Part shown: positions 1 through 43,809 of the stretch, in pieces
Position numbering within the stretch: the first letter of the stretch is position 1
Layout: each line of letters begins with the position of its first letter
DNA from: Klebsiella phage KP34
Reading direction: 5' to 3' (one strand)
Sequence record: NC_013649.2
DNA: 43,809 nt
Made by a program: the position numbers and the translations under genes
The notes under the pieces: generated by a model
Database searches by the model: none
Told to the model about the DNA's origin: nothing
What the model saw: the letters and a program-made list of their open reading frames with translations, nothing else

Positions 1-216
1 CCCTCACCCTGAACGCGCCCAATTGCCCCCATAGGGGGTGCCTAGCGCATAAAAGGAGGGGGCGGGGTGCCCCGGTGGGCCTACTAGGGCGCACTAGAGC
101 GCCTCAGCGGGCCTGTGCTGCGTTCTAGGGCTATCGCTAGTGTTACCCTATGGCTATGCCTGTGCGTGGCACTGCGTGGCTCCTGTGCGCTCTCTGTGGG
201 CCATAGGGGTGCGCTC
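1..216. repeat. Left copy of the direct terminal repeat (DTR); identical to 43594..43809
   Basis: Positions 1-216 (ccctcaccctgaacgcgcccaattgcc ... ggggtgcgctc) recur exactly at the right end of the window. Terminal redundancy is the hallmark of T7-like linear genomes. Confidence 0.9.
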
Positions 217-476
217 TGCCTTGCTTATTTTGCGCGTACATAGTGGGTCACAGTGTGTGTCCTAGTGGGCCTGCCTAGTGCGCTGTAGTGCAGCACGGTG
301 ATATCCCTAGTGCGTACTAGGCTATCCACTGGCTATCCTTAGTGCTTTACATTGTGCTGATTCTATGCTACGCTGCGCGCTCCCCACTAGGGCGCACATC
401 CACCACACCGCACTACCCGGTGCTATCCCTTTGCTACCCCTTGCTCTTACTTTCATTCGAAAGCTAATCTGAAATG

Positions 477-494
477 ATGTTACAGGAGTAGGAG
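477..494 (+). promoter_or_regulatory. Candidate phage-RNA-polymerase promoter P1 (ATGTTACAGGAGTAGGAG); left-end position analogous to T7 phiOL
   Basis: One of three identical copies of the 17-nt core ATGTTACAGGAGTAGGA (477..493, 22199..22215, 33723..33739), all on the + strand. The length and the trailing TAGGAG resemble T7/SP6-type promoters (T7: TAATACGACTCACTATAGGGAGA). Confidence 0.5.
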
Positions 495-660
495 GGTTTT
501 AGGGCACTATATACACTACTACTCACTATGCACTCACTAGTACCTACTAGTAATGCCCTGTATGACTGACCGTAGGGAAGGAAGCATTACCTACCCATTA
601 ACTAGCCTCATAGCTTAACCGCTCCCACAGCTTACGCTGTATGGTCGCTGGCTATGAGTC

Positions 661-747
661 TATGTAGCACTATGTAGTAGTGGCTAGTAGTGGCTAGAGC
701 TATCCCTAGTGTGGCTCTATGTTGGCTCTAAGTATGGCTCTAAGTAT
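661..747. repeat. Array of short periodic direct repeats in the non-coding left end
   Basis: TATGTAG occurs twice (661, 671), TGGCTAG twice (681, 691), TGGCTCTA three times (712, 723, 735), and tandem GGCTCTAAGTAT at 724-735 and 736-747. Period is about 10-12 bp, there is no coding potential, and the array sits just inside the DTR as the T7 left-end repeats do. Confidence 0.7.
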
Positions 748-785
748 TTGCCCTGCTTACCCTTTTTGCTCCCAGTGATAAAAAG

Positions 786-830
786 TTGAAAATAGTACTT
801 GCTTCTTTTGGTTCAATGCAGCTATAGTTC
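786..830 (+). promoter_or_regulatory. Candidate host sigma70 early promoter Pa (-35 TTGCTT 799-804, 18-nt spacer, -10 TATAGT 823-828) preceded by GATAAAAAG (777-785)
   Basis: Reasonable -35/-10 pair directly downstream of the terminal repeat region and upstream of the first genes. An A-rich GATAAAAAG motif precedes a TTGA hexamer. Confidence 0.4.
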
Positions 831-918
831 AATCACCGGGAGGCACTGAGGCGCTAACCGGGGTCGAGCCGGGAGGCTCCGCCGGATTAAAGCTAGATAG
901 TGTGAAGGGTTAGATACT

Positions 919-960
919 CGATAAAAAGAGTTGACACCGCGAAGAACATAAGCTAGATTG
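919..960 (+). promoter_or_regulatory. Candidate host sigma70 early promoter Pb (GATAAAAAGAG 919-929, -35 TTGACA 930-935, 17-nt spacer, -10 TAGATT 953-958)
   Basis: Perfect -35 consensus with optimal spacing and an acceptable -10. The same GATAAAAAG upstream motif as Pa. Position matches the T7 A1-A3 early promoter cluster. Confidence 0.55.
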
Positions 961-1276
961 AATCCAAGCAGTAAGTAGTAAGCTGGTTTGCGGGGAGGCC
1001 CAGTACCTTAAATGGTACGATGACGACCAAGCCTATACAGTCAGCCAAAAAGCAGGACCGCAACGGAGCCGTAGGGCTAGAGGGCGGGGCTAACAAGCCG
1101 AACACTACCGGGGCGCTGAGACACTGCCCCGTAAAAGAATAGTGTCGAGACCTGAACCACAGGTTCCACGGTAGTGCAGTGGGTAACAAGGTTAAGACTA
1201 AGCGTCATCCGTGCTGGGGCAGCGGTGCCACCTACGGGGCAAATGGCGCTTAACATTAACTTTGAGGGAGTACACA

Positions 1277-1492
1277 ATGAAATATCGTGAGAAGTTAGCG
1301 CAACAATTCGCTGGGCTGGAGAAGTTATCCGGTTCGGAGTTGAGAAAGCGCCGGGATGCACTGAACCGCGCAGGGTATATGCGGATGAAGCAGTCCGCTG
1401 CATTCAGTACGAATGTACGTGGTAAGACCAAAACAAGGGGCGGTAGCAAGGTCCCACAAGGTTGGTACACTGCCGGACAGTTCGGACACTAA
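1277..1492 (+). CDS. Hypothetical small basic early protein (72 aa)
   Basis: The 93-aa ORF in the track starts at 1211; an internal ATG at 1277 is preceded by GAGGGAG (1265-1271). Lys/Arg-rich product; first gene after the promoters. Confidence 0.45.
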   Translation: MKYREKLAQQFAGLEKLSGSELRKRRDALNRAGYMRMKQSAAFSTNVRGKTKTRGGSKVPQGWYTAGQFGH

Positions 1493-1499
1493 TTACAGC

Positions 1500-1524
1500 C
1501 TATAGCATCCTACGGGGTGCTATG
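1500..1524 (+). promoter_or_regulatory. Conserved intergenic RNA hairpin, copy a (10-bp stem, UACG loop); candidate RNase III site or RNA stabiliser
   Basis: CTATAGCATCC-tacg-GGGTGCTATG lies immediately after the stop of gene 1277..1492. A near-identical element follows gene 2339..2512, with a compensatory A-U to G-C change in the stem. Confidence 0.5.
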
Positions 1525-1563
1525 TGAAGTAATTACCTAAACAACCAACCAACGAGGTGCGTC

Positions 1564-2139
1564 ATGACTCATTCAACTGGTAAAGTATTCAAACTCACCG
1601 CCGCTGGCAGCATCCGCAAAGCGCTGGGCGACGTAGTGGAAGCAAAGCGTAACATCACTATCAGCGCGCTGTTTCACGGTCTGGTAAGCAGCAACGTTTC
1701 CTGGGCTACGGATATGCAGCGCAGCGACGCCGCTGACTTCGATATGGTGCTGCGTACGCTGTTGCTAATCAAGTTTAACAAGGAGTCCGGCAAGTACGAA
1801 TTCAATGCTAAGAAGTGCTATGCGTCTGCTGAGAAGCTGGGCATCGAACTGGATACTATGCGTCTGGACTATAAACAAGCTGACAAGCAGGGCCGCGAAG
1901 TGATTGTAGCCAGCTTCTATAGCTCCTGTATGGCCCTGTACGCTGCCGAAGCGGAGCAGGTGAAGAATGACGCACTGGATGCCGATGCAGTGCGCTTGCA
2001 AGCGCTGGGGCGCGTTAAAAACGCCATCAAGAAGGCTAAAGAGACTGGTGTAAGCGATGCTGACCTAGTGTCTATGCTGGTATCGCAGGGCGTGGACGTA
2101 CGCGCTGTACTGGACGCAACTTTGAAGGTGGCAGCATGA
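1564..2139 (+). CDS. Hypothetical early protein (191 aa)
   Basis: ORF with SD GAGGTG 5 nt upstream of ATG 1564. No recognisable motif. Confidence 0.7.
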   Translation: MTHSTGKVFKLTAAGSIRKALGDVVEAKRNITISALFHGLVSSNVSWATDMQRSDAADFDMVLRTLLLIKFNKESGKYEFNAKKCYASAEKLGIELDTMRLDYKQADKQGREVIVASFYSSCMALYAAEAEQVKNDALDADAVRLQALGRVKNAIKKAKETGVSDADLVSMLVSQGVDVRAVLDATLKVAA

Positions 2140-2338
2140 TTTATAAAGTCCCGGTTATCAAGTGGTGGGCATTGTGCCCAGCGGCCAACGATGCCGACGC
2201 CTTCGACAGTTCCACAGATACCCGCTATAGCCCTTGGTTTTACTTGGGTTTAGGGGACAACGTATAGCGTGATTTCTCATAGGGTATTCTAGCGAGTACC
2301 CTAGAGGGCAATCATGCCACAACAAAGGAGAGTAAACT

Positions 2339-2512
2339 ATGCCATACCGTAACCGCGCCCAACGTCGTGCTGATGCTGCTGAAATGCGTAGCAAACGTAA
2401 ACCCAGCGCCGCCCAGAAGTCACTGGCGCGTCCTAGCCGCCAGAATGCCATCACTGGGGGCTTGATTAAGCTGAGCGACTTCTATTCGCGTATCGGTATC
2501 AGCGTACTTTAG
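2339..2512 (+). CDS. Hypothetical small basic protein (57 aa); missed by the ORF track (<60 aa)
   Basis: ATG 2339 is preceded by a strong SD AAAGGAGAG (2324-2332, 6-nt spacing). Translates MPYRNRAQRRADAAEMRSKRKPSAAQKSLARPSRQNAITGGLIKLSDFYSRIGISVL. Conflicts with minus-strand ORF 2158..2454, which I regard as spurious. Confidence 0.55.
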   Translation: MPYRNRAQRRADAAEMRSKRKPSAAQKSLARPSRQNAITGGLIKLSDFYSRIGISVL

Positions 2513-2520
2513 TAGCAAGC

Positions 2521-2545
2521 CTATAGCGTCCTATGGGGCGCTATG
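2521..2545 (+). promoter_or_regulatory. Conserved intergenic RNA hairpin, copy b (10-bp stem, UAUG loop)
   Basis: CTATAGCGTCC-tatg-GGGCGCTATG is 9 nt after the stop at 2512. Shares flanks AGCCTATAGC and GCTATGTGAA with copy a. Confidence 0.5.
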
Positions 2546-2573
2546 TGAATGCAACTGGCGTATGAGGTTTCAT

Positions 2574-2789
2574 ATGAAAGCAATACTGGTTTATCCGGGC
2601 CATGAACTTTATGAGGCCTGCCGAAACATGGAGCAGGACTACGAGTTCACAGTGGTTATATTAACTGGGGACCATTTTACCGACACCGTGCTTGAGTATA
2701 TTGATACTCACACCGAAATGGCTGCCCGCACTGTGCTGGACGCCGTGAATCTTGGCATTATCAACGACTGGAGACAACTATATGGTTAA
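2574..2789 (+). CDS. Hypothetical early protein (71 aa)
   Basis: The track ORF starts at ATG 2562. GAGG (2564-2567) gives a proper SD for the in-frame ATG at 2574 instead. Confidence 0.5.
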   Translation: MKAILVYPGHELYEACRNMEQDYEFTVVILTGDHFTDTVLEYIDTHTEMAARTVLDAVNLGIINDWRQLYG

Positions 2790-3045
2790 TGTATTCAACA
2801 TCATTGTGACCAGCGCTATGCTGGTGCTGGGCAACGACGTAAACAACCCGGTGCCCTACTGCACAGTGCAGTTGCAGCAACCGGCGGAGCAGGAACCGCA
2901 GCCGCGCCCTGAGTATGACCTCTTTGAGGATCCCGAGGGTGGTTGCAAAGAGCTAGGTGCGCGTATTCTTGCGGCGGTGCAGGAGCAGTACCCGAACGCC
3001 GCTGTAACGCTCACTGTAGACGGTAAGAGCAACAACGATATTTGA
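2782..3045 (+). CDS. Hypothetical early protein (87 aa), mildly acidic
   Basis: The track ORF 2752..3045 overlaps the previous gene. The in-frame ATG at 2782 (MVNVFNII...) with GGAGAC upstream is more likely. Confidence 0.5.
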   Translation: MVNVFNIIVTSAMLVLGNDVNNPVPYCTVQLQQPAEQEPQPRPEYDLFEDPEGGCKELGARILAAVQEQYPNAAVTLTVDGKSNNDI

Positions 3046-3053
3046 GGTAGGGT

Positions 3054-3233
3054 ATGCACGGAAAGAATCCTGAAACGCTGCTTATGCGTGGGCAGCAACC
3101 AACAATCGAAGGGCTGGCGCGCGAGTACAACGCGAAGGCAGCACTGCGCCAGCACTACGAGCGGCAAGCGCAGCGCCTGGGTATGACTCTGCGCGGCTAC
3201 TGTCTGCGCTTTAACGTGCGGGGTGTGGTATGA
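3054..3233 (+). CDS. Hypothetical small protein (59 aa); missed by the ORF track
   Basis: SD GAGGTAGGG (3043-3051) precedes ATG 3054. The stop overlaps the next start in an ATGA junction at 3230-3233. Translates MHGKNPETLLMRGQQPTIEGLAREYNAKAALRQHYERQAQRLGMTLRGYCLRFNVRGVV. Confidence 0.6.
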   Translation: MHGKNPETLLMRGQQPTIEGLAREYNAKAALRQHYERQAQRLGMTLRGYCLRFNVRGVV

Positions 3234-3439
3234 AGTACGACGTGTATAAAAATAAGCGCAGTGGTATATACTACTGCGTTAACCTTATGGGTGGTATCAA
3301 TGAGTGGCACCTGTTACTACCAGATGAGCCGCCCTACACGCTGGAAAGAAGCACGTGGCGCGCCGGTGATGTAATCACCCGACCGGATGTATTCCAGCTC
3401 ATAGCCCGCAACGTGGTATTCAAGGACAGCGTATGCTGA
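3230..3439 (+). CDS. Hypothetical early protein (69 aa)
   Basis: ORF; its start overlaps the stop of the upstream gene (ATGA). Confidence 0.55.
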   Translation: MKYDVYKNKRSGIYYCVNLMGGINEWHLLLPDEPPYTLERSTWRAGDVITRPDVFQLIARNVVFKDSVC

Positions 3440-3777
3440 CAGTAGACGAAACAGCGCTGCTGTGCTGGCGTCTGCTGGAAACGCAGGGCAAGTGCGGCTG
3501 CACTTGGGAAACATTCAAAGAGGTTCCTAATGAACTCAAGAAAATTGTACCTGTTGAGCGGAGAAACATTAGAATCCGCAAGCAGGATTCAACGGTGGTG
3601 CTCACAACCTACCGAGAGTATACAGAATCTGCCGCGCGGCAGTTGCAAGAGCACATTCAGTTCGATGTGGTTGCAGCACTACTACGGCACGGATATCGTG
3701 GAGCCTATACAAGATTTAGGGCGGCTGTGCGCTCGTATTATAAGCAAAGACAGCTCGCTGCGTGGTATGCACGCTGA
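3433..3777 (+). CDS. Hypothetical early protein (114 aa)
   Basis: ORF with SD AAGGA 7 nt upstream. ATGCTGA start/stop overlap with the previous gene. Confidence 0.6.
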   Translation: MLTVDETALLCWRLLETQGKCGCTWETFKEVPNELKKIVPVERRNIRIRKQDSTVVLTTYREYTESAARQLQEHIQFDVVAALLRHGYRGAYTRFRAAVRSYYKQRQLAAWYAR

Positions 3778-3817
3778 ACTCTCAATGCACGATGAAATAC
3801 AATTAACCCAGGAGCAA

Positions 3818-5497
3818 ATGAAAATGCAAGAGACTAACACAGCACCTATCGAATGGAAAGTAGTATTACCGGAAGGTGCAAACGCACTGCCAATGAAAGA
3901 GTCAATGTATTCCAGTGGTGATTACTGGACCCCGTTCCAGGGCTTGCAAATGCAGGGCGCTGACCATCCCCACACTGAGGGCCCGCTGCAGGCGCTTATG
4001 GGTCTACGCACTGTCAGCATGCTAACTCCGGGCTTAGAGGTAACTATAGGCGAGATGCTGCACCCAGAGTATCACGCAGTAATGACGATTCGAGGCCCGT
4101 TGCAAAAGGTGGACCTGTATAACAGCGGAACTTTCTACGAACTCTTTGCCCCGGCGCGAATCACCATCGACAACAAGTTCTGGGAACGCCGCCGCGACTT
4201 CTATGAGGGCGATGATGTAGTGGTTGAGCGCGTGGTTGCGTGCGTGGAAGAGTTCACCGGTTACAAGGTGCACAAGCAGGCCGTGCAGTTATTCGAGCGC
4301 ATTATGCTTGCGCCAGAGCAAGCACGGCGCCGAGAGTATACTGGATACGATTACGGCAGTCACATCCGTGACATGCACGCCGCGGCGCTGCTCATGAAGT
4401 TGCACGGTTTTGTGGTATCTCGCTTCGCCGTACCCTTGGGCTTTGGTTTCCGCAACGGAGAGCCCATCGTGATGCTGGGGCAGCTGCGTATGCACAAGGA
4501 CTTCGCCGCGATTACTGAGTACCGCTGCGTAGAGATGCGCGTAGGTAAGTGGCTCGCTAACTACTACGGAAATGGTGTGGACTTCCGCGATGCTATCGAA
4601 GACCTCAAAGCTATGAACGTAGAGCCTACAACGTACCTGTGCAAGACCGAGCAGGAATGGTACGACGCCTACGAGAATGGCCCGGGTAGCTGCATGAGCG
4701 GGTACTCCTTTGAGCACAGCCCTGTGCGGACGTATGCTACCACCAGCCACGGGCTGCCAGATAATGGGCTGCGCCTGTTCATACAGTACACCGGGGAACT
4801 GTTCGGGGATGACTTTGAAGTGCAGGCACGGGCAATCGTTAACACAGAAACTAACGAGTATGTTCGTGCTTATGGCAACGCTGCGGATGCAATCCTGCGC
4901 GGACATGGGTACACCAGAAACACTGAGTGTCTCGAAGGGGTAATGCTGGCGCGTATACCACACCCGCAACACACCGGTGCGGTGCTGATGCCGTACCTCG
5001 ATAGCACCCAGTGCGGAGTATATGAACATGGGGAGGACGCATTTGTAATTCGTGACGCTTACGAGTACGAGGCGCAAGAAGCCGATGGATACATCTACGT
5101 CGGTACAGAATCTGCTCGGTGCTGCTGCTGTGAGGAGCGATACTCCGTAGATTACATGCAGGAAACCGCAGATGGTGATATGGTGTGCGATGGCTGTATT
5201 GAAGAGGAAGAGTTTGTACATGCAGTTGGACGTCGGGGTCTGTACAACCGATGGAACTGTACCTGGTCTGATTACCACGGTGCCTATGTATACGACAGTG
5301 ACCTCGCGCACTGTGCGGTAGAAGGTGTAGTGCACGACCAAGCAGAACTGGTGTATGCGCAGGGATTTGAGGTGCTTATTGAGCACGCAGAAGAACACCC
5401 AGTGCACGGGTTAATTCTCACTGAGCATGCAGCTGATTGCTTGGGAGAGAAGTACCTGGGCAACGATGACGAAGAAGAAGTAGAGGAGGCAGCTTAA
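3818..5497 (+). CDS. Large early protein of unknown function (559 aa) with a cysteine cluster (CCCCEERY...CDGC) and an acidic C-terminus
   Basis: Long ORF (track: 3530..5497). I prefer the in-frame ATG at 3818 (MKMQ...), preceded by AGGAGC (3810-3815), which avoids overlap with 3433..3777. No family recognised by eye. Cys-rich segment CCCCEERYSVDYMQETADGDMVCDGC; tail DDEEEVEEAA. Confidence 0.75.
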   Translation: MKMQETNTAPIEWKVVLPEGANALPMKESMYSSGDYWTPFQGLQMQGADHPHTEGPLQALMGLRTVSMLTPGLEVTIGEMLHPEYHAVMTIRGPLQKVDLYNSGTFYELFAPARITIDNKFWERRRDFYEGDDVVVERVVACVEEFTGYKVHKQAVQLFERIMLAPEQARRREYTGYDYGSHIRDMHAAALLMKLHGFVVSRFAVPLGFGFRNGEPIVMLGQLRMHKDFAAITEYRCVEMRVGKWLANYYGNGVDFRDAIEDLKAMNVEPTTYLCKTEQEWYDAYENGPGSCMSGYSFEHSPVRTYATTSHGLPDNGLRLFIQYTGELFGDDFEVQARAIVNTETNEYVRAYGNAADAILRGHGYTRNTECLEGVMLARIPHPQHTGAVLMPYLDSTQCGVYEHGEDAFVIRDAYEYEAQEADGYIYVGTESARCCCCEERYSVDYMQETADGDMVCDGCIEEEEFVHAVGRRGLYNRWNCTWSDYHGAYVYDSDLAHCAVEGVVHDQAELVYAQGFEVLIEHAEEHPVHGLILTEHAADCLGEKYLGNDDEEEVEEAA

Positions 5498-6543
5498 TGT
5501 TCTTGAATCCGCACGGGATTGATATGCAGCTGCTATTGCAGATACTGCAAACGCACCGGCCTAGCTGGGCAAGCACTAAGTGGTTTGAGCCGCTGCTTAT
5601 GCAAGCGCTGGGTAGTGGTATGCACTACGTAAAGGACAAGCACGGGAACTACTTCGTGCTGGTGGGGGACTCAGAGCAAAGCGACGTAGCGTTTACGTCT
5701 CATCTCGATACGGTGGCCCGCCCAACCAGCGCTGCGCCGGACGTCGGCTGCACTAACAAGGGCGTGCTGTTCGTAAAGAATCCGCAACAAGCTGACTGCT
5801 TGGGGGCGGACTGCGGTGCCGGTATCTACCTGATGCTAGAGATGCTGCGGCGAGGTGTGCATGGACGCTACTGCTTCTTCGTGGATGAGGAGGTTGGTTG
5901 CGAGGGCAGCGCTGCATCAGTCAAGGATGACACTGGGTTTTGGACTGGGGTCAAGGCGATGATTAGCTTTGACCGACGCGGCGACGGAATCATAACGCAT
6001 CAACGGTATATGCGCTGCTGCTCTGACACCTTTGCCAAGACCCTAGCAGAGCGCCTGGGACGCACGGAGCAGCACTTGCAGAAGGGGGTATATACTGACT
6101 CAGCTGAGTTCGTTGGTATCATTCCTGAGTGCACCAACGTCGGTGTAGGGTACATGCACGAGCACACCCCGGATGAGGTACTGGACCTGAACATCCTGGG
6201 GCAAGTGCTTGAGCGGGTACTGCAAGACGGTACGTTCTCGCACCTTCCGATTGAGCGGGACCCGAAGGTAGTAGAGCCAGACCAATGGCTCTCTGCATCG
6301 ACACTCAGTTTACGGCAGCCGTGGGACATGCCCCCGGCCGAGGACCCGCAGTTACTGGCTGCGTTCCGGGAAGTGTCGCAGCTTTCTAAACAACAATTGA
6401 TTAGCTGGGTGCAGGAGAATCCAGAGAAGGCGGCGGAGTACATAATGGTGTTCTCCGATTACGGCTTTAAAGAAGAGCTGATTGAACTAGGCACCCGAGT
6501 CGTAGAAGACTGGGGCGGATACGATAATATTGTGGAGGGTTGA
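5497..6543 (+). CDS. M20-family (ArgE/DapE/CPG2-like) metallo-amidohydrolase/peptidase homologue (348 aa)
   Basis: VAFTSHLDTV matches M20 signature 1 ([LIV]-x-[LIVMF]-x-[GSA]-H-x-D-[TV]-[STAV]). ...GADCGAGIYLM...YCFFVDEEVG matches the signature-2 tail ([DNGM]-E-E-x-[GSTNE]). A C-terminal His lies in YMHEHTPDE. SD GAGGAGG 8 nt upstream; start overlaps the stop of the 559-aa gene (TAATG). Confidence 0.7.
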   Translation: MFLNPHGIDMQLLLQILQTHRPSWASTKWFEPLLMQALGSGMHYVKDKHGNYFVLVGDSEQSDVAFTSHLDTVARPTSAAPDVGCTNKGVLFVKNPQQADCLGADCGAGIYLMLEMLRRGVHGRYCFFVDEEVGCEGSAASVKDDTGFWTGVKAMISFDRRGDGIITHQRYMRCCSDTFAKTLAERLGRTEQHLQKGVYTDSAEFVGIIPECTNVGVGYMHEHTPDEVLDLNILGQVLERVLQDGTFSHLPIERDPKVVEPDQWLSASTLSLRQPWDMPPAEDPQLLAAFREVSQLSKQQLISWVQENPEKAAEYIMVFSDYGFKEELIELGTRVVEDWGGYDNIVEG

Positions 6544-6545
6544 TT

Positions 6546-7013
6546 ATGTCTAAGTTTAAAGTTGGCGATAAGGTTGTACGTACAGTGCGCGGCCGTGAGG
6601 ATGAAGACTTTCTGTGTATGCTCGGAGAAGCTGCCTACTATACAGTTACGTCTGTGTCCTTTGGAGGTTGCTGGTTGCAGGTAAACGGCGTGTCTAAAGT
6701 GTACGACGAACGTCCGTGGGCCGCTACCAATTTCGAGCGGTACCAAGAACCGAAGGATGAGCTGCCGCCAGTCCAGTCTAGTGTATCCTATCTAAACACT
6801 AAACGAGACCCTGGAAACGACCAACGGCTGGTCTTGGAAAGAGACAGTGAGACTGATGAAGGCCTACTCTACATCGGGATAATCCCTAGAAAGGGCAGCA
6901 CCCGGGCAGAGCAAGAGATTGGTATTAATATGAGCCCCGACGCTGCACTGCAGTTAGCACACGACCTGCGCCGTATGGCTATGGAAATCAAACGTAAGGG
7001 GAAAGCACAATGA
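6546..7013 (+). CDS. Hypothetical protein (155 aa)
   Basis: SD GGAGGG (6532-6537) precedes ATG 6546. The track start 6540 is an upstream TTG. Confidence 0.65.
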   Translation: MSKFKVGDKVVRTVRGREDEDFLCMLGEAAYYTVTSVSFGGCWLQVNGVSKVYDERPWAATNFERYQEPKDELPPVQSSVSYLNTKRDPGNDQRLVLERDSETDEGLLYIGIIPRKGSTRAEQEIGINMSPDAALQLAHDLRRMAMEIKRKGKAQ

Positions 7014-7207
7014 GTAGAATTATTAAGTACGAAGCGCCTAAGCGTGTTGTAGTCGGCATTCCATTCACCTGGGGATTGTGTAATGCTTGGGCTATAAAGG
7101 TGGAAAATGGGGACATCTACTATTTATCTAATGGGTCAAAGGTATTAGAGTCAGAAGAAGAGATACTCCCAGACATCATTTATGCCAATCGCATAGAGAT
7201 TAAGTAA
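7010..7207 (+). CDS. Hypothetical protein (65 aa)
   Basis: SD AAGGGGAAAG upstream; ATGA overlap with the previous stop. Confidence 0.55.
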   Translation: MSRIIKYEAPKRVVVGIPFTWGLCNAWAIKVENGDIYYLSNGSKVLESEEEILPDIIYANRIEIK

Positions 7208-7992
7208 TGGACCAGCCCTGGCTTAGGGCGTGCAAGCGCCTGGCCGTGGGGCAGAGGGCACGCTTTCGGTGCTGCGGCAGGGACGCCGCCGGGGTGCTCT
7301 ACAATAACCCGGATGCCTGGGAATACTATTGCCACCGCTGTAAACAGGTGGGCAAGGAGCGCAAGCAGTACCAGCGCATACAGTTACAGGAAGAGCCGAG
7401 GGTGCAGCCCTCTGCACCTGCAGATGCAATTTGCATTAGCCAAGCGCCTGCGGAAACGCAGAGTTTTATTTACGGATTCCTGACCACAAAGGGAATCATG
7501 CCTGAAATGGTGGAGGATGCAGAATGGAGCAAAGAGAAACAGCGGATAATCTTCCGTGTCGGAAGTGCTGCTCTGGGCCGTGCAGTGCATGCCCGACAGC
7601 AACCGAAGTGGGTAATGTACGGCCAACCAATACCATACGCTGTCGCGGCACCTGCCGTAGCACCGGCTGTAGCTGCGGCCGCACCTCTAAAGGTCGTGCT
7701 CACCGAGGACTATCTATCAGCCCGGAAGATACAGCACGCAGTTACGAGCTACAGTGCGTTGAACGTGCAGGCTATAGCTATGCTGGGTACACGCTTGCCT
7801 ACGCCGCTGAGGGCTTGGCTGATTCAGAATCACCCGGAAGTGGTTATGATGCTGGACAATGACCCTGCGGGGCACGCCGGGGTAGCAGCAGCACGTCGAG
7901 CATTGCGCCCGTTCATGCAGTGTCGTGAGCATTACTTCGCTGCGGACCCTAAGGATGCAGAAATCAAAGAGATTCTGGAGGCTTTACAATGA
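7207..7992 (+). CDS. DNA primase (N-terminal Cys zinc-binding region plus TOPRIM domain), 261 aa
   Basis: N-terminus FRCCGRD...YYCHRCK (zinc ribbon). C-terminal VVLTEDYLSARKI...VVMMLDNDPAGHAG is a TOPRIM-type E...DxD signature. It precedes the helicase, as in phiKMV-like phages with separate primase and helicase. Confidence 0.8.
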   Translation: MDQPWLRACKRLAVGQRARFRCCGRDAAGVLYNNPDAWEYYCHRCKQVGKERKQYQRIQLQEEPRVQPSAPADAICISQAPAETQSFIYGFLTTKGIMPEMVEDAEWSKEKQRIIFRVGSAALGRAVHARQQPKWVMYGQPIPYAVAAPAVAPAVAAAAPLKVVLTEDYLSARKIQHAVTSYSALNVQAIAMLGTRLPTPLRAWLIQNHPEVVMMLDNDPAGHAGVAAARRALRPFMQCREHYFAADPKDAEIKEILEALQ

Positions 7993-8183
7993 GTATGGGT
8001 ATCTGGGTTTTAATCATGGCGATTAATGGCAGTGCGGTTAGCGACACAGACTTCGCTGCGCTAACCACTCAAGAGTTCACAACGGAGGCCGCCTGCAACA
8101 AGGCTGCCAAGGCGTTCGAAGAGAAGTTTGACACATTCAGGGTGTATACCGCTAAAGCAATCTGCGTTCCGAAGGAGGTTTAA
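7989..8183 (+). CDS. Hypothetical small protein (64 aa) with a hydrophobic N-terminus
   Basis: SD GGAGG before ATG 7989; MSMGIWVLIMAINGSAV... Confidence 0.5.
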   Translation: MSMGIWVLIMAINGSAVSDTDFAALTTQEFTTEAACNKAAKAFEEKFDTFRVYTAKAICVPKEV

Positions 8184-9464
8184 TTGGACCTAATAGTAGT
8201 TAAAGCGATGTGCACGCAGAAGGTGTGGAACCGACTGCGTGAACAGATACCCAAGAGCATGCTAGCGCCGGACACCTCGAACCTGCTGGACTGGGTGGGG
8301 CTGTATTGGAACACGTACCCGGAGCACCAGGAGGTGCAGTGGGACGCGATGCAGAGCATGCTCAATCTCCGGGCGGGGCACCTATCCCGGGAAGAGCGGG
8401 TAATCATGGACGAGCTTATGCGGGGAGTACAAGCCGTACCGCAGGATTCTGTGGTGGGGATTGTCCAGACCCTGAATGAGCTGGCCTACAGCGGGGAGGT
8501 AGCAGCGCTGACGCAGCGCTACCAAGACGGAGAGGAGATTGATTACCTGCTGGAAATGAAGCACCTACAGCGCAAGTACGGTGACGGTGCTGCTGTTCAT
8601 GATTCGCTACTGGAATGGGAGAGCGGAAGTGTTGACGAGATACTTGCCGCGACTGACGAGAGCGGCGGTCTTAAACTGGGCGTGTTCGAGCAACTCTCTA
8701 GCAACATCCGGGGCCTACGAGGCGGGGACTGCATCGCAGTGGCTGCCCCTGTGGACTCTGGTAAAACTAGTCTGCTTGCTGCTATTGCTGTGGACTTTGC
8801 TGAGCAGATGCAGCAGCAACCGGAAGTGTACGGGGACCGCCCGATTCTCTGGCTGGTTAACGAGGGTCCGGCGACGCGTACAGTGCCGAGGGTATATCAA
8901 GCGGCGCTGCACTGGACTTTGGCTGAGATTAAGGACCGGCACAGTAAGCAAGAGTTCGTGCCAGCCTACCTCAAGAAAGTAGGTAGGGCTGACCGGATTC
9001 GTGTTAAGGCTGCGCACTCCTTGACGATGGCGCAGATATCCACGCTCATGGAGGAGATGCGCCCTGCGGTAATCATCATCGACATGGTGGCGAACATCCG
9101 TGGCGGCACTATGGAGAGTGAGCACCAGAACCTCGAGGCGAAATGGCAGGAGCTGCGTATCCTTGGGTGCGAGAACGACTGCGCTATTGTAGGGACTATG
9201 CAGCTTTCACTCGAAGGTTACAACATGCTGTTCCCACCGCTCACCGCTATGAAGCAGAGCAAGATTGGTGTACAGGGTGCCCTGGACTTGGCGATTATGA
9301 TGGGGTGCTTGGACAGAAACGAGCAGCCGCACATGCAAAACGTCCGCGGTATCAGTACTCCGAAGAACAAGATGGCACTATCTGGCAAAGAATCGCTACT
9401 GCAATTCGAGGTGGCATTCGACCCAGGTAGGTGCCGCTTTAACGAAGGGCAGATTAACAAGTGA
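8184..9464 (+). CDS. Replicative DNA helicase (DnaB/T7 gp4 helicase-domain-like), 426 aa; probable TTG start
   Basis: Walker A AAPVDSGKTSLL and a RecA-like core. The TTG at 8184 has a perfect SD AAGGAGG (8172-8178, 5-nt spacing) and follows the upstream stop directly. Confidence 0.85.
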   Translation: MDLIVVKAMCTQKVWNRLREQIPKSMLAPDTSNLLDWVGLYWNTYPEHQEVQWDAMQSMLNLRAGHLSREERVIMDELMRGVQAVPQDSVVGIVQTLNELAYSGEVAALTQRYQDGEEIDYLLEMKHLQRKYGDGAAVHDSLLEWESGSVDEILAATDESGGLKLGVFEQLSSNIRGLRGGDCIAVAAPVDSGKTSLLAAIAVDFAEQMQQQPEVYGDRPILWLVNEGPATRTVPRVYQAALHWTLAEIKDRHSKQEFVPAYLKKVGRADRIRVKAAHSLTMAQISTLMEEMRPAVIIIDMVANIRGGTMESEHQNLEAKWQELRILGCENDCAIVGTMQLSLEGYNMLFPPLTAMKQSKIGVQGALDLAIMMGCLDRNEQPHMQNVRGISTPKNKMALSGKESLLQFEVAFDPGRCRFNEGQINK

Positions 9465-9470
9465 CTTCCC

Positions 9471-9506
9471 TAGCGCCTTCCTAGAGGGCGCTATGTAGGT
9501 ACATAG
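9471..9506 (+). promoter_or_regulatory. Related hairpin element, copy c (TAGCGCC/GGCGCTA stem plus adjacent CTATGT/ACATAG stem) after the helicase gene
   Basis: Shares TCCTA..GGGCGCTATGT with copy b. Lies 7 nt after the helicase stop. Confidence 0.4.
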
Positions 9507-9514
9507 GGGGCTTC

Positions 9515-9673
9515 ATGAAGGTAGATTACACTGGACTTATCCGGCACGGATACGTAGTACGTCACCGCACTACCGGCGAGTACTGCGTGGTCGAGCTGGG
9601 TGCCCGTTATAATCAGGTGGAGTGGGAACTACTTTATCCTATACACCTAATAGGGGATTTGATTTATGCTTAA
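9515..9673 (+). CDS. Hypothetical small protein (52 aa); missed by the ORF track
   Basis: ATG 9515 is preceded by AGGGGG (9505-9510). Translates MKVDYTGLIRHGYVVRHRTTGEYCVVELGARYNQVEWELLYPIHLIGDLIYA. No other ORF occupies this stretch. Confidence 0.35.
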   Translation: MKVDYTGLIRHGYVVRHRTTGEYCVVELGARYNQVEWELLYPIHLIGDLIYA

Positions 9674-9821
9674 ACCGCCCGACATTAATTATCTCGACGA
9701 AGAGGTAATCAAGGCGTACGCTGCATCTGCACGTACTTCACGTAAAAGCTATGCGCTTGACAGTTCTCAGCTGATTGTGCATTTGGCTATCAACAAGGCG
9801 CGGAGGATTAATTGGAAATGA
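9666..9821 (+). CDS. Hypothetical small protein (51 aa); missed by the ORF track
   Basis: ATG 9666 (ATGCTTAA overlap with the previous stop) with AGGGGA upstream. Its stop overlaps the start of the HNH gene (ATGA). Confidence 0.35.
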   Translation: MLKPPDINYLDEEVIKAYAASARTSRKSYALDSSQLIVHLAINKARRINWK

Positions 9822-10282
9822 ATTGGGGAGACTACCTCTACTACGACGACGGTAAGTTATACTGGATTCGTCACAGTAAAAACGGGGCCTGTCAGCCGGG
9901 GAAAGAGGCAGGGTATATGCAACCCACGGACGGACGTTGGGTGATTGGTTTAAATGGGAGGACGCACAAACGTGCGCGCATCGTCTGGGAAATGTTTCAC
10001 GGGCCAATTCCAAAGGGCACAGTCATAGATCACATCAACCGTGTGAGGGAGGACGATAGGATTGAAAACTTGAGGGCGGTGGATGTGCCCACTAACAATA
10101 AGAATAAGACCGTAGACCGGCGCAATCAATCCGGTGTTTCGGGGGTTCGCTGGGACCCCATCCGGGGTAAGTGGGAGGCTAATATAGGCCGCACACGATT
10201 AGGCCGCTTCACCTCCAAAGCGGAGGCCATTTCCGCCAGGTTAAACGCAGAGCAGTCGCATGGGTATCTAAGGAGCAGTTAA
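9818..10282 (+). CDS. HNH homing endonuclease with an AP2-like DNA-binding domain (about 154 aa)
   Basis: ...VIDHINRVREDDRIENLR...N (HNH core) followed by SGVSGVRWDPIRGKWEANIGR...RLGRFTSKAEAISAR (AP2-type fold, common in phage homing endonucleases). The track start 9812 is a TTG; ATG 9818 is preferred. Its stop overlaps the DNA polymerase start. Confidence 0.8.
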   Translation: MNWGDYLYYDDGKLYWIRHSKNGACQPGKEAGYMQPTDGRWVIGLNGRTHKRARIVWEMFHGPIPKGTVIDHINRVREDDRIENLRAVDVPTNNKNKTVDRRNQSGVSGVRWDPIRGKWEANIGRTRLGRFTSKAEAISARLNAEQSHGYLRSS

Positions 10283-12642
10283 TGTACCAAATAATGCACA
10301 TAGATTTAGAGGTCGAGAATTATGAGTACTACGGGAACGTGGCCTCTCCTTACTGCCCGGACAACTACGTAGTAGAGAGTGCGTACCGTATTGATACTGT
10401 GGACGACGCCGGTCAAGTGCACGTAGGTGACGTTTTCAGTGTACGGTTTAACAGTAAAGAGGAGTTCCTAGCGGACGTAAACGGCGCTCACCAGTGGTTA
10501 GCTATACCCGAACATTGCACCATGCTGGTGATACACAACATGAGCTTTGAGGTTTCTTGGTTCCTGTCGTACCAACGGCAGCACTTTGAGGCGTTCTTAA
10601 AGCGTGGTGGCCGGGTGTACTGTACCCAGCATGGTGAGTACATCGCAACTGACTTCCAGAGCATGTACCCGTCCTTGGATGAGACTGCCCCTAAGTATGG
10701 GGGAACACATAAAGTTGACGGAGTAAAGATTCTGTGGGAGCAGGGGCGGAGAACGTCGGAGATTGACGCCACCCTGCTGCACGACTACCTTGTAAACGGC
10801 GACGTGCCAAATACAGCACTATGCTTCTACGGGCAGTGCGCTATCTTCTCAGAACGTGGACAGATGCAGTATGTCTACGAGAGGATGGACGCGGCCCTAG
10901 CCTGGAGTTTTTGTCAGTGGTTCGGTCTGTTCGTTAATATGCCAATTGCACGCAAGAACCAGGAGGAGCAGGAGCAGCGCATCCGTGAGATTAAGCAGGA
11001 GCTGCAGCAGTACATCCCGAAGAACCTACCGGAGACGCTGGATTTTAACTTCGGCTCGGACTTCCATATGTCTGCACTGGTGTACGGTGGGCCTATCAAG
11101 TATCGCAAGAAGGTTCCCTACGACCCTCCGCAGTACGTAAAGTACGATGCCTACTTAGCAGACGTCAATGGAACGTTGCAGTATATTGACGTGTCCGACT
11201 GGCAGCCAGAATGGACGTACCCGCGGACACTGTATAAGTCCGGCAAGAACAAGGGACTACCCAAAGTATTCCGCCTTGATACCGAGGAGAAGAAGCTCAA
11301 GTGGGAGGACGACCTTTACTTCTGCCCGGGTCTAGTGAACATCCAGGAGCTGCCGGAAGTTATCCGGGAGAAGTACGCAGAGCGCGGAGAGTTCCGGCAG
11401 GCGCGCGCACTGCAGGACGGCACTCCTGTGTACAGCACCAGCACCGACGCAATGGAGGCGCTGGCTCGACAAGGTTTCGAGTTCTGCCGATTGGTAAACG
11501 AGCTAGGTGCTCTAGAGAAAGACACAGGGACCTATTACCTGAGAACGGAGTACAACGAAGATGGGTCAGTTAAAAAGACCTCGGGCATGCTTCAATACGT
11601 CATACCTCAGAACCCTGATGGTTCAGGTATTATCCACCACCGTCTTAACACCTGTGCCACTGTCACCGGGCGACTGTCGGGCTCTAACCCGAACCTCCAG
11701 AATCTACCGCGCGATGGGACGAGCCGGGTTAAACAGATGTTCACCTCTCGTTTCGGAGAATCTGGTCGTATCACTGAGGTTGACTACTCTGCCCTCGAAG
11801 TGGTCATGGGGTGTGTTCATACGGGAGACCGTAAACTACTAAGCCTCCTGCAAGCTGGGACGGACATGCACTGTTACCGCCTAGCGTTCAAGGAGGGCAA
11901 AACCTACGAAGAGATGTACGACCTCTGCCACAACGCCGATGGGCCGGACTATAAGTACTGGAAGCAGCAGCGTACGGACATTAAGCCTCCGAGCTTTGCT
12001 GCACAGTACGGGGCTACGGCTAAAGGGATTGCGTTTGCTACGGGTTGTACAGTGGAGTATGCGCAGTCGTTCCTGGATAACGAGGCGAAGCTGTTCCCAG
12101 ACACTATCGGATTCCGCGCTGTTGTCAAGGAAGAGGTAGAGCGTACCGGAGCAGAGGGGCGTCTGTACCGCGAGCAAGCTGATGATGGCAGTTACCGAGT
12201 CTATCGAATTGGGACGTGGACCAGCCCGGCGGGTGCCCGCTACAGCTTCCGTCAGAAGGAGCAGTGGAAAGAGGTTGTGCCTGAGCAGCGTAAGCAGAAG
12301 GTCATGGACTACAAGGAAACCGAGATGGCTAACTACTGGTGCCAAGGGGAAGCATTCTTTCTGATGGCAGTAGCGGCTGGTATGGTTCTTCGTGCACTCC
12401 TGGCCCGTGACTGGTTCGACAATCAGGTGTGCCTGATTACGAACGTACACGATGCATTGTATCTGGACAGCGCCAACCCGGAGGTTGGAAGAGAGGCGAG
12501 CCTGTTGGTCAAGCAGTGCATGGAGGATGCGCCTAAGCGTATTCACCAGCTCTGGCCTAACTACGGTATCATTGGTGAGGTGCCCTTCCCGGCGGAAGCT
12601 GAAATGGGTACGAGCATGTACAGTAAGGAGAAGGTAGAATGA
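10282..12642 (+). CDS. DNA polymerase, family A (T7 gp5-like) with a 3'-5' exonuclease domain, 786 aa
   Basis: Exo motif LVIHNMSFEVSWF. Motif A DYSALEVV. Motif B RTDIKPPSFAAQYGATAKG. Motif C NVHDALYLD. SD AAGGAG upstream. Confidence 0.95.
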   Translation: MYQIMHIDLEVENYEYYGNVASPYCPDNYVVESAYRIDTVDDAGQVHVGDVFSVRFNSKEEFLADVNGAHQWLAIPEHCTMLVIHNMSFEVSWFLSYQRQHFEAFLKRGGRVYCTQHGEYIATDFQSMYPSLDETAPKYGGTHKVDGVKILWEQGRRTSEIDATLLHDYLVNGDVPNTALCFYGQCAIFSERGQMQYVYERMDAALAWSFCQWFGLFVNMPIARKNQEEQEQRIREIKQELQQYIPKNLPETLDFNFGSDFHMSALVYGGPIKYRKKVPYDPPQYVKYDAYLADVNGTLQYIDVSDWQPEWTYPRTLYKSGKNKGLPKVFRLDTEEKKLKWEDDLYFCPGLVNIQELPEVIREKYAERGEFRQARALQDGTPVYSTSTDAMEALARQGFEFCRLVNELGALEKDTGTYYLRTEYNEDGSVKKTSGMLQYVIPQNPDGSGIIHHRLNTCATVTGRLSGSNPNLQNLPRDGTSRVKQMFTSRFGESGRITEVDYSALEVVMGCVHTGDRKLLSLLQAGTDMHCYRLAFKEGKTYEEMYDLCHNADGPDYKYWKQQRTDIKPPSFAAQYGATAKGIAFATGCTVEYAQSFLDNEAKLFPDTIGFRAVVKEEVERTGAEGRLYREQADDGSYRVYRIGTWTSPAGARYSFRQKEQWKEVVPEQRKQKVMDYKETEMANYWCQGEAFFLMAVAAGMVLRALLARDWFDNQVCLITNVHDALYLDSANPEVGREASLLVKQCMEDAPKRIHQLWPNYGIIGEVPFPAEAEMGTSMYSKEKVE

Positions 12643-12860
12643 GTATAAAGTCTGGCAGTGTTGTGGAGTTGATGGACCTGGGACCTGAGCCGATAGACCC
12701 GAGGTATGCAGCATACTTCACCCCAGGTACAAGGCACACGGTTCTATTCTTCGACCCGGTTACTGGTGAGATAGAACTAAGTTACCCTGGACTGTTAGTA
12801 AGTAGACCGGGGGACGGTGTCACCTTCTTCCCGGGGGAATATAGGCTTATAGAAGAGTAG
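12639..12860 (+). CDS. Hypothetical protein (73 aa)
   Basis: ORF with ATGA overlap with the polymerase stop. Confidence 0.55.
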   Translation: MSIKSGSVVELMDLGPEPIDPRYAAYFTPGTRHTVLFFDPVTGEIELSYPGLLVSRPGDGVTFFPGEYRLIEE

Positions 12861-12917
12861 TGATAGGTGGACCCTTGGGTGGTGTAGGGGGTTAGGGTAA
12901 CACATAAATACGCTGGG

Positions 12918-12952
12918 GTCAACTAAATAATTAAATAAAATTATTTGTTGAC
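12918..12952. repeat. AT-rich near-perfect palindrome GTCAAC-T-AAATAATT-AAATAA-AATTATTT-GTTGAC within a 140-bp AT-rich island; candidate origin or operator
   Basis: Seen directly. The only strongly AT-rich non-coding stretch in the genome (about 12880-13020). It lies between the polymerase module and the next genes. Confidence 0.5.
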
Positions 12953-13020
12953 TCTGGCTTGATTCTGTGATTCCACGAGAATTAATGTGATACGAGTAGG
13001 AACAACATAAGAGAGTTACG

Positions 13021-13299
13021 ATGAGTAAAACATTCCTTATTGATGTAGCCTTTAGCACTAAGTTAGTAGTCTCAAAGGAGGAGCTAGGTGGTATGCGCGG
13101 ATGGATTAAATCGCGCAAACTACCAGAGCACTTTCAAAATTACCTGGACTCGCTAGATGATGACGCGGCACTGCAGGCGTTTATAAAATACGCCACCAGG
13201 GAGTGGTTCAAGGGGGAGCTGGAGCGCCAGAGGAAACAGGATGGGGGTGCCACTACGTACTCCCCGGTAAAAGTAACGGTACGGGAGAAACAACACTAA
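13021..13299 (+). CDS. Hypothetical protein (92 aa)
   Basis: ORF after the AT-rich island with a weak SD (AAGAGAG). Confidence 0.55.
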   Translation: MSKTFLIDVAFSTKLVVSKEELGGMRGWIKSRKLPEHFQNYLDSLDDDAALQAFIKYATREWFKGELERQRKQDGGATTYSPVKVTVREKQH

Positions 13300-14336
13300 T
13301 GGCGCGCGTAAGTCTAATCAAACTATTCACCAAAGAGCAGCACCAGGCAATCCTGGGCCAGTACTTGGATAACTCTACTGCTGCCAAAGCGTACAACGTA
13401 CTACTGGCTTACGGGGAAATACCACAGTACAAGGAGAGTGCTGAATACTACGGCACCCTTGGTACCGCGGAATGCGTGGTGTCCCGCCAGCTTGTGCGCT
13501 ACTGGCGCAGCATCTTCATGGATAACAAGGGCAGCAAGTCAAAGGCTAACAATGCCCTGATGCAAGCCCGAAAACTAATTCAACCTTCCCCAACGGATGA
13601 TATTGGGGATACCTTTGTACCTGAAACATGTCGGCGTGTGCTTGTTATTGGGGACTTGCACGAGCCGTACACACATCCGGACGCGTATGACTTTTTACGC
13701 ACTGTGCGGGATGAGTACTGCCCAGACATTGTGGTGCAGATAGGCGACGAGACGGATGGGCACGCTATTAGCTTTCACGATAGCAGTCCGGAGTTGGACA
13801 GCGCTGGGGTGGAATTAGAGAAGGCCAAGCTCGGCCTGGAGAAACTGCACGACCTGTTTCCTAACATGCTCCTGTGTGATTCTAATCACGGCTCCCTTGT
13901 CTACCGCCGGGCCAAGGCTCACGGACTCCCTGTACAGTTCATTAAGAAGTACCGGGACATCCTGTTCCCGGAGCACGGGGCACCGGGGTGGAGTTGGGGT
14001 GATGCTTGGGATTTGAATACTCCGCTGGGTACTGTGCGATTCCAACATCAAGTATCTGGGGACCTGCTGCTCAACGCAGCCCATGAACGTAAGTCCATGG
14101 TGATTGGACACTTCCATGGGAAGTTAGATATACAGTATGCCGCTAGCAGCACTGCCCTGTACTTTGGTGCGCACTGCGGTTGTTTAATCGACAACAAGAG
14201 TCTGGCATTTGCTTACGGCAAGTTGTCAAGAAGCAAGCCGATTCTAGGGTGTATGGTGATTACAGATGGATGCCCGCAAATCATCCCCATGCTATTGGAC
14301 GACACCGGCCGGTGGTGTTCTAGAGTACAACCCTGA
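13299..14336 (+). CDS. Calcineurin-like metallophosphoesterase (possibly an Mre11/SbcD-type nuclease or phosphatase), 345 aa
   Basis: Motifs GDLHEP (GDxH), GDETDGH (GDxxDxxH), SNHGS (GNHE-like) and IGHFHG. I chose the ATG at 13299 (TAATG overlap with the upstream stop) rather than the track start at 13203. Confidence 0.8.
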   Translation: MARVSLIKLFTKEQHQAILGQYLDNSTAAKAYNVLLAYGEIPQYKESAEYYGTLGTAECVVSRQLVRYWRSIFMDNKGSKSKANNALMQARKLIQPSPTDDIGDTFVPETCRRVLVIGDLHEPYTHPDAYDFLRTVRDEYCPDIVVQIGDETDGHAISFHDSSPELDSAGVELEKAKLGLEKLHDLFPNMLLCDSNHGSLVYRRAKAHGLPVQFIKKYRDILFPEHGAPGWSWGDAWDLNTPLGTVRFQHQVSGDLLLNAAHERKSMVIGHFHGKLDIQYAASSTALYFGAHCGCLIDNKSLAFAYGKLSRSKPILGCMVITDGCPQIIPMLLDDTGRWCSRVQP

Positions 14337-14775
14337 TACCGGAGAGTTTATATGGGTTAAAGTAGTTAGTAACCGTGCCAAGTTGGGAAGCACCGCTGGG
14401 CACGTAAGACCTGATGGGTACTTGGTCTTGCCGTGTGGGACCCGTGCTAATGTTGCAGCATGTAAGCTGTTGGGCCTGGATGTCCCTGATGGATATGTGG
14501 TGGACCACATTAACAGGGACACCCTGGACAACCGCGCCTGCAATCTTAGGGTTGTATCAAAGAAGGTTAACGCACACAACACAGGGCTCCGGGCCACCAA
14601 CAAAACAGGCGCGCGCGGGGTTTCTTGGGACTCTAGCAGGGGCAAGTACCGGGCTGCTCTTATGGTGGACGGGAGGCAGTATAGTAGGCGCTTCGACAGC
14701 TTAGAGGCTGCCTCAGAGTGGTACCACAGTGTGGCCGAGAGACACGGGGTTAGGCAGTACCAGCAACCCGCGTAG
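14266..14775 (+). CDS. HNH homing endonuclease with AP2-like domain (169 aa)
   Basis: VVDHINRDTLDNRACNLRVV...N...H (HNH) then GARGVSWDSSRGKYRAALMVDGRQYSRRFDSLEAASEWYH (AP2-like). A paralogue of 9818..10282. Overlaps the 3' end of the phosphoesterase gene by 71 nt. Confidence 0.75.
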   Translation: MDARKSSPCYWTTPAGGVLEYNPDTGEFIWVKVVSNRAKLGSTAGHVRPDGYLVLPCGTRANVAACKLLGLDVPDGYVVDHINRDTLDNRACNLRVVSKKVNAHNTGLRATNKTGARGVSWDSSRGKYRAALMVDGRQYSRRFDSLEAASEWYHSVAERHGVRQYQQPA

Positions 14776-14816
14776 GCACACTTAAACATTGTGTAGCAAA
14801 TAGACTTGGAGATTAT

Positions 14817-14984
14817 ATGAAAATGGGAATCTGTTCTGTACTGGGCCTTATCTTTGTAACCCTGAAACTGACTGGTGTTATCGCCTGGTCCTGGCTGTGG
14901 GTGTTGCTCCCGTTCTGGGGGCCTATTGTAGTTGGCGTAGTTCTGGTGTTCTTGGTGGCGGCCCTCAAAGCCGCCTCACGATAA
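14817..14984 (+). CDS. Small hydrophobic membrane protein (55 aa); missed by the ORF track
   Basis: SD GGAGAT 5 nt before ATG 14817. Translates MKMGICSVLGLIFVTLKLTGVIAWSWLWVLLPFWGPIVVGVVLVFLVAALKAASR (two predicted TM segments). Confidence 0.55.
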   Translation: MKMGICSVLGLIFVTLKLTGVIAWSWLWVLLPFWGPIVVGVVLVFLVAALKAASR

Positions 14985-15035
14985 GCCCTGCATCTGCACG
15001 TAAATATCATTTAAACTAAACGAGGACGTAATTAT

Positions 15036-15860
15036 ATGACTATGAATGCACTGGACACTCTGAACTCCCTGGTAGCTGCTGCGATTGAAACGCAAGATGT
15101 TGATATGACCGAGACCGCACAGGGCGGCGCGTATGAGGATGTACTGCTTCCGAAGGGTGAGTACTACGGCTACTTCACTGAGTACGTGGAAATCGGTAAG
15201 CGCCTGCCGACTAAGGGCGGTAAGCCTACAGGTAAGCCTGCAGTGGCTAACGTACGCATCGGCATTGTAGTGTTCGGCCCTAACGGCGAAGTGAAGCGTA
15301 TCCGCCCGTACCCGATGGCTATCAGTAACTTCGAGCGAGCAGGCTTCAAGAAGTTCTTCGACAAGCTCAACTACGACAATAGCATTAAGCATGCAGCGCA
15401 GCGTCTGGGCCAGGCCTTCACCTTCCCGATTGATGAGCACACCAGCGCCGCGGGCAAGAAGTCTAACATCGTGGACCTGTCCGGTATCCGCCCGATTCCG
15501 AAGTTCGACCCGAACACCGGCGAGCCTATCAAGATGCCTGCCCTGGATGCTTCCGAGATTAAGCTGTTCCTGTGGAACAACCCAACAAAAGAGACCTGGG
15601 ATAGCCTGCACATCGATGGCACCTTCGACGACGGTAAGAGCAAGAACTGGATTCAGGAGGACATGTATAAAGCTGTAGACTTCCCGGGCAGTGCTCTGGA
15701 CATTATGCTGAACGCTGGTTCAGTTCCGAGTCCGGCAGCTATGCAGGCACCAGCTGCTCCGGCTGCTCCTGCGACCCCTACTGCTCCGGCAGCACCGGCA
15801 GCACCGGTTGCGCCAGTGGCCCCTGTAGCTCCAGCAGCGCCTGCTGCACCTAAAGCCTAA
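15036..15860 (+). CDS. Abundant middle protein of unknown function (274 aa) with a C-terminal Pro/Ala repeat tail (PAAPAAPATPTAPAAPAAPVAPVAPVAPAAPAAPKA); speculative ssDNA-binding or replication-associated protein
   Basis: Long ORF with capsid-like codon usage. Followed by a strong stem-loop terminator. Low-complexity (PAAPA)n tail. Confidence 0.8.
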   Translation: MTMNALDTLNSLVAAAIETQDVDMTETAQGGAYEDVLLPKGEYYGYFTEYVEIGKRLPTKGGKPTGKPAVANVRIGIVVFGPNGEVKRIRPYPMAISNFERAGFKKFFDKLNYDNSIKHAAQRLGQAFTFPIDEHTSAAGKKSNIVDLSGIRPIPKFDPNTGEPIKMPALDASEIKLFLWNNPTKETWDSLHIDGTFDDGKSKNWIQEDMYKAVDFPGSALDIMLNAGSVPSPAAMQAPAAPAAPATPTAPAAPAAPVAPVAPVAPAAPAAPKA

Positions 15861-15883
15861 TAAACCCTAACCTAAACTAATAC

Positions 15884-15904
15884 GGCCCCTCCTAGGGGCC
15901 TTAT
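15884..15904 (+). terminator. Intrinsic terminator-like hairpin GGCCCCT-CC-AGGGGCC followed by TTAT
   Basis: Perfect 7-bp GC-rich palindrome 24 nt after the stop of the 274-aa gene. Confidence 0.5.
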
Positions 15905-15913
15905 AGGAAGCCT

Positions 15914-16168
15914 ATGAACATCATCAACATCCTTATCAAACTCCTGAGTGCAGCCTACACAGCCGAAGCTAAACGCGCCGATGCCAAAGCTCAGTTTAAC
16001 GAGCAGCTGGCAGTTAAATTTGCAGACGATGCAGTGCGTCTGGCCGCCCAATCCGAGGCGCGAGTAGAGGCCTCCAAGCACAGCAAAGAATTGGCAGCGG
16101 AGCACGCTTGTCATGCTGATAACCTGCGCGCTAAGCGTGATGAAGTAGCGAGCTTCCTGGGGGTATAA
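15914..16168 (+). CDS. Hypothetical protein (84 aa)
   Basis: ORF with SD AGGAAG upstream. Confidence 0.55.
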   Translation: MNIINILIKLLSAAYTAEAKRADAKAQFNEQLAVKFADDAVRLAAQSEARVEASKHSKELAAEHACHADNLRAKRDEVASFLGV

Positions 16169-16447
16169 ATGCGCATAATCACATGGGCCAAAGAACAGTA
16201 CGCCGTGTTTCTGCTTATGCGCTCACAGCGTTTGCAGAAGCGTGCAAACGACTGGTACTGGGCGGCTAACTCACACGCACACAGGGCGAGCCTTCTGGGC
16301 AACGAGATTAGTGCACACCGCTATCACCTGACTCGCCAGTGCGCCAAGTCCCGCCGCCGTGCATACGCCCTGGGCGCAGAGGCTACGGCCACTGAGACCA
16401 AAGCACACAATTTCATTTCAAAACACAAACTGAAAGGATTTGACTAA
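16169..16447 (+). CDS. Hypothetical protein (92 aa)
   Basis: ORF with SD GGGGGT; start abuts the previous stop. Confidence 0.55.
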   Translation: MRIITWAKEQYAVFLLMRSQRLQKRANDWYWAANSHAHRASLLGNEISAHRYHLTRQCAKSRRRAYALGAEATATETKAHNFISKHKLKGFD

Positions 16448-16815
16448 TGGACAAAGTACTGAATGCATACAAGAATCTGGCTATCGCAGTCAGTGCTGTA
16501 GTGTACGATGCTGCGGTGTACGGGGTACGTGTCCACCGCCTAGACGACGTCTATGACGCCCTGGACAAGCTGGCCGCCCTGTACGGGATGGACTTGGAAC
16601 TGGCCGCCACCGCCTTCAAGGAGCATAACGACCTGTCGGCACATGCCGACAAGTTGAAGGGCGATGACCTAGTGCTTATCCGCATTGTAGGCACCCTCAG
16701 CATCGGCCTGGCGGAGATTGGGTCCTGTATCTACGACATAGACCAGAGCCTGCGTACGCCGGAAGTAATCGGGGACATGCTCGGCACTGTCCTGGTCCTC
16801 TCTGAATTGGGGTGA
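16447..16815 (+). CDS. Hypothetical protein (122 aa)
   Basis: ORF with SD AAAGGA; TAATG overlap with the previous stop. Confidence 0.6.
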   Translation: MDKVLNAYKNLAIAVSAVVYDAAVYGVRVHRLDDVYDALDKLAALYGMDLELAATAFKEHNDLSAHADKLKGDDLVLIRIVGTLSIGLAEIGSCIYDIDQSLRTPEVIGDMLGTVLVLSELG

Positions 16816-16979
16816 TGCTGATGCTATACTTATCTCGTGCAATTTATGTAGCTTTGATTCTCCCACTAATCCCATTGGCGGGACTCTGCTACCTGGGCGA
16901 CAAGCTCAGCAAGGCAAAGTGGGCGGAGCGTTGGGTTAACTGGGCCGACAAGAAGGCCAGAGACATCACGGGGCGCTGA
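16815..16979 (+). CDS. Small membrane protein (54 aa); missed by the ORF track
   Basis: TGATG overlap with the upstream stop; its stop overlaps the HNH start (TGATGA). Translates MLMLYLSRAIYVALILPLIPLAGLCYLGDKLSKAKWAERWVNWADKKARDITGR (N-terminal TM helix). Confidence 0.55.
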   Translation: MLMLYLSRAIYVALILPLIPLAGLCYLGDKLSKAKWAERWVNWADKKARDITGR

Positions 16980-17413
16980 TGAATACTCCATGTATACCCA
17001 CAACCTACCGCCTAAACAACTCGGGTTACGGGAGTTGTCGCTATATGGGCAAAAGGGTAGGTGCCCATGTAGCAGCATACTTAATTGCTAACAACTTAAC
17101 CCCAGATGATGTGGTGGGTAAGGTTGTGATGCACAAGTGTGATAACAGGGCCTGCGTTAATCCGGAACACCTGGAGCTGGGTACTCAGTCTGATAACATA
17201 TTAGACGGGTACCAGAAAGGCAGAATAGGGCAAGGCGAGCAGCTGCGTAAGCGCAACCTAAAACTCTCCAACGCTGATGTGGCGTCTATAAAGAGTCGCT
17301 TAGTTAAGGGCCGCGGGGGAAACTGTAAGGAACTAGCTGCAGAGTTTGGCGTCCATTGGATGTACATCCTGCAGGTTGCAAAGGGGTATCACGATGGTCG
17401 TAAACGGGATTGA
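16979..17413 (+). CDS. HNH endonuclease (144 aa)
   Basis: HKCDNRACVNPEHLELGTQSDN (HNH His-Me finger with a Cys/His zinc site). Confidence 0.8.
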   Translation: MNTPCIPTTYRLNNSGYGSCRYMGKRVGAHVAAYLIANNLTPDDVVGKVVMHKCDNRACVNPEHLELGTQSDNILDGYQKGRIGQGEQLRKRNLKLSNADVASIKSRLVKGRGGNCKELAAEFGVHWMYILQVAKGYHDGRKRD

Positions 17414-18362
17414 CTTGAGTACCCTAGCACCTCAGGATGTAAAGCCTAATGAGGGTAAGGTGCTATTACTCGACTCAGATTTTTATGTCTATAAATCTGC
17501 TGCTACAGTGAAACGTTTGGATACCGCGATACGGCGCTTCTATCAGCTGGTGCTTGAGGACATGTTCCTGGTCGGCTGCTCAGAAGCAGTGGCGTATCTG
17601 ACGCCTACGGGGTGTGCCAAGTGCTTGCGCTGGCACCTACCCACGGCTAAGCCTTACCAGGGGCAGCGAGCTAACCGGCAAGAGCTTCCGCTGAAAGCAC
17701 CTTTGAAGCGGCACCTGATTGAGAACCCGGACCAGTATTCTGAGCAAGGTATCCAGGTGGTTAGCAGTGACTTCTTCGAGGCAGATGATCTGTTCATAAT
17801 GGATTCATACGCCTTCGGAGACCGAGGAATCTTGATGTCCCAGGATAAAGATTCCTGGCTCAGCCCCATGGCTCGGTTCGATATCCCGACCGGCACTGTG
17901 TGGCCTGCCTTGGATAACCCATTCGGCTGGATTAGGTGGGACGATACCCAGGCTATGCCGGTACGAGCGCATGGCACTAAGTTCTTCTGGTGGCAAATGC
18001 TAGCAGGAGATGACGCAGATAACGTCAAAGGCATCACATTGCTTGATGGGAAGCTCTGTGGGAAGCGAACGGCCTTTGATGCTATCTACCCTATTACCTC
18101 GGAGCAGGACGCCGCAGAATTCGTTGTAGCGGCTTATGCTCGAAACAACCAAGACGTACTCGCAGAGGCAGAATGCCTGTGGCTGAGACGCTCCCAATCA
18201 GATTCTGCCTATCAGTATCTGATGTCACTGTTGACTACTCCCAGTCTACGTGACTGGGTGCATTCGCTGCACGAGTACCATAAACAGCATATACAGTGGA
18301 TACAGGAGCACCCAGACAATGGCGAAGATGTCTGCGAAGGAAATGGGCCTGCGGGCGATTGA
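17394..18362 (+). CDS. 5'-3' exonuclease / flap endonuclease (T7 gp6-like, FEN family), about 322 aa
   Basis: N-terminal GKVLLLDSDFYVYKSA and WWQMLAGDDADNVKGI match the FEN/53EXO acidic-cluster motifs. I chose the ATG at 17394 (SD AAAGGGG) rather than the track start at 17346. Confidence 0.85.
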   Translation: MVVNGIDLSTLAPQDVKPNEGKVLLLDSDFYVYKSAATVKRLDTAIRRFYQLVLEDMFLVGCSEAVAYLTPTGCAKCLRWHLPTAKPYQGQRANRQELPLKAPLKRHLIENPDQYSEQGIQVVSSDFFEADDLFIMDSYAFGDRGILMSQDKDSWLSPMARFDIPTGTVWPALDNPFGWIRWDDTQAMPVRAHGTKFFWWQMLAGDDADNVKGITLLDGKLCGKRTAFDAIYPITSEQDAAEFVVAAYARNNQDVLAEAECLWLRRSQSDSAYQYLMSLLTTPSLRDWVHSLHEYHKQHIQWIQEHPDNGEDVCEGNGPAGD

Positions 18363-18522
18363 GTTATACTACGAGGGGAAACACGATGAACTTGAAACTA
18401 TTCTGGACGCGCTGCGTGAACGAGCACCCAAGACACATCGAAGAACGGTTGAGCATTTGGATTCTCTCATTCACGACAATGCTATGCTGGATGTAGTGGG
18501 GGAGATTGAGCTATGGCCCTAA
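18319..18522 (+). CDS. Hypothetical protein (67 aa); start uncertain
   Basis: The track ORF 18250..18522 overlaps the exonuclease heavily. The internal ATG at 18319 (AGGAG upstream) gives MAKMSAKEMGLRAIELYYEGKHDELETILDALRERAPK... Confidence 0.4.
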   Translation: MAKMSAKEMGLRAIELYYEGKHDELETILDALRERAPKTHRRTVEHLDSLIHDNAMLDVVGEIELWP

Positions 18523-18935
18523 GAAAGATTACACGGGCACAGATTCGCTCCGTGGCGATTAAGCTTGCCAAAGACCAGGGAGGTATCTGCCTCCTTTGTG
18601 GCAAACCTTTGGACTTCACAATCAAGGGGGTAACTGGTGATTCTGTTGTCGTTGACCACGATCATATTACTGGGCGTATTCGGGGCGCTCTTCATCGCTC
18701 GTGCAATGGAGGGGAAGGCAAAGTGGCATCTGCCGCTGGGCGCTGGATTGTTGGTAGTATGCAATCTTCTAGGGCTATTGCTGAATCTCTACGTAGGGTC
18801 GCCGATTACTTAGACAGCGAACCTACGGATATGCTATACTATACGCACAAGACGCCGGAAGAATTGGCACAGGCACAGAAGCTCAAGGCCCGCAAGGCCC
18901 GGGCACGACGCAAAGCACGGGAGACTATTAAATGA
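18513..18935 (+). CDS. Endonuclease VII-type Holliday-junction resolvase (140 aa)
   Basis: CLLCGKPLD...VVDHDHITGRIRGALHRSCN matches the T4 endonuclease VII (Endonuclease_7) signature CxxC ... DHDH ... TGxxRGxLxxxCN. Confidence 0.85.
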   Translation: MALRKITRAQIRSVAIKLAKDQGGICLLCGKPLDFTIKGVTGDSVVVDHDHITGRIRGALHRSCNGGEGKVASAAGRWIVGSMQSSRAIAESLRRVADYLDSEPTDMLYYTHKTPEELAQAQKLKARKARARRKARETIK

Positions 18936-19150
18936 CAGACGCAGTTAATTCCCCACAGCACTATGCCAGCGGCTCGGTGGAGTGTATCGAGGCTATTAAG
19001 GCTAGCATGTCCTCAGAAGCATTCTGTGGGTACTTAAAAGGAAATGTGCAGAAATACTTATGGCGCTACGAGAAAAAGGTAGCGCCATTGGAAGACTTAC
19101 ACAAGGCTCAAGTATATTTAAGGTGGCTAATTGAAGAGAATCAACCCTAA
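18932..19150 (+). CDS. DUF3310-like phage protein (72 aa)
   Basis: SPQHY...VECIEAI...GN.QKYLWRY...EDLHKA.VYL matches my recollection of the DUF3310 pattern (PxHY, ECIE, GN..KY, DL.KA). Confidence 0.7.
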   Translation: MTDAVNSPQHYASGSVECIEAIKASMSSEAFCGYLKGNVQKYLWRYEKKVAPLEDLHKAQVYLRWLIEENQP

Positions 19151-19613
19151 AACTGGTGCACCGTTTAGGCGGGGAGATACCCGCGAGGATGGGTACATCT
19201 TTATGACCTACCAGAAGACTGTAGTAAAATCTGACGGTACGTTTAAAGAGGTGTGGCTGCGCCCAGACCGGGCAGACGCGGCTAAGAGGAAGACCTCAGC
19301 TGCGGGTGTAGTTTGTCAGCGCAACAGACGCCTAAAACACGGCGCCATAATTAATAGGTACAAGATGTGGAAAGGGTGCGCAGTATGCGGGTATAATAAG
19401 CACCCAAGTGCTTTAGACCTGGACCACCGGGACAGAAGCACGAAGTCGTTTGATATAAGCTCTAGTGTCGCCACCAAAGCGTGGGATGTTATTGCTGCGG
19501 AGATAAGGAAGTGTGATGTACTTTGCGCAAACTGTCATAGGATTAAAACGTATGAGGAGCAGGAATGGAAAGTCCTAGCGCCTGGTGCCGCAAGCAGTGG
19601 GAAGCAGCAGTAG
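19131..19613 (+). CDS. HNH endonuclease (160 aa; start uncertain, TTG at 19131 or a downstream ATG)
   Basis: CAVCGYNKHPSALDLDHRDRSTK...CANCHRIKT (HNH with two CxxC pairs). Confidence 0.75.
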   Translation: MKRINPKTGAPFRRGDTREDGYIFMTYQKTVVKSDGTFKEVWLRPDRADAAKRKTSAAGVVCQRNRRLKHGAIINRYKMWKGCAVCGYNKHPSALDLDHRDRSTKSFDISSSVATKAWDVIAAEIRKCDVLCANCHRIKTYEEQEWKVLAPGAASSGKQQ

Positions 19614-19722
19614 AGCGGGGAGATGAAAGCGCCGCTAAAGACTACCTGGAGATGTACAATCTCTGGGTGAGTCGCAATCAGTAGTTAGAAGTACCGGACA
19701 TAACCAAGGAGATTAAGCGCCT

Positions 19723-22191
19723 ATGATTAGCGCCCTAAGTACGGTAGTAGTACCAGAGGAAGCACTGGTGAAACGCCAGCTGGAGCTTGAAGAGACCTAT
19801 AAGATTCGCGGAATCGAGCGGGCACGTAAGCTGATTACGGACGCATTGCAGAACGGCGGGATTATGAACCTGCCTATGACGCAGCGTATGCTCACTTCGG
19901 CATATGAAGTGGCTGCTGCCGCGATCGATGAGATGCGAAATGTCAAAGCCCCTGGCATTGGTGGGAAGTATCGCCGGTTCCTGCGCTTAATCCCCTTGGA
20001 TGTCCTGACCACCCTGAGCCTGTGCACAATGTTTGAGGCGTTCAGCGTCGCCCCCGGCGAGTCCGCCAGTCGCCGCCAGACTGCGCAGGCGGTAATGTCC
20101 GCACTGGGCCGGAACGTGCAGTCGGAACTGCTGTCTTTGCAGCTGCGTAACGTTGCCCCGGCGTACATGGACCGGGTGTATGAGTATCTCACAGAGCGCC
20201 GTACAAAGTCACCTACGCACATCCTGCGTACGCTCCGTGCCAGTGCCGAGAACGTGCACTACGGGCACGAGCCTTGGACCAATGCCCAGAACATCTCCGT
20301 AGGGCGTCTGCTGTGTGCCGCAGTATTCGAGACGGGTCTGTTCCAGTGGAAGACGGGCAGCGGGAACCTGAGCATGCTCTACCCCGCAGACGACGTTATG
20401 GAAGCATTTCAGCAGCTAGTGGAATCTGCTGACACTGTGACGATGAAGCCTCCTATGCTGGTGCCGCCGGTGCAGCACACTACGATGTGGGACGGCGGGT
20501 ACCTCACCCCAATCGATAACCGCGGTACGTACCATAACTCGCACATCGACCGCACCAGACTGCGTGAAGTAGCGGAAGCATTTAAGTCTGCGGACGGCAT
20601 CAAGAAGGCGCTTAATAAGGCACAGGAAACTCCGTACCGTATTAATAAGCGCATACTGGAACTGGTGCAAGAAGCACGGGCCCTAGGTATCGGAGTGGGT
20701 ATGCCCCGCTCAGTGCCGGAGCCTAAACCGGAGTGGTACTTGGATGGCGTACCAAAAGAGAACTACACAGAGGAAGAACTGGACCGCTTCGGTGAGTGGA
20801 AGACGCGTATGTCTCTGTGGTACAGTGCTGACCGTAAGCGTGTGTCGCAACTGCGCAGCCTTCTGACTACGTTAGAAATGGCAGAGGAATTCAAAGATGA
20901 GAAAGCTCTTTACTTCCCGACTTGTGTGGACTGGCGCTACCGCCTGTACTTCAAGTCCTCACTGCATCCCCAAGGTTCTGATTTGCAGAAAGCCCTTCTT
21001 GAGTTTGGCAGAGGAAAACCTCTGGGTGATCGCGGCTTATTCTGGCTCAAGGTGCATGTCGCCACATGCTTTGGTTATGACAAGACCTTATTCGAAGACC
21101 GCGCAGCTTGGGTTGATGCGAACTTTGCAGAGATTGAGCAGCTTACAGTTTCACCGTTTGATTGCCCTGCTTTCACCTCCGCGGACAGCCCTTGGTGCTT
21201 ATTGGCCGCCGCTATCGACCTGGTTAATGCTGTGCGTTCTGGATGCCCAGAAGAGCATATTAGCCGAATCCCAGTTGCTATGGACGCTACAAACTCTGGT
21301 GGACAGCACCTCTCAGCGCTCCTGAGAGACCCTGTAGGCGGTCGTCTGACGAACCTGTACTGGGAAGGTAACGACAAGAAAGCGGACCTGTACATGGATG
21401 TGAAGCGCCGTACGGACGAGAAGGTGATACTGGACCTGGACAAGGAGGACTTCATTATCCAGAGCACGTACTGGAGAGAGAACGAAATCACCCGCAGCAT
21501 GACCAAGCGCCCCAGTATGACCTACTTCTACAGCGCCACGGTGCGTAGCTGCAGCGACTACATCTTTGAAGGCGCTTGCGCTGAGGGATACGAGGGTACC
21601 GATACTAACAGTCTGTGGAACCTGTCGTGTTACCTGGCACCGCGTATGCGTGCCGCTATCGAGGAGGCAAACCCCGCTGCTGCGGCAGTTATGGGGTACT
21701 TGCAGAACCTAGCTAGACGTGTACCGGCAAGCCAGCACCTGCAGTGGTATACGCCGCTGGGTGGGCTCGTAATGAACCGCTACACGCAGCGTGAAGAAGT
21801 GCGCGTACGTATTGACTGCATGAACCTATCGGCGGTACTGGTACACAACCGGGACTTCAAGACCTGCAACAAGCGTAAGGCAGCCTCCGGGATTGCCCCG
21901 AACTTTGTGCATAGTCTGGACAGTACGCACTTGATGATGGTGCTCTGCGCTGCGGAGGGTCTGGATATTGTGCCGATTCACGACTCACTGGCTACTCACG
22001 CAGCCGACGTTGATGATATGCACCGACACATCCGCGAACAGTTTGTGCGCCTCTACGAGGAGAATGACCTGCTTGGCGACATTACTCGCGCGGCGGCAGC
22101 AGCCGGGGCAGACTTGACGGACCTGGACATGCCTGAGGTGGGTACTTTGGACATCCGTCAAGTGCTAGAATCCCCGTTCTTCTTCTGCTAA
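19723..22191 (+). CDS. Single-subunit DNA-dependent RNA polymerase (T7 RNAP family), 822 aa
   Basis: Size and collinear similarity to T7 gene 1. Motif C region IVPIHDSLATHAADVDDM and C-terminal ...FFFC-like end. SD AAGGAG upstream. Its position after the replication genes is phiKMV-like. Confidence 0.95.
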   Translation: MISALSTVVVPEEALVKRQLELEETYKIRGIERARKLITDALQNGGIMNLPMTQRMLTSAYEVAAAAIDEMRNVKAPGIGGKYRRFLRLIPLDVLTTLSLCTMFEAFSVAPGESASRRQTAQAVMSALGRNVQSELLSLQLRNVAPAYMDRVYEYLTERRTKSPTHILRTLRASAENVHYGHEPWTNAQNISVGRLLCAAVFETGLFQWKTGSGNLSMLYPADDVMEAFQQLVESADTVTMKPPMLVPPVQHTTMWDGGYLTPIDNRGTYHNSHIDRTRLREVAEAFKSADGIKKALNKAQETPYRINKRILELVQEARALGIGVGMPRSVPEPKPEWYLDGVPKENYTEEELDRFGEWKTRMSLWYSADRKRVSQLRSLLTTLEMAEEFKDEKALYFPTCVDWRYRLYFKSSLHPQGSDLQKALLEFGRGKPLGDRGLFWLKVHVATCFGYDKTLFEDRAAWVDANFAEIEQLTVSPFDCPAFTSADSPWCLLAAAIDLVNAVRSGCPEEHISRIPVAMDATNSGGQHLSALLRDPVGGRLTNLYWEGNDKKADLYMDVKRRTDEKVILDLDKEDFIIQSTYWRENEITRSMTKRPSMTYFYSATVRSCSDYIFEGACAEGYEGTDTNSLWNLSCYLAPRMRAAIEEANPAAAAVMGYLQNLARRVPASQHLQWYTPLGGLVMNRYTQREEVRVRIDCMNLSAVLVHNRDFKTCNKRKAASGIAPNFVHSLDSTHLMMVLCAAEGLDIVPIHDSLATHAADVDDMHRHIREQFVRLYEENDLLGDITRAAAAAGADLTDLDMPEVGTLDIRQVLESPFFFC

Positions 22192-22198
22192 AAATTTA

Positions 22199-22215
22199 AT
22201 GTTACAGGAGTAGGA
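22199..22215 (+). promoter_or_regulatory. Candidate phage-RNAP promoter P2 (TAATGTTACAGGAGTAGGA), immediately upstream of the ATG at 22216
   Basis: Identical core to P1 and P3. Lies in the 24-nt gap after the RNAP gene. The AGGAG inside the motif doubles as the SD for the next gene. Confidence 0.55.
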
Positions 22216-22656
22216 ATGAAGTTAAAACACACTAGTAAAACTTCCGACTACACTCTCAGGGTTCTGTATAAGTCTGACGACATTACAGACGCAGTGAAGC
22301 AACTGCATGAACTGGGCCACGGCATTAGTCGGGGCCTAGCTCCAGAGCAGCACTACTGGAGAGTACTGGGCAGCATACTGGATAAACAGTATATACTAGG
22401 AGTCTATGACTCCCAAGGCGACTTAGTCGGTGCTGTCAGCTACTACCCAGAAGCTGTAGAGGACTGTCATTACGTAGAGCCTGTGCTGTATACAGACTTC
22501 TTCGTATTGAAGCCAGGTAACAGTAAGGCGGTACTTGTGATTATGCAGGGCCTTCGCGCAATAGCTAAGAGTATGCGGGCTGGGCGTATCGCCATTAGCC
22601 GAGGTGCATCGGATAACACATACAATACAACTTATCATTTAGTGAGGTCAGAATGA
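22216..22656 (+). CDS. Hypothetical protein (146 aa), first gene after the RNAP; weakly GNAT-like, unverified
   Basis: ORF directly downstream of promoter motif P2. No firm motif. Confidence 0.65.
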   Translation: MKLKHTSKTSDYTLRVLYKSDDITDAVKQLHELGHGISRGLAPEQHYWRVLGSILDKQYILGVYDSQGDLVGAVSYYPEAVEDCHYVEPVLYTDFFVLKPGNSKAVLVIMQGLRAIAKSMRAGRIAISRGASDNTYNTTYHLVRSE

Positions 22657-22916
22657 GTGGTGGTTTAGGTAAACTGTTAGGCAAGGCCACGGATATGCTC
22701 GGCCTTACGGACAACGCAGGATTAGAGGCGCAGCAGCGCTTGGCAGAGCAGCAGGCTAGCGCAGCGAAACAACAGGCTGCCCTAGAGGCTAATAGCGCCG
22801 CAGATAACATTGCGGAGATTGACCCCGCAGGGGCTGCCTCTGCATCTGCAGATGCAATTACGTCTGAGCAGAAGAAACGGCGACAAGCAGGGCAGAGCAA
22901 TCCTCTGGGCCTGTAA
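22653..22916 (+). CDS. Hypothetical Ala/Gln-rich small protein (87 aa), possibly a minor virion protein
   Basis: SD GAGGT upstream; sits at the position of the T7 gp6.7/7.3-type small virion proteins. Confidence 0.55.
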   Translation: MSGGLGKLLGKATDMLGLTDNAGLEAQQRLAEQQASAAKQQAALEANSAADNIAEIDPAGAASASADAITSEQKKRRQAGQSNPLGL

Positions 22917-22925
22917 GGGGGTAGC

Positions 22926-24521
22926 TTGGAACAAAAAGCAACATTAGCAGAACTCTTTAAGAAGGACCAGGACGCAGGCGTCTTGGATGCCTCTGAGAAG
23001 TTCGCACAGTGGACGCTCAGCACTATCTTTACCCGGGATGACTCCCTGGACGGTAGGCGCAGACCCCTGGAGCGGGACTACCAGAGCACCGGTGCACAGC
23101 TGGTCAACACTGCAGCCACTAAGATTGTAGGGGCACTGTTCCCTCAGGGCACCAGCTTCTTCCGGTTCTCCAAGAGTTCGGACCTGGACGAGTTCATTAG
23201 TTCGCTGGGCAGCGCAGCTACAGCAGAATCTAAGCTGGCCGAGGTCGAGAACACAGCGTCACAGAAAGTATTTGAGAAAGACGGTTATGCTGCGAAGTTG
23301 CAGGCTGTGAAGCTGCTGCTGGTTACAGGTAACGCGTTGGAGTATATTGATGAGCGGACAGGTAAATCAATCGTCTACTCAGTCCGTAACTTTACCGTTC
23401 GAAGGGACGGCAGCGGGAACGTCCTGCGACTCATTATCAGAGAGCGCGCAAGCGTCCAGGACCTGCCAGAGAGTTTCCAGAACACCTTCTACCGTGACAA
23501 AGACCCATACGGCGACGTTGATATCTACACTGCCGCTTGTCGCAAGGTTAAGCGGACAGAGGAAGGCGTAGAGGTAGTAAGCTACGAGGTGTACCAAGAA
23601 GCAGACGGGCACCGCATCGGGGACAGCAGCACCTATCCGGAGCTGGAGCTTCCTTACAACGTGCTGGTGTGGAACCTTGTTAGCGGGGAGCACTACGGGC
23701 GCGGCTTGGTAGAGGACTACGCTGGAGACTTTGCTCGATTATCGGTACTGTCGGAAGCGTTAACTAACTACGAGGTTGAGTCTGCGCGGTTAATCCCGCT
23801 GATTGACGCAAGTTCCGGTCTGGATGTAGATGAGTTCGCAACGTCGGAGACGGGCGAGGCTGTGCAGGTGGGTGGCGGCGGTTCCAACGGGAATAGTAAA
23901 TCCCCGGTCACTGCTTATGAGGGTGGCTCTGCCCAGAAGATTCAGTGGATTGCCAGCAACATCCAGATGCTTGAACAGAAACTATCGCGTGCGTTTATGT
24001 ATACCGGTAACTCCCGGCAGGGCGAGCGCGTCACGGCCTACGAGATTCGCCAGAATGCCAAAGAGGCGGAAGCCGCTATGGGTGGCGGGTTCAGTATCCT
24101 GAGCGACACCTGGCTGCGTAAGCTGGCGTACCTGTATACTGCACTGGTGTATCCTCGCTTTAAGCTGTACCTCAGCGAAGGCGTAGTGAGCATCAACGTT
24201 ACGGTGGGCACCTCTGCACTCGCTAAAGCCGCGGCAGCGGACAAGCTGTTAGAGGCGGCACAGTCCATGCAGCTGGCTATCCCGGTGCTTGAGCAGATTA
24301 CTCCACGCTTTAACAAGGATGCGTGCGTAGACTGGTACTTCGACGCCTACGGTATCGTTAGCGAGCCGTTCATGTACACCGAAGAGCAGCTGCAGCAGAA
24401 GCAACAGGTTCAAGATGCGTCTGCCGATGTATCCGCAGGTGCAGCGCAGGACCAACTCCAGGGCTTGACAGCGGCAGACCCGACAGTAGCAGGTAAGCAG
24501 CTGGGCTTATTACCAAGTTAA
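22926..24521 (+). CDS. Head-to-tail connector (portal) protein, T7 gp8-like (531 aa); TTG start
   Basis: Size and position before scaffold and capsid. In-frame TAA 9 nt upstream forces the TTG at 22926 (SD AAGGGGG 4 nt upstream). Gln-rich C-terminus as in T7 gp8. Confidence 0.85.
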   Translation: MEQKATLAELFKKDQDAGVLDASEKFAQWTLSTIFTRDDSLDGRRRPLERDYQSTGAQLVNTAATKIVGALFPQGTSFFRFSKSSDLDEFISSLGSAATAESKLAEVENTASQKVFEKDGYAAKLQAVKLLLVTGNALEYIDERTGKSIVYSVRNFTVRRDGSGNVLRLIIRERASVQDLPESFQNTFYRDKDPYGDVDIYTAACRKVKRTEEGVEVVSYEVYQEADGHRIGDSSTYPELELPYNVLVWNLVSGEHYGRGLVEDYAGDFARLSVLSEALTNYEVESARLIPLIDASSGLDVDEFATSETGEAVQVGGGGSNGNSKSPVTAYEGGSAQKIQWIASNIQMLEQKLSRAFMYTGNSRQGERVTAYEIRQNAKEAEAAMGGGFSILSDTWLRKLAYLYTALVYPRFKLYLSEGVVSINVTVGTSALAKAAAADKLLEAAQSMQLAIPVLEQITPRFNKDACVDWYFDAYGIVSEPFMYTEEQLQQKQQVQDASADVSAGAAQDQLQGLTAADPTVAGKQLGLLPS

Positions 24522-24535
24522 CAACAGAGGCATAG

Positions 24536-25378
24536 ATGGATAACGTAGAAAACGGTCAGAACGTAGAAACTACACAGGTAGAGAACCAAGGTGGCCCTAA
24601 GATTCCGGGCCTAGATGCTCCCCTTAACGCCCCGAACAATCAAGGCGTGCAGGATGCACAGACCCCTACCCAGCAGCAACAGGGCAAAGATTCCCCTGAC
24701 CCTGCTAAGATTCCTCTGGATATCGAAGCCCTAAAAGCGGCCCTGGATAAGGGTGGCGACAGCGCTAAGGAGCAGCCCCAGGAGCTGGCTAAGACAGGCA
24801 ACCCGACGATTGACGCCGGTGTAGCTATGTTGCAGAAAGTCTCTGGGTTAACTGACTCTGATATGGTGCGGGCACTTGGTAAGGCCCTGGAGTACCAGGA
24901 CCCTAACCTAATCGATACGGCCTTCATTAGGGAACGTTTCGGAGAGCACGCTGCTTATGCAGAGTTGCTGGCTAAAGCGTACCTGGAAGACCAGGTTGGT
25001 CAAGCCACCAAAGCAGTACAGGAAGCTTACGATATCGTGGGCGGTAAGGAGAACTGGGAGGTAGCAGCGCAGCTGTTTAATTCCAAGGCCCCTGAACCTC
25101 TTCGTAACGCGGCTCGTGTACTCGCTAACTCGGGTGAGCTCAAGCAGGCCGCTGAGTTGGTAGCGGGCTTCTGCCGGGATATGGGTCTTATCAAGACACA
25201 GAACCCAATGGTACGAGGCGTAGCCAGCAACAATGCACTGTCTGCTGCGGAATTCCGCGCAGAATATACCAAACTCCGTCAGGAAGCGGGCAACCGTAGC
25301 TTGGCGTCTCCACAGTTCAGTCAACGTTATAACGATTTGCTCGCACGCCGTGAAGCCGGTAAGCGCGTGGGTCTTTAA
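24536..25378 (+). CDS. Capsid assembly (scaffolding) protein, T7 gp9-like (280 aa)
   Basis: Acidic, Ala/Gln-rich, low-complexity protein between portal and capsid genes. Confidence 0.7.
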   Translation: MDNVENGQNVETTQVENQGGPKIPGLDAPLNAPNNQGVQDAQTPTQQQQGKDSPDPAKIPLDIEALKAALDKGGDSAKEQPQELAKTGNPTIDAGVAMLQKVSGLTDSDMVRALGKALEYQDPNLIDTAFIRERFGEHAAYAELLAKAYLEDQVGQATKAVQEAYDIVGGKENWEVAAQLFNSKAPEPLRNAARVLANSGELKQAAELVAGFCRDMGLIKTQNPMVRGVASNNALSAAEFRAEYTKLRQEAGNRSLASPQFSQRYNDLLARREAGKRVGL

Positions 25379-25403
25379 TCTCATTTAAAAGGAAAAGTAA
25401 GAT

Positions 25404-26423
25404 ATGGCAGATACTATCTATAAAAGCGCCCTGACCCGAGCCCACTGGGGCGGCGCGGCGTCTGACGTCGATATTCACCTGGAAGTCTACCAAAACGAGG
25501 TTGACACCCGCTTCCAGTACCAGGCTCTGTTCCTGGGTCTTTCCAGCCAGCGCTCTATCAGCGGTTCCAACACCTACCGTATTGACCGCCTGAACACCTC
25601 CTCGGTGAAGGGTCGTCGCTCTGGTGAGGCGCTGGATAGCACCCCGGTCCGTAACGATAAGATGATTATCGTGGTGGATACGGTGCTGTATATCCGTAAC
25701 CCGATTGACTATCAGGATGACTGGACAGGTCCGGACTTCCTGACTGAGATGGGTCAGAACAACGGCTCTGAGTTCGCGGAGACCTTCGACCAGGCGCACC
25801 TGATTCAGCTCATCAAGGGCCGCTCCTGGGTTGCTCCGGCGCACTTGAAGCCAGCGTTCAACGATGGTATCGAGGTAGGCGCAGCTATCCTGGTTCCAGG
25901 TGCTACCCCTTCCACGCAGCTGACCCAGGCTGAGATGGAGGCGAACGCCATGAACATCAACCTAGCCCACAAGGCTGGTATTGATGAACTCATCAAGCGC
26001 AAGGTGCCGCTCATGGATATGGTTACACTGGTGGATGTCGATACCTATTCGCGTCTGCTGGAGCATCCGAAGCTGTTCGACCGTGACTTCGGTGACAGCA
26101 ACATGGACGGTTATAAGCAGCGCCGCGCAGTGGTGATGAACGGTATCCCGGTTGTCGAGTGCACCGAGTTCCCGACCGTTGCTGGTACGCACCCGCTGGG
26201 CTCTGCTTACACCGTCACCTCTGACGATGCGCTGTGCCGTATGGTGACTTTCAGCAAGTCCAAGACCCTGGTGACTGTCGAAGCTAAGCCGTTCACCTCC
26301 CGTATCTGGGATGATGAGCGCGAGTTCAGCAACGTGCTGGACTGCTACGCGATGTACAACATCGGCCTGCGTCGTCCGGACACTGCTGCAGTGACCAAGT
26401 TCACCTTCACCACCAAGTCCTAA
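25404..26423 (+). CDS. Major capsid protein, T7 gp10-like (339 aa)
   Basis: Size, position, optimal codon usage, and a strong terminator downstream (T7 Tphi analogue). Confidence 0.9.
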   Translation: MADTIYKSALTRAHWGGAASDVDIHLEVYQNEVDTRFQYQALFLGLSSQRSISGSNTYRIDRLNTSSVKGRRSGEALDSTPVRNDKMIIVVDTVLYIRNPIDYQDDWTGPDFLTEMGQNNGSEFAETFDQAHLIQLIKGRSWVAPAHLKPAFNDGIEVGAAILVPGATPSTQLTQAEMEANAMNINLAHKAGIDELIKRKVPLMDMVTLVDVDTYSRLLEHPKLFDRDFGDSNMDGYKQRRAVVMNGIPVVECTEFPTVAGTHPLGSAYTVTSDDALCRMVTFSKSKTLVTVEAKPFTSRIWDDEREFSNVLDCYAMYNIGLRRPDTAAVTKFTFTTKS

Positions 26424-26434
26424 TTGGAGGTTCG

Positions 26435-26617
26435 ATGGCAGTGATTGCTACGTTCGGTCTGGAGACTCTCCAGGCCAATGCAGCTCAGCGGGAGGCGGTT
26501 AAGGCCGCCACCGATGTAGCGAAGAACATCCAGGTGGCTTCGGTTGAGTCTGGCCGCAAGGCTACCAAGAAAACCCGTAAGGCGGCTGACGTAGCCGCTG
26601 ATACTACGGAAGAGTAA
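26435..26617 (+). CDS. Hypothetical small protein (60 aa) between capsid gene and terminator
   Basis: Good SD GGAGG before ATG 26435; ends just before the terminator hairpin. Confidence 0.5.
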   Translation: MAVIATFGLETLQANAAQREAVKAATDVAKNIQVASVESGRKATKKTRKAADVAADTTEE

Positions 26618-26622
26618 TACGC

Positions 26623-26660
26623 GCCCCTGGTGCCTTCGGGTGCCAGGGGCTTTTTTTTTT
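26623..26660 (+). terminator. Strong rho-independent terminator (12-bp stem, UUCG loop, T10 tract)
   Basis: GCCCCTGGTGCC-ttcg-GGTGCCAGGGGC followed by tttttttttt, directly after the capsid operon. This is the position of T7 Tphi. Confidence 0.85.
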
Positions 26661-26705
26661 GTCCCTGTCTTAAGGGTCCAAGGGGTCTTTAATAGAGGAA
26701 CAAAT

Positions 26706-27266
26706 ATGAGAGAACTTGATGCAATTAACCTGACGCTGGAAGCCCTGGGGGAGTCTCGCGTTATGGATATCAACACTAGCAACCCCAGTGCAGGATTAGC
26801 TCGCTCTGCGCTTGCGCGCAATCGTCGCGGGCTGCTCAGCACAGGGTTCTGGTTTAACGTTGTAGAGCGTGAGGTCACTCCCACTGCTGACGGCTTTATT
26901 AAAGTGCCGTGGAACCAACTAGCCGTGTACGATGCTGGTTCTGACTCTAAGTACGGGGTACGGGACGGGAATCTGTATGACCTGATGGAGCAGAACCAAT
27001 ACTTCGACAGCCCCGTTAAGCTCAAGATAGTCCTTGACTTGGACTTTGAGGACCTACCGGAGCACGCAGCTATGTGGGTGGCTAACTACACCACTGCACA
27101 GGTGTACCTCAACGACCTGGGCGGCGATAGCAACTACGCTAATTACGCACAGGAAGCTGAGCGTTACAAGAGCATGGTGCTGCGTGAGCATCTGCGCAAC
27201 CAGAGGTTCAGCACCAGCAAGACCCGCTTTGCACGCAGAATCCGCCGCGCTCGTTTTATGGTTTAA
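26706..27266 (+). CDS. Tail tubular protein A, T7 gp11-like (186 aa)
   Basis: Position after the capsid terminator, size, and N-terminal ...INLTLEALGE pattern similar to T7 gp11. ATG 26706 with GAGGAA upstream (track start 26640 lies inside the terminator). Confidence 0.8.
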   Translation: MRELDAINLTLEALGESRVMDINTSNPSAGLARSALARNRRGLLSTGFWFNVVEREVTPTADGFIKVPWNQLAVYDAGSDSKYGVRDGNLYDLMEQNQYFDSPVKLKIVLDLDFEDLPEHAAMWVANYTTAQVYLNDLGGDSNYANYAQEAERYKSMVLREHLRNQRFSTSKTRFARRIRRARFMV

Positions 27267-27275
27267 GGAGAGGTT

Positions 27276-29636
27276 ATGGCGCAATCATTAGAAGGTACTA
27301 TTCAGAGCTTGCTGCAGGGCGTTTCCCAGCAGGTTCCGAGAGAGCGCCAACCAGGACAACTGGGGGCGCAGCTGAACATGCTCAGCGACCCGGTTTCAGG
27401 CATCCGCCGCAGGCCTCCCGGTGAGATTGTCTGGGAGAGTACGATTGATAATCCGGGGCTTGATTCCCTGTTCACTGAATACGTCGAGCGTGGGACTGAC
27501 GGCAGGCACCTGCTGATTAACACCAGCAATGGTAACTGGTGGCTGCTGGCTAAGAATGGAAAGACCATCCTTAATTCCGGCAACGACCCGTACTTTGTTA
27601 CCACCGTAGGCCAGACCTCTTTGCAGACCGCAAGTATTGCCGGACTGACTTATATCCTGAATACGGAGATGGCCCCGAACACAACCGTGGACAATACTGG
27701 GCGTATCGACCCTAGCACCACTGGGTTCTTCTACGTTAAATCTGCGGCATTCCAGAAACGTTGGAACGTCACTGTTACCTCTGCAGGGGTAGACTACTCA
27801 GGGGACTACACCGCCCCAGCTGCCGGCAGCACCAGCGGCAACGCTGAGGAGGTATCAGGTGCCTACGTTGCTCAGCAGCTGCGGGACTCTCTTGTAGCGA
27901 ACGGGCTGCCAGCTGGGAACGTAAGCGTACGTGGTGCGTACCTGTTCTTCTACGGGTTGAGCAACTGCGTGGTGTCCTCTGACGCTGGTGATACTTACGC
28001 TGGGGTATCCAACCAATCTCGTGTAGACCAAGAGCAGGACCTGCCTGCACAGCTCCCAGCGCAAGCTGACGGAGCAATGTGCCGTGTAGGTACAGCCTCG
28101 TCTGAGACGGCGTGGTATCAGTTCAGCTACAGCACACGCACCTGGTCCGAGGTAGGGGCGTACGGTAGCATCACCAAGATTACGAACATGCCCAGAGAGC
28201 TTGCTGCAGATGACAACATCATTGCCCGGGATTGGGAAGGGCGCCTAGCCGGTAACGACGACAATAATAGCGACCCAGGGTTCGTCGAGAACGGCTATAT
28301 TACTGGTATCGCAGCTTTCCAGGGCCGCCTGGTTCTGCTTAGTGGCAGCTCTGTGGATATGTCAGCCTCGGGCCTGTATCAGCGCTTCTACCGCTCTACT
28401 GTGACGTCACTGCTGGATACGGACCGTATCAGCATTAGCTCTGCGTCTGCACAGGATTCTGTGTATCGTACCGCTGTACAGTTCAACCGGGACCTGGTCC
28501 TGTTTGCTAACAGCATGCAGGCTGTTGTGCCCGGCTCTGTGGTGCTTACGCCTACCAACGCAAGCATTAGTATTACCAGCACCTACGATTGTGACAGCCG
28601 TGTTACCCCGGTAATGGCTGGTCAGACAGTAATCTACCCGAACAAGCGCAACGACAGCTACGCGGGTATATTGGAGCTAATCCCATCACCTTACACCGCG
28701 GCGCAGTACACTACGCAGGATGCCACGGTGCACCTACCTCGGTATATCCCAGGCAGGGTATTGCAGATGCAAAACTCCAGTGTCACCAATATGGCCTTCT
28801 CGCGCATGTCTGGAGAGCGTAATAGCCTGCTGGTCTACGAGTTCATGTGGGGCGGAAGTGACGGCGCTAAGATGCAGGCGGCGTGGCATAAGTGGTCGTT
28901 CCCGTATCCAATCCTGAGCGTACAGGCGCTGGAGGATGAGGTGTTCTTGTATATGCAAGGGCCCAGTCCCAGCAACAAGCTTTTGATTGTGTCTATGGAC
29001 CCGCGTGAAGGTTATCAGCTGGGCTCAGAGTACCGCGAAGCCTACTCGGATTTGCAGAAGCAAGTTCAAGTGCAGGGCGGGGTGTTCACTGTTCCGTCGG
29101 TATTGCGCCCGATTGGGTGGGCGGACAACTACAAGGAAGAGCTTATCCTAACGTACATGCCCAGCGACCCAATGGGGCCTACTGAGGTTGGCATCAAGGA
29201 GATTGCCGGGGAGAACACCCTACGGGTTGTGCGCGGCGTACCTGATGGCACTTATGTAATCGGGAGACGTTACCGTAGTACGTTCACGCTAACTACGCCT
29301 ATTCTACGGGACCAGAATGACAAGCTCGTGGGAAGTGGGCATGTGCGCCTGCTGCGCCTGGACGTGGCAGTACGTAACTCCGGGCACTTCGACGTACAGG
29401 TACTAGACACCCCGCGGGACGTCAATTGGGGTGGGGAGCTAACTGGTATCCTGATGAACTCAAAGGAGCTGACGCTAGAGCAGGCTCTGCGTATGGACTT
29501 GGCTACGATTACCGTGCCATGCCGTACTAACGCAGACACAACCGAGGTAACGCTGTTTACTGAGGGTTCTATGGAGCTGAACGTGCTGGATATCTCATAT
29601 ATCTTGCGCTACAACCAACGCAGACGGAGAATTTAA
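27276..29636 (+). CDS. Tail tubular protein B, T7 gp12-like (786 aa)
   Basis: Size and position; SD AAGGAGAGG. Confidence 0.9.
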   Translation: MAQSLEGTIQSLLQGVSQQVPRERQPGQLGAQLNMLSDPVSGIRRRPPGEIVWESTIDNPGLDSLFTEYVERGTDGRHLLINTSNGNWWLLAKNGKTILNSGNDPYFVTTVGQTSLQTASIAGLTYILNTEMAPNTTVDNTGRIDPSTTGFFYVKSAAFQKRWNVTVTSAGVDYSGDYTAPAAGSTSGNAEEVSGAYVAQQLRDSLVANGLPAGNVSVRGAYLFFYGLSNCVVSSDAGDTYAGVSNQSRVDQEQDLPAQLPAQADGAMCRVGTASSETAWYQFSYSTRTWSEVGAYGSITKITNMPRELAADDNIIARDWEGRLAGNDDNNSDPGFVENGYITGIAAFQGRLVLLSGSSVDMSASGLYQRFYRSTVTSLLDTDRISISSASAQDSVYRTAVQFNRDLVLFANSMQAVVPGSVVLTPTNASISITSTYDCDSRVTPVMAGQTVIYPNKRNDSYAGILELIPSPYTAAQYTTQDATVHLPRYIPGRVLQMQNSSVTNMAFSRMSGERNSLLVYEFMWGGSDGAKMQAAWHKWSFPYPILSVQALEDEVFLYMQGPSPSNKLLIVSMDPREGYQLGSEYREAYSDLQKQVQVQGGVFTVPSVLRPIGWADNYKEELILTYMPSDPMGPTEVGIKEIAGENTLRVVRGVPDGTYVIGRRYRSTFTLTTPILRDQNDKLVGSGHVRLLRLDVAVRNSGHFDVQVLDTPRDVNWGGELTGILMNSKELTLEQALRMDLATITVPCRTNADTTEVTLFTEGSMELNVLDISYILRYNQRRRRI

Positions 29637-29637
29637 T

Positions 29638-30225
29638 ATGTGGTGGATGGTTGCGGCCATGGCCGCTAAGACCGTTCTGGGGCATGGTGCTCAGGTCGAG
29701 GTGTCCAAGGCAAGAAACAAGGCTGTGATTCAACAGACAGCCAAACAACTAAATGACATCGCGCTACAGCGCGCACAGTCCAGGGACCGGACTGAGGTGT
29801 CCCTGTTTAACATTCAGCAGCAGAAGCTGCAGGCCCAGAGTCAGGTAGGTCTGCAGGCAGCAGCTTCCGGCACTATGGGGGCCTCTGTTAAAGACGCCGT
29901 AGCTACGGTTAACACTGTAGCCGGGCGGCAAGAGGCCAGCGTACGTGACCAGCAGGCAACTCAGGAAGAGGGTTTCCGTCTAATGACGGATAAGGCCGTG
30001 GACAGCGGCTTGGCTAACATGGATATGGAGGACCCGTACGATAACATGTTTAACTCACTGTTGAGTGTCGGGGCATCCGCTGTTGGGCAGTACGCCGGTA
30101 ACGCTGCGTCATCTTCTGACTCTGGCAGCTCTTCGCCTGGGAGCGGAGCGTCAGCTACGCAGAGCATGGCATCCTCCTATGACTTATGGGGGAGTAAGGG
30201 CAATAGCCCAGTTCACACCTGGTAA
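29638..30225 (+). CDS. Internal virion protein A (gp13/gp14-like), 195 aa
   Basis: Position between tail tube B and the large internal virion proteins. Gln/Ala/Ser-rich. Confidence 0.6.
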   Translation: MWWMVAAMAAKTVLGHGAQVEVSKARNKAVIQQTAKQLNDIALQRAQSRDRTEVSLFNIQQQKLQAQSQVGLQAAASGTMGASVKDAVATVNTVAGRQEASVRDQQATQEEGFRLMTDKAVDSGLANMDMEDPYDNMFNSLLSVGASAVGQYAGNAASSSDSGSSSPGSGASATQSMASSYDLWGSKGNSPVHTW

Positions 30226-30242
30226 ATTAGGAGGAATACTAA

Positions 30243-32927
30243 ATGCCTGTGATTCAACCCAGTAGACAGGGGCTAAATATCGGTGGCGTGCAACTGCAAT
30301 CCAACGATGTTAGCTTGCCGTCAACGGTAGGTGAAGTATCTGTTGATACCTCCAAAGCAAAACGCCTAGCCGCCCTGTCTGGATTCGTGCAGGACTTCGG
30401 CGTAGGTTTTGACGAGGCAGTAAAAGAAAACGCAGCAGCCGCCACCGTGCGCGGCGCTATGGATGCTCAGGGCGCAGTAGATGCAATGGCTTCTAAGGAC
30501 GAGGCTGTACAGAAGCAAAACATCTTCGTGCGCGAAGCCTACCAGGACGGCTACGTATCCGCCGCCGCGTACGACACTCTAGCCAAGTGGCGCACAGACA
30601 GCATCGCCCGGGCTAAGAAAGCTGCCGAGGCAGGACTTACTGACGAGGAATTCCAGCAGCAGGAGCAAGAGCACGTACAGTCAATGTCAGACAAGCTCGG
30701 GATGTATCTCCCGGATATGTCCAAGCAGTCTGCTACGAGCATACTGCAGCAGCTCCGTGCTACCAGTATGGCTAACTATACAGCCTTCCAGAAAGGACGC
30801 GCTGCGTTCGCCCTGGCCCAGGCTGACCGTGCCCTCGACCGTGGACTGAGTGCGTCCAGCGATGAGTTCTATCAGCGTCTGCAGGCGGGGCAGGGTGCCG
30901 CTGCGCAGATGTCTATCAAGACCGGATTAGACAGTATCCTGGCTGCTGAGCACTTGGACAAGAACAAGAAGCTGGACCGGGCCAAGCAGTATCTGGTCAG
31001 CGTAGCGCAGCAGACGCAGGACCCGCTGGTAATCGACCAGCTGCAAGAGCTCGCCACCAAGGAACTTGGTGTAAACTCCGTAGACGTTAACGCAGCGCTA
31101 TATCAGGAGTTCAAGCGCGCCGGTGCTCAGATTGAGACGCAAGCCCGTTTTGAAATCTCCGATGCAATCCAGTCTCTTGAGGGGCAGACCCCTGAGCAGC
31201 AAGAACAGACTATGCAGCGTATTCGTAGTCGTGTCATTGAGCTGTCGGCATCTGATGTACTTAGCGCCGGGACCAGCATGGAGTTCTGGAACAAAGCCCA
31301 GACCATTCGAGAGAAGGCAGCAGACGCCCAAGCATTGCGCACAGCAATTACTGGGAATATGCCAAGCTCTACTCTGGCGGGGATGTACAAGGGCGACCTG
31401 GGCAAGGCGCGCAATGAGTTGCTCAAGAGCTTTCCGGATACCCCGGAAGGGAACCTGCAGCTGCTGGCATACGGGAGCAACAGCAAGGATGCGTGGGCAG
31501 TCAACGAAGCGCACAAGCGTATGTCTTCGGATATGGCACGTACGCTTACTACGCTGGACCAGCTCGGCGAGGATGGCGAGGTTTCCCGCGAGAACGTCAA
31601 TAGCATCAACTTGTGGGCACAGGCTTATAGCACCAGTACGGACTTAGGGAAGATGGCGCTGCTGTCTGAGGTCCCATCTGAGTGGCGCGGCGTGGTTCAG
31701 TCGGCTATTGCTCAGAACCCAAGTAACGCCAGCAACACTATCTTGGACGACCTGCGCCGCCAGGCGCGCAACAAGGCTAGCGGCCGCTATACTGATATCC
31801 CAGAAAATCCGACGGATAAGATGGTAGACCCAAGCGGCACTGCTAACTGGTTTAGCTTCTTCGGAGATGCGGATGCCCAGCGACAAGAGGCACGGGCGGC
31901 GATGGTGGAGGAGTTCCGCTACCTTAAAACCAATAACCCAGAGTCCTTCGCTGGTAAGGATGCTGACGATATTAATAAGATGCTCAAAGGCAACATCCAA
32001 TCCCGTAAATTGGAGCTGGAGGTTGCTGGTGCACCTAGGCATGTGTACCTGCCACCAGGCACTTCCTTGCAGTCCCTTATGGGAGACTACAAAGGTGATT
32101 CGGAGCAGTTTACAGCATCGCTGCAGCAGCATATCCAGAATCAAGTTCAGTACCTGTCGGACCCCAGCAACATAGAGCGAGTGGTGATACAGGCAGCCAC
32201 GGCCGGTAACGCGGGTCAGAACATGTCCGTAATCGTCATTGACAAGAAGGGCAAATTCCAGGATATGTCTGTGAATCTTCGTGACGTTCAGGCTACTGCT
32301 CAGGCTGCGTATGATTCAGCGCTGGCTGGTGAGATGAAGATTGGCAGCGAACAAGTAGGCGTACGTCCCGCTACCTTCTATGACCATGACAACGGACGTG
32401 CTGTCAGCGTGCAAGTCAACGGCCGTAACTCGGTGGGGCTGGAACCCTCGCTGTTTAGTGACATCCTCGCTACCACTATGAAGTTCGAAGGGTTCCGAGA
32501 AGGCAAGGGCAAGGGTAGCGTAGGCTTCGGTCTGCACGTTAACTCAGGCATGCCTGTCCCGCAGAAAGTGACCATTGATGACGGCATCAGTATCCTCAAG
32601 TCCTCCCTGGAGAAGCAGTACGTCCCGAACGTGCAGAAGCAACTCAAGGGGCAGGGTTTGAATGCCTCCGACGAAGCGTTAAAGGTCATGGTGGACCTGA
32701 ACTATCACGGTGGTAACGGTAGCTCTGGCCCCGTAGCAGAGGCGATGGCACAGGTACGCAAGGCTGCTAAGGCCCCGGTGGGGGCGTATCAGTATCCTGT
32801 ATCTGAGGCCCAAGGCAGGGCTTGGCAAGCACTGCGGAATACCCCGGCGTACAAGCAGGCCCAACCTGAGCGTAAGAAGTACCTGGAACAAAACCTACGT
32901 GATTGGCTCTTCGAAGCAACGCACTAA
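30243..32927 (+). CDS. Internal virion (ejection) protein B with a C-terminal lysozyme-like peptidoglycan hydrolase domain (894 aa)
   Basis: Size and position. C-terminal segment KFEGFREGKGKGSVGFGLH... resembles the E-G-x-R start of lysozyme-like domains. phiKMV-type phages are known to carry a lysozyme domain at the C-terminus of the about 900-aa internal virion protein (from memory). Confidence 0.8.
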   Translation: MPVIQPSRQGLNIGGVQLQSNDVSLPSTVGEVSVDTSKAKRLAALSGFVQDFGVGFDEAVKENAAAATVRGAMDAQGAVDAMASKDEAVQKQNIFVREAYQDGYVSAAAYDTLAKWRTDSIARAKKAAEAGLTDEEFQQQEQEHVQSMSDKLGMYLPDMSKQSATSILQQLRATSMANYTAFQKGRAAFALAQADRALDRGLSASSDEFYQRLQAGQGAAAQMSIKTGLDSILAAEHLDKNKKLDRAKQYLVSVAQQTQDPLVIDQLQELATKELGVNSVDVNAALYQEFKRAGAQIETQARFEISDAIQSLEGQTPEQQEQTMQRIRSRVIELSASDVLSAGTSMEFWNKAQTIREKAADAQALRTAITGNMPSSTLAGMYKGDLGKARNELLKSFPDTPEGNLQLLAYGSNSKDAWAVNEAHKRMSSDMARTLTTLDQLGEDGEVSRENVNSINLWAQAYSTSTDLGKMALLSEVPSEWRGVVQSAIAQNPSNASNTILDDLRRQARNKASGRYTDIPENPTDKMVDPSGTANWFSFFGDADAQRQEARAAMVEEFRYLKTNNPESFAGKDADDINKMLKGNIQSRKLELEVAGAPRHVYLPPGTSLQSLMGDYKGDSEQFTASLQQHIQNQVQYLSDPSNIERVVIQAATAGNAGQNMSVIVIDKKGKFQDMSVNLRDVQATAQAAYDSALAGEMKIGSEQVGVRPATFYDHDNGRAVSVQVNGRNSVGLEPSLFSDILATTMKFEGFREGKGKGSVGFGLHVNSGMPVPQKVTIDDGISILKSSLEKQYVPNVQKQLKGQGLNASDEALKVMVDLNYHGGNGSSGPVAEAMAQVRKAAKAPVGAYQYPVSEAQGRAWQALRNTPAYKQAQPERKKYLEQNLRDWLFEATH

Positions 32928-32930
32928 CCA

Positions 32931-32948
32931 GAGGCCCTTCGGGGCCTC
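32931..32948 (+). terminator. Stable hairpin GAGGCCC-ttcg-GGGCCTC (UUCG tetraloop) after the 894-aa gene; partial terminator or RNA stabiliser
   Basis: Perfect 7-bp stem 3 nt after the stop codon. The downstream sequence is only moderately T-rich (CCCTTATCAAAATTCTTTT). Confidence 0.4.
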
Positions 32949-32977
32949 CCCTTATCAAAATTCTTTTAGGAGATATT

Positions 32978-35900
32978 ATGGCTCAGTTTCTGAACCAAGA
33001 ACCGAATCCACAGGAAAAGGATTCTGCTAAGGGCGCAACACTTAAACCTGCGCCTGAGCGCATAGATTGGAACGATGCCGGGGACAACGGTCTGAACGCA
33101 CTGGAGCGTGCCTCATTACTGGCACAGGCCAAGACACCAGCTACTACAACCTCAGAGAGCTTTGCGTCGGGTATGGGCAACAGCATCATCGCCGCAGCTA
33201 TCCGCAAGGCCTCTGCTCCGGCATTTGACCGAGACCCGAACTTTAATGCTAAGCAGACCCTGAGTAGCGATACTCGGGCTAAGCTGTATGCTCCGAATCA
33301 GGAAGAGATTGAGTACCTGCACGACTCCGTGTCGGTAGAAGATTACAACTACCGCATGCAGCAGATGCTTGAGCAGCGTGACCGTGACCGCTTAATGGCT
33401 GACAACACAGTAGCCGGGTTCGCTGGTATGTTGGTAGGCGACTCCCCGTTCATCCTGGCCCCGATGTCTGCCGCCGGTATTGCTGGCCGCGCGGGCTTAG
33501 CTGCACGTACCGCTATCCGCGCTGCTGACGTAGGCTCAGCATTCTATGCACAGGACCAACTAGGTCAGTCCGCTGCGGTAACTGCACTGATAGCAGGGGT
33601 AGCTGGGTTGGACCAGCTCTGGGATATGTCTAGGGCTGCTAAAGCTGCCGCCAAGGCTCGTACTGGGCGTGAGCCTATGTTCGACCCGGAAGCGCCTACA
33701 ACTCGTACAGCGAGGGACGCTAATGTTACAGGAGTAGGAGAGGGAGAGGAAATTCTCACTAAGACACTGGATGAAAGCATCCAAGTATCGAGAAACAATA
33801 CCGCCTCCGTGAACATGAAAGCACAGCACGTAGTTCAGTTCTTGAAGAATTCTGAACACTTAACTGCAGGTCAGAAGGCTATTCTGGACACGCTGGGTGA
33901 TGCTGTAAACGACATTGATTTTAAACTAGTAGCAGGCTCCGCAAACCGCAGCCGCTACACTTATGCACAACAAGATTTAGCTAAGCGGGGAGAGATATCC
34001 CTGCGCGCACCTAAGCAAGCTAACGGCAGCACCTGGACTACAGTCGGTGATGCGCTGCGCGCTATGGATGCAGACACAAGCAGGGTAGCTGTGCACGAAC
34101 TGATTCATGCCGCCACTGCGCGCGCCATTGACAGTAACCCAGAGATTGCTAAGCGCCTGGAGGAAGTACGTGCTGTTATTGCAGCAGACTCCACCCTGAC
34201 ACCGCGTATGCGGTATTACGCAAGTAATGTGCATGAGATGCTGGCAGGTTTAGGCGACAGCCCTGAGTGGGTTGAGCACCTGGTACGTACGCAGTCTCCC
34301 ACCGGTAAGAGCATGCTCCGCCAACTGGGTGAGTACATCATGAACGCTCTGGGCATCAAGGCCAAAGGCTCTGCCTTGGAGGATGTCCTGGATGCATACG
34401 AGGACGCCGTTAAGTGGACCGCTAAGGATTATGCAGACCAAGCCCAGAGCTTCCGTAGCGAAGCCTTCCAGGACCTGGTGGATAGCACCACCCTCAACGA
34501 GGCTAAGCGCGCCCAGGCCATGCTGGATGGTGCCAAGAAGAAGCTATCCACTATGTTTGCCCTGTACGATAACATCGCTCAAGGCAACGAAGACTTGGCT
34601 AAACTGCTAGTGTCGGACGCGTCCGCCGTAGGTGGCCGACGCCCGTCAGTGGTAGACTACAAGCGTAACCTCACTTTGGAGATGGATGCTCGCGCCAGCG
34701 TAGTGGAGGACGCTATCCTGGGCGCGTTGAAGGATAAGGGTATAGGCGTGCTCTCACGCTTCTTCCACCGTAGTAATTTCCGCGCTGAGCGGGCTGCACT
34801 GGAAGACCGCCTGAGTAAGTACCTGGATGCTGCCTACAGCGCTGACGTAAACGGTCGCGCCGTTCCGGTGCCGGATGCAGAGATTGCTCCGCTGGTTGAT
34901 GCCTACCGTCGCTCTGGCTGGGCTAGCAAGTGGCACGAGCATATGCTCAATGCCGGTCTAGTAGATGATGGTGCGTTGGTTAAATCCGACTACTACTTCC
35001 CGCGTCAGTACAGCTACGACAAGATGCGTCAAGGTATCGCACAGGGTAACACTCTGGACGACTACCGCGCACTGTTCCGGTTCGCCCTGCGGGACGTGTA
35101 CCCTAGCATGGAGTCAGAGGTGGTGCAGCGTGTTGCCAAGGAGATGGTTGACGGTATCTACAACGGCCGTGCCGGACAGTCTGGCCCTATGTGGAAGCAG
35201 CTGATTAACGGTATGGGCAACGATGAGGTCGTTATGGCTATGCGTAGCGCTGGTGTAGATGAGTCTGCAATCCAGAGCTTTCTGGCTGGTAATGTACGCG
35301 AATCCGGCAGCACATCCCCTGCGCGGAACCTGCGTCAGCGTACTCGGTTCAACATGGACAAAGAGTATCTGGTGAATGGTAAGAGCATGCGCATGCAGGA
35401 CCTGATGGATACTGACGTAGCCAAGGTTATGCACGGGTATACTAACCGTATGTCTGGGCGTGTAGGTATGGCCTATGCAGGCGTACAGGACCTGGGACAG
35501 CTCTCTAAGATGATTGATGAGTCTAAGCACGCACTGGCGGATTCCGCTAAGTGGGAGAAGACCGTCAACGACACCATCGACTTTATCCTGGGTGGGGCAC
35601 CTGCTGACTCGGGTCAGCTTCCGGGCTTGCTGCGCGCAGCTGGGAACATGGCGAACGCCACGATGCTCAAGAACTCCGGGCTGTATCAGCTGACTGATAC
35701 TGCTTTGGCTATGAAGGAGTTCGGTATGGCTAGAGTTCTGCGTAGTATGCGTGACCAGCCTTGGTTCAAGGAAGGTGTCGTAGCTATCAAGACTCCTGAT
35801 ATGGCTGCCCGTCTAGACACCGTGCTGCGGGGTAATATACAGAAGGAGATGCGCTTCCGCTGGCTGAATACGTACGCTGACGATAACCTGGACCTGACCC

Positions 35901-36676
35901 GTCAGGCCTCCTGGTTCAACGTCACTCAGAACGTTGGGCAGGCTGCACGCCACGTCAACGGCATGAGTATGGTGCACCGGCTGCAGGTTAACCTGAACTC
36001 CGGTATTGTGGCGGATGAGCTTACGCAGATGTTCAAGGGCGACGCTGAGGCGTTTAAGCGTCTTGAGCGTTTTGGGCTTACCCGCGAAATTGCAGACCGT
36101 GCTATCGCTGCCAACAAGGCTAACCCGGGCGCCATGTTCCAGCCGGACCTGCAGATGCAAATTGAGGTTGTAGGGACGCGTATGATGGACTACCTGGTAC
36201 AGCAGATTCGTACTGGAGAGACCTCACACTTTGCACAGTTCAATCCTATCGGCAAAGTCATTGTAGGGTATCAGAGCTTCGCACTGGCCGCCACTAACAA
36301 GATTCTGCGCCGAGAGCTGAACGATGCTGGGTGGATTGGTGTAGCCCATATCATGGCGTACCAGTTCCCGTTAATGCTGCTGGCTACTATGGCTAAGCAC
36401 AGCATGGACGGGAAGGACGTAGACACCCAGAAACTCATCAGTGAGTCCGTACTGGGTATGAGTGCCATCGGCGGGGTATCCTTGCTGCAGGATATTTTCC
36501 TGGGAGATTCTCCTCGTCACTCATTAGCATCTATGAGTTACGTCACAGGGCTGCTCGGGGCCGTACAGGACCTGGTTACCGGTAATATGGACATCAAGAC
36601 CTTCACTAAGCAGGTGCCACTAATCCAGGAATTCGCACCTACGCGAGCTATCATCAATAACTTCGGAGACGATTAA
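32978..36676 (+). CDS. Internal virion (ejection) protein C, T7 gp16-like (1232 aa)
   Basis: Largest gene, directly before the tail-fibre gene. The ATG at 32978 has SD AGGAG; the track start 32903 overlaps the upstream gene and hairpin. Confidence 0.8.
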   Translation: MAQFLNQEPNPQEKDSAKGATLKPAPERIDWNDAGDNGLNALERASLLAQAKTPATTTSESFASGMGNSIIAAAIRKASAPAFDRDPNFNAKQTLSSDTRAKLYAPNQEEIEYLHDSVSVEDYNYRMQQMLEQRDRDRLMADNTVAGFAGMLVGDSPFILAPMSAAGIAGRAGLAARTAIRAADVGSAFYAQDQLGQSAAVTALIAGVAGLDQLWDMSRAAKAAAKARTGREPMFDPEAPTTRTARDANVTGVGEGEEILTKTLDESIQVSRNNTASVNMKAQHVVQFLKNSEHLTAGQKAILDTLGDAVNDIDFKLVAGSANRSRYTYAQQDLAKRGEISLRAPKQANGSTWTTVGDALRAMDADTSRVAVHELIHAATARAIDSNPEIAKRLEEVRAVIAADSTLTPRMRYYASNVHEMLAGLGDSPEWVEHLVRTQSPTGKSMLRQLGEYIMNALGIKAKGSALEDVLDAYEDAVKWTAKDYADQAQSFRSEAFQDLVDSTTLNEAKRAQAMLDGAKKKLSTMFALYDNIAQGNEDLAKLLVSDASAVGGRRPSVVDYKRNLTLEMDARASVVEDAILGALKDKGIGVLSRFFHRSNFRAERAALEDRLSKYLDAAYSADVNGRAVPVPDAEIAPLVDAYRRSGWASKWHEHMLNAGLVDDGALVKSDYYFPRQYSYDKMRQGIAQGNTLDDYRALFRFALRDVYPSMESEVVQRVAKEMVDGIYNGRAGQSGPMWKQLINGMGNDEVVMAMRSAGVDESAIQSFLAGNVRESGSTSPARNLRQRTRFNMDKEYLVNGKSMRMQDLMDTDVAKVMHGYTNRMSGRVGMAYAGVQDLGQLSKMIDESKHALADSAKWEKTVNDTIDFILGGAPADSGQLPGLLRAAGNMANATMLKNSGLYQLTDTALAMKEFGMARVLRSMRDQPWFKEGVVAIKTPDMAARLDTVLRGNIQKEMRFRWLNTYADDNLDLTRQASWFNVTQNVGQAARHVNGMSMVHRLQVNLNSGIVADELTQMFKGDAEAFKRLERFGLTREIADRAIAANKANPGAMFQPDLQMQIEVVGTRMMDYLVQQIRTGETSHFAQFNPIGKVIVGYQSFALAATNKILRRELNDAGWIGVAHIMAYQFPLMLLATMAKHSMDGKDVDTQKLISESVLGMSAIGGVSLLQDIFLGDSPRHSLASMSYVTGLLGAVQDLVTGNMDIKTFTKQVPLIQEFAPTRAIINNFGDD
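33723..33739 (+). promoter_or_regulatory. Candidate phage-RNAP promoter P3 (TAATGTTACAGGAGTAGGAG) inside the internal virion protein C gene
   Basis: Exact third copy of the 17-nt core, + strand, within coding sequence (translated ...ANVTGVGEGE...). T7 also has promoters inside genes. Confidence 0.45.
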
Positions 36677-36677
36677 T

Positions 36678-37601
36678 ATGGCATTCAGCTGGCAAGAACA
36701 AATCAAGCCAGCTGGTACCCAGGATATCCAGTGTGATATTGAGTATTTGGACAAGTCCTATATTCATGTATATCTCGACGGCGTTGAAACCACTGGATAC
36801 ACCTGGACCAGCGCTACTAATATCAGGTTAAATACAGCCTTGGCAGCAAGCACTACTGTGCTACTAATCCGTAAGACAGAGCGAGAGTATCTGTACATTG
36901 AATTCGCCAGTGGTTCTCCGTTCATTGAGGTAAACGTAGACTCCCAAAACACACAGTTCTTACATCTGGCGCAAGAACTGGTGGAGGGCCGTGCTATCCC
37001 CGGATTCTATGGCACTATTAGTATGAACGGGTATCGCATAACTGACTTAGCCAACCCAATTAACTCCCAGGATGCTGCTACTAAGTCGTACGTCGACGCT
37101 GCTGACGCCTTACTGGGGCAGCGTATTGACGTAGAGGCTGCTACGCGGAAGGCAGCTGACGATGCTTTGAGTATGCGTACGTCCGCTCTGGAGAACACCT
37201 TTATAAGCGGAGTGGAGACAGTAAGTTACCCTTGGAGTACAGTGTTAGCCGAGGCTACAGATGAAGTAACTCCCGGCTTGGCCTTCACTAAGGCTGTAGT
37301 GGAGATTAATGGAGTTGGACAGATTCGTGGTTACAGTTTCGAGATTGTAGACAACACCATACTGTTTGCCAAGACCCTCCCCGCCGGAACGGTTGTGGCT
37401 GCCCGACTGGGGGCCGACGTAACCGCAGGGGACGGCTTCGCTACACAAGCGTCTGTGGACTATTTGGCGGACTCTCTGGGGGATTTGGCATATCTTGATA
37501 CAGCCGAAGCTGTGCCTGATGCAACAGGTGCCGGAGATGTAGTGGCTAAACTAAATGCTCTGCTGGCATCTCTGCGTACCAGCGGGGTACTGGCTTCATA
37601 A
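36678..37601 (+). CDS. Tail fibre / adaptor protein with T7 gp17-like N-terminal anchor domain (307 aa)
   Basis: N-terminus MAFSWQEQIKPAGTQDIQCDIEYLDKSYIHVYLDGVETTGYTWTS...IRLNTA...LIRKTE follows the pattern of the T7 gp17 N-terminal tail-attachment domain. Short C-terminal part. Confidence 0.75.
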   Translation: MAFSWQEQIKPAGTQDIQCDIEYLDKSYIHVYLDGVETTGYTWTSATNIRLNTALAASTTVLLIRKTEREYLYIEFASGSPFIEVNVDSQNTQFLHLAQELVEGRAIPGFYGTISMNGYRITDLANPINSQDAATKSYVDAADALLGQRIDVEAATRKAADDALSMRTSALENTFISGVETVSYPWSTVLAEATDEVTPGLAFTKAVVEINGVGQIRGYSFEIVDNTILFAKTLPAGTVVAARLGADVTAGDGFATQASVDYLADSLGDLAYLDTAEAVPDATGAGDVVAKLNALLASLRTSGVLAS

Positions 37602-37612
37602 TAGGAGAAAAT

Positions 37613-37915
37613 ATGGCAGGGGCGGCTAAACGTAGTCGCCTCTCGGAGCTGCACCGCATGTTCACTGAGGCCTTGATTGAAGAAATCAAGCAGTCTAAGG
37701 AAGATGAGGTGCCACTCCCCGCCGCGGATAAATCGGTTATCGCTAAGTTCTTGAAGGACAATGACATCACCGCGGATGCAGATTCCGAGGAGATGCAGGA
37801 CCTTCGTGACGAGTTCGATGACGAGCTAGCGGCGCGTAGAGAGGCGCGTAAGAAAGAGATTTTAAACAAGATTAGTGGTTCAGACTCTGAGGACTTACTA
37901 GAAGGAATTGTATAA
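37613..37915 (+). CDS. Terminase small subunit, T7 gp18-like (100 aa)
   Basis: Small acidic protein immediately upstream of the large terminase; SD AGGAGAAAA. Confidence 0.7.
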   Translation: MAGAAKRSRLSELHRMFTEALIEEIKQSKEDEVPLPAADKSVIAKFLKDNDITADADSEEMQDLRDEFDDELAARREARKKEILNKISGSDSEDLLEGIV

Positions 37916-39771
37916 TGGTATCGGTGAAGACTGCGCGAAGACTGCGCATGCTCAACCAGAAACTTACTGGTTATAGTGCGAATCCGCGCAGTATTCCCAA
38001 AGAGGAGCGCGAGGACATCGCGCTGATGATGGCCGCTGCTCTAAGCGACTTCCGGGAATTCGCATACATCGGTATGCGGTTCCTGGGCTTTACTCTCACG
38101 GACATGCAGGCTGACATTGCAGAGTACATGCAGAAGGGCCCCAGGAAGCGCATGGTGGCCGCGCAGCGTGGGGAGGCTAAGTCTACACTGGCTGCACTGT
38201 ACGCCGTCTGGAGGCTTATCCAGGACCAATCCTGCCGCATCCTGATTGTGTCTGGTGCAGAGAAGCAGGCGTCTGACGTAGCGAACTTAATCATTCGTAT
38301 GCTGGAAACCTGGCCGCTGCTGTGCTACTTGAAGGCTGACCCTACACGTGGGGACCGAACCTCCTTTGAAGGTTACGACGTACACTGTGACCTGAAACCT
38401 CTGGATAAGTCCGCCAGCGTAGCCTGTGTAGGTATCACTGCATCCCTGCAGGGGAAGCGTGCGGACCTGCTGATTCCAGACGATATCGAGACCACCAAGA
38501 ACGGCTTAACGCAAACCCAGCGTGAGCAGCTGCTGACGATTTCTAAAGACTTCGCGGCCATCTGTACGCACGGGGATACGCTGTACCTGGGTACACCACA
38601 GACCAAGGACAGTATCTATAAAACCCTGCCGGGACGTGGCTTCGAGGTGCGCGTGTGGCCCGGGCGCATTCCGTCGATTGAAATGGAAGAGCGATATGGA
38701 AGTACACTTGCTCCTTATATCCTGGAGCTTATTGAGCGCGGCTATAAACGCACCGGCTTCGGTGTCGACGGGACGCTAGGGGAGAGCACGGACCCCGGGC
38801 GCTATGACGAGGATGCGCTGATTGAGAAGGAGCTGGACTTTGGTCCAGAAGGCTTCCAGCTGCAGTACATGCTCGACACCACTCTGTCCGACCAAATGCG
38901 TACGCGCATCAAGCTTTCGGATATGCTGGTTTACTCCGGCAGCCAGGATTCATCCCCGGAGACGTTCTCCTACATCGCGGACCGCCGGTACCTGTACCAG
39001 CATGAGCATGAGGGGATTATGGGCCAGCAGATGTATTTCCCGGCATTCTACGGGGACATGCACCTACCGTACCAGCATAAGGTGCTGGTGGTGGACCCGG
39101 CTGGTTGCGGCGGAGACGAAGTGTCCTATGCTGCTGGGGGTGCTGCGAACTCGTACATTCACCTATTCTCCGTGGGTGGCTTCCAAGGAGGTATCAGCGA
39201 AGAGAACATTGATAAACTGATTGACCTGTGCGTAGAGTTGGATATCCCGGATATGGTGGTGGAGAGCAACATGGGGCATGGCACCGTGTCTATGCTTATC
39301 CTGAACCGGCTGCGGGAGCGACGCATCGCCGGTATCGGCGTAAGGGACCTGAACAACTCCACGCAGAAAGAGCGTCGTATCATAGACACAATCAGCCCAG
39401 TTACCCGCCGTCATCGCCTGGTGGTGCATGAGCGCGCTATTCACGACGATATCAGCACCTGTATGGCGTACTCCCGAGATAGACGTTGGTTGTACTCTGC
39501 GTTCGCGCAGTTATCCGGTATCACATACGACCGCGGTAGTCTGGCGAAGGATGACCGAGCCGACGCAATCGCCATGATGGTGGCTACGCTGAATGGGCAC
39601 CTGGTGGAAGATGAGAAAGTGGTGGCTGAGCGTGAATCTGAGAAGATGGCTCGGGCCTTCATTGAGAACCCTCTGGATTGGGCACAGAACAAAGTGTCTA
39701 AGGGCCTTCGGGGTGTAGCTGCTCGGCTGCAGAACCGCGGCAGAGGTAAACAACATAGAGGAAGAAGATAA
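37915..39771 (+). CDS. Terminase large subunit, T7 gp19-like (618 aa)
   Basis: ATPase P-loop-like AAQRGEAKST, and a C-terminal RNase-H-like nuclease region (VVVDPAGCGGDEVSYAAGG...). Size and position. Confidence 0.9.
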   Translation: MVSVKTARRLRMLNQKLTGYSANPRSIPKEEREDIALMMAAALSDFREFAYIGMRFLGFTLTDMQADIAEYMQKGPRKRMVAAQRGEAKSTLAALYAVWRLIQDQSCRILIVSGAEKQASDVANLIIRMLETWPLLCYLKADPTRGDRTSFEGYDVHCDLKPLDKSASVACVGITASLQGKRADLLIPDDIETTKNGLTQTQREQLLTISKDFAAICTHGDTLYLGTPQTKDSIYKTLPGRGFEVRVWPGRIPSIEMEERYGSTLAPYILELIERGYKRTGFGVDGTLGESTDPGRYDEDALIEKELDFGPEGFQLQYMLDTTLSDQMRTRIKLSDMLVYSGSQDSSPETFSYIADRRYLYQHEHEGIMGQQMYFPAFYGDMHLPYQHKVLVVDPAGCGGDEVSYAAGGAANSYIHLFSVGGFQGGISEENIDKLIDLCVELDIPDMVVESNMGHGTVSMLILNRLRERRIAGIGVRDLNNSTQKERRIIDTISPVTRRHRLVVHERAIHDDISTCMAYSRDRRWLYSAFAQLSGITYDRGSLAKDDRADAIAMMVATLNGHLVEDEKVVAERESEKMARAFIENPLDWAQNKVSKGLRGVAARLQNRGRGKQHRGRR

Positions 39772-40145
39772 TGGCATCAATCATCGCGGCTAAAACTGCG
39801 GACGTACAGTACGCCATTGTAGGTACGTGCCAGAACCTGGAGAAGCAGGTGCAGCCGGACTACAACGTAGGCTTCGTAGGTACGACCGCCCTGACTAAAC
39901 TGAACTCGTTCTTCACGTACATGCAGTCCCAGGGCTATACGGCTACCCGTGCCGGTACAGCCTTCAAGGATGATGGTACGCTGCAGGCGCGCCTGTTCAG
40001 CATGCTCTCACAGCTCTCTAAGACTGGCTACGTCGCCCTTACGGGTACAGGTATGCCGCTCGGTGAGGGTTCTGGTACAGCGTTTGATGATTCGTTCACC
40101 GCACTGCAGAGTGCGTTCGTAGCCGCCACTGACGCGGCAGAATAA
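39771..40145 (+). CDS. Hypothetical protein (124 aa)
   Basis: ORF with SD GAGGAAGAAG; ATAATG overlap with the terminase stop. Confidence 0.6.
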   Translation: MASIIAAKTADVQYAIVGTCQNLEKQVQPDYNVGFVGTTALTKLNSFFTYMQSQGYTATRAGTAFKDDGTLQARLFSMLSQLSKTGYVALTGTGMPLGEGSGTAFDDSFTALQSAFVAATDAAE

Positions 40146-40155
40146 GGAGAGTACA

Positions 40156-40314
40156 CATGGCAATTGCAAAAGCAACCCCAGCGCAACAGCAGGAACTGCT
40201 GCGTCAGCTGAACATTCTCAGTAAGGACCTGTACACCATCCTTACGCAGCCGCAGGATGTGTCTCAGACTGGTGCTGCCTTCGATACCAAGATTGCTGCG
40301 CTCGAGCCGCGGTA
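40156..40314 (+). CDS. Hypothetical small protein (52 aa); missed by the ORF track
   Basis: Strong SD AAGGAGAG (40143-40150) before ATG 40156. Translates MAIAKATPAQQQELLRQLNILSKDLYTILTQPQDVSQTGAAFDTKIAALEPR. Confidence 0.45.
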
Positions 40315-40337
40315 GCCGCAGTGAAGGCTGCTAGCTA

Positions 40338-40742
40338 ATGCGTAAACTGGTCGCTGGGTTACTGCTCGCGGTTACTCTGACTGGTTGCTCGGCGACCTCT
40401 GCACTCACCGGCTTAGTTGGTTCTAAGCCGGATGTATCTGCTCAGGTTGGTGCCGAGAATACCAAGCAAACCGTTGGCCTGAACAACAAGGTGGACTCCA
40501 GCACCACCAACAAAACCGATGTACAGGATTCTAACGTAGGCACCCTGGATACTTCTAGCAAGAAGCAAGTGCAGACTATTAGTACCGGCACAATCCAGGC
40601 AGAGCGCCTGCAGGTGGTTAACAATGATAGTTACAGTCTTATCCTCGCCGGATTAGCTGGGGCCAGCATTCCTCTGGTCTTCCTAGTGGTCGTTCTGGTG
40701 ATTCGTAAGCTATTCAGGAAGAAGGGGCAGCAGGATGATTAA
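40338..40742 (+). CDS. Unimolecular spanin-like lipoprotein: N-terminal lipoprotein signal (lipobox LTGC) plus C-terminal transmembrane helix (134 aa)
   Basis: MRKLVAGLLLAVTLTGCS... (signal peptide plus lipobox Cys). Ser/Thr/Asn/Val-rich, probably beta-rich middle. C-terminal TMD LILAGLAGASIPLVFLVVVLVI followed by RKLFRKKGQQDD. This topology matches the u-spanin of phage T1 (gp11). It lies directly upstream of the holin and endolysin; no Rz/Rz1 pair is present. Confidence 0.6.
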   Translation: MRKLVAGLLLAVTLTGCSATSALTGLVGSKPDVSAQVGAENTKQTVGLNNKVDSSTTNKTDVQDSNVGTLDTSSKKQVQTISTGTIQAERLQVVNNDSYSLILAGLAGASIPLVFLVVVLVIRKLFRKKGQQDD

Positions 40743-40986
40743 GGTGGGAGACACGGTTGGGGCAGACCTCGCTACCCGGGCAGGTGCAGCAGTTACCGGC
40801 GCTACGGTATCAGGAGGTTGGTTGGCAGAGTTAATGAGCTGGAACTGGAGCACTATCAGCTTCATCACTGCGACAGTGTGCGCAGTGCTAACCCTGGCGT
40901 GGAATGCGTATTACAAGCGGCGTACATTCAAGCTACTAGAGGAGCAGGCACGTAAGGGGACTATTAAATATGAGTTTAAGGACTAA
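40735..40986 (+). CDS. Holin, probably pinholin-type (83 aa, two TMDs, charged C-terminus)
   Basis: TMD1 Gly/Ala-rich and weakly hydrophobic (AGAAVTGATVSGGWLA). TMD2 WSTISFITATVCAVLTLAW. C-terminus YYKRRTFKLLEEQARKG. Overlaps both neighbouring lysis genes. Confidence 0.65.
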   Translation: MIKVGDTVGADLATRAGAAVTGATVSGGWLAELMSWNWSTISFITATVCAVLTLAWNAYYKRRTFKLLEEQARKGTIKYEFKD

Positions 40987-41578
40987 GGTTATTGCGGCCC
41001 TCACGGGGGCCACTATGCTCGGCGGTGCCATTACCGGAGTAGTCCAGCACAACGAAGGGTTGAGCCTTACTGCCTACAAAGATAGCGCAGGTATCCCCAC
41101 TATTTGCTACGGCGAGACCAAGGGCGTTAAAATGGGCCAGAGAGCCTCTCTGAACGATTGTCAGAAGCAACTGATACAATCAGCAGGGGAACACGCAAAG
41201 GCTCTTGACGGGCTTCCTATGCAGCTCTCTGACGTAGCCCTGGTTGGGTCCATAGACTTCATTTATAACGTAGGCGTAGCTGGCTTCAACGGCAGCGCCG
41301 TAAAGCGCCACCTCAAAAGCCTGGATTACGCGGCAGCTGGAAAGGCTGTACTGGACTGGCGCTATATTAGCAAGTACCAGAATAAGTCCCCCGGCACTGG
41401 CTGGGTGTACAAGGGCAGCAATCGCTGGACCTTCGACTGCTCCCAGTACATTAACGGGCGGCGCAATAAAGTGTGCTGGGGCCTATGGGAGCGCAGGCAG
41501 TGGCAGAGCAAAGCCATTGGGAACCAGTACAAGAACGTTAACGCAGCAGTATCTGCCCTAATTAAATCTGGAGGATAA
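40970..41578 (+). CDS. SAR endolysin (T4-lysozyme-like muramidase, GH24) with N-terminal signal-arrest-release domain (202 aa)
   Basis: N-terminal weakly hydrophobic Gly/Ala-rich segment KVIAALTGATMLGGAITGVV (SAR). Catalytic triad spacing E-x8-D-x5-T in HNEGLSLTAYKDSAGIPTICYGET, as in T4 lysozyme E11/D20/T26. Confidence 0.85.
   Translation: MSLRTKVIAALTGATMLGGAITGVVQHNEGLSLTAYKDSAGIPTICYGETKGVKMGQRASLNDCQKQLIQSAGEHAKALDGLPMQLSDVALVGSIDFIYNVGVAGFNGSAVKRHLKSLDYAAAGKAVLDWRYISKYQNKSPGTGWVYKGSNRWTFDCSQYINGRRNKVCWGLWERRQWQSKAIGNQYKNVNAAVSALIKSGG

Positions 41579-43809: not shown

Follow-up and report, generated by a model that had tools for sequence, protein, structure and literature searches.

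A 17-nt motif repeated in the genome of Klebsiella phage KP34 corresponds to the strong promoters of the phage RNA polymerase

A repeated motif and its match to known KP34 promoters

Does a 17-nt sequence that recurs in the genome of Klebsiella phage KP34 mark promoters for the phage's own RNA polymerase (RNAP), as a first-pass annotation had proposed from the sequence alone? We searched the window, that is, the whole stretch of 43,809 nt analysed here (NC_013649.2), and found the motif ATGTTACAGGAGTAGGA exactly at 477–493 (site 1), 22199–22215 (site 2) and 33723–33739 (site 3), all on the + strand and none on the − strand, which confirmed the number, strand and positions of the copies given by that annotation. 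Its judgement that chance recurrence of such a 17-mer is extremely unlikely was likewise borne out by 100 dinucleotide-preserving shuffles: allowing up to 3 mismatches, the window contained 4 matches compared with a mean of 0.13 in the shuffles, and 4 were reached by none of the 100. The sequences that flank the three copies bear no relation to one another, and thus the copies are not segmental duplications. Two extra upstream bases are common to two of the sites (TAATGTTACAGGAGTAGGA), and site 1 reads TGATG... there.

The genomic contexts claimed for the three sites also proved correct when compared with a host-promoter scan and with the positions of ORFs. Site 1 is present in the non-coding left end, ∼260 nt inward of the left terminal repeat (1–216) and upstream of the best host-type promoter match (TTGACA-17-TAGATT, 931–959), and no ORF starts in the 50 nt that follow it. 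Site 2 occupies the 24-nt gap between the stop codon of the RNAP gene (22191) and the ATG at 22216, which opens a 146-aa gene (22216–22656, + strand). Site 3 is located in frame within a 1257-aa ORF (32903–36676), homologues of which are annotated as internal core protein in relatives. The gene directly upstream of site 2 (19723–22191, + strand) encodes an 822-aa single-subunit, T7-type RNAP, which aligns to residues 30–882 of T7 RNAP (E = 2.5e-66) and has homologues annotated as RNA polymerase in relatives.

A literature search showed that the element has already been described. Lu et al. (2019, Front Microbiol 10:2487, PMC6834552) reported strong promoters T(A/G)ATGTTACAGGAGTA at 475–490, 22197–22212 and 33721–33736, and an RNAP gene at 19723–22191 as in the window; five feature coordinates in the window are identical to theirs, and the motif and their strong promoter agree in sequence, coordinates, RNAP gene and accompanying weak promoter, so that the element itself is the same. 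In their experiments, purified KP34 RNAP produced run-off transcripts from each of the 16-nt sequences TAATGTTACAGGAGTA and TGATGTTACAGGAGTA, and 5′-RACE of in vitro transcripts placed the start at nt 22213. This mapping covered the 22197 site only, and the other two sites were assayed as synthetic 16-mers outside their native context. The proposal that the motif is a promoter for the phage RNAP holds at all three positions, and the three sites are almost certainly strong late-type promoters of the single-subunit, T7-family RNAP of KP34, with transcription starting at the first G of GGA.

Because +1 is nt 22213, the 17-mer spans −14 to +3. It marks the promoter correctly and misses its upstream boundary, since the functional unit starts 2 nt further upstream (−16 T, −15 A/G) and by itself the shared 14-nt core is far weaker than the 16-nt unit. 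The expectation that transcripts would start near the GGAG of the motif did not hold, as transcription begins at the terminal GGA, on its first G. With these boundaries, the left-end promoter (475–493, + strand) is of S2 type, in which TGATGTTACAGGAGTA covers −16 to −1 and is followed by GGA, with a predicted +1 at 491. The promoter directly 3′ of the RNAP gene (22197–22215, + strand; TAATGTTACAGGAGTA) is of S1 type, and nt 22213–22218 read GGAATG, so that the ATG at 22216 lies 3 nt past the mapped start. The promoter within the internal-core-protein gene (33721–33739, + strand) is also of S1 type, with a predicted +1 at 33737.

Moreover, the published weak promoter W is an exact match at its published coordinates (ACTTTGGACATCCGTCAAGT, 22144–22163, + strand), within the 3′ end of the RNAP gene, and was reported to give weak, heterogeneous initiation near nt 22164 (PMC6834552). 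A different candidate, the MEME ‘promoter’ AGCCTATAGC...ATGTGAA (Eriksson 2015), which is annotated in relatives, failed in vitro (PMC6834552) and folds as an RNA hairpin, and was therefore rejected. An independent 2025 survey (PMC11880802) catalogued 467 KP34-like promoters in 135 genomes, and our literature search found no in vivo 5′-end mapping for KP34 or any Drulisvirus. The promoter reading is thus correct and already known, its consensus having been published in 2019 and catalogued in 2025; the main finding adds nothing new in itself, and its value is that of a correct call made from raw sequence. The additions beyond PMC6834552 are new support for it, from conservation in relatives and from a link between promoter base −7 and RNAP residues 703–706.

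Conservation, covariation with the RNAP and alternative readings

To assess conservation, ∼60 relatives were picked by protein homology and not by the motif, in three protein-anchored locus sets; a motif-anchored IMG/VR scan was not used for this purpose because it is biased to conserved copies and includes chance matches. The proposed search of related genomes found the motif at orthologous positions of all three sites. At site 2, anchored on the downstream protein, the motif was present and abutted the ATG in 61/61 relatives, even in those with an extra insert of 350–490 nt after the RNAP gene. At site 3, GCTAATGTTAC[A/C]GGAGTAGGAG was invariant apart from synonymous ACA/ACC in 42 of the 43 relatives, and third-codon positions nearby vary. 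Site 1 was kept in 31/39 relatives, in a search that allowed substitutions only.

The only common variable base of the promoter is −7, which is A or C and was identical across the three sites in all 52 genomes compared. Genomes with A(−7) have SAVL at RNAP residues 703–706 and those with C(−7) have TIxR, with zero exceptions at three sites that lie up to 21 kb apart, and the next-best RNAP columns (211/212) reached a mutual information of only 0.65 bits. In KP34 these residues are S-A-V-L (codons at 21829–21840, + strand), and they align with T7 residues 758–761 in the specificity loop; S703 aligns with T7 Q758, N701 with R756 and R696 with N748. The match is suggestive and is not statistical proof, because it may reflect one or few evolutionary events. 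The link would identify the specificity determinant of KP34-type RNAPs. The specificity loop including residues 703–706 may read the region around −7, and full binding would also require the upstream T(A/G)AT, whereas AGTA would be where melting and initiation take place, as at TATA in T7. An exception-free match between −7 and 703–706 offers a testable handle for engineering orthogonal pairs of KP34-type RNAPs and promoters.

These data bear on other readings of the motif. The motif could be a translation-initiation signal instead of a promoter, because at site 2 its AGGAG stands 4 nt before the ATG to which the motif is fused and this adjacency is kept in every one of the relatives compared. 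However, site 3 is in frame within a long ORF with no start codon following, site 1 has no ORF start within reach in the non-coding left end, and a bare 16-mer suffices for initiation by purified RNAP (PMC6834552), all of which make this reading very improbable; the sequence at site 2 may nevertheless have both roles, as a promoter and as a ribosome signal for read-through transcripts. It is similarly hard to credit that the three copies are nothing but chance matches or duplication remnants. The small copy number is all that favours such an origin, which is practically negligible and was already refuted, since none of the 100 shuffles approached the observed count, the flanks are unrelated and the orthologous positions are conserved across dozens of genomes.

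In T7, the left terminal region is connected with replication and packaging as well. The position of site 1 close to the left terminal repeat could therefore point to sites for another DNA-binding protein, acting in replication, packaging or regulation of the host RNAP, with promoter activity being incidental. Against this, variation in the motif tracks the RNAP specificity loop specifically, RNAP and a 16-mer are enough for in vitro transcription (PMC6834552), and the prophage cassettes described below set the same motif beside promoters of two other phage RNAP lineages. We thus consider binding of another protein highly unlikely as the explanation, and retain the reading of the three sites as promoters of the KP34 RNAP.

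The fourth match in the window, ATGTGATACGAGTAGGA at 12985–13001, has 3 mismatches to the 17-mer. Extended to 12983–13001 (+ strand; TAATGTGATACGAGTAGGA), it has mismatches at −10, −8 and −6 and lies in a 160-nt gap before the ATG at 13021. In 53 of 61 relatives this segment is almost unchanged, unlike the variable 8 nt directly upstream of it, and strong conservation of this kind argues that it is functional in some way. Its −7 base stays A with both RNAP types (25 SAVL and 25 TIxR genomes) and shows no covariation; it thus departs from the strong promoters, which are recognized by T(A/G)ATGTTAC(A/C)GGAGTA together with a −7 base that tracks the RNAP type. A sigma-70 scan around 12983–13001 gave nothing on the + strand there, and a host promoter read by hand (TTGATT-N18-TAATGT) was weak. 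A literature search by sequence found no paper containing TAATGTGATACGAGTAGGA.

Transcription map and comparison with related phages

The first-pass annotation had drawn a map with one promoter at the left end, one opening the structural module and one boosting later genes, and this map fits the gene order, in which the tail-fibre, packaging and lysis genes follow the third promoter. The 22197 promoter would launch the structural operon right after the RNAP gene. A strong intrinsic terminator with a 12-bp GC-rich stem, a UUCG loop and a T10 tail follows the capsid gene block (26623–26660, + strand; fold energy −26.5 kcal/mol, z = −4.6), and a terminator is annotated at the equivalent position in relatives. 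Most transcription from the 22197 promoter probably stops at this terminator, and transcription of the tail-fibre, terminase and lysis genes would then be renewed from the 33721 promoter. Like phiOL of T7, the 475 promoter precedes the host-type early promoters, and its role is suggested by analogy with T7 only.

The KP34 promoters resemble the class III promoters of T7, T3, SP6 and K11, which are also short (∼17–23 bp), present in several copies, on the coding strand, served by a homologous RNAP and started with G; both groups also have a copy just 3′ of the RNAP gene and another that precedes the host promoters at the left end (phiOL in T7). However, their sequences are unrelated to that of KP34 except for the purine-rich start, and KP34 has 3 strong copies compared with ∼17 in T7 and 13 in KP32. 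Moreover, the RNAP gene of KP34 is located at the end of the early/middle region, whereas that of T7-type phages is at its start. The promoters of LUZ19/phiKMV (GgtTATGTCACacACAnnGG; Putzeys et al. 2024, PMC10914365) differ from KP34 in consensus and share the same architecture, lying 3′ of the RNAP gene as well as within the structural region and being similarly few (4 in LUZ19), and the authors themselves noted the matching promoter placement in KP34. The LUZ19 promoters were mapped in vivo, whereas the KP34 sites were mapped in vitro only.

Phage promoters in Klebsiella prophages

We also observed the KP34 promoter outside virulent phages. In a family of lambdoid Klebsiella prophages, a cassette that reads antisense to the late genes sits between the spanin gene and the terminase region. 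The cassette consists of up to three tandem exact phage promoters in one orientation, followed by a strong Shine-Dalgarno sequence and an ORF for a hydrophobic peptide of 36–38 aa. The promoters are of KP32/T7 type (TAATTAGGTAGCACTATAGGGAG), Molineuxvirinae type (TAATAGTGGCGAGTATAGA) and KP34 type (TTTAATGTTAC(C/A)GGAGTAGGA), and these three types belong to unrelated virulent Klebsiella Autographiviridae. The ORF falls into at least five peptide families. Four families gave no match in Pfam, PADLOC or NCBIfam and thus to no defence or toxin family described there, and all names found in databases were ‘hypothetical’ or ‘uncharacterised’.

Two scans of GTDB representative genomes for the cassette gave no matches or chance matches only, and plasmids gave no match. 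A Drulisvirus lineage in which all promoters are of the prophage-borne ACACGAG variant (TTACACGAGTA) was predicted and was not found in IMG/VR, where 15 of the 17 matches to TTACACGAGTA were prophage cassettes and one was a single Drulisvirus site 1.

From this arrangement we tentatively suggest, at somewhat less than an even chance, that the KP34 promoter in these prophages is a bait: the RNAP of an invading phage would transcribe the cassette, and the resulting membrane-active peptide would abort or exclude the infection. Such a system appears not to have been described before; a search for promoter-triggered prophage toxins found nothing relevant by concept or by exact sequence, which is weak evidence of novelty given incomplete coverage of the literature. 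Engineered suicide cassettes of Lactococcus triggered by phage promoters exist, and as in our reading of the prophage cassette, they put a lethal gene under a promoter that is activated by an infecting phage alone. Type I toxin-like peptides such as hokW-sokW of Sp5 (PMC8621323) are likewise small and hydrophobic, and are encoded close to the lysis region of a lambdoid prophage, but no antisense antitoxin was identified in the cassette. In contrast to these known systems, the putative triggers of the cassette occur naturally and form a tandem array of as many as three promoters of different phage RNAPs, each copied exactly.

If the cassette acts as a defence, it would represent a new sensing principle, in which the transcription machinery of the invader is sensed via promoter mimicry. 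Such a defence would also bear on phage therapy of Klebsiella, for which KP34-like and KP32-like phages are common candidates.

Strong promoter copies and the published start point

The 17-mer ATGTTACAGGAGTAGGA occurs in three exact copies in the window, all on the + strand, at 477–493 (site 1, in the non-coding left end), 22199–22215 (site 2, in the intergenic gap 3′ of the RNAP gene) and 33723–33739 (site 3, in frame within the 1257-aa ORF 32903–36676), as the first-pass annotation had reported. Its claim that such a recurrence is rare by chance is borne out, since with up to three mismatches the window (G+C 54.07%) contains four matches, where 100 dinucleotide-preserving shuffles average 0.13, and the contexts that it described (left end, 24-nt gap with ATG, interior of a long ORF) are correct. 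Site 1 precedes the best match to a host-type promoter (931–959) and lies ∼260 nt to the inside of the left copy of the 216-bp direct terminal repeat (1–216 and 43594–43809), and site 2 occupies the 24-nt gap between the stop codon of the 822-aa ORF 19723–22191 and the ATG at 22216. When the sequences flanking the exact copies were compared, they did not align with one another; the three are thus separate insertions of a short signal rather than segmental duplications. Just 5′ of site 1, an inverted repeat (CTTTC-ATTC-GAAAG, 450–463) is invariant in 31/31 relatives examined.

Lu et al. (2019; PMC6834552) placed the KP34 RNAP gene at nt 19723–22191, TAATGTTACAGGAGTA at 22197–22212 and 33721–33736, TGATGTTACAGGAGTA at 475–490 and a weak promoter ACTTTGGACATCCGTCAAGT at 22144–22163. 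Because all five features are found in the window at exactly the published coordinates, the window is the KP34 genome and the three copies are the published KP34 strong promoter. Hence the observation is confirmed and its reading as a promoter for the phage RNAP is supported, and both the sites and this interpretation have been known since 2019. In that work, a PCR fragment of the RNAP gene with its 3′ gap was the template for purified KP34 RNAP, the majority of starts mapped to nt 22213 by 5′-RACE, run-off transcription from both 16-mers was of similar efficiency, and the common 14-nt core by itself was much weaker than the 16-mers (PMC6834552). With the start at 22213, the 17-mer spans −14 to +3, and +1 is the first G of its terminal GGA.

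The MEME-derived promoter sequence of Eriksson et al. (2015) was rejected because it gave no transcript in vitro (PMC6834552); it is still annotated as a promoter in several relatives. Its two copies in the window, at 1497–1528 and 2518–2549, each fold as a 10-bp stem capped by a 4-nt loop (z = −4.2 and −3.6) and differ in one compensatory stem pair (A-U to G-C); a role in RNA processing or stability, as hairpins between early genes, is more likely for them. In a 2025 survey, 467 KP34-like promoters were predicted across 135 genomes (PMC11880802), and the ONT-cappable-seq study of LUZ19 placed the phage-specific promoters of that phage at positions like those in KP34 (PMC10914365). In the literature searched, we found no in vivo 5′-end mapping for KP34 or any Drulisvirus.

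Conservation and covariation with the phage polymerase

The phage is a KP34-like Klebsiella podophage (Autographiviridae, Slopekvirinae, Drulisvirus), and ∼250 phage records match the window at 80–94% identity, none of them being identical to it. Relatives were gathered via neighbouring proteins, not via the motif, against ascertainment bias. The search of relatives suggested by the first-pass annotation located the motif at orthologous sites: all 61 protein-anchored loci examined for site 2 have it, joined to the ATG, including 13 with an extra 350–490 nt 3′ of the RNAP gene, whereas site 3 was located in 42 of 43 loci and site 1 in 31 of 39 (a search that allowed substitutions only). At site 3, GCTAATGTTAC[A/C]GGAGTAGGAG is invariant except for the synonymous ACA/ACC, and neighbouring third-codon positions vary. 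The only positions that vary in nature are −15 (A/G), −13 (T/A), −10 (T/A), −7 (A/C) and, rarely, −6. The same 16-mer occurs in one IMG/VR contig with 3 copies, in three others and in ∼15 more, all from unrelated environmental phages; these copies fall within a repeated coding motif (...GVV...DVTGVGTAR...AA) and look like a coding coincidence with no relation to KP34.

KP34 RNAP aligns to T7 RNAP residues 30–882 (E = 2.5e-66) and, judged by its sequence, is a bona fide T7-family enzyme. The −7 base (484, 22206 and 33730 at sites 1, 2 and 3) is identical at every strong site in 52/52 contigs that have two or more strong sites, and it co-varies with RNAP residues 703–706 (codons at 21829–21840): A at −7 accompanies S-A-V-L and C accompanies T-I-(M/L/V)-R in every genome, without exception among ∼55 relatives, one contig having a one-residue register shift in this segment. 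The match holds at site 1 in 19 and 16 genomes, at site 2 in 26 and 28 and at site 3 in 13 and 21, even though the distance between a site and the RNAP gene reaches 21 kb, and the RNAP columns next in association with −7 reach 0.65 bits at most. S703, N701 and R696 align with T7 Q758, R756 and N748, which in the published T7 RNAP–promoter structure are the specificity-loop residues recognising −11 to −7. The arginine that co-occurs with a C:G pair at −7 fits arginine–guanine recognition, and residues 703–706 are a candidate specificity determinant of promoter recognition. This covariation provides strong circumstantial support, not proof, for the link between RNAP and promoter, and the number of evolutionary switches could be few.

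Transcription map and the fourth site

In vitro, the 16-mer is recognised by RNAP with no other factor, and transcription begins at the next G (PMC6834552). The 22197 promoter would open the structural operon (portal, scaffold, capsid), and a GC-rich 12-bp hairpin with a T10 tail (26623–26660) would stop much of the transcription from it. The 33721 promoter would re-supply the tail-fibre, terminase, spanin, holin, endolysin and tailspike genes, whose names are taken from the annotation of relatives. By analogy with T7 phiOL, which is also a left-end promoter, the 475 promoter, which in KP34 stands upstream of the host-type promoters, may allow renewed transcription of the left end by the phage enzyme late in infection or aid concatemer processing. 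The start at 22213 is only 3 nt 5′ of the ATG of the next gene, an arrangement kept in 61/61 relatives, and thus transcripts from the 22197 promoter would be nearly leaderless for this gene.

The promoter's own AGGAG (22207–22211) could be used as a Shine-Dalgarno sequence on read-through transcripts only, and the proposal that the motif is purely a ribosome-binding signal fails, as no start codon follows site 1 or site 3. That the motif binds another protein instead is unlikely in view of the RNAP-specific covariation and the in vitro transcription, and chance or duplication as the origin of the copies is excluded by the shuffle counts, the unrelated flanks and the presence of site 2 in 61/61 loci.

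The fourth, divergent match, TAATGTGATACGAGTAGGA at 12983–13001 (17-mer part 12985–13001, three mismatches), lies within a 160-nt gap that follows the DNA polymerase module; the ATG at 13021 is 20 nt downstream of it, and an AT-rich stretch lies 5′ of it. ATTAATGTGATACGAGTAGGAACAAC is near-invariant across 53 relatives, whereas the adjoining 8 nt upstream vary freely. Relative to the strong promoter it is changed at −10, −8 and −6, and its −7 base is A in both RNAP types; because of this constant A and the three mismatches it was not placed in the strong class. It could be a phage promoter that is weak or read in another way, belong to a host promoter or serve as some other signal, and we found no occurrence of its sequence in the literature searched. 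In the window, 13021–14336 contains two overlapping ORFs (13021–13299 and 13203–14336); in relatives a single ∼344–347-aa gene is annotated there, starting shortly 3′ of the motif, with a product given as hypothetical (SU552A) or metallo-phosphoesterase (KpV74, KP-Rio), and the split in KP34 may be due to a frameshift or insertion.

Promoter arrays in Klebsiella prophages

The motif scan also matched ∼11 non-Drulisvirus contigs, which are lambdoid Klebsiella prophages. In them the motif has the spanin gene on one side and the metallopeptidase/terminase genes on the other, and it is oriented antisense to the late genes. In the prophage locus L003, the cassette (1560–1925) comprises, all on the + strand, a T7/T3-like promoter AATTAAGACTCACTATA followed by GG (1614–1630), a middle element ATTTAATAGTGGCGAGTATAGA (1657–1678), a KP34-type element TAATGTTACCGGAGTA followed by GGA (1699–1714), a 70-nt leader, a Shine-Dalgarno AAGGAGG and a hydrophobic 38-aa ORF (1785–1901) that ends against the spanin stop. 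The cassette is also present in 13 other individually identified loci and ∼20 further spanin-anchored loci. In a census of 100 unique loci, anchored on the spanin 3′ end without reference to any promoter, 49 have a small ORF there; in 41 of these 49, one or more phage-RNAP promoter cores lie in the 300 nt upstream, and 23 combine all three promoter types.

When cassettes are aligned, the promoter islands are conserved and the spacers between them variable, and the hydrophobic peptide (36–38 aa) comes in at least five families that replace one another. The specificity region of the first element is variable, and one variant of the element is identical over 20–23 nt to the promoter of KP32 isolate 194 (Przondovirus), which has 13 copies on the coding strand. 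The middle element, predicted beforehand to be a third promoter, has ∼10 matches per genome in ∼45-kb Klebsiella podophages; phage ZK1 (Molineuxvirinae) has 12 TAATAGTGGCGAGTATAGAA-type sites, every one of them on the coding strand. The KP34-type element is found with both natural −7 variants. For the prophage-borne TTACACGAGTA variant (TAATGTTACACGAGTAGGA, with C at −6), a phage lineage using it throughout was predicted and none was found; of its 17 IMG/VR matches, 15 are prophage cassettes and one is a single Drulisvirus left-end site.

No sigma-70-like promoter was found upstream of the cassette ORF on the sense strand, and the cassette mRNA is unusually unstructured (z = +2.9). The peptides have no family match in Pfam, PADLOC or NCBIfam; the Klebsiella contigs that carry them number from hundreds to at least 1000, with ‘hypothetical’ as the invariable label, and the peptides are rare in E. 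coli (5/5426 genomes, the region being unannotated in RefSeq) and absent from the plasmid collection searched. Neither concept nor exact-sequence searches, within incomplete literature coverage, returned a prior description of the cassette.

The cassette is independent natural evidence for the ∼20-bp KP34 motif as a self-contained promoter unit. Beyond the known promoter finding, both this array and the link between −7 and residues 703–706 are worth passing on. In the most economical reading of these sequences, the cassette may act in defence as a tripwire that the RNAP of an invading phage sets off: its gene would be silent until an invading Autographiviridae phage brings its own RNAP, which would then express a putative membrane-active peptide.

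Follow-up and report, generated by a model that had tools for sequence, protein, structure and literature searches.

Intercistronic two-part hairpins in Klebsiella phage KP34 resemble the RNase III processing sites of phages T7 and T3

The RNase III sites R0.3, R0.5, R1, R1.1, R1.3, R4.7 and R18.5 of phages T7 and T3 are intercistronic, lie on the sense strand and are found in the early and DNA-metabolism regions, all of which also holds for the hairpins of phage KP34 described here. In brief, the T7 consensus consists of a 9-bp lower stem, a 4x5 internal loop, a 10-bp upper stem and a terminal loop of 3-5 nt. In T3, the curated stem_loop features labelled "RNase III recognition site" are 40-54 nt long, and R0.5 and R1 begin at or just past the upstream stop codon.

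The determinants of recognition have been described by Pertzev and Nicholson (2006; PMC1540722). The helix between the cut site and the tetraloop is required to have at least 11 bp, and the sequence of the loop is not critical. The distal box consists of a U-A and a U.G pair directly under the pair that closes the loop. In the minimal substrate uR1.1, each substitution tried in the distal box (db) weakened binding. In the proximal box (pb), pb1 is G-C, pb2 is A-U or U-A, with G-C or C-G at this position blocking binding, pb3 is A-U, and pb4 must not be G-C. When RNase III cleaves a single strand at the internal loop, a protective 3' hairpin is the expected product (PMC1540722).

We analysed the genome of Klebsiella phage KP34 as one window of 43.8 kb, in which all genes are on the plus strand, and found four hairpins, H1 to H4 (Table 1). 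They are located in the intercistronic gaps 1493-1563, 2268-2338, 2513-2561 and 9465-9514, and the corresponding gaps in phage KpV41 are without annotation. Based on their structure, conservation, covariation, placement and strand, and on their resemblance to the T7/T3 sites and to the published determinants, we suggest, with a probability of about three in four, that H1 to H4 serve between the cistrons as signals for processing by RNase III, the double-strand-specific endonuclease of the host, and are of the two-part type of the T7/T3 early region. A likeness to RNase III sites had been proposed in the original prediction, and our comparison of architecture and determinants, together with the covariance models, argues in its favour.

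Table 1. Coordinates of the hairpins and promoters in the KP34 genome
Feature	Coordinates	Strand	Details
H1 (first copy of the original prediction)	1490..1535	+	lower stem 1490-1496/1529-1535; internal loop AGCC 1497-1500 / UGAA 1525-1528; upper stem 1501-1510/1515-1524; tetraloop UACG 1511-1514
H2 (second sequence type)	2267..2317	+	upper stem 2280-2289/2294-2303; loop UAGC
H3 (second copy of the original prediction)	2509..2558	+	lower stem 2509-2517/2550-2558; internal loop AGCC 2518-2521 / UGAA 2546-2549; upper stem 2522-2531/2536-2545; tetraloop UAUG
H4 (third element of the original prediction), 3' of helicase gene	9461..9504	+	lower stem ACUU/AGGU plus GU/AC; internal loop C.U / C-G / C.U; upper stem 9471-9480/9484-9493; loop CUA
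Weak candidate fifth site	1187..1264	+	long irregular hairpin, 5' of first early ORF, at the T7/T3 R0.3 position
Sigma-70-like promoter	931..959	+	10/12 matches; located identically in Table 3 of Eriksson 2015 (PMC4411677)
KP34 RNA polymerase strong promoter, experimentally validated	475..490	+	5' of early region; Lu 2019 (PMC6834552)

H1 and H3 contain the two copies of a 32-nt motif, at 1497-1528 and 2518-2549. The original prediction had quoted both sequences correctly, with coordinates that were off by one. A degenerate 30-nt pattern matches these two sites only (0.00 expected, 100 shuffles). Each copy had been predicted to form a 10-bp stem with a 4-nt loop, and RNA folding returned this structure with minimum free energies of -20.0 kcal/mol for H1 and -19.1 kcal/mol for H3 (z = -4.9 and -3.3), which none of 200 shuffles equalled. 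The copies differ at three positions, namely one loop base and the mirrored pair that had been singled out as compensatory, A-U in H1 (1507/1518) and G-C in H3 (2528/2539). The whole element around each copy is a two-part hairpin of 46-50 nt with a lower stem, a 4x4 internal loop and an upper stem. The lower stems are 7-9 bp long and unrelated in sequence (UAAUUAC/GUAAUUA in H1 versus UAGUAGCA/UGCAACUA in H3). The parts make up a quasi-continuous helix of approximately two turns, with an internal loop or bulges, of 7+4+10 positions in H1, 8-9+4+10 in H3 and about 6+3+10 in H4. In the predicted fold of H2 the lower pairs prolong the upper stem, giving a near-continuous helix of about 22 bp with two bulges.

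The motif copies had been reported to lie close to stop codons, and indeed TAA 1490-1492 and TAG 2510-2512 end 4 and 5 nt 5' of the motif, within the 5' arm of the lower stem. The stop codon of the helicase gene (TGA 9462-9464) is likewise in the lower stem, that of H4, and H2 begins at the final base of the TAG stop codon 2265-2267. On the minus strand, H1 and H3 fold more weakly (-13.4 and -14.4 kcal/mol, about 5-7 kcal/mol worse than on the plus strand). The fold is specific for the plus strand, since two U.G wobbles are conserved. These wobbles, the lower stem, the stop codon in its 5' arm and H2 were all missed by the original prediction.

We searched the window with three covariance models: a T7-only model built from seven T7 sites and run on both strands, a family model specific for the 32-nt motif hairpins, and a class model built without any Drulisvirus sequence. 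The T7 sites were placed at what we take to be their coordinates; seven folded as expected, R3.8 did so less clearly, and R6.5 and R13 did not. As a positive control, the T7-only model recovered five of five curated T3 sites. Its top plus-strand matches in the window were H2, H3 and H1, above every other plus-strand position. H2 was the best match in the genome (24.1 bits, E 0.0018), followed by H3 (17.1 bits, E 0.11, rank 2) and H1 (13.0 bits, E 1.2, rank 4), the latter two not being significant individually, and H4 was not recovered by this model in the 43.8-kb window. The KP34 hairpins thus score 13-24 bits with the T7 model, versus 41-58 bits for the T3 sites.

With the family model, H1 scored 74.1 bits (E 1.7e-20) and H3 70.4 bits (E 2.5e-19), and H4 was undetected at E<=10. 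The four best plus-strand matches of the class model were 2267-2317 (H2; 36.9 bits, E 3.3e-8, the best in the genome), 2510-2557 (H3; E 7.3e-6), 9459-9504 (H4; 17.4 bits, E 0.037, third on the plus strand) and 1500-1527 (H1; E 0.13, alone not significant). The next plus-strand match had an E-value of 3.6. A search for further copies had been proposed earlier, and it is H2, the hairpin newly found here, that the class model ranks first. The third, degenerate relative previously placed at 9471-9506 is a real hairpin of the same structural class, although it does not belong to the same sequence family. A search of the whole window against Rfam gave no matches at the gathering score.

In each of H1 to H4, the 10-bp upper stem and the pb4 position together supply the 11-bp helix between the predicted cut site and the tetraloop. 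At db2, H1 to H4 have U.G, at pair 8 of the upper stem. At db1, H2 and H4 have U-A, and H1 and H3 have C-G, which is non-optimal. Read from the loop downwards, H2 and H4 therefore show C-G, U-A, U.G, the canonical distal box, and H1 and H3 show C-G, C-G, U.G. In the proximal box, pb1 is G-C in H2 and H4 and a non-optimal U-A in H1 and H3, pb2 is A-U in all four, and pb3 is U-A or U.G, not A-U, with U.G in H1 and H3. The pb4 position is mismatched in all four hairpins, as C.U in H1, H3 and H4 like in native R1.1, and the antideterminant G-C occurs at neither pb2 nor pb4. Compared with uR1.1 (PMC1540722), the hairpins are alike in the 11-bp helix, the U.G of the distal box, A-U at pb2 and the lack of G-C at pb2 and pb4. 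The likeness is fuller in H2 and H4, which also share U-A at db1 and G-C at pb1, whereas H1 and H3 are non-optimal at db1, pb1 and pb3, and the tetraloops (UACG, UAUG, UAGC and CUA) differ.

The T7/T3 sites and the KP34 hairpins have in common a two-part hairpin of 46-54 nt, in which the upper stem measures about 10 bp and the loop 3-5 nt. Pair 8 is U.G and pair 2 is A-U in both groups, and below the upper stem both have a C.U mismatch, one Watson-Crick pair and a second mismatch. The curated T3 features have the same dot-bracket shape as the KP34 hairpins, which likewise often start at the upstream stop codon, and in both groups a genome has several paralogous copies whose cores are conserved. 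H1 and H3 share their C-G at db1, above the U.G of pair 8, with T7 R1 and R0.3, in which this C-G is pair 9 and closes the loop. The internal loop of KP34 is 4x4 instead of 4x5, and the core differs, being CC-UAUAGCGUCC...GGGCGCUAUG-UGAA in H1 and H3 versus CUC-AAGGUC...GGCCUU-UAUGAU in T7/T3. A homologue of the T7 0.7 kinase, a stimulator of RNase III, is not known in KP34.

Among relatives, 62 distinct copies of the element align without gaps, and 93.6% of the pair cells are paired, versus 25-44% when the partners are slid by 1-3 columns. Compensatory changes were found in 11 of 19 pairs, with a covariation score reached by none of 500 shuffles. Selection on structure had been claimed from the single compensatory pair, and the covariation grows rather than vanishes when relatives are aligned. 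Both U.G wobbles are kept in 60-61 of the 62 copies, and the lower stems comprise at least six unrelated sequences that are always complementary. A scan of the collection with the 12 central bases left free gave 29 distinct 12-mers; 22 of them pair fully, in 15 stem-top combinations, and in shuffled data the mean was 7.0 and the maximum 14. Of 99 distinct contexts, 89 have a spacing of 3-7 nt from the end of the stop codon to the CC of the core, and the next start codon is 25-43 nt downstream. H4 is invariant in 22 relatives except for its loop.

Paralogous copies, and copies from at least five phage lineages, have a near-invariant 32-nt core, while the flanks and the loop vary. Escherichia phage smaasur has a single copy of the motif, and the early region harboring it also has hairpins that match the T7-only model at E 1e-5 to 1e-3, one of which is 1 nt off the upper stem of T7 R1. 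The motif is also found in sense-strand intergenic gaps of the SP6-like Vectrevirus ACG-C91 and of phiEco32, which to our knowledge has no single-subunit RNA polymerase. Because the motif occurs in both phiEco32 and an SP6-like phage, an enzyme shared by the enterobacterial hosts explains its spread better than a phage-specific factor.

It should be noted that the conservation of the core across genera goes far beyond what structure or the known rules for RNase III demand, and an additional constraint may be at work. A sequence-specific RNA-binding protein of phage or host, acting alone or alongside RNase III, could use the core as an operator in translation or as a signal of the antitermination type, and would fit a core that stays near-invariant beyond what structure alone explains. 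We regard this as very unlikely. The phiEco32, SP6-like and KP34-like carriers differ in gene set and transcription strategy, which makes a shared phage protein improbable, and the ribosome-binding site is located outside the hairpin. The best conserved part, the bottom of the upper stem and the loop, is the predicted RNase III contact region, and the sites of T7 and T3 are also strongly conserved among themselves.

In three contigs we found hybrid copies, in which the arms of the lower stem derive from different copies and the genes between these are missing. According to RNAfold, two of the contigs have another, interrupted lower pairing, and in the third there is practically no lower pairing. 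The standard lower stem can thus be dispensed with. Such natural loss of the lower stem would suit hairpins that act without RNase III, as exonuclease barriers after a cut by RNase E or another nuclease, or as structured spacers. The stable hairpins right after stop codons and the lack of optimal db1 and pb1 in H1 and H3 point the same way. We find this explanation unlikely, as a plain barrier needs neither a lower stem, an upper stem fixed at 10 bp, a conserved U.G at pair 8, nor the internal loop of C.U, Watson-Crick pair and mismatch common to T7, and the T7/T3 site models select exactly these hairpins. The original prediction had listed protective 3' hairpins as an alternative to RNase III sites; protection is no true alternative, and is instead what cleavage by RNase III is expected to result in (PMC1540722).

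The same motif has been published as the "putative phage promoter" of Kp34likevirus, at KP34 1487..1538 and 2508..2559, with the consensus AGCCTATAGCGTCCTACGGGGCGCTATGTGAA (Eriksson et al. 2015, PMC4411677). Those authors also raised the alternative of a nick site, as in the phiKMV-like phage phikF77. Lu et al. (2019, PMC6834552) obtained no transcript in vitro from a PCR fragment of the region with the purified KP34 RNA polymerase. The promoter that they validated, T(A/G)ATGTTACAGGAGTA, is unrelated in sequence to the hairpin motif, and we located it at 475-490, 22197-22212 and 33721-33736. As the validated promoter at 475-490 is another sequence, the hairpin motif is not a phage promoter. 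Other DNA-level elements, such as a strand-specific nick site, a palindromic operator or a recombination or replication site, would be in line with the inverted-repeat form of the motif and with its being the sole sequence of more than 20 nt present twice in the KP34 genome (PMC6834552). The copies also serve as substrates of recombination or as borders of cassettes, as seen in the hybrids without intervening genes. We nevertheless consider a DNA-level function, promoter included, highly improbable. Both asymmetries between the arms are T/C, forming U.G on the sense strand only, in 60-61 of 62 copies, and the lower stems covary without sequence conservation, neither of which suits a DNA operator, and nick sites would explain neither the covariation nor the resemblance to T7. 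The hairpin, its lower stem and the covariation are discussed in neither PMC4411677 nor PMC6834552. The present reading, an RNA-level processing signal of RNase III type, would account for a motif once published as a promoter and later shown to be otherwise.

Stable hairpins behind genes within a polycistronic region may also suggest sites at which the RNA polymerase of host or phage would terminate or be attenuated. This has hardly any likelihood, as no U tract follows H1 to H4, whose 3' flanks are UGAAGUAAUU, GAGGGCAAUC, UGAAUGCAAC and UGUAGGUACA. The attenuators put forward in the original prediction are unsupported for the same reason. A terminator scan gave nothing at the positions of H1 to H4, and the recognised terminator at 26623-26660, a GC-rich stem followed by T10, is unlike these hairpins.

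For processing by RNase III we propose the following model. The early region would be transcribed rightward into a polycistronic RNA from the sigma-70-like promoter, the validated phage promoter or both; the former would drive the early transcript containing H1 to H3. The RNA just 3' of each stop codon would form a helix that is quasi-continuous over about 21-22 bp. In it, a lower stem of 7-9 bp would be followed by an internal loop (C.U, C-G, G.A and A.A), an upper stem of 10 bp and the tetraloop. RNase III would bind at two places, the distal box, made up of the U.G at pair 8 of the upper stem and its neighbour towards the loop, and the proximal box, where the base of the same stem is rich in A/U. 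The internal loop would confine the cut to the 3' strand, about 3 nt beyond the upper stem, with predicted cuts after approximately 1527 (H1), 2306 (H2), 2548 (H3) and 9496 (H4). No transcript-end mapping for Drulisvirus turned up in the literature searched; that RNase III binds and cleaves, where precisely it cuts, and that the message gains stability are predictions from the comparisons above. The upstream message would end in a stable hairpin that may shield it against 3' exonucleases, and the downstream message would obtain a new 5' end 25-36 nt ahead of its start codon.

A fifth RNase III-type site, upstream of the first early ORF, is not established. The candidate region folds at -50.3 kcal/mol (z -3.2) and scores 11 bits with the class model (E 3.6).

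The hairpin that stands behind two early ORFs of KP34 is, judged by sequence comparison, best filed as a putative T7-type RNase III processing signal of KP34-like and several other enterobacterial podophages. The comparative evidence supports the original prediction, which had called it RNase III-site-like. The signal is a 32-nt motif found at 1497-1528 (hairpin H1) and 2518-2549 (hairpin H3). Both sequences quoted in the original prediction are present; its positions were off by one base. A degenerate 30-nt pattern matches these two sites only in the genome, with none expected by chance. As predicted, both copies fold into a 10-bp stem with a 4-nt loop (MFE -20.0 and -19.1 kcal/mol, z = -4.9 and -3.3) and begin within 10 nt of a stop codon, TAA 1490-1492 and TAG 2510-2512 ending 4-5 nt upstream of the motif. 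The copies differ at three positions, namely one loop base and the two mirrored stem positions with the predicted double change, A-U versus G-C.

Beyond the upper stem lies a symmetric 4x4 internal loop, AGCC/UGAA, and then a lower stem that extends each copy to the whole element given in the table. The lower stems are unrelated between the copies, UAAUUAC/GUAAUUA in H1 versus UAGUAGCA/UGCAACUA in H3, and their 5' arm contains the stop codon. Each upper stem has two U.G wobbles, and because of these the fold of the complementary strand is less stable by about 5-7 kcal/mol. The observation as a whole is thus confirmed, and extended by the wobbles, the lower stems and a further hairpin, H2.

Hairpins, promoters and reference stems discussed in the text (KP34 unless another phage is named)
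Feature	Position	Strand	Upper stem	Pairs, loop downwards	Basis
H1, motif copy 1	1490-1535	+	1501-1524	CG CG UG AU CG GC AU UA AU UG, then CU CG GA	perfect-stem scan
H2	2267-2317	+	2280-2303	CG UA UG AU UA GC GC GC AU UA	perfect-stem scan
H3, motif copy 2	2509-2558	+	2522-2545		perfect-stem scan
H4, behind helicase gene	9461-9504	+	9471-9493	CG UA UG CG CG GC CG GC AU UA, then CU CG CU	perfect-stem scan
T7 R1.1				CG UA UG AU CG UG GC GC AU AU, then CU UA CU	
KP34 RNA polymerase promoter T(A/G)ATGTTACAGGAGTA	475-490, 22197-22212, 33721-33736				located from PMC6834552
Motif hairpin, ACG-C91 (SP6-like Vectrevirus)	2802-2830, gap 2797-2859	sense			free-centre scan
Motif hairpin, phiEco32 (Kuravirus, 77.5 kb)	~1847-1875, phi32_91/phi32_90 gap	sense			free-centre scan

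The KP34 genome (genus Drulisvirus) is 43,809 bp long, and the records closest to it in the phage collection are those of other Drulisvirus phages, with 84-92% identity. We retrieved 39 IMG/VR loci via the adjoining 191-aa protein, which makes them a sample blind to the motif, and found one to three copies per locus. The extra copies add the lower stems GGUUAAU/AUUAACC, UAAUGGUA/UACCGUUA and UAACAGUA/UACUGUUA. An upper-stem U-A pair has become C-G in records L010 and L021, L016 having an intermediate with only one side changed, and the top C-G pair is U-A in L020, with C.A intermediates in other loci. A gap-free alignment of 62 distinct copies holds standard pairs in 93.6% of the pair cells; with the partners slid by 1-3 columns as a control, only 25-44% are paired. 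Both sides have changed at 11 of the 19 pairs, the covariation score was reached by none of 500 shuffles, and 60-61 of the 62 copies retain the U.G pairs. The covariation does not disappear when relatives are aligned, it increases. The strand-specific U.G pairs contradict a palindromic operator acting as DNA, and so does the covariation of lower stems whose sequences show no conservation.

An independent scan of IMG/VR, with the 12 central bases of the pattern left free, returned 29 distinct 12-mers. Fully paired were 22 of them, in 15 stem-top combinations, compared with a shuffled mean of 7.0 and a shuffled maximum of 14. Two non-pairing matches are evident chance matches. The pattern matches in L046 (MW202497), L059 and L101 give no fold and were likewise treated as chance, the first of these also lying within a gene.

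This motif was published as a promoter, taken into promoter-prediction training sets and then shown not to be one. Eriksson et al. 2015 detected it by MEME, named it a putative phage-specific promoter and listed "putative phage promoters" in KP34 at 1487..1538 and 2508..2559 in their Table 3, with sequences identical to those at these coordinates (PMC4411677). Lu et al. 2019 saw no transcript when a PCR fragment of the region served as template for purified KP34 RNA polymerase; the true KP34 promoters were T(A/G)ATGTTACAGGAGTA, plus a weak one within the polymerase gene (PMC6834552). We reject the promoter reading, since this experiment contradicts and refutes it. Strand nicks were the alternative offered by Eriksson et al. 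(PMC4411677), and nick sites are an unlikely reading of the elements, one that leaves the covariation unexplained. Our literature search found the motif in these two papers only, no transcript-end mapping for any Drulisvirus, and nothing relevant on RNase III in KP34-like, phiKMV-like, SP6-like or phiEco32 phages.

For T7 we used ten RNase III site coordinates, which we take to be those of Dunn & Studier. Seven of them lie exactly 3 nt beyond the upper stem of a two-part hairpin. Left out were R3.8 (11203), which folded less clearly, and R6.5 (18852) and R13 (27281), where the expected hairpin was not found. In the T7 consensus a lower stem of 9 bp is followed by a 4x5 internal loop, an upper stem of 10 bp and a loop of 3-5 nt, and 11 pairs covary. 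The T7 records NC_001604 and V01146 list no RNase III features. The T3 record AJ318471 has curated stem_loop features, "RNase III recognition site", for R0.3, R0.5, R1, R1.1 and R1.3; these are 40-54 nt long and of the same shape as the T7 consensus, and R0.5 and R1 start at or right behind the upstream stop codon. In phage smaasur the hairpin ACAGGCCAUCugcgGGUGGCCUGAA differs from the T7 R1 upper stem by a single base. The T7-site model also matches T7 18507-18569 (7508-7570 in the fetched record L043; 24 bits), in the interval from promoter phi6.5 to gene 6.5; this site is probably the true R6.5, in which case our coordinate 18852 would be wrong.

A covariance model built from the seven T7 sites only recovered the five curated T3 sites, every one where it is annotated, with 41-58 bits. 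Run on the whole KP34 genome, both strands and without filters, it ranked H2 first (24.1 bits, E 0.0018), followed by H3 (17.1 bits, E 0.11), the antisense of H2 and H1 (13.0 bits, E 1.2); the best unrelated match had 11 bits. Post-gene hairpins of smaasur, PhiM1, BF25/12, PP16 and ACG-C91 had E values of 1e-5 to 0.09. From 25 matches of this model, in T7, T3 and these five phages, we built a class model with no Drulisvirus sequence. A MAFFT alignment of 26 diverse sites put the 3' arm of the H1/H3 type two columns off register, and a model-guided alignment was used for model building instead. The class model gave E values of 3.3e-8 for H2, 7.3e-6 for H3, 0.037 for H4 and 0.13 for H1; the next plus-strand match had 3.6.

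H2, missed in the original prediction, scores best in the genome with the T7/T3 RNase III site models, and its distal box is canonical. It is also post-gene and of two-part build, with a different sequence, UAGGGUAUUC-uagc-GAGUACCCUA. A scan for perfect stems of at least 10 pairs found eight on the plus strand, four of which lie in intergenic gaps of the early/replication region and have a 10-bp stem with a 3-4-nt loop. The family model, built from the 62 copies, found H1 and H3 (E about 1e-20) and no additional copies in the genome. Its matches at 36684, 38828 and 40407 are noise of about 10 bits, it did not confirm partial word matches at 36127 and 38797, and it had no match in the T7 regions searched. 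H4 had been predicted to be a degenerate relative; it is a real hairpin of the same structural class, and since the family model fails to find it, we regard it as a separate member of that class. As H4 is invariant apart from its loop in 22 relatives, it gives no covariation evidence of its own. No Rfam family matched in a scan of the whole genome.

The determinants of RNase III cleavage have been mapped on the minimal substrate uR1.1, and include an 11-bp helix from cut site to tetraloop (Pertzev & Nicholson 2006, PMC1540722). In brief, the distal box is U-A plus U.G; in the proximal box, pb1 is G-C, pb3 is A-U and pb2 is A-U/U-A, G-C or C-G at pb2 blocking binding. Position pb4 is A-U/U-A, where G-C blocks catalysis and native R1.1 has a U.C pair, and no particular tetraloop sequence is required. 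Internal loops confine cleavage to one strand, so that a protective 3' hairpin remains (PMC1540722). All four KP34 hairpins have the 11 positions, and in each of them pair 8 is U.G, pb2 is A-U and pb4 is a mismatch. H2 and H4 additionally have U-A at db1 and G-C at pb1, and appear near-canonical by these rules. H1 and H3, with C-G at db1, U-A at pb1 and U.G at pb3, would be plausible, sub-optimal substrates; their distal box resembles that of T7 R1 and R0.3, which also have C-G instead of U-A above the U.G. Less probably, the elements are RNase-III-independent stabilisers, or binding sites for another protein. The core is very highly conserved across lineages, and db1 and pb1 are sub-optimal in H1 and H3, both of which would allow for an added function.

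We suggest that the early region is transcribed rightward from a sigma-70-like promoter at 931-959, and possibly also from the phage promoter at 475-490. Two-part hairpins would fold behind the stop codons of the ORFs ending at 1492, 2267, 2512 and 9464. Host RNase III would bind them and cut the internal loop on its 3' side, by analogy after about 1527, 2306, 2548 and 9496, since the T7 coordinate we use always sits 3 nt beyond the upper stem. In H2, which is paired almost throughout, both strands might be cut. The upstream messages would carry a 3'-terminal hairpin that may stabilise them, and downstream messages would start 25-36 nt ahead of their start codons. A terminator is not supported, nor is the attenuator that the original prediction gave as an alternative, because the elements have no U tract; scans with sigma-70 and terminator consensus sequences found nothing there. 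For the gene behind H3, the probable start is ATG 2574 and not 2562, the first in-frame ATG; GAGG at 2565-2568 supports this, as does KpV41, where the annotated start lies 25 nt from the motif.

The 32-mer matches 273 phage records, among them phages of Pectobacterium (31), Escherichia (20), Dickeya, Cronobacter, Enterobacter and Kosakonia. Of the five examined, PhiM1, PP16, BF25/12, smaasur (Bonnellvirus) and Indie, each carries the element on the sense strand in a gap that follows an early gene. Many early intergenic gaps of smaasur contain a hairpin of the same build as H1-H4. The ACG-C91 copy is upstream of the RNA polymerase gene. In phiEco32/Vectrevirus the stem tops of the CC-UAUAGC...GCUAUG-UGA hairpin covary (GCCUUC-uucg-GAGGGC and GCCUAC-cuga-GUGGGC). 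PhiEco32 is not known to have a single-subunit RNA polymerase. A signal common to phages of such different transcription strategies points to a host factor.

Genome comparison places the hairpins at the edges of small-gene cassettes that vary between relatives. Relative to KpV41 (2450-2512), where the copy-2 hairpin directly follows a 43-aa gene, KP34 (2268-2512) has an extra module of H2 and a 57-aa ORF (2339-2512). An added module is also present in records L001, L026 and L030, where it contains a third copy of the motif. A single hybrid copy, with the copy-1 5' flank, one core and the copy-2 3' flank, is found in records L087 (~218), L096 (~1255, minus strand) and L058 (~9143); homologues of the genes at 1564-2512 are absent and the lower-stem arms no longer match. 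Such copies would represent either a deletion by recombination between repeats or the state preceding cassette insertion. The hairpin is shared by Drulisvirus, Bonnellvirus, Corkvirinae, SP6-like Vectrevirus and phiEco32-like Kuravirus. We consider it rather unlikely that it is a horizontally exchanged early-gene cassette border in at least five podophage lineages and that its near-invariant core has a second role; that role could be a homology patch for gain and loss of small early genes, or a binding site for a further host factor.

The RNase III reading would give the most conspicuous conserved non-coding motif of KP34-like Klebsiella phages a concrete, testable function and resolve its mis-assignment as a promoter, which is unsurprising to a specialist but clarifying. 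If it is true, host RNase III processes early mRNAs not only in T7 and T3, but also in KP34-like, Pectobacterium/Dickeya, Bonnellvirus, SP6-like and even phiEco32-like phages of Enterobacterales. The motif would also represent a second natural sequence for the proximal box and cleavage loop of an RNase III substrate. The elements would act as insulators or stabilisers between early genes, and engineers of therapeutic phages should then retain them in moved cassettes.

A long irregular hairpin at 1187-1264, downstream of the predicted host promoter and ahead of the first early ORF, has a position like that of R0.3 in T7 and T3; its region folds with -50.3 kcal/mol (z -3.2), and the class model gives only E 3.6. 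The GC-rich simple intergenic hairpins at 15884-15900, 19156-19196, 26623-26650, 32931-32949, 37618-37643 and 43486-43516 are not of the two-part type. Those at 15884-15900, 32931-32949, 37618-37643 and 43486-43516, together with 12911-12958, are of a different kind and may be terminators or origin-like elements. These five comprise short GC-rich stems, one with a UUCG loop, a 13-bp hairpin right behind the last gene, and an AT-rich hairpin in a 160-nt gap behind the DNA polymerase region. Identical model matches at 93-174 and 43686-43767, offset by 43,593 bases, show a direct terminal repeat of about 216 bp in the linear genome.

Follow-up and report, generated by a model that had tools for sequence, protein, structure and literature searches.

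The window analysed here is the 43,809-nucleotide sequence of Klebsiella phage KP34 (NC_013649.2). On its plus strand, two open reading frames are found where the original prediction had placed them, and they are the KP34 genes gp10 and gp11, with coordinates that match the published KP34 gene table. The first of these, gp10 (KP-KP34p10), runs from 3818 to 5497 and encodes a protein of 559 residues with a pI of 4.7. The second, gp11 (KP-KP34p11), runs from 5497 to 6543 and encodes 348 residues, predicted to form a clan-MH di-metal peptidase that has no lid domain. They are the two largest genes of the pre-primase region and have so far been functionally blank. Direct reading of the sequence gives a Shine-Dalgarno site, AGGAG, at 3811-3815, 2 nt before the ATG of gp10 at 3818. 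At the junction of the two genes (5485-5499), the gp10 stop codon TAA at 5495-5497 overlaps the gp11 start codon at 5497-5499, forming TAATG, and a second Shine-Dalgarno site, GAGGAGG, is located at 5485-5491 within the end of gp10. This arrangement bears out the translational coupling that had been proposed for the pair. A promoter and terminator scan of positions 1-9000 returned matches at chance level only.

It is important to note that many GenBank records contain a longer, 655-residue gp10 model that starts at the ATG at 3530. In 49 relatives, the overlap at 3530-3774 shows 968 synonymous and 604 non-synonymous substitutions when read in the gp09 frame, compared with 162 and 1449 in the frame of the gp10 extension, a ratio about equal to that of the third frame (73 and 1516). 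The 559-residue start is thus better supported, and the longer models are 96 codons too long.

The KP34 sequence has ca 90% nucleotide identity to 246 Drulisvirus-type records. The two genes are a published core gene pair of the KP34-like viruses, in which the annotation of gp11 in KP34 is "putative peptidase", and in the PhiM1-like phages, too, a "putative peptidase" preceded by a hypothetical gene is among the core genes. The pair, which had been called unusual, is therefore so relative to T7 only.

The catalytic domain of gp11 comprises approximately residues 10-245 (5524-6231), as judged from conservation and from the alignment to the motifs of the PepT-like M20B tripeptidase 3gb0. Four motifs, FTSH69LD71TV, LGAD105CGAG, VDE131E132VG and GYMHEH223T, are present, and their residues H69 (5701-5703), D105 (5809-5811), E131/E132 (E132 at 5890-5892) and H223 (6163-6165) align with the ligand motifs of 3gb0. 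The fifth ligand is probably D159 of the SFDRRG segment (5971-5973), a candidate by invariance and position. E131 of the Glu pair is assigned as the general base, and D71 is part of the HxD motif. The site residues are all invariant in 36 diverse homologues, and H69, D71, D105, E131, E132, D159 and H223 are retained in 254-256 of 256 non-identical ones. Since the di-metal site is both complete and conserved, gp11 is not likely to be a pseudo-enzyme. Inspection of the N-terminus by eye showed no obvious signal peptide, and gp11 is apparently a catalytically competent, cytoplasmic two-metal metallohydrolase of clan MH. Both the alpha/beta catalytic fold shared by the clan and its set of five metal ligands (His, bridging Asp, Glu, Asp/Glu, His) with a general-base Glu are found.

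The family assignment is less straightforward. The original prediction placed gp11 in the M20 family, and the HLD, EE and His signatures that it named are all seen, on a fold of the M20/M28 type. The clan-MH fold and the di-metal site thus stand, but the M20 lid/dimerisation domain, normally found between the EE region and the last His, is absent, and Pfam M20 gives no match at E up to 1. By sequence, gp11 is nearest to the PepT-like M20B tripeptidases (PDB 3gb0 and 3rza; TIGR01883), although it corresponds to their catalytic domain alone, being some 120-150 residues shorter in the stretch between the EE motif region and the last His, where these enzymes have their lid, and adding a helical C-terminal extension of ca 100 residues that they lack. 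The NCBIfam scores against the PepT-like model are 16.6-24.2 bits (16.6 bits for gp11), far under the family cut-off of 274 bits, and the ArgE/DapE-type models are weaker still. The only Pfam model above threshold is M28 (PF04389), with 22.9 bits against a gathering score of 21.3, a marginal match that covers residues 55-164 only; PF04389 is also precomputed on several homologues, and the single-domain architecture is that of M28. Because the match is marginal, gp11 is best described as clan MH with an M28-like architecture and a PepT-like sequence.

Without the lid/dimerisation domain, the active site would be open, as it is in the M28 aminopeptidases of Aeromonas and Streptomyces, which likewise have a single catalytic domain and the same ligand set. 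The chemistry of M28 is that of an aminopeptidase, and "M28 family peptidase" is also the RefSeq name of a plasmid-borne gp11 homologue. The M28 enzymes are mostly secreted, however, which does not agree with the N-terminus of gp11. The M42 enzymes (TET/PepA) have a PDZ-like insertion and form dodecamers, whereas the short link at residues 140-179 of gp11 is too small to hold such an insertion. The C-terminal extension (residues 246-348; 6232-6540) is predicted to consist of a linker and a helical bundle, with pLDDT values of 40-77 and helices at 284-347. It differs in length and sequence between subfamilies, with a recurring "...NP..A..(Y/L)....G" motif.

On this basis, gp11 would most probably act on a peptide or protein, either by taking off its N-terminal residue or by hydrolysing a terminal amide bond. 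We have also considered that gp11 is a small-molecule amidohydrolase of the M20 type (ArgE/DapE/CPG2-like), with gp10 as an accessory metal-binding protein and an N-acyl amino acid, a peptidoglycan precursor, a folate/glutamyl conjugate or an immune signalling metabolite as the substrate. The fully conserved di-metal site is compatible with this, and since MEROPS clan MH holds many amidohydrolases acting on small, non-peptide molecules, a substrate of that kind is still conceivable for gp11. What speaks against it is that gp11 lacks the lid domain, which in the M20 enzymes closes the site and supplies substrate-binding residues, that M28 rather than M20 passes the Pfam threshold, and that we know of no M20 deacylase that is strictly linked to a partner of 450-700 residues. 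We consider this alternative unlikely.

Turning to gp10, the protein had been described as belonging to no recognisable family. This is correct as far as curated families are concerned, with no Pfam, NCBIfam or PADLOC match for gp10, and with searches of these collections and of the PDB sequences giving nothing for gp10 or 136 relatives except weak zinc-finger matches (in the PDB profile searches with gp10, zinc-finger proteins only, at E 0.56-2.9). However, gp10 is the founder of a large family that is so far uncharacterised (PHROG 6980/13313, matched at E = 0) and that comprises 331 clusters at 50% identity. The protein is acidic and has several domains, with a conserved core followed by a C4 zinc ribbon and beta-hairpin repeats, and its predicted structure is confident over residues 110-550. 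The N-terminal ca 105 residues (3818-4132) are predicted with low confidence, with pLDDT below 50 at 1-29, 42-67 and 78-103, and are probably disordered. They are also the fastest-evolving part of the protein, the non-synonymous fraction of differing codons being 0.47 here and 0.25 in the core. A constrained core together with a variable N-terminus is the pattern that would be expected of a targeting subunit.

The conserved core, residues 271-400 (4628-5017), contains the near-invariant residues S291-C292-M293, Y306, R338, Y352-G353 and Y393/D395. C292 and R338 are retained in 352 of 352 sequences, D395 in 350, and the three near-invariant tyrosines in 346-348 each. The order of the elements in the core is beta-alpha-alpha-beta-beta-beta-alpha-beta-beta, and the Cys/Arg/Asp set with the three tyrosines has the look of an active site or a ligand pocket, on an alpha/beta fold that weakly resembles GNAT. 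The likeness to the GNAT/acyl-CoA N-acyltransferases was judged by the acyl-CoA-binding motif A (R/Q-x-x-G-x-G/A) and the b4/b5 splay. The structural matches (PDB 3i9s, with FemA, 1lrz, also matched) have weak scores, helix a4 is missing from the gp10 core and a3 is short, R350 is conserved in 75% only with no signal at the sequence level, and the invariant Cys/Arg/Asp/Tyr set differs from the GNAT catalytic pattern. An hhalign comparison of the core with an approximate RimI sequence gave a probability of 0.1, and the likeness did not rise above a weak one at the level of the fold.

The "CCCC...CDGC" cluster, which had been suggested to bind metal, corresponds to a C4 zinc ribbon, C435-x2-C438 ... 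C457-x2-C460 (5120-5197). These four cysteines are retained in 327-339 of 352 sequences, but C436 and C437 are not conserved across the family, such that only two of the four consecutive cysteines belong to the motif. A DNA-binding role for the ribbon was considered and is thought unlikely, because gp10 (pI 4.7) and its family are acidic. The poly-acidic tail noted earlier, NDDEEEVEEAA, is indeed present at 5462-5494, with a net charge of -9 over residues 536-559, and is a feature of the KP34-like subgroup.

Two further hints about gp10 were followed and rejected. A fold search in BFVD gave only uncharacterised phage proteins, except for a weak structural match to a "PcfJ like protein" (E = 0.06, probability 0.14). 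This is the sole sign of PcfJ, and the PF14284 model matched none of 136 family members, of which 50 were searched with a limit of E = 10 and 86 with one of E = 0.001. BFVD also hinted at a module common to gp10 and a phage "amidoligase", but a profile search with the C-terminal zinc-ribbon/hairpin part found Drulisvirus fragments only.

We next consider how firmly the two genes are linked. Each of 58 Drulisvirus-like loci has both genes, and at the loci reached from distant gp10 homologues the peptidase is directly downstream in four cases out of four. Of the divergent IMG/VR peptidase loci, 47 have usable sequence upstream, and a gp10-family frame is found at 41 of these. Most of these frames abut the peptidase upstream, with two on the opposite strand and one weak match downstream. 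Among the bacterial loci from GTDB genomes, the pair occurs in 54 of 73 usable ones. The co-occurrence of the genes thus extends well beyond the genus, through both phage and bacterial loci. The original prediction had named a wrong fold, lost metal ligands and a lack of co-occurrence as possible grounds against it, and none of the three is what we observe. No third gene universally linked to the pair was found, and a Rosetta-stone scan of 390 family proteins showed no fusion of gp10 with the peptidase. From these loci, gp10 would be a near-obligate partner of gp11 in most proteobacterial phage, prophage and plasmid lineages, and a tightly linked two-gene module spanning phages and plasmids/ICEs is, as judged by the sequences, new here. 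The homologues of gp11 are always on mobile elements, usually paired with gp10. In jumbo-phage contigs, Bacteroidota genomes and Thermus phages, the peptidase occurs with no detectable gp10, and it can therefore work alone or with a partner that has diverged beyond recognition.

The strict linkage and the coupled translation could also be explained if gp11 is a maturation peptidase for gp10 or for other proteins of the element. It would then trim the N-terminus or the acidic tail of gp10, and gp10 would be the real, zymogen-like effector; that the first ca 100 residues of gp10 are predicted to be disordered and are variable fits with this. On the other hand, the enzymes of clan MH are exopeptidases, taking off between one and a few residues, and not endoproteases, and the peptidase is found in several lineages that have no gp10. 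Embedded peptidases that free effector domains are a known theme among the entry-phase proteins of phages and plasmids, but the peptidases of these polyvalent proteins are zincins, with M20 and M28 unmentioned (PMC5512222). Altogether, this explanation appears quite improbable.

The genomic surroundings may point to the time of action. In podophages, the pair lies upstream of the primase, helicase and DNA polymerase genes, a position that has been defined as early in the PhiM1-like phages, and a solitary homologue in Thermus phage P23-45 is in the left-end early region. On plasmids and ICEs, it lies directly upstream of a DUF7146-Toprim gene. The conjugative plasmid pMC4 (MOBP, MPF_T) has the order DUF2958, ParB, gp10-like, "M28 family peptidase", toprim and DUF2493, and the same neighbours are also present at 7-13 of 36 bacterial loci. 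One pair adjoins a MobA/VirD2 relaxase gene, and on a Methylobacterium plasmid pairs are duplicated in tandem. Because it recurs in phage early regions and on conjugative plasmids, the pair is a good candidate for a job just after DNA entry, and its placement in early and establishment-type regions would favour such an entry-phase role.

A conserved core gene beside primase and Toprim genes could also be explained by a housekeeping task in replication or establishment that involves no conflict with immunity, where the pair matures or activates a component needed to replicate the incoming DNA, for example by maturing a primase, an SSB or an initiator, or by removing a blocking group. The position directly upstream of the replication genes in phages and of DUF7146-Toprim on plasmids and ICEs agrees with this, as do the core-gene status and the very strong purifying selection on gp11, which has a non-synonymous fraction of differing codons of 0.18 (0.37 for the primase) and is the most constrained of five early-region genes compared. 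However, the early and middle gene order of podophages is conserved anyway, and the adjacency is therefore weak evidence. The tandem duplication and diversification on plasmids and the variable N-terminus of gp10 resemble target diversification instead, and to our knowledge no replication system has a clan-MH peptidase. We regard this possibility as improbable.

The nearest characterised relatives of gp11 (PepT, PepV, PepD and TET/M42) are general cytosolic peptidases, and gp11 could thus simply degrade host oligopeptides to amino acids for phage protein synthesis, with gp10 being unrelated. Hosts are already rich in peptidases, and this would explain neither the near-obligate gp10 partner nor the siting next to ParB, DUF2958 and Toprim genes on conjugative plasmids, nor a place right at the beginning of the infection programme. 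We therefore find it very hard to credit.

The explanation that we put forward, tentatively and at somewhat less than even confidence, is that gp10 and gp11 are the specificity or modifying subunit and the hydrolytic subunit, respectively, of one entry-phase enzyme used by phages and conjugative elements. The coupled module would be expressed from the early, pre-replication region, and the two proteins, with gp11 as the exopeptidase, would make up a two-step or two-subunit enzyme. Their linkage suggests that they cooperate, physically or functionally. The substrate would be a host- or element-encoded protein or peptide, acted on right after the mobile DNA has entered the cell, and the purpose, common to phages and conjugative elements, may be host takeover, establishment or counter-defence.

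An analogy can be drawn to ArdC of plasmid R388, which has ssDNA-binding and metalloprotease domains and is needed in the recipient to overcome restriction. Like ArdC, the gp10-gp11 pair would be an entry-phase system in which a recognition part goes together with a metallopeptidase, but the likeness is one of working and not of homology. In ArdC, the DUF1738 DNA-binding domain and the protease, a zincin of the HExxH type, are joined in one chain. The present system is split over two proteins, of which the peptidase would be an exopeptidase of clan MH, and the partner is acidic, with a pI of 4.7, and probably does not bind DNA. ArdC is a function of a conjugative plasmid and acts in the recipient cell (PMC7213743), and the gp10-gp11 pair lies in ParB/DUF2958/Toprim regions of conjugative plasmids.

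An anti-defence or host-takeover role for the pair is at this point a hypothesis. The PADLOC anti-phage defence models gave no match to gp09 to gp12 at E up to 0.1. Literature searches turned up "putative peptidase" annotations only, with no functional, transcriptomic or essentiality experiment on KP34 gp10 or gp11, and no report of an M20/M28 peptidase in the leading regions of plasmids or in anti-defence. The known genes of anti-defence are for the most part accessory and evolve fast. Unlike these, gp11 is a conserved core gene, and a housekeeping infection step, linked to replication or takeover, is therefore favoured on this point.

One can nevertheless speculate about a more specific version of the two-subunit enzyme, which we judge doubtful. 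The pair would here be an unrecognised two-enzyme entry-phase system, common to lytic phages, T7-like prophages and conjugative plasmids/ICEs, that disarms defence or takes over the host physiology by editing a host protein terminus or destroying an immune signal. The part of gp11 in it would be that of an aminopeptidase without a lid, and gp10 would either be an enzyme that transfers or ligates by means of its Cys (GNAT/Fem/L,F-transferase-like) or a subunit that recognises the target and whose N-termini diversify. N-degron engineering could, for example, send an immune or proteostasis factor to degradation, or the target could alternatively be a peptide- or amino-acid-linked immune signal. 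If true, gp10 would represent a new enzyme family and the system a new class of enzymatic counter-defence.

The KP34-like phages (Drulisvirus) belong to the most widely used candidates for phage therapy of Klebsiella pneumoniae. The conserved peptidase, its partner with the invariant Cys-Arg-Asp set and the plasmid sites suggest a common, unstudied enzymatic step at DNA entry. The counter-defence field is dominated by stoichiometric inhibitors and nucleotide-signal sponges. Should the pair indeed serve to take over the host or to counter its defences, a catalytic mechanism that operates through terminal proteolysis or modification would be added to this field, and hundreds of annotations of the type "hypothetical protein + peptidase" would gain a function. 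If its task is instead a housekeeping one, it would reveal an unrecognised need in starting the replication of incoming DNA.

The two genes lie on the plus strand of KP34 where they had been predicted, gp10 at 3818-5497 (559 aa) and gp11 at 5497-6543 (348 aa), and the motifs ascribed to gp11 and the acidic tail ascribed to gp10 are all present in the sequence. The ORFs of gp11 (p11), gp09 (p09; 3433-3777, 114 aa), p14 (7207-7992), p16 (8184-9464), the HNH endonuclease p19 (9812-10282) and the DNA polymerase gene p20 (10282-12642) match the published KP34 gene table exactly. The p19 ORF, which ends precisely at the polymerase start at 10282, is a typical homing-endonuclease insertion; HNH genes in this region vary among relatives, and Dlv622 has two others.

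The start of gp10 deserves comment. The 655-aa models common in GenBank and metagenome gene calls begin at ATG 3530 and overlap gp09 by 248 nt, whereas ATG 3818 is 40 nt past the gp09 stop, with a Shine-Dalgarno sequence, AGGAG (3811-3815), readable directly 5' of it. We counted codon differences in the gp09/extension overlap for 49 relatives in three frames. The gp09 frame has 968 synonymous versus 604 non-synonymous differences, the extension frame 162 versus 1449, and the non-coding third frame 73 versus 1516. Since the extension frame substitutes like the third frame, from which it is indistinguishable, the extension (3530-3817) is not coding; the 559-aa model is correct and the 655-aa models are over-extended. 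The extension frame is nonetheless open for ~124 codons 5' of ATG 3818 in 42 of the 50 sequences compared. At the other end, the gp10 stop (TAA, 5495-5497) shares bases with the gp11 ATG as TAATG, and GAGGAGG is found 6-12 nt 5' of this ATG, which makes the proposed translational coupling plausible.

The order gp09-gp10-gp11 is kept in all 58 Drulisvirus-like loci and also in a Shigella phage Buco-like locus (48% and 63% identity). When four distant gp10 homologues from different kinds of phage contig were used as starting points (22-26% identity to KP34 gp10 in the alignment), a gp11 homologue directly followed each of them (4/4). Among IMG/VR loci with usable upstream sequence and a peptidase homologue of 33-45% identity, 41 of 47 contain a gp10-family ORF; in most cases this ORF adjoins the peptidase start or runs into it, two loci have the genes in divergent orientation, and in one the match is weak and lies downstream. 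The pair is also present in 54 of the 73 usable loci of representative bacterial genomes. A lack of co-occurrence across relatives can therefore firmly be dismissed. No third gene with comparable linkage was found across the compared loci. The exceptions are concentrated among contigs of jumbo phages, among Bacteroidota and among Thermus phages; the peptidase there either stands alone or has an ORF with weak gp10 likeness after it.

Longer peptidase homologues of about 386-440 aa, with no obvious gp10 partner, are encoded in the large and jumbo phage contigs L061, L067, L104, L109/L138, L143 and L148 (52-465 kb). In L067 and L148, a ~320-aa ORF just 3' of the peptidase has weak similarity to the gp10 core (E = 3e-9 and 1e-6), which may mean that the two genes have swapped places in these contigs. 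The unassigned gp09 is always directly 5' of gp10 in Drulisvirus-like loci, at 70-95% identity, and is still present at 42% in the Buco-like locus (L059). Pfam and PADLOC gave no match for it, and it was not found beside distant pairs.

We now consider gp11. Its match to Pfam M28 is marginal (22.9 bits versus a cut-off of 21.3); it also matches PHROG 4191, 'peptidase', and a 36-sequence profile matches the PepT-like M20B structures 3gb0 and 3rza with E about 1e-13. The ligand set of clan MH, the MEROPS clan of two-metal peptidases of the M20/M28/M42 type, consists here of H69 (HxD), D105, E132, D159 and H223, with E131 as general base. None of these residues varies in a diverse alignment, and 254-256 of the 256 non-identical homologues gathered from proteins and loci retain them; with a ligand set this near to universal, the suspicion of a pseudo-enzyme fails.

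The closest known enzymes are the PepT-like M20B peptidases, with which gp11 shares membership in clan MH, and likewise the M28/M42 aminopeptidases. The M20 architecture, however, is not that of gp11, as the lid, the dimerisation domain inserted in M20 enzymes, is absent. gp11 therefore amounts to a catalytic domain without the lid, M28-like in architecture and PepT-like in sequence, to which a variable, helical C-terminal stretch of some 100 residues is attached. In structures of the M20 deacylases DapE, CPG2 and ArgE, the lid and the dimer partner form the small-molecule pocket. This weakens the original prediction of an ArgE/DapE/CPG2-like deacylase, which was right about fold and metal site and not about specificity, and a small-molecule amidohydrolase is now unlikely. 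The site is more likely open for peptide or protein termini, or completed by a partner; plain peptide scavenging is hardly credible.

Scanned singly, gp10 and 136 relatives matched nothing in Pfam, NCBIfam, PADLOC or the PDB sequences, in agreement with the earlier view that the protein has no recognisable family. An exhaustive HMMER scan nevertheless yields 331 clusters at 50% identity, so it is not an orphan. The members share residues about 230-470. Over all 352 non-identical members C292 and R338 do not vary; D395 and M293 are kept in 350, S291 in 348, and Y306, Y352 and Y393 in 346-348. Of these members, 93-96% have a CxxC...CxxC zinc ribbon (C435, C438, C457 and C460); of the four consecutive cysteines in the cluster pointed out earlier, which is indeed present, merely two are conserved. 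Both the protein (pI 4.7) and its family (median 4.8) are acidic, which argues against DNA binding by the ribbon. The AlphaFold model is confident for residues about 110-550 and low for most of the first ~105, which look disordered.

Constraint was measured as the non-synonymous fraction of differing codons in Drulisvirus relatives. gp11 is the most constrained gene compared (0.18, versus 0.37 for the primase). For gp10 as a whole the value is 0.40; its core is constrained (0.25) and its N-terminus changes fast (0.47). A rigid gp11 and a gp10 with a variable end fit the picture of a catalytic and a specificity subunit. These values also warn that gp11 behaves as a core enzyme, unlike a typical fast-evolving accessory anti-defence gene.

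In phages, the pair stands at the start of the region that leads to the primase, helicase and DNA polymerase genes. Its bacterial sites include T7-like prophages that carry a T7-type terminase and an integrase; more frequent are blocks with ParB-like, DUF2958, DUF7146-Toprim and YAcAr/DUF2493 genes. One such block, on the conjugative Sphingopyxis indica plasmid pMC4 (L233; MOBP, MPF_T; 5969-16056), encodes DUF2958, ParB, a gp10-like protein, an 'M28 family peptidase', toprim and DUF2493; HEPN-domain and Abi-family genes come after it and a gene for an SOS-response-associated peptidase precedes it, so that establishment and defence functions are mixed in this neighbourhood. One metagenomic pair adjoins a MobA/VirD2 relaxase.

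Tandem duplicated, diverged pairs occur on Methylobacterium indicum plasmid pVL1_2 (L234, 6562-15960), in the order gp10-like, gp10-like, peptidase, small ORF, gp10-like, peptidase; Mesorhizobium L174 has two pairs and L219 two gp10-like ORFs. These multiplied, diverged copies suggest paralogue diversification.

In Thermus phage P23-45, whose temporal classes have been studied experimentally, the solitary homologue gp56 (L235, 4941-5825) retains every ligand motif, with no gp10-like ORF within 5 kb. It belongs to the left-end early region, on the side of the genome that is first to enter the cell, and pre-early gene 64 is about 3.7 kb away. Together with the early position in phages and the plasmid, prophage and relaxase contexts, this suggests that the pair acts as soon as mobile DNA, phage or conjugative, has entered. 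A housekeeping step in replication or establishment is distinctly unlikely, gp11 as an activator of gp10 is very improbable, and the likeness of the pair as a whole to ArdC is one of functional analogy only.

KP34 is the type phage of Drulisvirus, a genus of the Autographiviridae. An exact 216-bp direct repeat is found at the window ends (1-216 and 43594-43809), as expected for a complete phiKMV/KP34-like genome; that of KpV41 is annotated as 214 bp. Window 3500-6600 has ~90% nucleotide identity to 246 phage records, nearly all Klebsiella Drulisvirus, in which the second gene is labelled 'peptidase' or 'putative peptidase' and the first 'hypothetical protein'. Both genes are among the published core genes of 'Kp34likevirus', and in the related PhiM1-like phages a 'putative peptidase' (IPR007484, M28) is the sole annotated gene among the conserved early ones. 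The genes and the peptidase label are therefore already known; a literature search found no functional studies of either.

Overall, the observation behind the original prediction is confirmed, and its interpretation survives in fold, metal site and co-occurrence, though not in M20-deacylase specificity or the 'CCCC cluster'. In the favoured mechanism, gp10 would recognise or chemically modify a protein or peptide target, of which gp11 would hydrolyse a terminal amide bond. This package as a whole is put forward tentatively, at somewhat less than an even chance, its demonstrated parts being rated much higher. The best-supported statement, on structural and genomic grounds, is that of a two-gene module, plausibly coupled in translation, in which a predicted active lid-less clan-MH exopeptidase is paired with a partner whose invariant residues resemble an enzyme site, and which phages and conjugative elements would use soon after entry. 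What appears to be new is how wide and strict the pairing is, that it extends to plasmids and ICEs, and that gp10 has an invariant site; these points can be tested directly.

Follow-up and report, generated by a model that had tools for sequence, protein, structure and literature searches.

The conserved AT-rich intergenic island of Klebsiella phage KP34 combines a hairpin with a predicted phage-polymerase promoter

The AT-rich gap that follows the replication genes of Klebsiella phage KP34 (positions 12861-13020) is a real, strongly conserved control region. The best reading of this island, to which we give about an even chance of being correct, is an RNA hairpin that would end or process the upstream transcript, followed by a middle promoter that would be used by the phage RNA polymerase. 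Judging by sequence comparison, this is most likely a previously unlisted promoter, yet one made of elements of known kinds. An earlier note on this DNA had proposed that the island is a replication origin or a regulatory operator.

Genomic context and base composition of the island

The window analyzed here, 43,809 bp in length, is the complete genome of KP34 (Drulisvirus, Slopekvirinae, Autographiviridae), which is bounded by an exact 216-bp direct repeat and has all its genes on one strand. The gap comprises 160 bp, from the stop codon of a 73-aa open reading frame (ORF) to the ATG at 13021, and separates the replication block (primase, helicase, DNA polymerase) from the next block, which encodes the Gp5.5-like protein, the phosphoesterase, nucleases and, from 19723, the RNA polymerase. 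The features of the neighborhood are as follows:

10282-12642, ORF of the 786-aa DNA polymerase, directly before the 73-aa ORF
12639-12860, 73-aa ORF after the DNA polymerase gene, PHROG 6862, with no assigned function
12858-12866, three in-frame stops, TAG TGA TAG, preceding a G-rich block
13021-13299, plus strand, Gp5.5-like H-NS inhibitor, the first downstream gene (PHROG 1452, E = 1.5e-17)
13299-14336, metallo-phosphoesterase (PHROG 221, E = 2.6e-107)
19723-22191, KP34 RNA polymerase, 822 aa, with ORF coordinates identical to those of Lu et al. 2019 (PMC6834552)

The Gp5.5-like gene is accessory and found in few relatives (identity 0.03 over 13021-13299 in 28 loci); in most relatives, the metallo-phosphoesterase gene directly follows the island.

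The island holds the minimum GC content of the genome in windows of 35, 50, 100, 160 and 200 nt (0.14, 0.24, 0.30, 0.325 and 0.36, respectively, with z from -4.2 to -5.1). The earlier note was thus right about the lowest GC but went too far in calling the island the only strongly AT-rich stretch, because the 50-nt window 25376-25425 equals it at a GC of 0.24, and two others, 15001-15050 and 22191-22240, come near; the genome itself, which the note described as GC-rich, is only moderately so, at 54% GC. The palindrome GTCAACTAAATAATTAAATAAAATTATTTGTTGAC is real and occupies positions 12918-12952, with arms of 6 + 8 bp, one bulged T (12924) between these and a 6-nt loop. It is far above chance expectation: as single-stranded DNA, the segment 12910-12960 folds at -11.1 kcal/mol, compared to -1.1 +/- 1.1 kcal/mol for shuffled sequences (z = -9.1), of which 0 out of 200 were as good. 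The hexamers TTGACT (12948-12953) and TTGATT (12959-12964) are also in place, and both TGTGAT words are present, although at 12966 and 12986, 20 nt apart, rather than at 12967 and 12988, 21 nt apart, as originally given. A consensus scan of the gap called neither a sigma-70 promoter nor a terminator. Two features had been overlooked, namely, the extension of the stem to 12912-12958 and the promoter-like 16-mer at 12983-12998.

Conservation and mosaicism

Of the 244 matching GenBank records of the Drulisvirus type, 231 carry at least 80% of the island, with identities of 89-99% across the matches, so that the region is under strong selection and its designation as regulatory in the earlier note is borne out. 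About half of the 252 records that match the neighboring 73-aa protein show less than 60% identity to it. From IMG/VR, we collected 34 Drulisvirus and 2 Koutsourovirus loci that were located via the 73-aa protein and are therefore unbiased with respect to the island, as well as 57 further contigs located via an 18-mer. The segment identities reported here are the fractions of positions identical to KP34 over the loci of 28 relatives. These comparisons delineate the following segments:

12861-12911, identity 0.90, compared to 0.73 in the surrounding 20 kb
12867-12900, plus strand, conserved G-rich block GGTGGACCCTTGGGTGGTGTAGGGGGTTAGGGTA with no assigned function, also kept upstream of HNH insertions
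12947-12973, plus strand, near-invariant block GTTGACTCTGGCTTGATTCTGTGATTC, made up of the right hairpin arm and a U-rich tail (of the 15 nt past the stem, 8 are T)
12974-12980, plus strand, variable spacer of 7 nt, identity 0.68, flanked by two invariant blocks
13009-13015, plus strand, ribosome-binding site AAGAGAG of the gene starting at 13021, inside a conserved 22-nt leader

The near-invariant block, which encompasses TTGACT, TTGATT, TGTGAT and two 11-nt imperfect direct repeats, is present in a single copy in the KP34 genome, and its distal part, 12959-12973, shows an identity of 0.993 in the 28 relatives. Among the variants of the spacer are CACGAGA, CCCGAGA, ACAGAGA, CCAGCAA and CCGTGTA, and conservation resumes downstream, with an identity of 0.97 over 12981-13015. 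The repeat unit TTGAYTCTGK was found to be uninformative because its excess matches (16 in the genome vs 7 expected) are spread over coding sequence of either strand. We also dropped the reading of CTGGCTTGATTCTGTGAT as a pho box, given that 4 sites in the genome, against 2.6 expected, are not above chance. The promoters annotated in KpV475 and KpV48 lie on segments of the island that do not correspond to each other, and these annotations look like software predictions.

At its right end, the island adjoins variable gene content. In the relatives, AAGAGAGG stands before differing start codons, the same leader with its ribosome-binding site precedes at least 4 different genes, and many GenBank megablast alignments end at window position 13015. 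The island sits at a gene-mosaic junction; such junctions are usual at promoters of the T7 group.

The left half of the island is subject to insertion. An HNH endonuclease gene lies inside it in 3 of the 34 unbiased Drulisvirus loci (~9%), in two further IMG/VR contigs and in the GenBank phage KMI3, and in KMI6, an annotated HNH gene splits the match to the island. The inserted gene takes the place of the left arm of the hairpin and the AT-rich center, and the phages that carry it retain GTTGACTCTGGCTTGATTCTGTGATTC, that is, the block 12947-12973, and everything rightward. Because the left arm and center are lost in these natural variants, the palindrome is dispensable but the right half of the island is not. 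We found no replacement hairpin that would engage the retained right arm in the HNH variants, the folds of which are mutually inconsistent.

A hairpin kept on the sense strand

The palindrome is the core of a longer stem:

12912-12958, plus strand, hairpin of ~20 bp, in which 12912-12923 and 12925-12932 pair with 12939-12958, T12924 is bulged, and 12933-12938 form the loop

The stem is lengthened by G·U pairs and, in KP34, consists of 20 pairs, with G·U at three of the outer ones. The fold is kept by all 28 distinct variants found in the relatives, at -16 to -25 kcal/mol. Standard pairs occupy 93% of the pair cells, compared to 31-55% when the partner strand is slid by 1-3 columns, and G·U outnumbers A·C by 67 to 11 in the pair cells across the variants, statistics that are supportive rather than proof, because the variant sequences are mutually related. 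Furthermore, in each of the 28 variants, RNA of the plus strand folds more stably than that of the minus strand (means of -20.6 and -14.0 kcal/mol, respectively). The right arm is invariant, and the left arm occurs in five variants that differ at positions 6, 7 and 9; the changes (for example, from GTCAAC-T to GTCAAA-T, GTCAAG-C or GTCAAG-T, or from A to G where the partner is U) either move the bulge or create G·U pairs. This pattern points to a hairpin that would be read on the sense strand, as opposed to a symmetric duplex site.

With 20 pairs and a single bulge in the plus-strand RNA, the hairpin attains the length expected of an RNase III substrate (approximately two helical turns, 20 bp or more of double-stranded RNA). 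With regard to intrinsic termination, the stem, at about -20 kcal/mol, is followed by the tail TTGATTCT, in which 5 T in 8 nt are interrupted, so that the canonical U-run is absent, and the terminator scan made no call. The hairpin is not among the terminators called by Eriksson et al. 2015 (PMC4411677). The terminator at 26623-26660 from the same study is similar in that a stem-loop closes a gene block and is followed by T-rich sequence, but its 12-bp stem is GC-rich and its T-run 10 nt long, whereas the upper stem of the island hairpin is AU-rich and the tail, TTGATTCTGTGATT, is interrupted.

Several other candidates in the RNA were rejected. A search of Rfam with 12600-13300, at E values up to 10, returned only weak miRNA and snoRNA matches far below the gathering scores. 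The KP34 fold also shows a small additional hairpin (12960-12984) and distant pairing between GTAACACAT (12897-12905) and ATGTGATAC (12985-12993), but by visual inspection both are lost in the relatives.

A promoter-like element downstream of the hairpin

The second element begins 24 nt past the end of the hairpin:

12983-13001, plus strand, promoter-like TAATGTGATACGAGTA (16-mer at 12983-12998) followed by GGA, with the predicted transcription start at G12999

The 16-mer matches the validated KP34 RNA polymerase promoter TAATGTTACAGGAGTA in 13 of the 16 positions. When both strands of the genome (87.6 kb) were searched with up to 3 mismatches allowed, only 4 sites were detected, against 0.25 expected; besides the island element, these comprise the published promoters at 475, 22197 and 33721 (Lu et al. 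2019, PMC6834552). All four sites have GGA at +1 to +3, and the 8-mer GAGTAGGA is found nowhere else in the KP34 genome. The 16-mer is exactly conserved in 33 of the 34 unbiased Drulisvirus loci; the sole exception is an A to G change at position 2, which is the difference between the S1 and S2 types of validated promoters (Lu et al. 2019, PMC6834552). As would be expected of a promoter, the site is located on the plus strand, between genes, and is conserved in relatives. The invariant stretch extends from about -17 to +17, with the variable 7-nt spacer immediately upstream, a conservation pattern that fits the footprint of a T7-type promoter.

Compared to the strong S1/S2 promoters, T(A/G)ATGTTACAGGAGTA (475, 22197 and 33721; Lu et al. 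2019, PMC6834552), the island element shares the 16-nt frame, the subsequent GGA, the plus-strand orientation, the AT-rich surroundings and the position directly upstream of a gene. It differs by three substitutions and by its location upstream of the polymerase gene, in the middle-gene region, and it is a predicted promoter. The three mismatches, -10 G, -8 T and -6 C, fall on positions at which the late promoters of the relatives are invariant. Late promoters of the SU552A and KpV48 type have an A to C change at -7 that is concerted within a genome and is not followed by the island element. That these deviant positions are themselves strictly invariant suggests that a further or another constraint acts on them. 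Within the genus, we found no covariation between the island element and the late promoters, in which positions -15 and -13 differ even between the copies of one genome and are hence uninformative in this respect.

The three strong promoters and one weak promoter of KP34 reported by Lu et al. 2019 (PMC6834552) come from regions other than the island. In the phiKMV-like phage LUZ19, cappable-seq revealed no promoter inside the DNA-metabolism block. Our literature search identified neither transcript mapping for Drulisvirus nor a paper containing the island 16-mer. In a scan of IMG/VR with TAATGTNANNNGAGTAGGA, the matches beyond Drulisvirus were mostly due to chance; one prophage-like family carries TAATGTTACACGAGTAGGA.

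The homologous gap of Koutsourovirus

The island has a counterpart in a collinear genus:

Enterobacter phage phiKDA1 11602-11676, homologous gap of Koutsourovirus, flanked on one side by the 73-aa ORF homologue and on the other by the phosphoesterase gene

In Koutsourovirus (phiKDA1 and two IMG/VR contigs), the gap contains, in this order, TTGACA, a GC-rich hairpin of 9-10 bp, and TAGAAGTATCACGAATAGGACAAC, of which the 3' part is homologous to the KP34 leader: ACGA(A/G)TAGGA(A)CAACA. The position homologous to that of the KP34 element is occupied by TAGAAGTATCACGAATAGGA, which fits the SP6-like motif of this genus, TAGAnnnnnCACGTATAGAA. The same motif occurs twice just after the phiKDA1 RNA polymerase gene, and there are only 3 matches in the phiKDA1 genome, compared to 0.01 expected, an expectation that is only a guide because the pattern was derived from these same three sites. 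Given that the match at this position is to the genus's own motif, each genus has here a copy of its own presumed phage-polymerase promoter.

Thus, the two genera share the position and the order of TTGAC(A/T), hairpin, phage-promoter-like element, leader and ribosome-binding site, whereas the AT-richness is not shared. In contrast to the KP34 hairpin, the one in Koutsourovirus has a GC-rich stem without an AT-rich center or a U-tail and abuts the promoter element, which, unlike that of KP34, follows the SP6-like consensus. Because the Koutsourovirus hairpin is too short for RNase III, the hairpins of the two genera need not have this function in common.

Proposed function of the island

Under the reading that we favor, the island would serve as transcriptional punctuation between the replication-gene block and the next block. 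Read-through RNA of the plus strand can fold into the AU-rich hairpin of ~20 bp with its U-rich tail, which could end or pause the upstream transcript, or process and stabilize it, acting as a leaky terminator or an RNase III-type site. The KP34 RNA polymerase would initiate at G12999, from a deviant, probably weaker "middle" promoter, and re-drive the downstream genes, including the gene of the polymerase itself, resulting in positive feedback. The AT-richness would then be a by-product of the AU-rich stem, the AT-rich upstream half of the promoter and the gene start, and not a melting element. This hairpin-promoter model explains the block 12947-12973 only in part, because the block survives the loss of the left arm and is located outside the T7-type footprint.

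The island is unannotated in almost all of the ~240 deposited Drulisvirus genomes. The KP34 RNA polymerase is an enzyme for in vitro transcription, with three strong and one weak natural promoter on record. If the prediction is correct, a fourth, strictly conserved variant, deviating at -10, -8 and -6, would reveal where in the promoter the enzyme accepts changes and could become the source of a natural weak or regulated promoter. It would also be a phage-polymerase promoter upstream of the polymerase's own gene, an autocatalytic loop of a kind not reported for phiKMV-like phages.

Alternative readings

A host sigma-70 promoter with an UP element is an unlikely alternative, in which the -35 element would be TTGATT (12959-12964), followed by an 18-nt spacer and the -10 element TAATGT (12983-12988), with the start near 12995, and AAAATTATTTG (12936-12946), in the AT-rich right half of the palindrome, would be the distal UP subsite. 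Such a promoter would provide early access to the downstream genes, including that of the phage RNA polymerase, and could coexist or overlap with a phage-type promoter. The host polymerase has to reach the RNA polymerase gene, at 19.7 kb, somehow. The two best-conserved pieces of the region would be the -35 and -10 elements, with the variable block inside the spacer; TAATGT conforms to TAnnnT at the key positions; AAAATTATTTG, at about -57 to -47, fits the distal-subsite consensus, AAAWWTWTTTT, in 10 of 11 positions; and in the HNH variants, GTTGAC is still closely preceded by an A-run, TAAAAAG. However, this best core, TTGATT-18-TAATGT, scores only 7.9 bits, which is equaled or exceeded at 69 sites in the genome, compared to 14.2 for the published early promoter, a shortfall for which an UP-like element might compensate; a spacer of 18 nt is less than optimal, and the consensus scan was empty. 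Furthermore, a sigma-70 promoter leaves unexplained both the invariance of GATACGAGTAGGAACAAC downstream of the -10 element and the unique resemblance to the phage promoters, and in Koutsourovirus, no usable -10 element is suitably spaced from TTGACA.

Quite unlikely, in our estimate, is a T7-style origin, in which transcription by the phage polymerase from 12983-12998 would open or prime the DNA beside the AT-rich element, so that primase and helicase could load, with the GTC motifs at the outer ends of both arms as divergent priming sites. An origin of the T7 type consists of one or more phage promoters with an AT-rich region downstream, for the RNA-to-DNA transition and primase loading; the primary origin of T7 itself comprises the promoters phi1.1A and phi1.1B and an AT-rich region, and T7 tolerates its loss. 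The origin reading retains some standing because a phage promoter beside AT-rich DNA is a T7 signature: the island, the lowest-GC DNA of the genome, is adjoined by a phage-promoter-like element, the 80 nt past the predicted start are AT-rich as well (GC of 0.36), the island borders on the replication genes and is strongly conserved, and the GTC of the left arm is invariant. In KP34, however, the main AT-rich element lies upstream of the promoter (-81 to -47), not downstream as in T7, and the pairing by wobble on the plus strand only points to a role in RNA rather than in duplex melting. The earlier note, which proposed an easily melted AT-rich palindrome, had named the absence of the island from collinear relatives as one of the findings that would refute it. 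The palindrome is indeed gone from such relatives: its left arm and center are deleted in ~9% of the Drulisvirus loci, those with HNH genes, and the collinear Koutsourovirus has a GC-rich hairpin instead; the right half, in contrast, is kept in the HNH loci. The cumulative GC skew rises monotonically, without an inflection at the island, and is uninformative since all genes are on one strand. No homologue of the island element was detected in plasmids or in representative bacterial and archaeal genomes. Altogether, our analysis yielded no positive evidence that the island is an origin, and our search of the literature found no origin mapping for the Drulisvirus group.

Distinctly improbable is a more specific proposition, that the island is the primary origin of Drulisvirus, composed of a deliberately non-consensus phage-polymerase promoter and an AT-rich unwinding element, such that the strict invariance of the deviant promoter would reflect a role in priming rather than in mRNA synthesis; if correct, the phiKMV/KP34 branch of Autographiviridae would thereby gain its first defined origin.

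Finally, it is highly improbable that the palindrome acts at the level of DNA, as an operator or cruciform to which a dimeric protein of the phage or the host would bind: the palindrome is highly significant, is located ~30 bp upstream of the promoter-like element and is accompanied by two TGTGAT words 20 bp apart, but the unequal conservation of the half-sites (left arm variable, right arm invariant), the pairing on the plus strand only, with imperfections of the G·U (G·T) type on that one strand, and the dispensability of the left half-site in the natural HNH variants make a symmetric operator unlikely, and no repressor-like gene was identified.

Comparison with T7 and relevance for phage engineering

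T7 class II promoters with adjacent RNase III hairpins, as well as the T7 primary origin, were reportedly described by Dunn and Studier in 1983 and by the Richardson laboratory. By analogy, the KP34 island might be a comparable arrangement, in which an intergenic hairpin for processing or termination is combined with AT-rich DNA and a phage promoter that departs from the consensus, all at the boundary of an operon and adjacent to replication genes. The differences are that there is no sequence homology, that the AT-rich element of KP34 lies upstream of the promoter, and that the polymerase gene is located downstream in KP34, not upstream.

The island is also a recombination junction and a target for the insertion of homing endonuclease genes, which matters for the engineering of these therapeutic phages.

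Validated and putative promoter sequences

Both strands of the window together contain just four copies of the 8-mer GAGTAGGA, at 486, 12994, 22208 and 33732, and these copies correspond to the three validated promoters of the KP34 RNA polymerase and to the promoter-like site in the AT-rich island (the copy at 12994). Among relatives, SU552A (L069/L195) and KpV48 (L067/L202) carry TGAAGTTACCGGAGTA as the promoter 3' of the RNA polymerase gene and TAATGTTACCGGAGTA as the structural-region promoter of the same genome. Position -7 of the late promoters is either A or C, and both late promoters of one genome change in concert. Eriksson et al. (PMC4411677) distinguished two groups by specificity loop, and the change at -7 may follow this division.

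In the collinear sister genus Koutsourovirus, an SP6-like motif, TAGAnnnnnCACG(T/A)ATAG(A/G)A, was found at three sites in phiKDA1 (L136), all of them intergenic and on the plus strand:

11639-11658, plus strand, SP6-like motif
20740-20759, plus strand, SP6-like motif
21062-21081, plus strand, SP6-like motif

The motif is not annotated in the phiKDA1 record and is probably the promoter of the Koutsourovirus RNA polymerase.

TAATGTTACACGAGTAGGAAC, a hybrid sequence that is part KP34 late promoter and part island element, is present in a family of IMG/VR contigs (L145, L168, L184, L187 and L197; 26-52 kb) with homologous flanking sequences. The contigs of this family, which are longer than Drulisvirus genomes, are possibly prophages, and the occurrence of TAATGTTACACGAGTAGGAAC in them may reflect either chance or a related promoter. 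A repeat that Eriksson et al. 2015 (PMC4411677) described as a "putative phage promoter" lies at 1487-1538 and 2508-2559 in the window and contains a hairpin. The KP34 RNA polymerase gives no transcription from this repeat (Lu et al., PMC6834552), which may be another transcript-level hairpin element.

Conserved blocks and variable genes of the island

Apart from the promoter-like site, the following features were delineated in and at the edge of the island:

within 12858-12900, three successive in-frame stops (TAG TGA TAG) that close the 73-aa ORF
within 12858-12900, 3' of the triple stop, strongly conserved G-rich block GGTGGACCCTTGGGTGGTGTAGGGGGTTAGGGTA
12947-12973, near-invariant block GTTGACTCTGGCTTGATTCTGTGATTC, holding two 11-nt imperfect direct repeats

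The G-rich block is retained even 5' of HNH insertions, but a three-tetrad G-quadruplex within it is not conserved. The repeats of the near-invariant block are TTGAcTCTGgc and TTGAtTCTGtg; the block is conserved independently of the left arm of the hairpin, and none of the models tried accounts for it. In Koutsourovirus, TTGACA stands at the equivalent place.

About 9% of the relatives harbor an HNH homing-endonuclease gene inside the island, at the place equivalent to 12901-12946, where it supplants the left arm and AT-rich centre of the palindrome; the insertion was seen in L040, L044, L045, L081 and L111 from IMG/VR and in L134, phage KMI3. KP34 has an HNH endonuclease ORF of its own (PHROG 99, E = 1.5e-43) at 14266-14775, where it overlaps the phosphoesterase gene region at its end.

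A mosaic junction maps to 13016-13021 and to the equivalent positions in relatives, directly 3' of a common ribosome-binding site. At this junction, KP34 and a minority of the relatives have the Gp5.5-like gene; in most relatives, which lack it, the phosphoesterase gene follows immediately, and two further gene starts were also observed.

Genome ends

Exact direct terminal repeats of 216 bp occupy 1-216 and 43594-43809, and the window is the complete linear genome.

Follow-up and report, generated by a model that had tools for sequence, protein, structure and literature searches.

The lysis cassette of Klebsiella phage KP34: a u-spanin of the T1 gp11 family upstream of a predicted pinholin-type holin and a SAR endolysin

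Described cassettes and the layout of the locus

The lysis genes of the KP34-like podophages have a substantial descriptive record. Eriksson et al. 2015 (PMC4411677 section 3.7) presented the cassette, with the spanin first, as a hallmark of the KP34-like genus; the same gene order was given for Phimunavirus in 2018 (Buttimer et al. 2018, PMC6115819); and Kongari et al. 2018 (PMC6139136) placed KP34, F19, and NTUH-K2044-K1-1 in the T1 gp11 family of unimolecular spanins (u-spanins), in which almost every member is accompanied by a pinholin and a SAR endolysin. The same reading of the cassette is found across PMC4411677, PMC6115819, PMC6139136 Table 5, and PMC10194101. It has also been reported that T1 gene 11 complements a lambda Rz/Rz1 defect, a result obtained for T1 gp11 only (PMC6139136), and as of 2018 there were no physiological or biochemical data on u-spanin function (Kongari et al. 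2018, PMC6139136). No experiment on a Drulisvirus lysis protein came up in our literature search, and all lysis-gene assignments in these phages rest on homology and motifs. Knowledge of Drulisvirus lysis hence appears to be wholly in silico, and data on u-spanin complementation or on holin topology would be new.

The window analyzed here, 43,809 nucleotides of Klebsiella phage KP34 (NC_013649.2), spans an entire Drulisvirus (KP34-like) genome, including its 216-bp direct terminal repeats, and is ~93% identical as a whole to its nearest relatives in the collection compared. Positions 40338-41578 harbor three overlapping genes on the + strand, which encode a lipoprotein (134 aa), a holin (83 aa), and a SAR endolysin (202 aa), in a position 3′ of the terminase large subunit gene and 5′ of the tailspike gene (table 1). 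The holin ATG lies within the 3′ end of the u-spanin gene (8-nt overlap), the endolysin ATG lies within the 3′ end of the holin gene (17-nt overlap), and the tailspike ATG at 41579 abuts the endolysin TAA without a gap. A preliminary description of this DNA had given the same three-gene order, lengths, overlaps, and abutting tailspike, all of which proved exact when the coordinates were checked. In scans for sigma-70 promoters and intrinsic terminators across 37000-43809, the counts did not exceed those of shuffled sequence and nothing convincing was detected beside the cassette; tRNA and Rfam scans of the whole genome returned 0 matches. The region is very probably the standard lysis cassette, expressed late, of a KP34-like (Drulisvirus) Klebsiella podophage.

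Table 1. Features of the KP34 lysis cassette, with positions in the 43,809-nt window
Feature	Coordinates	Strand	Evidence
u-spanin gene, T1 gp11 family	40338..40742	+	ORF, BLASTP to T1 gp11, PHROG 1804
Lipoprotein signal peptide ending in lipobox LTGC	40338..40388	+	Pfam LPAM_1
Predicted u-spanin C-terminal TM helix, ~residues 101-122, then basic cytoplasmic tail RKLFRKKGQQDD	40638..40703	+	Hydropathy, AlphaFold
Holin gene, class II, predicted kin to P21 S and HP1 pinholin families	40735..40986	+	PF04971, PHROG 20, BLASTP to S21
Holin TMD1 candidate, residues 16-34, AGAAVTGATVSGGWLAELM, SAR-like, inferred	40780..40836	+	Hydropathy, conservation
Holin TMD2, ~residues 39-60, then basic C-terminal tail	40849..40914	+	Hydropathy, alignment to S21 TMD2
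SAR endolysin gene, T4-lysozyme-like, kin to P21 R	40970..41578	+	PF00959, 3HDE match, PHROG 7
Predicted SAR domain, residues 7-25, VIAALTGATMLGGAITGVV	40988..41044	+	Hydropathy, alignment with 3HDE/4ZPU
Catalytic triad Glu29 (41054-41056), Asp38 (41081-41083), Thr44 (41099-41101)	41054..41101	+	Alignment

The three genes were collinear in 236 of the 251 matching phage records, which argues against a chance arrangement. Homologs of the u-spanin were detected in 1167 of 50,697 phage records, and the 134-aa gene is already labeled “u-spanin” or “spanin” in the records of close relatives. These observations leave little room for the novelty that the preliminary description had seen in the locus: u-spanins, which it called rare, are widespread and labeled as such; their pairing with a pinholin and SAR endolysin, which it considered uncommon, is the rule in the T1 gp11 family (PMC6139136); and the spanin-first order, which it considered unusual, was published in 2015 (PMC4411677) and again in 2018 (PMC6115819). 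Its functional reading of the region as a u-spanin, a pinholin-type holin, and a SAR endolysin with no Rz/Rz1 pair was correct on homology, and a reading of the sequence alone had hence recovered the correct functional assignment. The cassette is already known and ordinary: the therapeutic Klebsiella phages of this genus are well sampled, and it is one of their textbook features.

The SAR endolysin and the holin

The 202-aa protein scored 73.7 bits on Pfam PF00959 and was assigned to PHROG 7 (“endolysin”). Its best solved-structure matches were 3HDE and 4ZPU, lysozymes of the P21 R/RrrD type, and the alignments began at residue 2, thereby including the N-terminal membrane segment. This segment (residues 7-25) exhibited a hydropathy of 1.82 and a content of 58% Gly, Ala, Ser, or Thr, with Arg4 and Lys6 preceding it and the catalytic Glu29 located just after. 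Glu29, Asp38, and Thr44, spaced as E-8-D-5-T, were invariant in six aligned endolysins drawn from Drulisvirus, Stompvirus, Phimunavirus, and T1. The SAR endolysin proposed at the outset was thus corroborated by the PF00959 match, the small-residue N-terminal segment, the 3HDE alignment, and the invariant triad; judged by these features, the protein is a SAR endolysin of the P21 R type, with export and pmf-dependent release predicted. Among SAR endolysins, R21 is regulated by refolding and P1 Lyz by disulfide caging. Residues 1-28 of the KP34 endolysin contain no Cys, and this absence from the SAR domain would suggest refolding control as in R21 instead of disulfide caging as in P1 Lyz. A match to the NCBIfam BgtA endolysin model (40 bits against a cut-off of 315) was sub-threshold and uninformative.

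The 83-aa holin matched PHROG 20 (“holin”) with an E value of 8.5e-17 and reached 26.5 bits on Pfam PF04971 (P21 holin S), a marginal score against the gathering cut-off of 26.0. A BLASTP comparison with S21 aligned W29-R63 (E 4e-5; ~31% identity over 35 aa). PF04971 was precomputed in 28 of 35 holin homologs, and related holins, which scored 20.3-28.6 bits on this family with some at 20-24, also matched PF16080 (HP1 holin), lying near the thresholds of both. This pattern of affinities points to a pinholin-type holin related to the P21 S and HP1 families, with the pore type being predicted.

The KP34-like holin has been described as a class III protein with one TMD on the basis of TOPCONS/TMHMM (PMC4411677; PMC10194101). 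TMD2 was clear, at residues ~39-58 by hydropathy, and exhibited a small-residue spacing of S42-A46-A50. Residues 16-34, the candidate TMD1, are weakly hydrophobic with 63% Gly, Ala, Ser, or Thr, and a scan that required a hydropathy of 1.6 detected no TMD1. When TMD1/TMD2 were scored on one scale, the KP34 holin gave 0.98/1.55 (residues 16-34 and 38-56) and S21 gave 0.64/1.72; the established TMD1 of S21 scores lower still, so that threshold-based predictors would miss that one too. The same G/A/S/T-rich segment was kept in relatives down to 60% identity. These properties suggest a two-TMD topology, and the single TMD and class III placement given in the literature probably reflect a predictor artefact. 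Of the two-TMD pinholin-like holin first proposed, TMD2 and, at a marginal score, the family signal (PF04971) were recovered, while TMD1 is a weak candidate.

The dual-start (holin/antiholin) motif of the S21 type is absent from the KP34 holin, which has a single start (M-I-K). A dual start composed of ATG 40735 and GTG 40744 was rejected: relatives vary at codon 4 among Val, Pro, Ala, Leu, and Ile, so that the GTG is not a conserved start. An internal start at Met34 was likewise discarded, its sole Shine-Dalgarno-like sequence (GGAGG) being located 17 nt upstream and thus too distant.

Under a different reading, which we consider unlikely, the 83-aa protein would be a canonical large-hole holin of class III with a single TMD, and the SAR endolysin would be triggered by the depolarization that any holin causes. 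SAR endolysins do also work with non-pinholin holins, as P1 LydA illustrates, and the title of a preprint on phage N4 reportedly names a SAR endolysin-holin system. The single TMD given by TOPCONS/TMHMM (PMC4411677; PMC10194101), the empty hydropathy scan at 1.6, a PF04971 score at the gathering threshold, and the missing dual-start motif would all be accommodated in this way. The same reading is harder to reconcile with the S21 TMD1, whose score (0.64) is below that of the KP34 segment (0.98), with the conservation of the G/A/S/T-rich segment down to 60% identity, and with the holins of Drulisvirus, Stompvirus, and Phimunavirus, which point to the PF04971 and PF16080 pinholin families.

The u-spanin and the search for Rz/Rz1

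The 134-aa protein exhibited 42% identity to T1 gp11 over 125 aa (BLASTP, E 4e-26) and matched PHROG 1804 (“Rz-like spanin”) with an E value of 6e-52. The T1 gp11 family has been delimited by ≥40% identity to a member along ≥40% of the length (Kongari et al. 2018), a range in which the KP34 protein falls; its identity to five other members of the family was 30-48%. A match to NCBIfam spanin2_3 (22 bits against a cut-off of 80) was sub-threshold and uninformative. The signal peptide was supported by Pfam LPAM_1 (20.3 bits, cut-off 20), and Cys17 (40386-40388), the lipid attachment site, was invariant across 34 representatives of the T1 gp11 family. Position +2 after this Cys is occupied by Ser, and Asp was never seen there in the family; with Ser in place of Asp, the inner-membrane retention signal is lacking and the protein would therefore be directed to the outer membrane. 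Cys17 is also the sole Cys of the protein, leaving its periplasmic part without any, in agreement with the family-wide pattern of an 80-96-aa periplasmic part free of Cys followed by a C-terminal TMD with a basic tail. In KP34, the hydropathy maximum of 2.64 (19-residue window, residues 104-122) is immediately followed by the basic tail RKLFRKKG, and AlphaFold placed a helix at residues 98-128 with a pLDDT of 75-88.

The periplasmic part was less informative. Two AlphaFold2 runs gave a mean pLDDT of 51 (16-sequence alignment) and 58 (34 more diverse sequences), and both of these low-confidence models contained a short helix at residues 18-26, an unstructured stretch at 31-83 (pLDDT <50), and 0 strands. 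Secondary-structure predictors have given the T1 gp11 family a pattern of one short helix and then at least four beta strands (PMC6139136). Because AlphaFold gave no confident periplasmic domain, a mechanism based on beta-sheet collapse finds no support here. With regard to the preliminary description, the beta-rich periplasmic region that it had claimed was therefore left unconfirmed by the two models, whereas its signal peptide with the lipobox LTGC (LPAM_1 above the cut-off, Cys17 invariant in the 34 representatives) and its C-terminal inner-membrane anchor (hydropathy 2.64 plus the basic tail) were upheld; the T1 gp11-like topology that it had recognized was exceeded, as T1 gp11 is an actual sequence homolog (42% identity, E 4e-26). 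By homology and motifs, the 134-aa protein is a u-spanin of the T1 gp11 family, predicted to be a lipoprotein of the outer membrane whose C-terminus is anchored in the inner membrane.

Small phage lipoproteins can also act in exclusion, and the 134-aa protein could in principle be a superinfection-exclusion or receptor-blocking protein in the manner of T5 Llp or the Cor proteins, with the outer membrane being disrupted by other means. Such a role might be argued from the failure of our literature search to find a functional test of the Drulisvirus protein and from the location of the gene upstream of the holin in place of the usual downstream spanin position. We regard it as very improbable in view of its 42% identity with a protein that complements an Rz/Rz1 defect, T1 gp11 (PMC6139136), and of the preserved C-terminal inner-membrane anchor, for which exclusion has no need. 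In two phage families, moreover, the gene is always found beside those of the holin and the endolysin, whatever the gene order, and there is no other spanin candidate in the genome.

The assignment of a u-spanin was accompanied by a genome-wide search for the usual two-component alternative. A permissive lipobox scan from every start codon in the six frames of the whole genome returned the 134-aa gene as the sole match on the + strand, in agreement with the earlier statement that no lipobox ORF is embedded in the holin or endolysin genes. No + strand ORF of the genome combines a lone N-terminal TMD with a long periplasmic domain after it. Three small membrane proteins (14817-14984, 16447-16815, and 16812-16979), which fall in PHROGs without assigned function, were considered as spanin subunits and rejected for their wrong architecture and their location in the early/middle region. 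Nowhere does the genome offer an Rz/Rz1 candidate.

Just upstream of the u-spanin gene is a small gene (40157-40315), the product of which belongs to phrog_7375 and comprises 60 aa in relatives; no transmembrane segment and no signal sequence were detected in it. In relatives, its stop overlaps the u-spanin start (TAATG), which suggests co-expression. In KP34, an apparent 1-nt deletion near position ~40304 has frameshifted the gene at its 3′ end and the last 8 codons are lost. In the Phimunavirus locus examined, the corresponding interval, from the terminase gene to that of the u-spanin, also contains a small ORF. The GenBank record of phage KPPK108.1 labels the two proteins “putative lysis Rz protein” and “putative lysis Rz1 protein”, as if the small protein were Rz-like and the 134-aa protein its Rz1 partner, an annotation that the TAATG overlap with its suggested co-expression might favor but that we rejected and hold to be extremely improbable, because the small protein has no TMD or signal sequence and so cannot be an inner-membrane spanin subunit, its PHROG has no assigned function, its gene is frameshifted here, and the 134-aa protein possesses an inner-membrane anchor of its own, absent in Rz1-type proteins. 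There is a slim chance that the small soluble protein is an overlooked fourth component or regulator of the spanin-first cassette. If so, the spanin-first order would answer a functional need, such as loading of the spanin before holin triggering, rather than being a historical accident, and the KP34 frameshift would provide a natural variant for testing.

Predicted course of lysis and comparison with known systems

The gene structure, homology, motifs, and conservation observed above can be set against P21 and T1, and from these two systems we infer each of the dynamic steps that follow. Late transcripts running on from the terminase genes would allow translation of the three overlapping genes. 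The SAR endolysin would be exported by Sec and build up in inactive form on the periplasmic face of the inner membrane, held there by its weakly hydrophobic N-terminus. The u-spanin would be lipidated at Cys17 and sorted by Lol to the outer membrane, its C-terminal helix being left in the inner membrane; with the lipid end in the outer and the helix in the inner membrane, it would bridge the two through the peptidoglycan, which its periplasmic stretch of ~85 residues would thread. The S21-like holin would presumably build up in the inner membrane until, at a critical concentration, its weak TMD1 exits the bilayer, and oligomers of TMD2 would then form small pores that collapse the proton-motive force. 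Depolarization would free the SAR endolysin, which would refold and degrade the murein. Once the murein is gone, a conformational change of the u-spanin would disrupt the outer membrane, probably by fusion with the inner membrane, and virions would be released.

The individual components resemble those of P21 and T1 to different extents. The holin aligns to S21 across the end of TMD1, the loop, and TMD2, and differs in lacking the dual-start antiholin motif that S21 has; the endolysin shares with R21 an alike SAR segment and E-D-T triad (3HDE). The spanins differ in kind and in place: P21 has a two-component Rz/Rz1 embedded downstream of the endolysin, whereas KP34 has a u-spanin upstream of the holin. 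With T1, the closest kinship is in the spanin, gp11 sharing the AQVGAENTKQ motif, the lipobox, and the C-terminal TMD. The T1 endolysin gp12 is 27% identical with the N-terminal segment included, and the T1 holin gp13 has only a faint kinship, confined to the C-terminal 35 residues (E 5e-6), and no PF04971 match. The order in T1 and other Drexlerviridae is holin, endolysin, spanin (gp13, gp12, and gp11 in T1), in contrast to the spanin-first order of KP34.

In phiKMV, from a related podophage lineage, the cassette is also at the right genome end with a pinholin and SAR endolysin, as outlined in PMC4411677. Unlike KP34, phiKMV has a two-component spanin (Rz, Rz1; Briers et al. 2011) after the endolysin. 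The two cassettes exhibit ~30% similarity over 22% coverage (PMC4411677). A closer correspondence was found with Phimunavirus and Stompvirus, podophages that infect other hosts (Pectobacterium and Dickeya) and are classified in another subfamily (Corkvirinae): the order u-spanin, holin, SAR endolysin, tailspike is identical and the genes overlap, with u-spanins 40-43% and endolysins 55-62% identical, and one of the two endolysins is without a 16-residue insertion at ~142-157.

Within Drulisvirus itself, the cassettes already described for KP34 and the genus have the same three genes in the same order with a holin of 83 aa (PMC4411677). Phage SU503 shares 92.4% identity along 90% of the right-hand 25 kb; its spanin differs at 2 residues. 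The endolysin analyzed here is 3 aa longer at the C-terminus than in relatives of the genus, a feature that goes with the tailspike module. The u-spanin is 96-100% identical to those of the described members and the cassette region exhibits 92-94% DNA identity, and the differences from them are at the level of strains only.

Genome layout and the context of the lysis cassette

The first and last 216 bases of the window are identical, so direct repeats mark both termini and the window holds the linear phage genome in full. The coding share on the + strand amounts to 95%; scans of the window detected neither tRNA genes nor Rfam families. The coordinates that the preliminary description had assigned to the three lysis genes all agreed with the ORF list and the raw sequence. 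A megablast search with the 1.7-kb cassette retrieved 251 phage records, 232 of them from Klebsiella phages, and in 236 records a single match spanned at least 80% of the query. The relatives fetched were classified as Autographiviridae, Slopekvirinae, Drulisvirus. Since the right-hand 25 kb reached at most ~93% identity to any record in the collection (phage SU503 is ~92% identical to the window), the genome represents a somewhat divergent member of the heavily sampled Drulisvirus.

Features of the Klebsiella phage KP34 window in order of position
Feature	Position	Strand	Remarks
Terminal repeat, left	1-216		direct, perfect, 216 bp
Stretch without + strand ORF of at least 40 aa	468-1019		552 nt; early region, behind terminal repeat
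Stretch without + strand ORF of at least 40 aa	12861-13202		342 nt; precedes metallo-phosphoesterase gene
Small predicted membrane protein, 55 aa	14817-14984		two hydrophobic segments
Small predicted membrane protein, 122 aa	16447-16815		two hydrophobic segments
Small predicted membrane protein, 55 aa	16812-16979		one hydrophobic segment
Small gene adjoining u-spanin gene upstream	40157-40315		phrog_7375, unknown function
u-spanin gene, 134 aa	40338-40742	+	ORF list and raw sequence
Holin gene, 83 aa	40735-40986	+	ATG 8 nt within 3' end of 134-aa gene
Endolysin gene, 202 aa	40970-41578	+	ATG 17 nt within 3' end of holin gene
Insertion in endolysin, residues ~142-157	41393-41440		before conserved DCSQ…VCWGLWERRQWQSKAIG block
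Endolysin-tailspike junction	41560-41600		similarity to most relatives stops
Tailspike gene, 630 aa	ATG 41579	+	ATG abuts endolysin TAA
Terminal repeat, right	43594-43809		direct, perfect, 216 bp

Outside the cassette, three small predicted membrane proteins of unknown function in the early/middle region (PHROGs 1374, 6607, and 7652) were considered as spanins and rejected, as their architecture is not spanin-like. The two stretches listed are the largest that lack a + strand ORF of at least 40 aa. The PHROG match of the metallo-phosphoesterase behind the second begins only at residue 30, so the crude ORF picker used here may have miscalled its start codon.

Holin and SAR endolysin

The holin exhibits one clear hydrophobic segment at residues ~39-58 and a weaker segment rich in Gly, Ala, Ser, and Thr at residues 16-34. 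It matched the P21 holin S family (Pfam: PF04971) with 26.5 bits at a gathering score of 26, and the same family was precomputed in 28 of its 35 database homologues. The Stompvirus and Phimunavirus holins that occupy this position scored close to threshold for PF04971 as well as for the HP1 holin family (PF16080), the HP1 holin reportedly being described as a pinholin in one paper. The sequence of the P21 pinholin S21 used here was validated by its full-length PF04971 match (122 bits); its W27-R61 region aligned by BLASTP with W29-R63 of the holin (E 4e-5). On the Kyte-Doolittle scale (19 residues), the first and second holin segments reached 0.98 and 1.55, against 0.64 and 1.72 for the two experimentally established TMDs of S21, so threshold-based predictors would miss TMD1 in both proteins. 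Published analyses did assign a single TMD to the holins of KP34-like phages (PMC4411677) and of JKP2 (PMC10194101), and a one-TMD holin forming large holes is the only rival reading that retains some weight, though we consider it improbable. We favor the predicted S21-like topology of two TMDs; the dual-start motif of S21 is absent from the window holin.

The N-terminus of the endolysin carries R4 and K6, followed by VIAALTGATMLGGAITGVV and, four residues further, the catalytic Glu29. The protein matched Pfam Phage_lysozyme with 73.7 bits, and its top solved-structure matches were 3HDE, the P21 SAR endolysin (labelled 'Lysozyme' in the search output), and 4ZPU. Both alignments start at residue 2 and thus cover the N-terminal membrane segment. 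Residues E29, D38, and T44, with the spacing E-8-D-5-T, did not vary when the protein was aligned with endolysins of Drulisvirus, Stompvirus, Phimunavirus, and T1. The SAR segment lacks Cys, which, by analogy with work on R21 (the P21 SAR endolysin) and P1 Lyz, suggests that refolding, and not disulfide caging, regulates the enzyme. The C-terminal ~65 residues fall outside any Pfam family; the Drulisvirus proteins bear an insertion of ~16 residues, SPGTGWVYKGSNRWTF, which is lacking in the T1 endolysin gp12 and in the Dickeya phage endolysin.

At the junction with the tailspike gene, similarity to most relatives breaks off in the final ~20 nt of the endolysin coding sequence. The window endolysin is longer by 3 aa (…LIKSGG), the extra codons including the tailspike ribosome-binding site GGAGGA. 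Among the relatives aligned at the junction this extension was common only to pKP-M186-2.2, and megablast matches continued through the tailspike gene start only in pKP-M186-2.2 and GZMU_VR401. Accordingly, tailspikes seem to be swapped at a breakpoint inside the endolysin gene, at its 3' end.

The u-spanin and the search for a second lipoprotein

The N-terminus of the 134-aa protein, MRKLVAGLLLAVTLTGC, runs from a basic start through a hydrophobic core to the lipobox LTGC and matched the Pfam lipoprotein attachment-site model right at threshold. The residue at +2 after Cys17 is Ser, not the inner-membrane-retaining Asp. Residues 104-122 exhibit the top hydropathy among all + strand ORFs of the window (2.64) and are followed by the tail RKLFRKKG. 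The protein matched PHROG 1804 ('Rz-like spanin') over its full length (E 6e-52), and the topology previously likened to that of the T1 u-spanin gp11 turned out to reflect homology, as BLASTP against translated T1 gene 11 gave 42% identity over 125 residues (E 4e-26). Alignment with the spanins of T1, e4/1c, and CY1 (Drexlerviridae), Dickeya phage BF25/12, and Pectobacterium phage Gaspode revealed that L-x-G-C-S, SAL, and AQVGAENTKQ make up a conserved core. That the protein is instead an exclusion lipoprotein is unlikely because of this homology and its constant association with holin and endolysin.

HMMER, run over all 1.84 billion cluster representatives, yielded only 49 u-spanin clusters at 50% identity, so the family is narrow in sequence diversity; it is common among isolates, with tblastn matches in 1167 of 50,697 phage records. 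Across 34 representatives, the lipid-attachment Cys was invariant, Asp never occurred at +2, the periplasmic part comprised 80-96 residues, and every intact member ended in a TMD followed by a basic tail; wherever the signal Cys had been identified correctly, the periplasmic part was free of Cys. The same properties were reported by Kongari et al. 2018 (PMC6139136), whose Table 5 names KP34, F19, and NTUH-K2044-K1-1 as T1 family members. Two AlphaFold2 runs (pLDDT 51 and 58) gave no confident fold for the periplasmic part, for which a beta-rich make-up and a beta-collapse model have been proposed, modelling a helix at residues 18-26 and leaving residues 31-83 unstructured. The u-spanin in PQ049254.1, a record named for an Acinetobacter baumannii phage (vB_AbaP_Indie), is 99.3% identical to that of the window, which suggests that either the host is an unexpected one or the record is mislabelled.

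The search for an embedded lipobox ORF, proposed in the preliminary description, was run over the whole window from each ATG, GTG, and TTG in six frames with a permissive lipobox and a hydrophobicity filter. Only the 134-aa gene passed on the + strand, no second lipoprotein ORF being found there, and the three minus-strand loci that passed were all antisense to genes. In the adjoining upstream gene, a 1-nt deletion near 40304 relative to three relatives shifts the frame to a TAG stop (52 aa vs 60 aa) and removes the TAATG in which its stop codon would overlap the u-spanin start codon; the deletion may be genuine or reflect an error in sequencing. In OK583892.1 (phage KPPK108.1, 1319-1905), the u-spanin carries the label 'putative lysis Rz1 protein', and the small soluble protein encoded upstream of it is called 'putative lysis Rz protein'. 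These labels are untenable, since the supposed Rz has no membrane segment.

Proposed mode of action, pairing, and gene order

If the cassette acts as its P21 and T1 homologues do, the SAR endolysin should be exported and kept inactive on the inner membrane, while the u-spanin would bridge the inner and outer membranes through the murein. Holin triggering would then depolarize the membrane and set the endolysin free to degrade the wall, whereupon the freed u-spanin would disrupt the outer membrane. The literature searched yielded no experiments on the lysis proteins of Drulisvirus.

The preliminary description was correct in its functional reading of u-spanin, pinholin-type holin, and SAR endolysin, but the cassette is already known, and its supposed unusualness is contradicted by literature and databases. 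All but two T1-family members sit in pinholin and SAR endolysin cassettes, and a SAR endolysin is encoded by 29 of the 46 u-spanin phages whose endolysin could be identified, so that the pairing described as uncommon is the norm; u-spanins, called rare, were present in 58 of 677 genomes surveyed, a minority rather than a rarity (Kongari et al. 2018, PMC6139136). The position of the spanin gene upstream of the holin is real but not unusual, having been contrasted with phiKMV in a 2015 description of the proposed 'Kp34likevirus' genus (PMC4411677) and described again in 2018 for 'Phimunavirus' (PMC6115819). Drulisvirus, Stompvirus, and Phimunavirus share the order terminase, small ORF(s), u-spanin, holin, endolysin, and tailspike, whereas T1, e4/1c, and CY1 have holin, endolysin, and u-spanin, which marks the spanin-first order as a lineage trait of these podophages.
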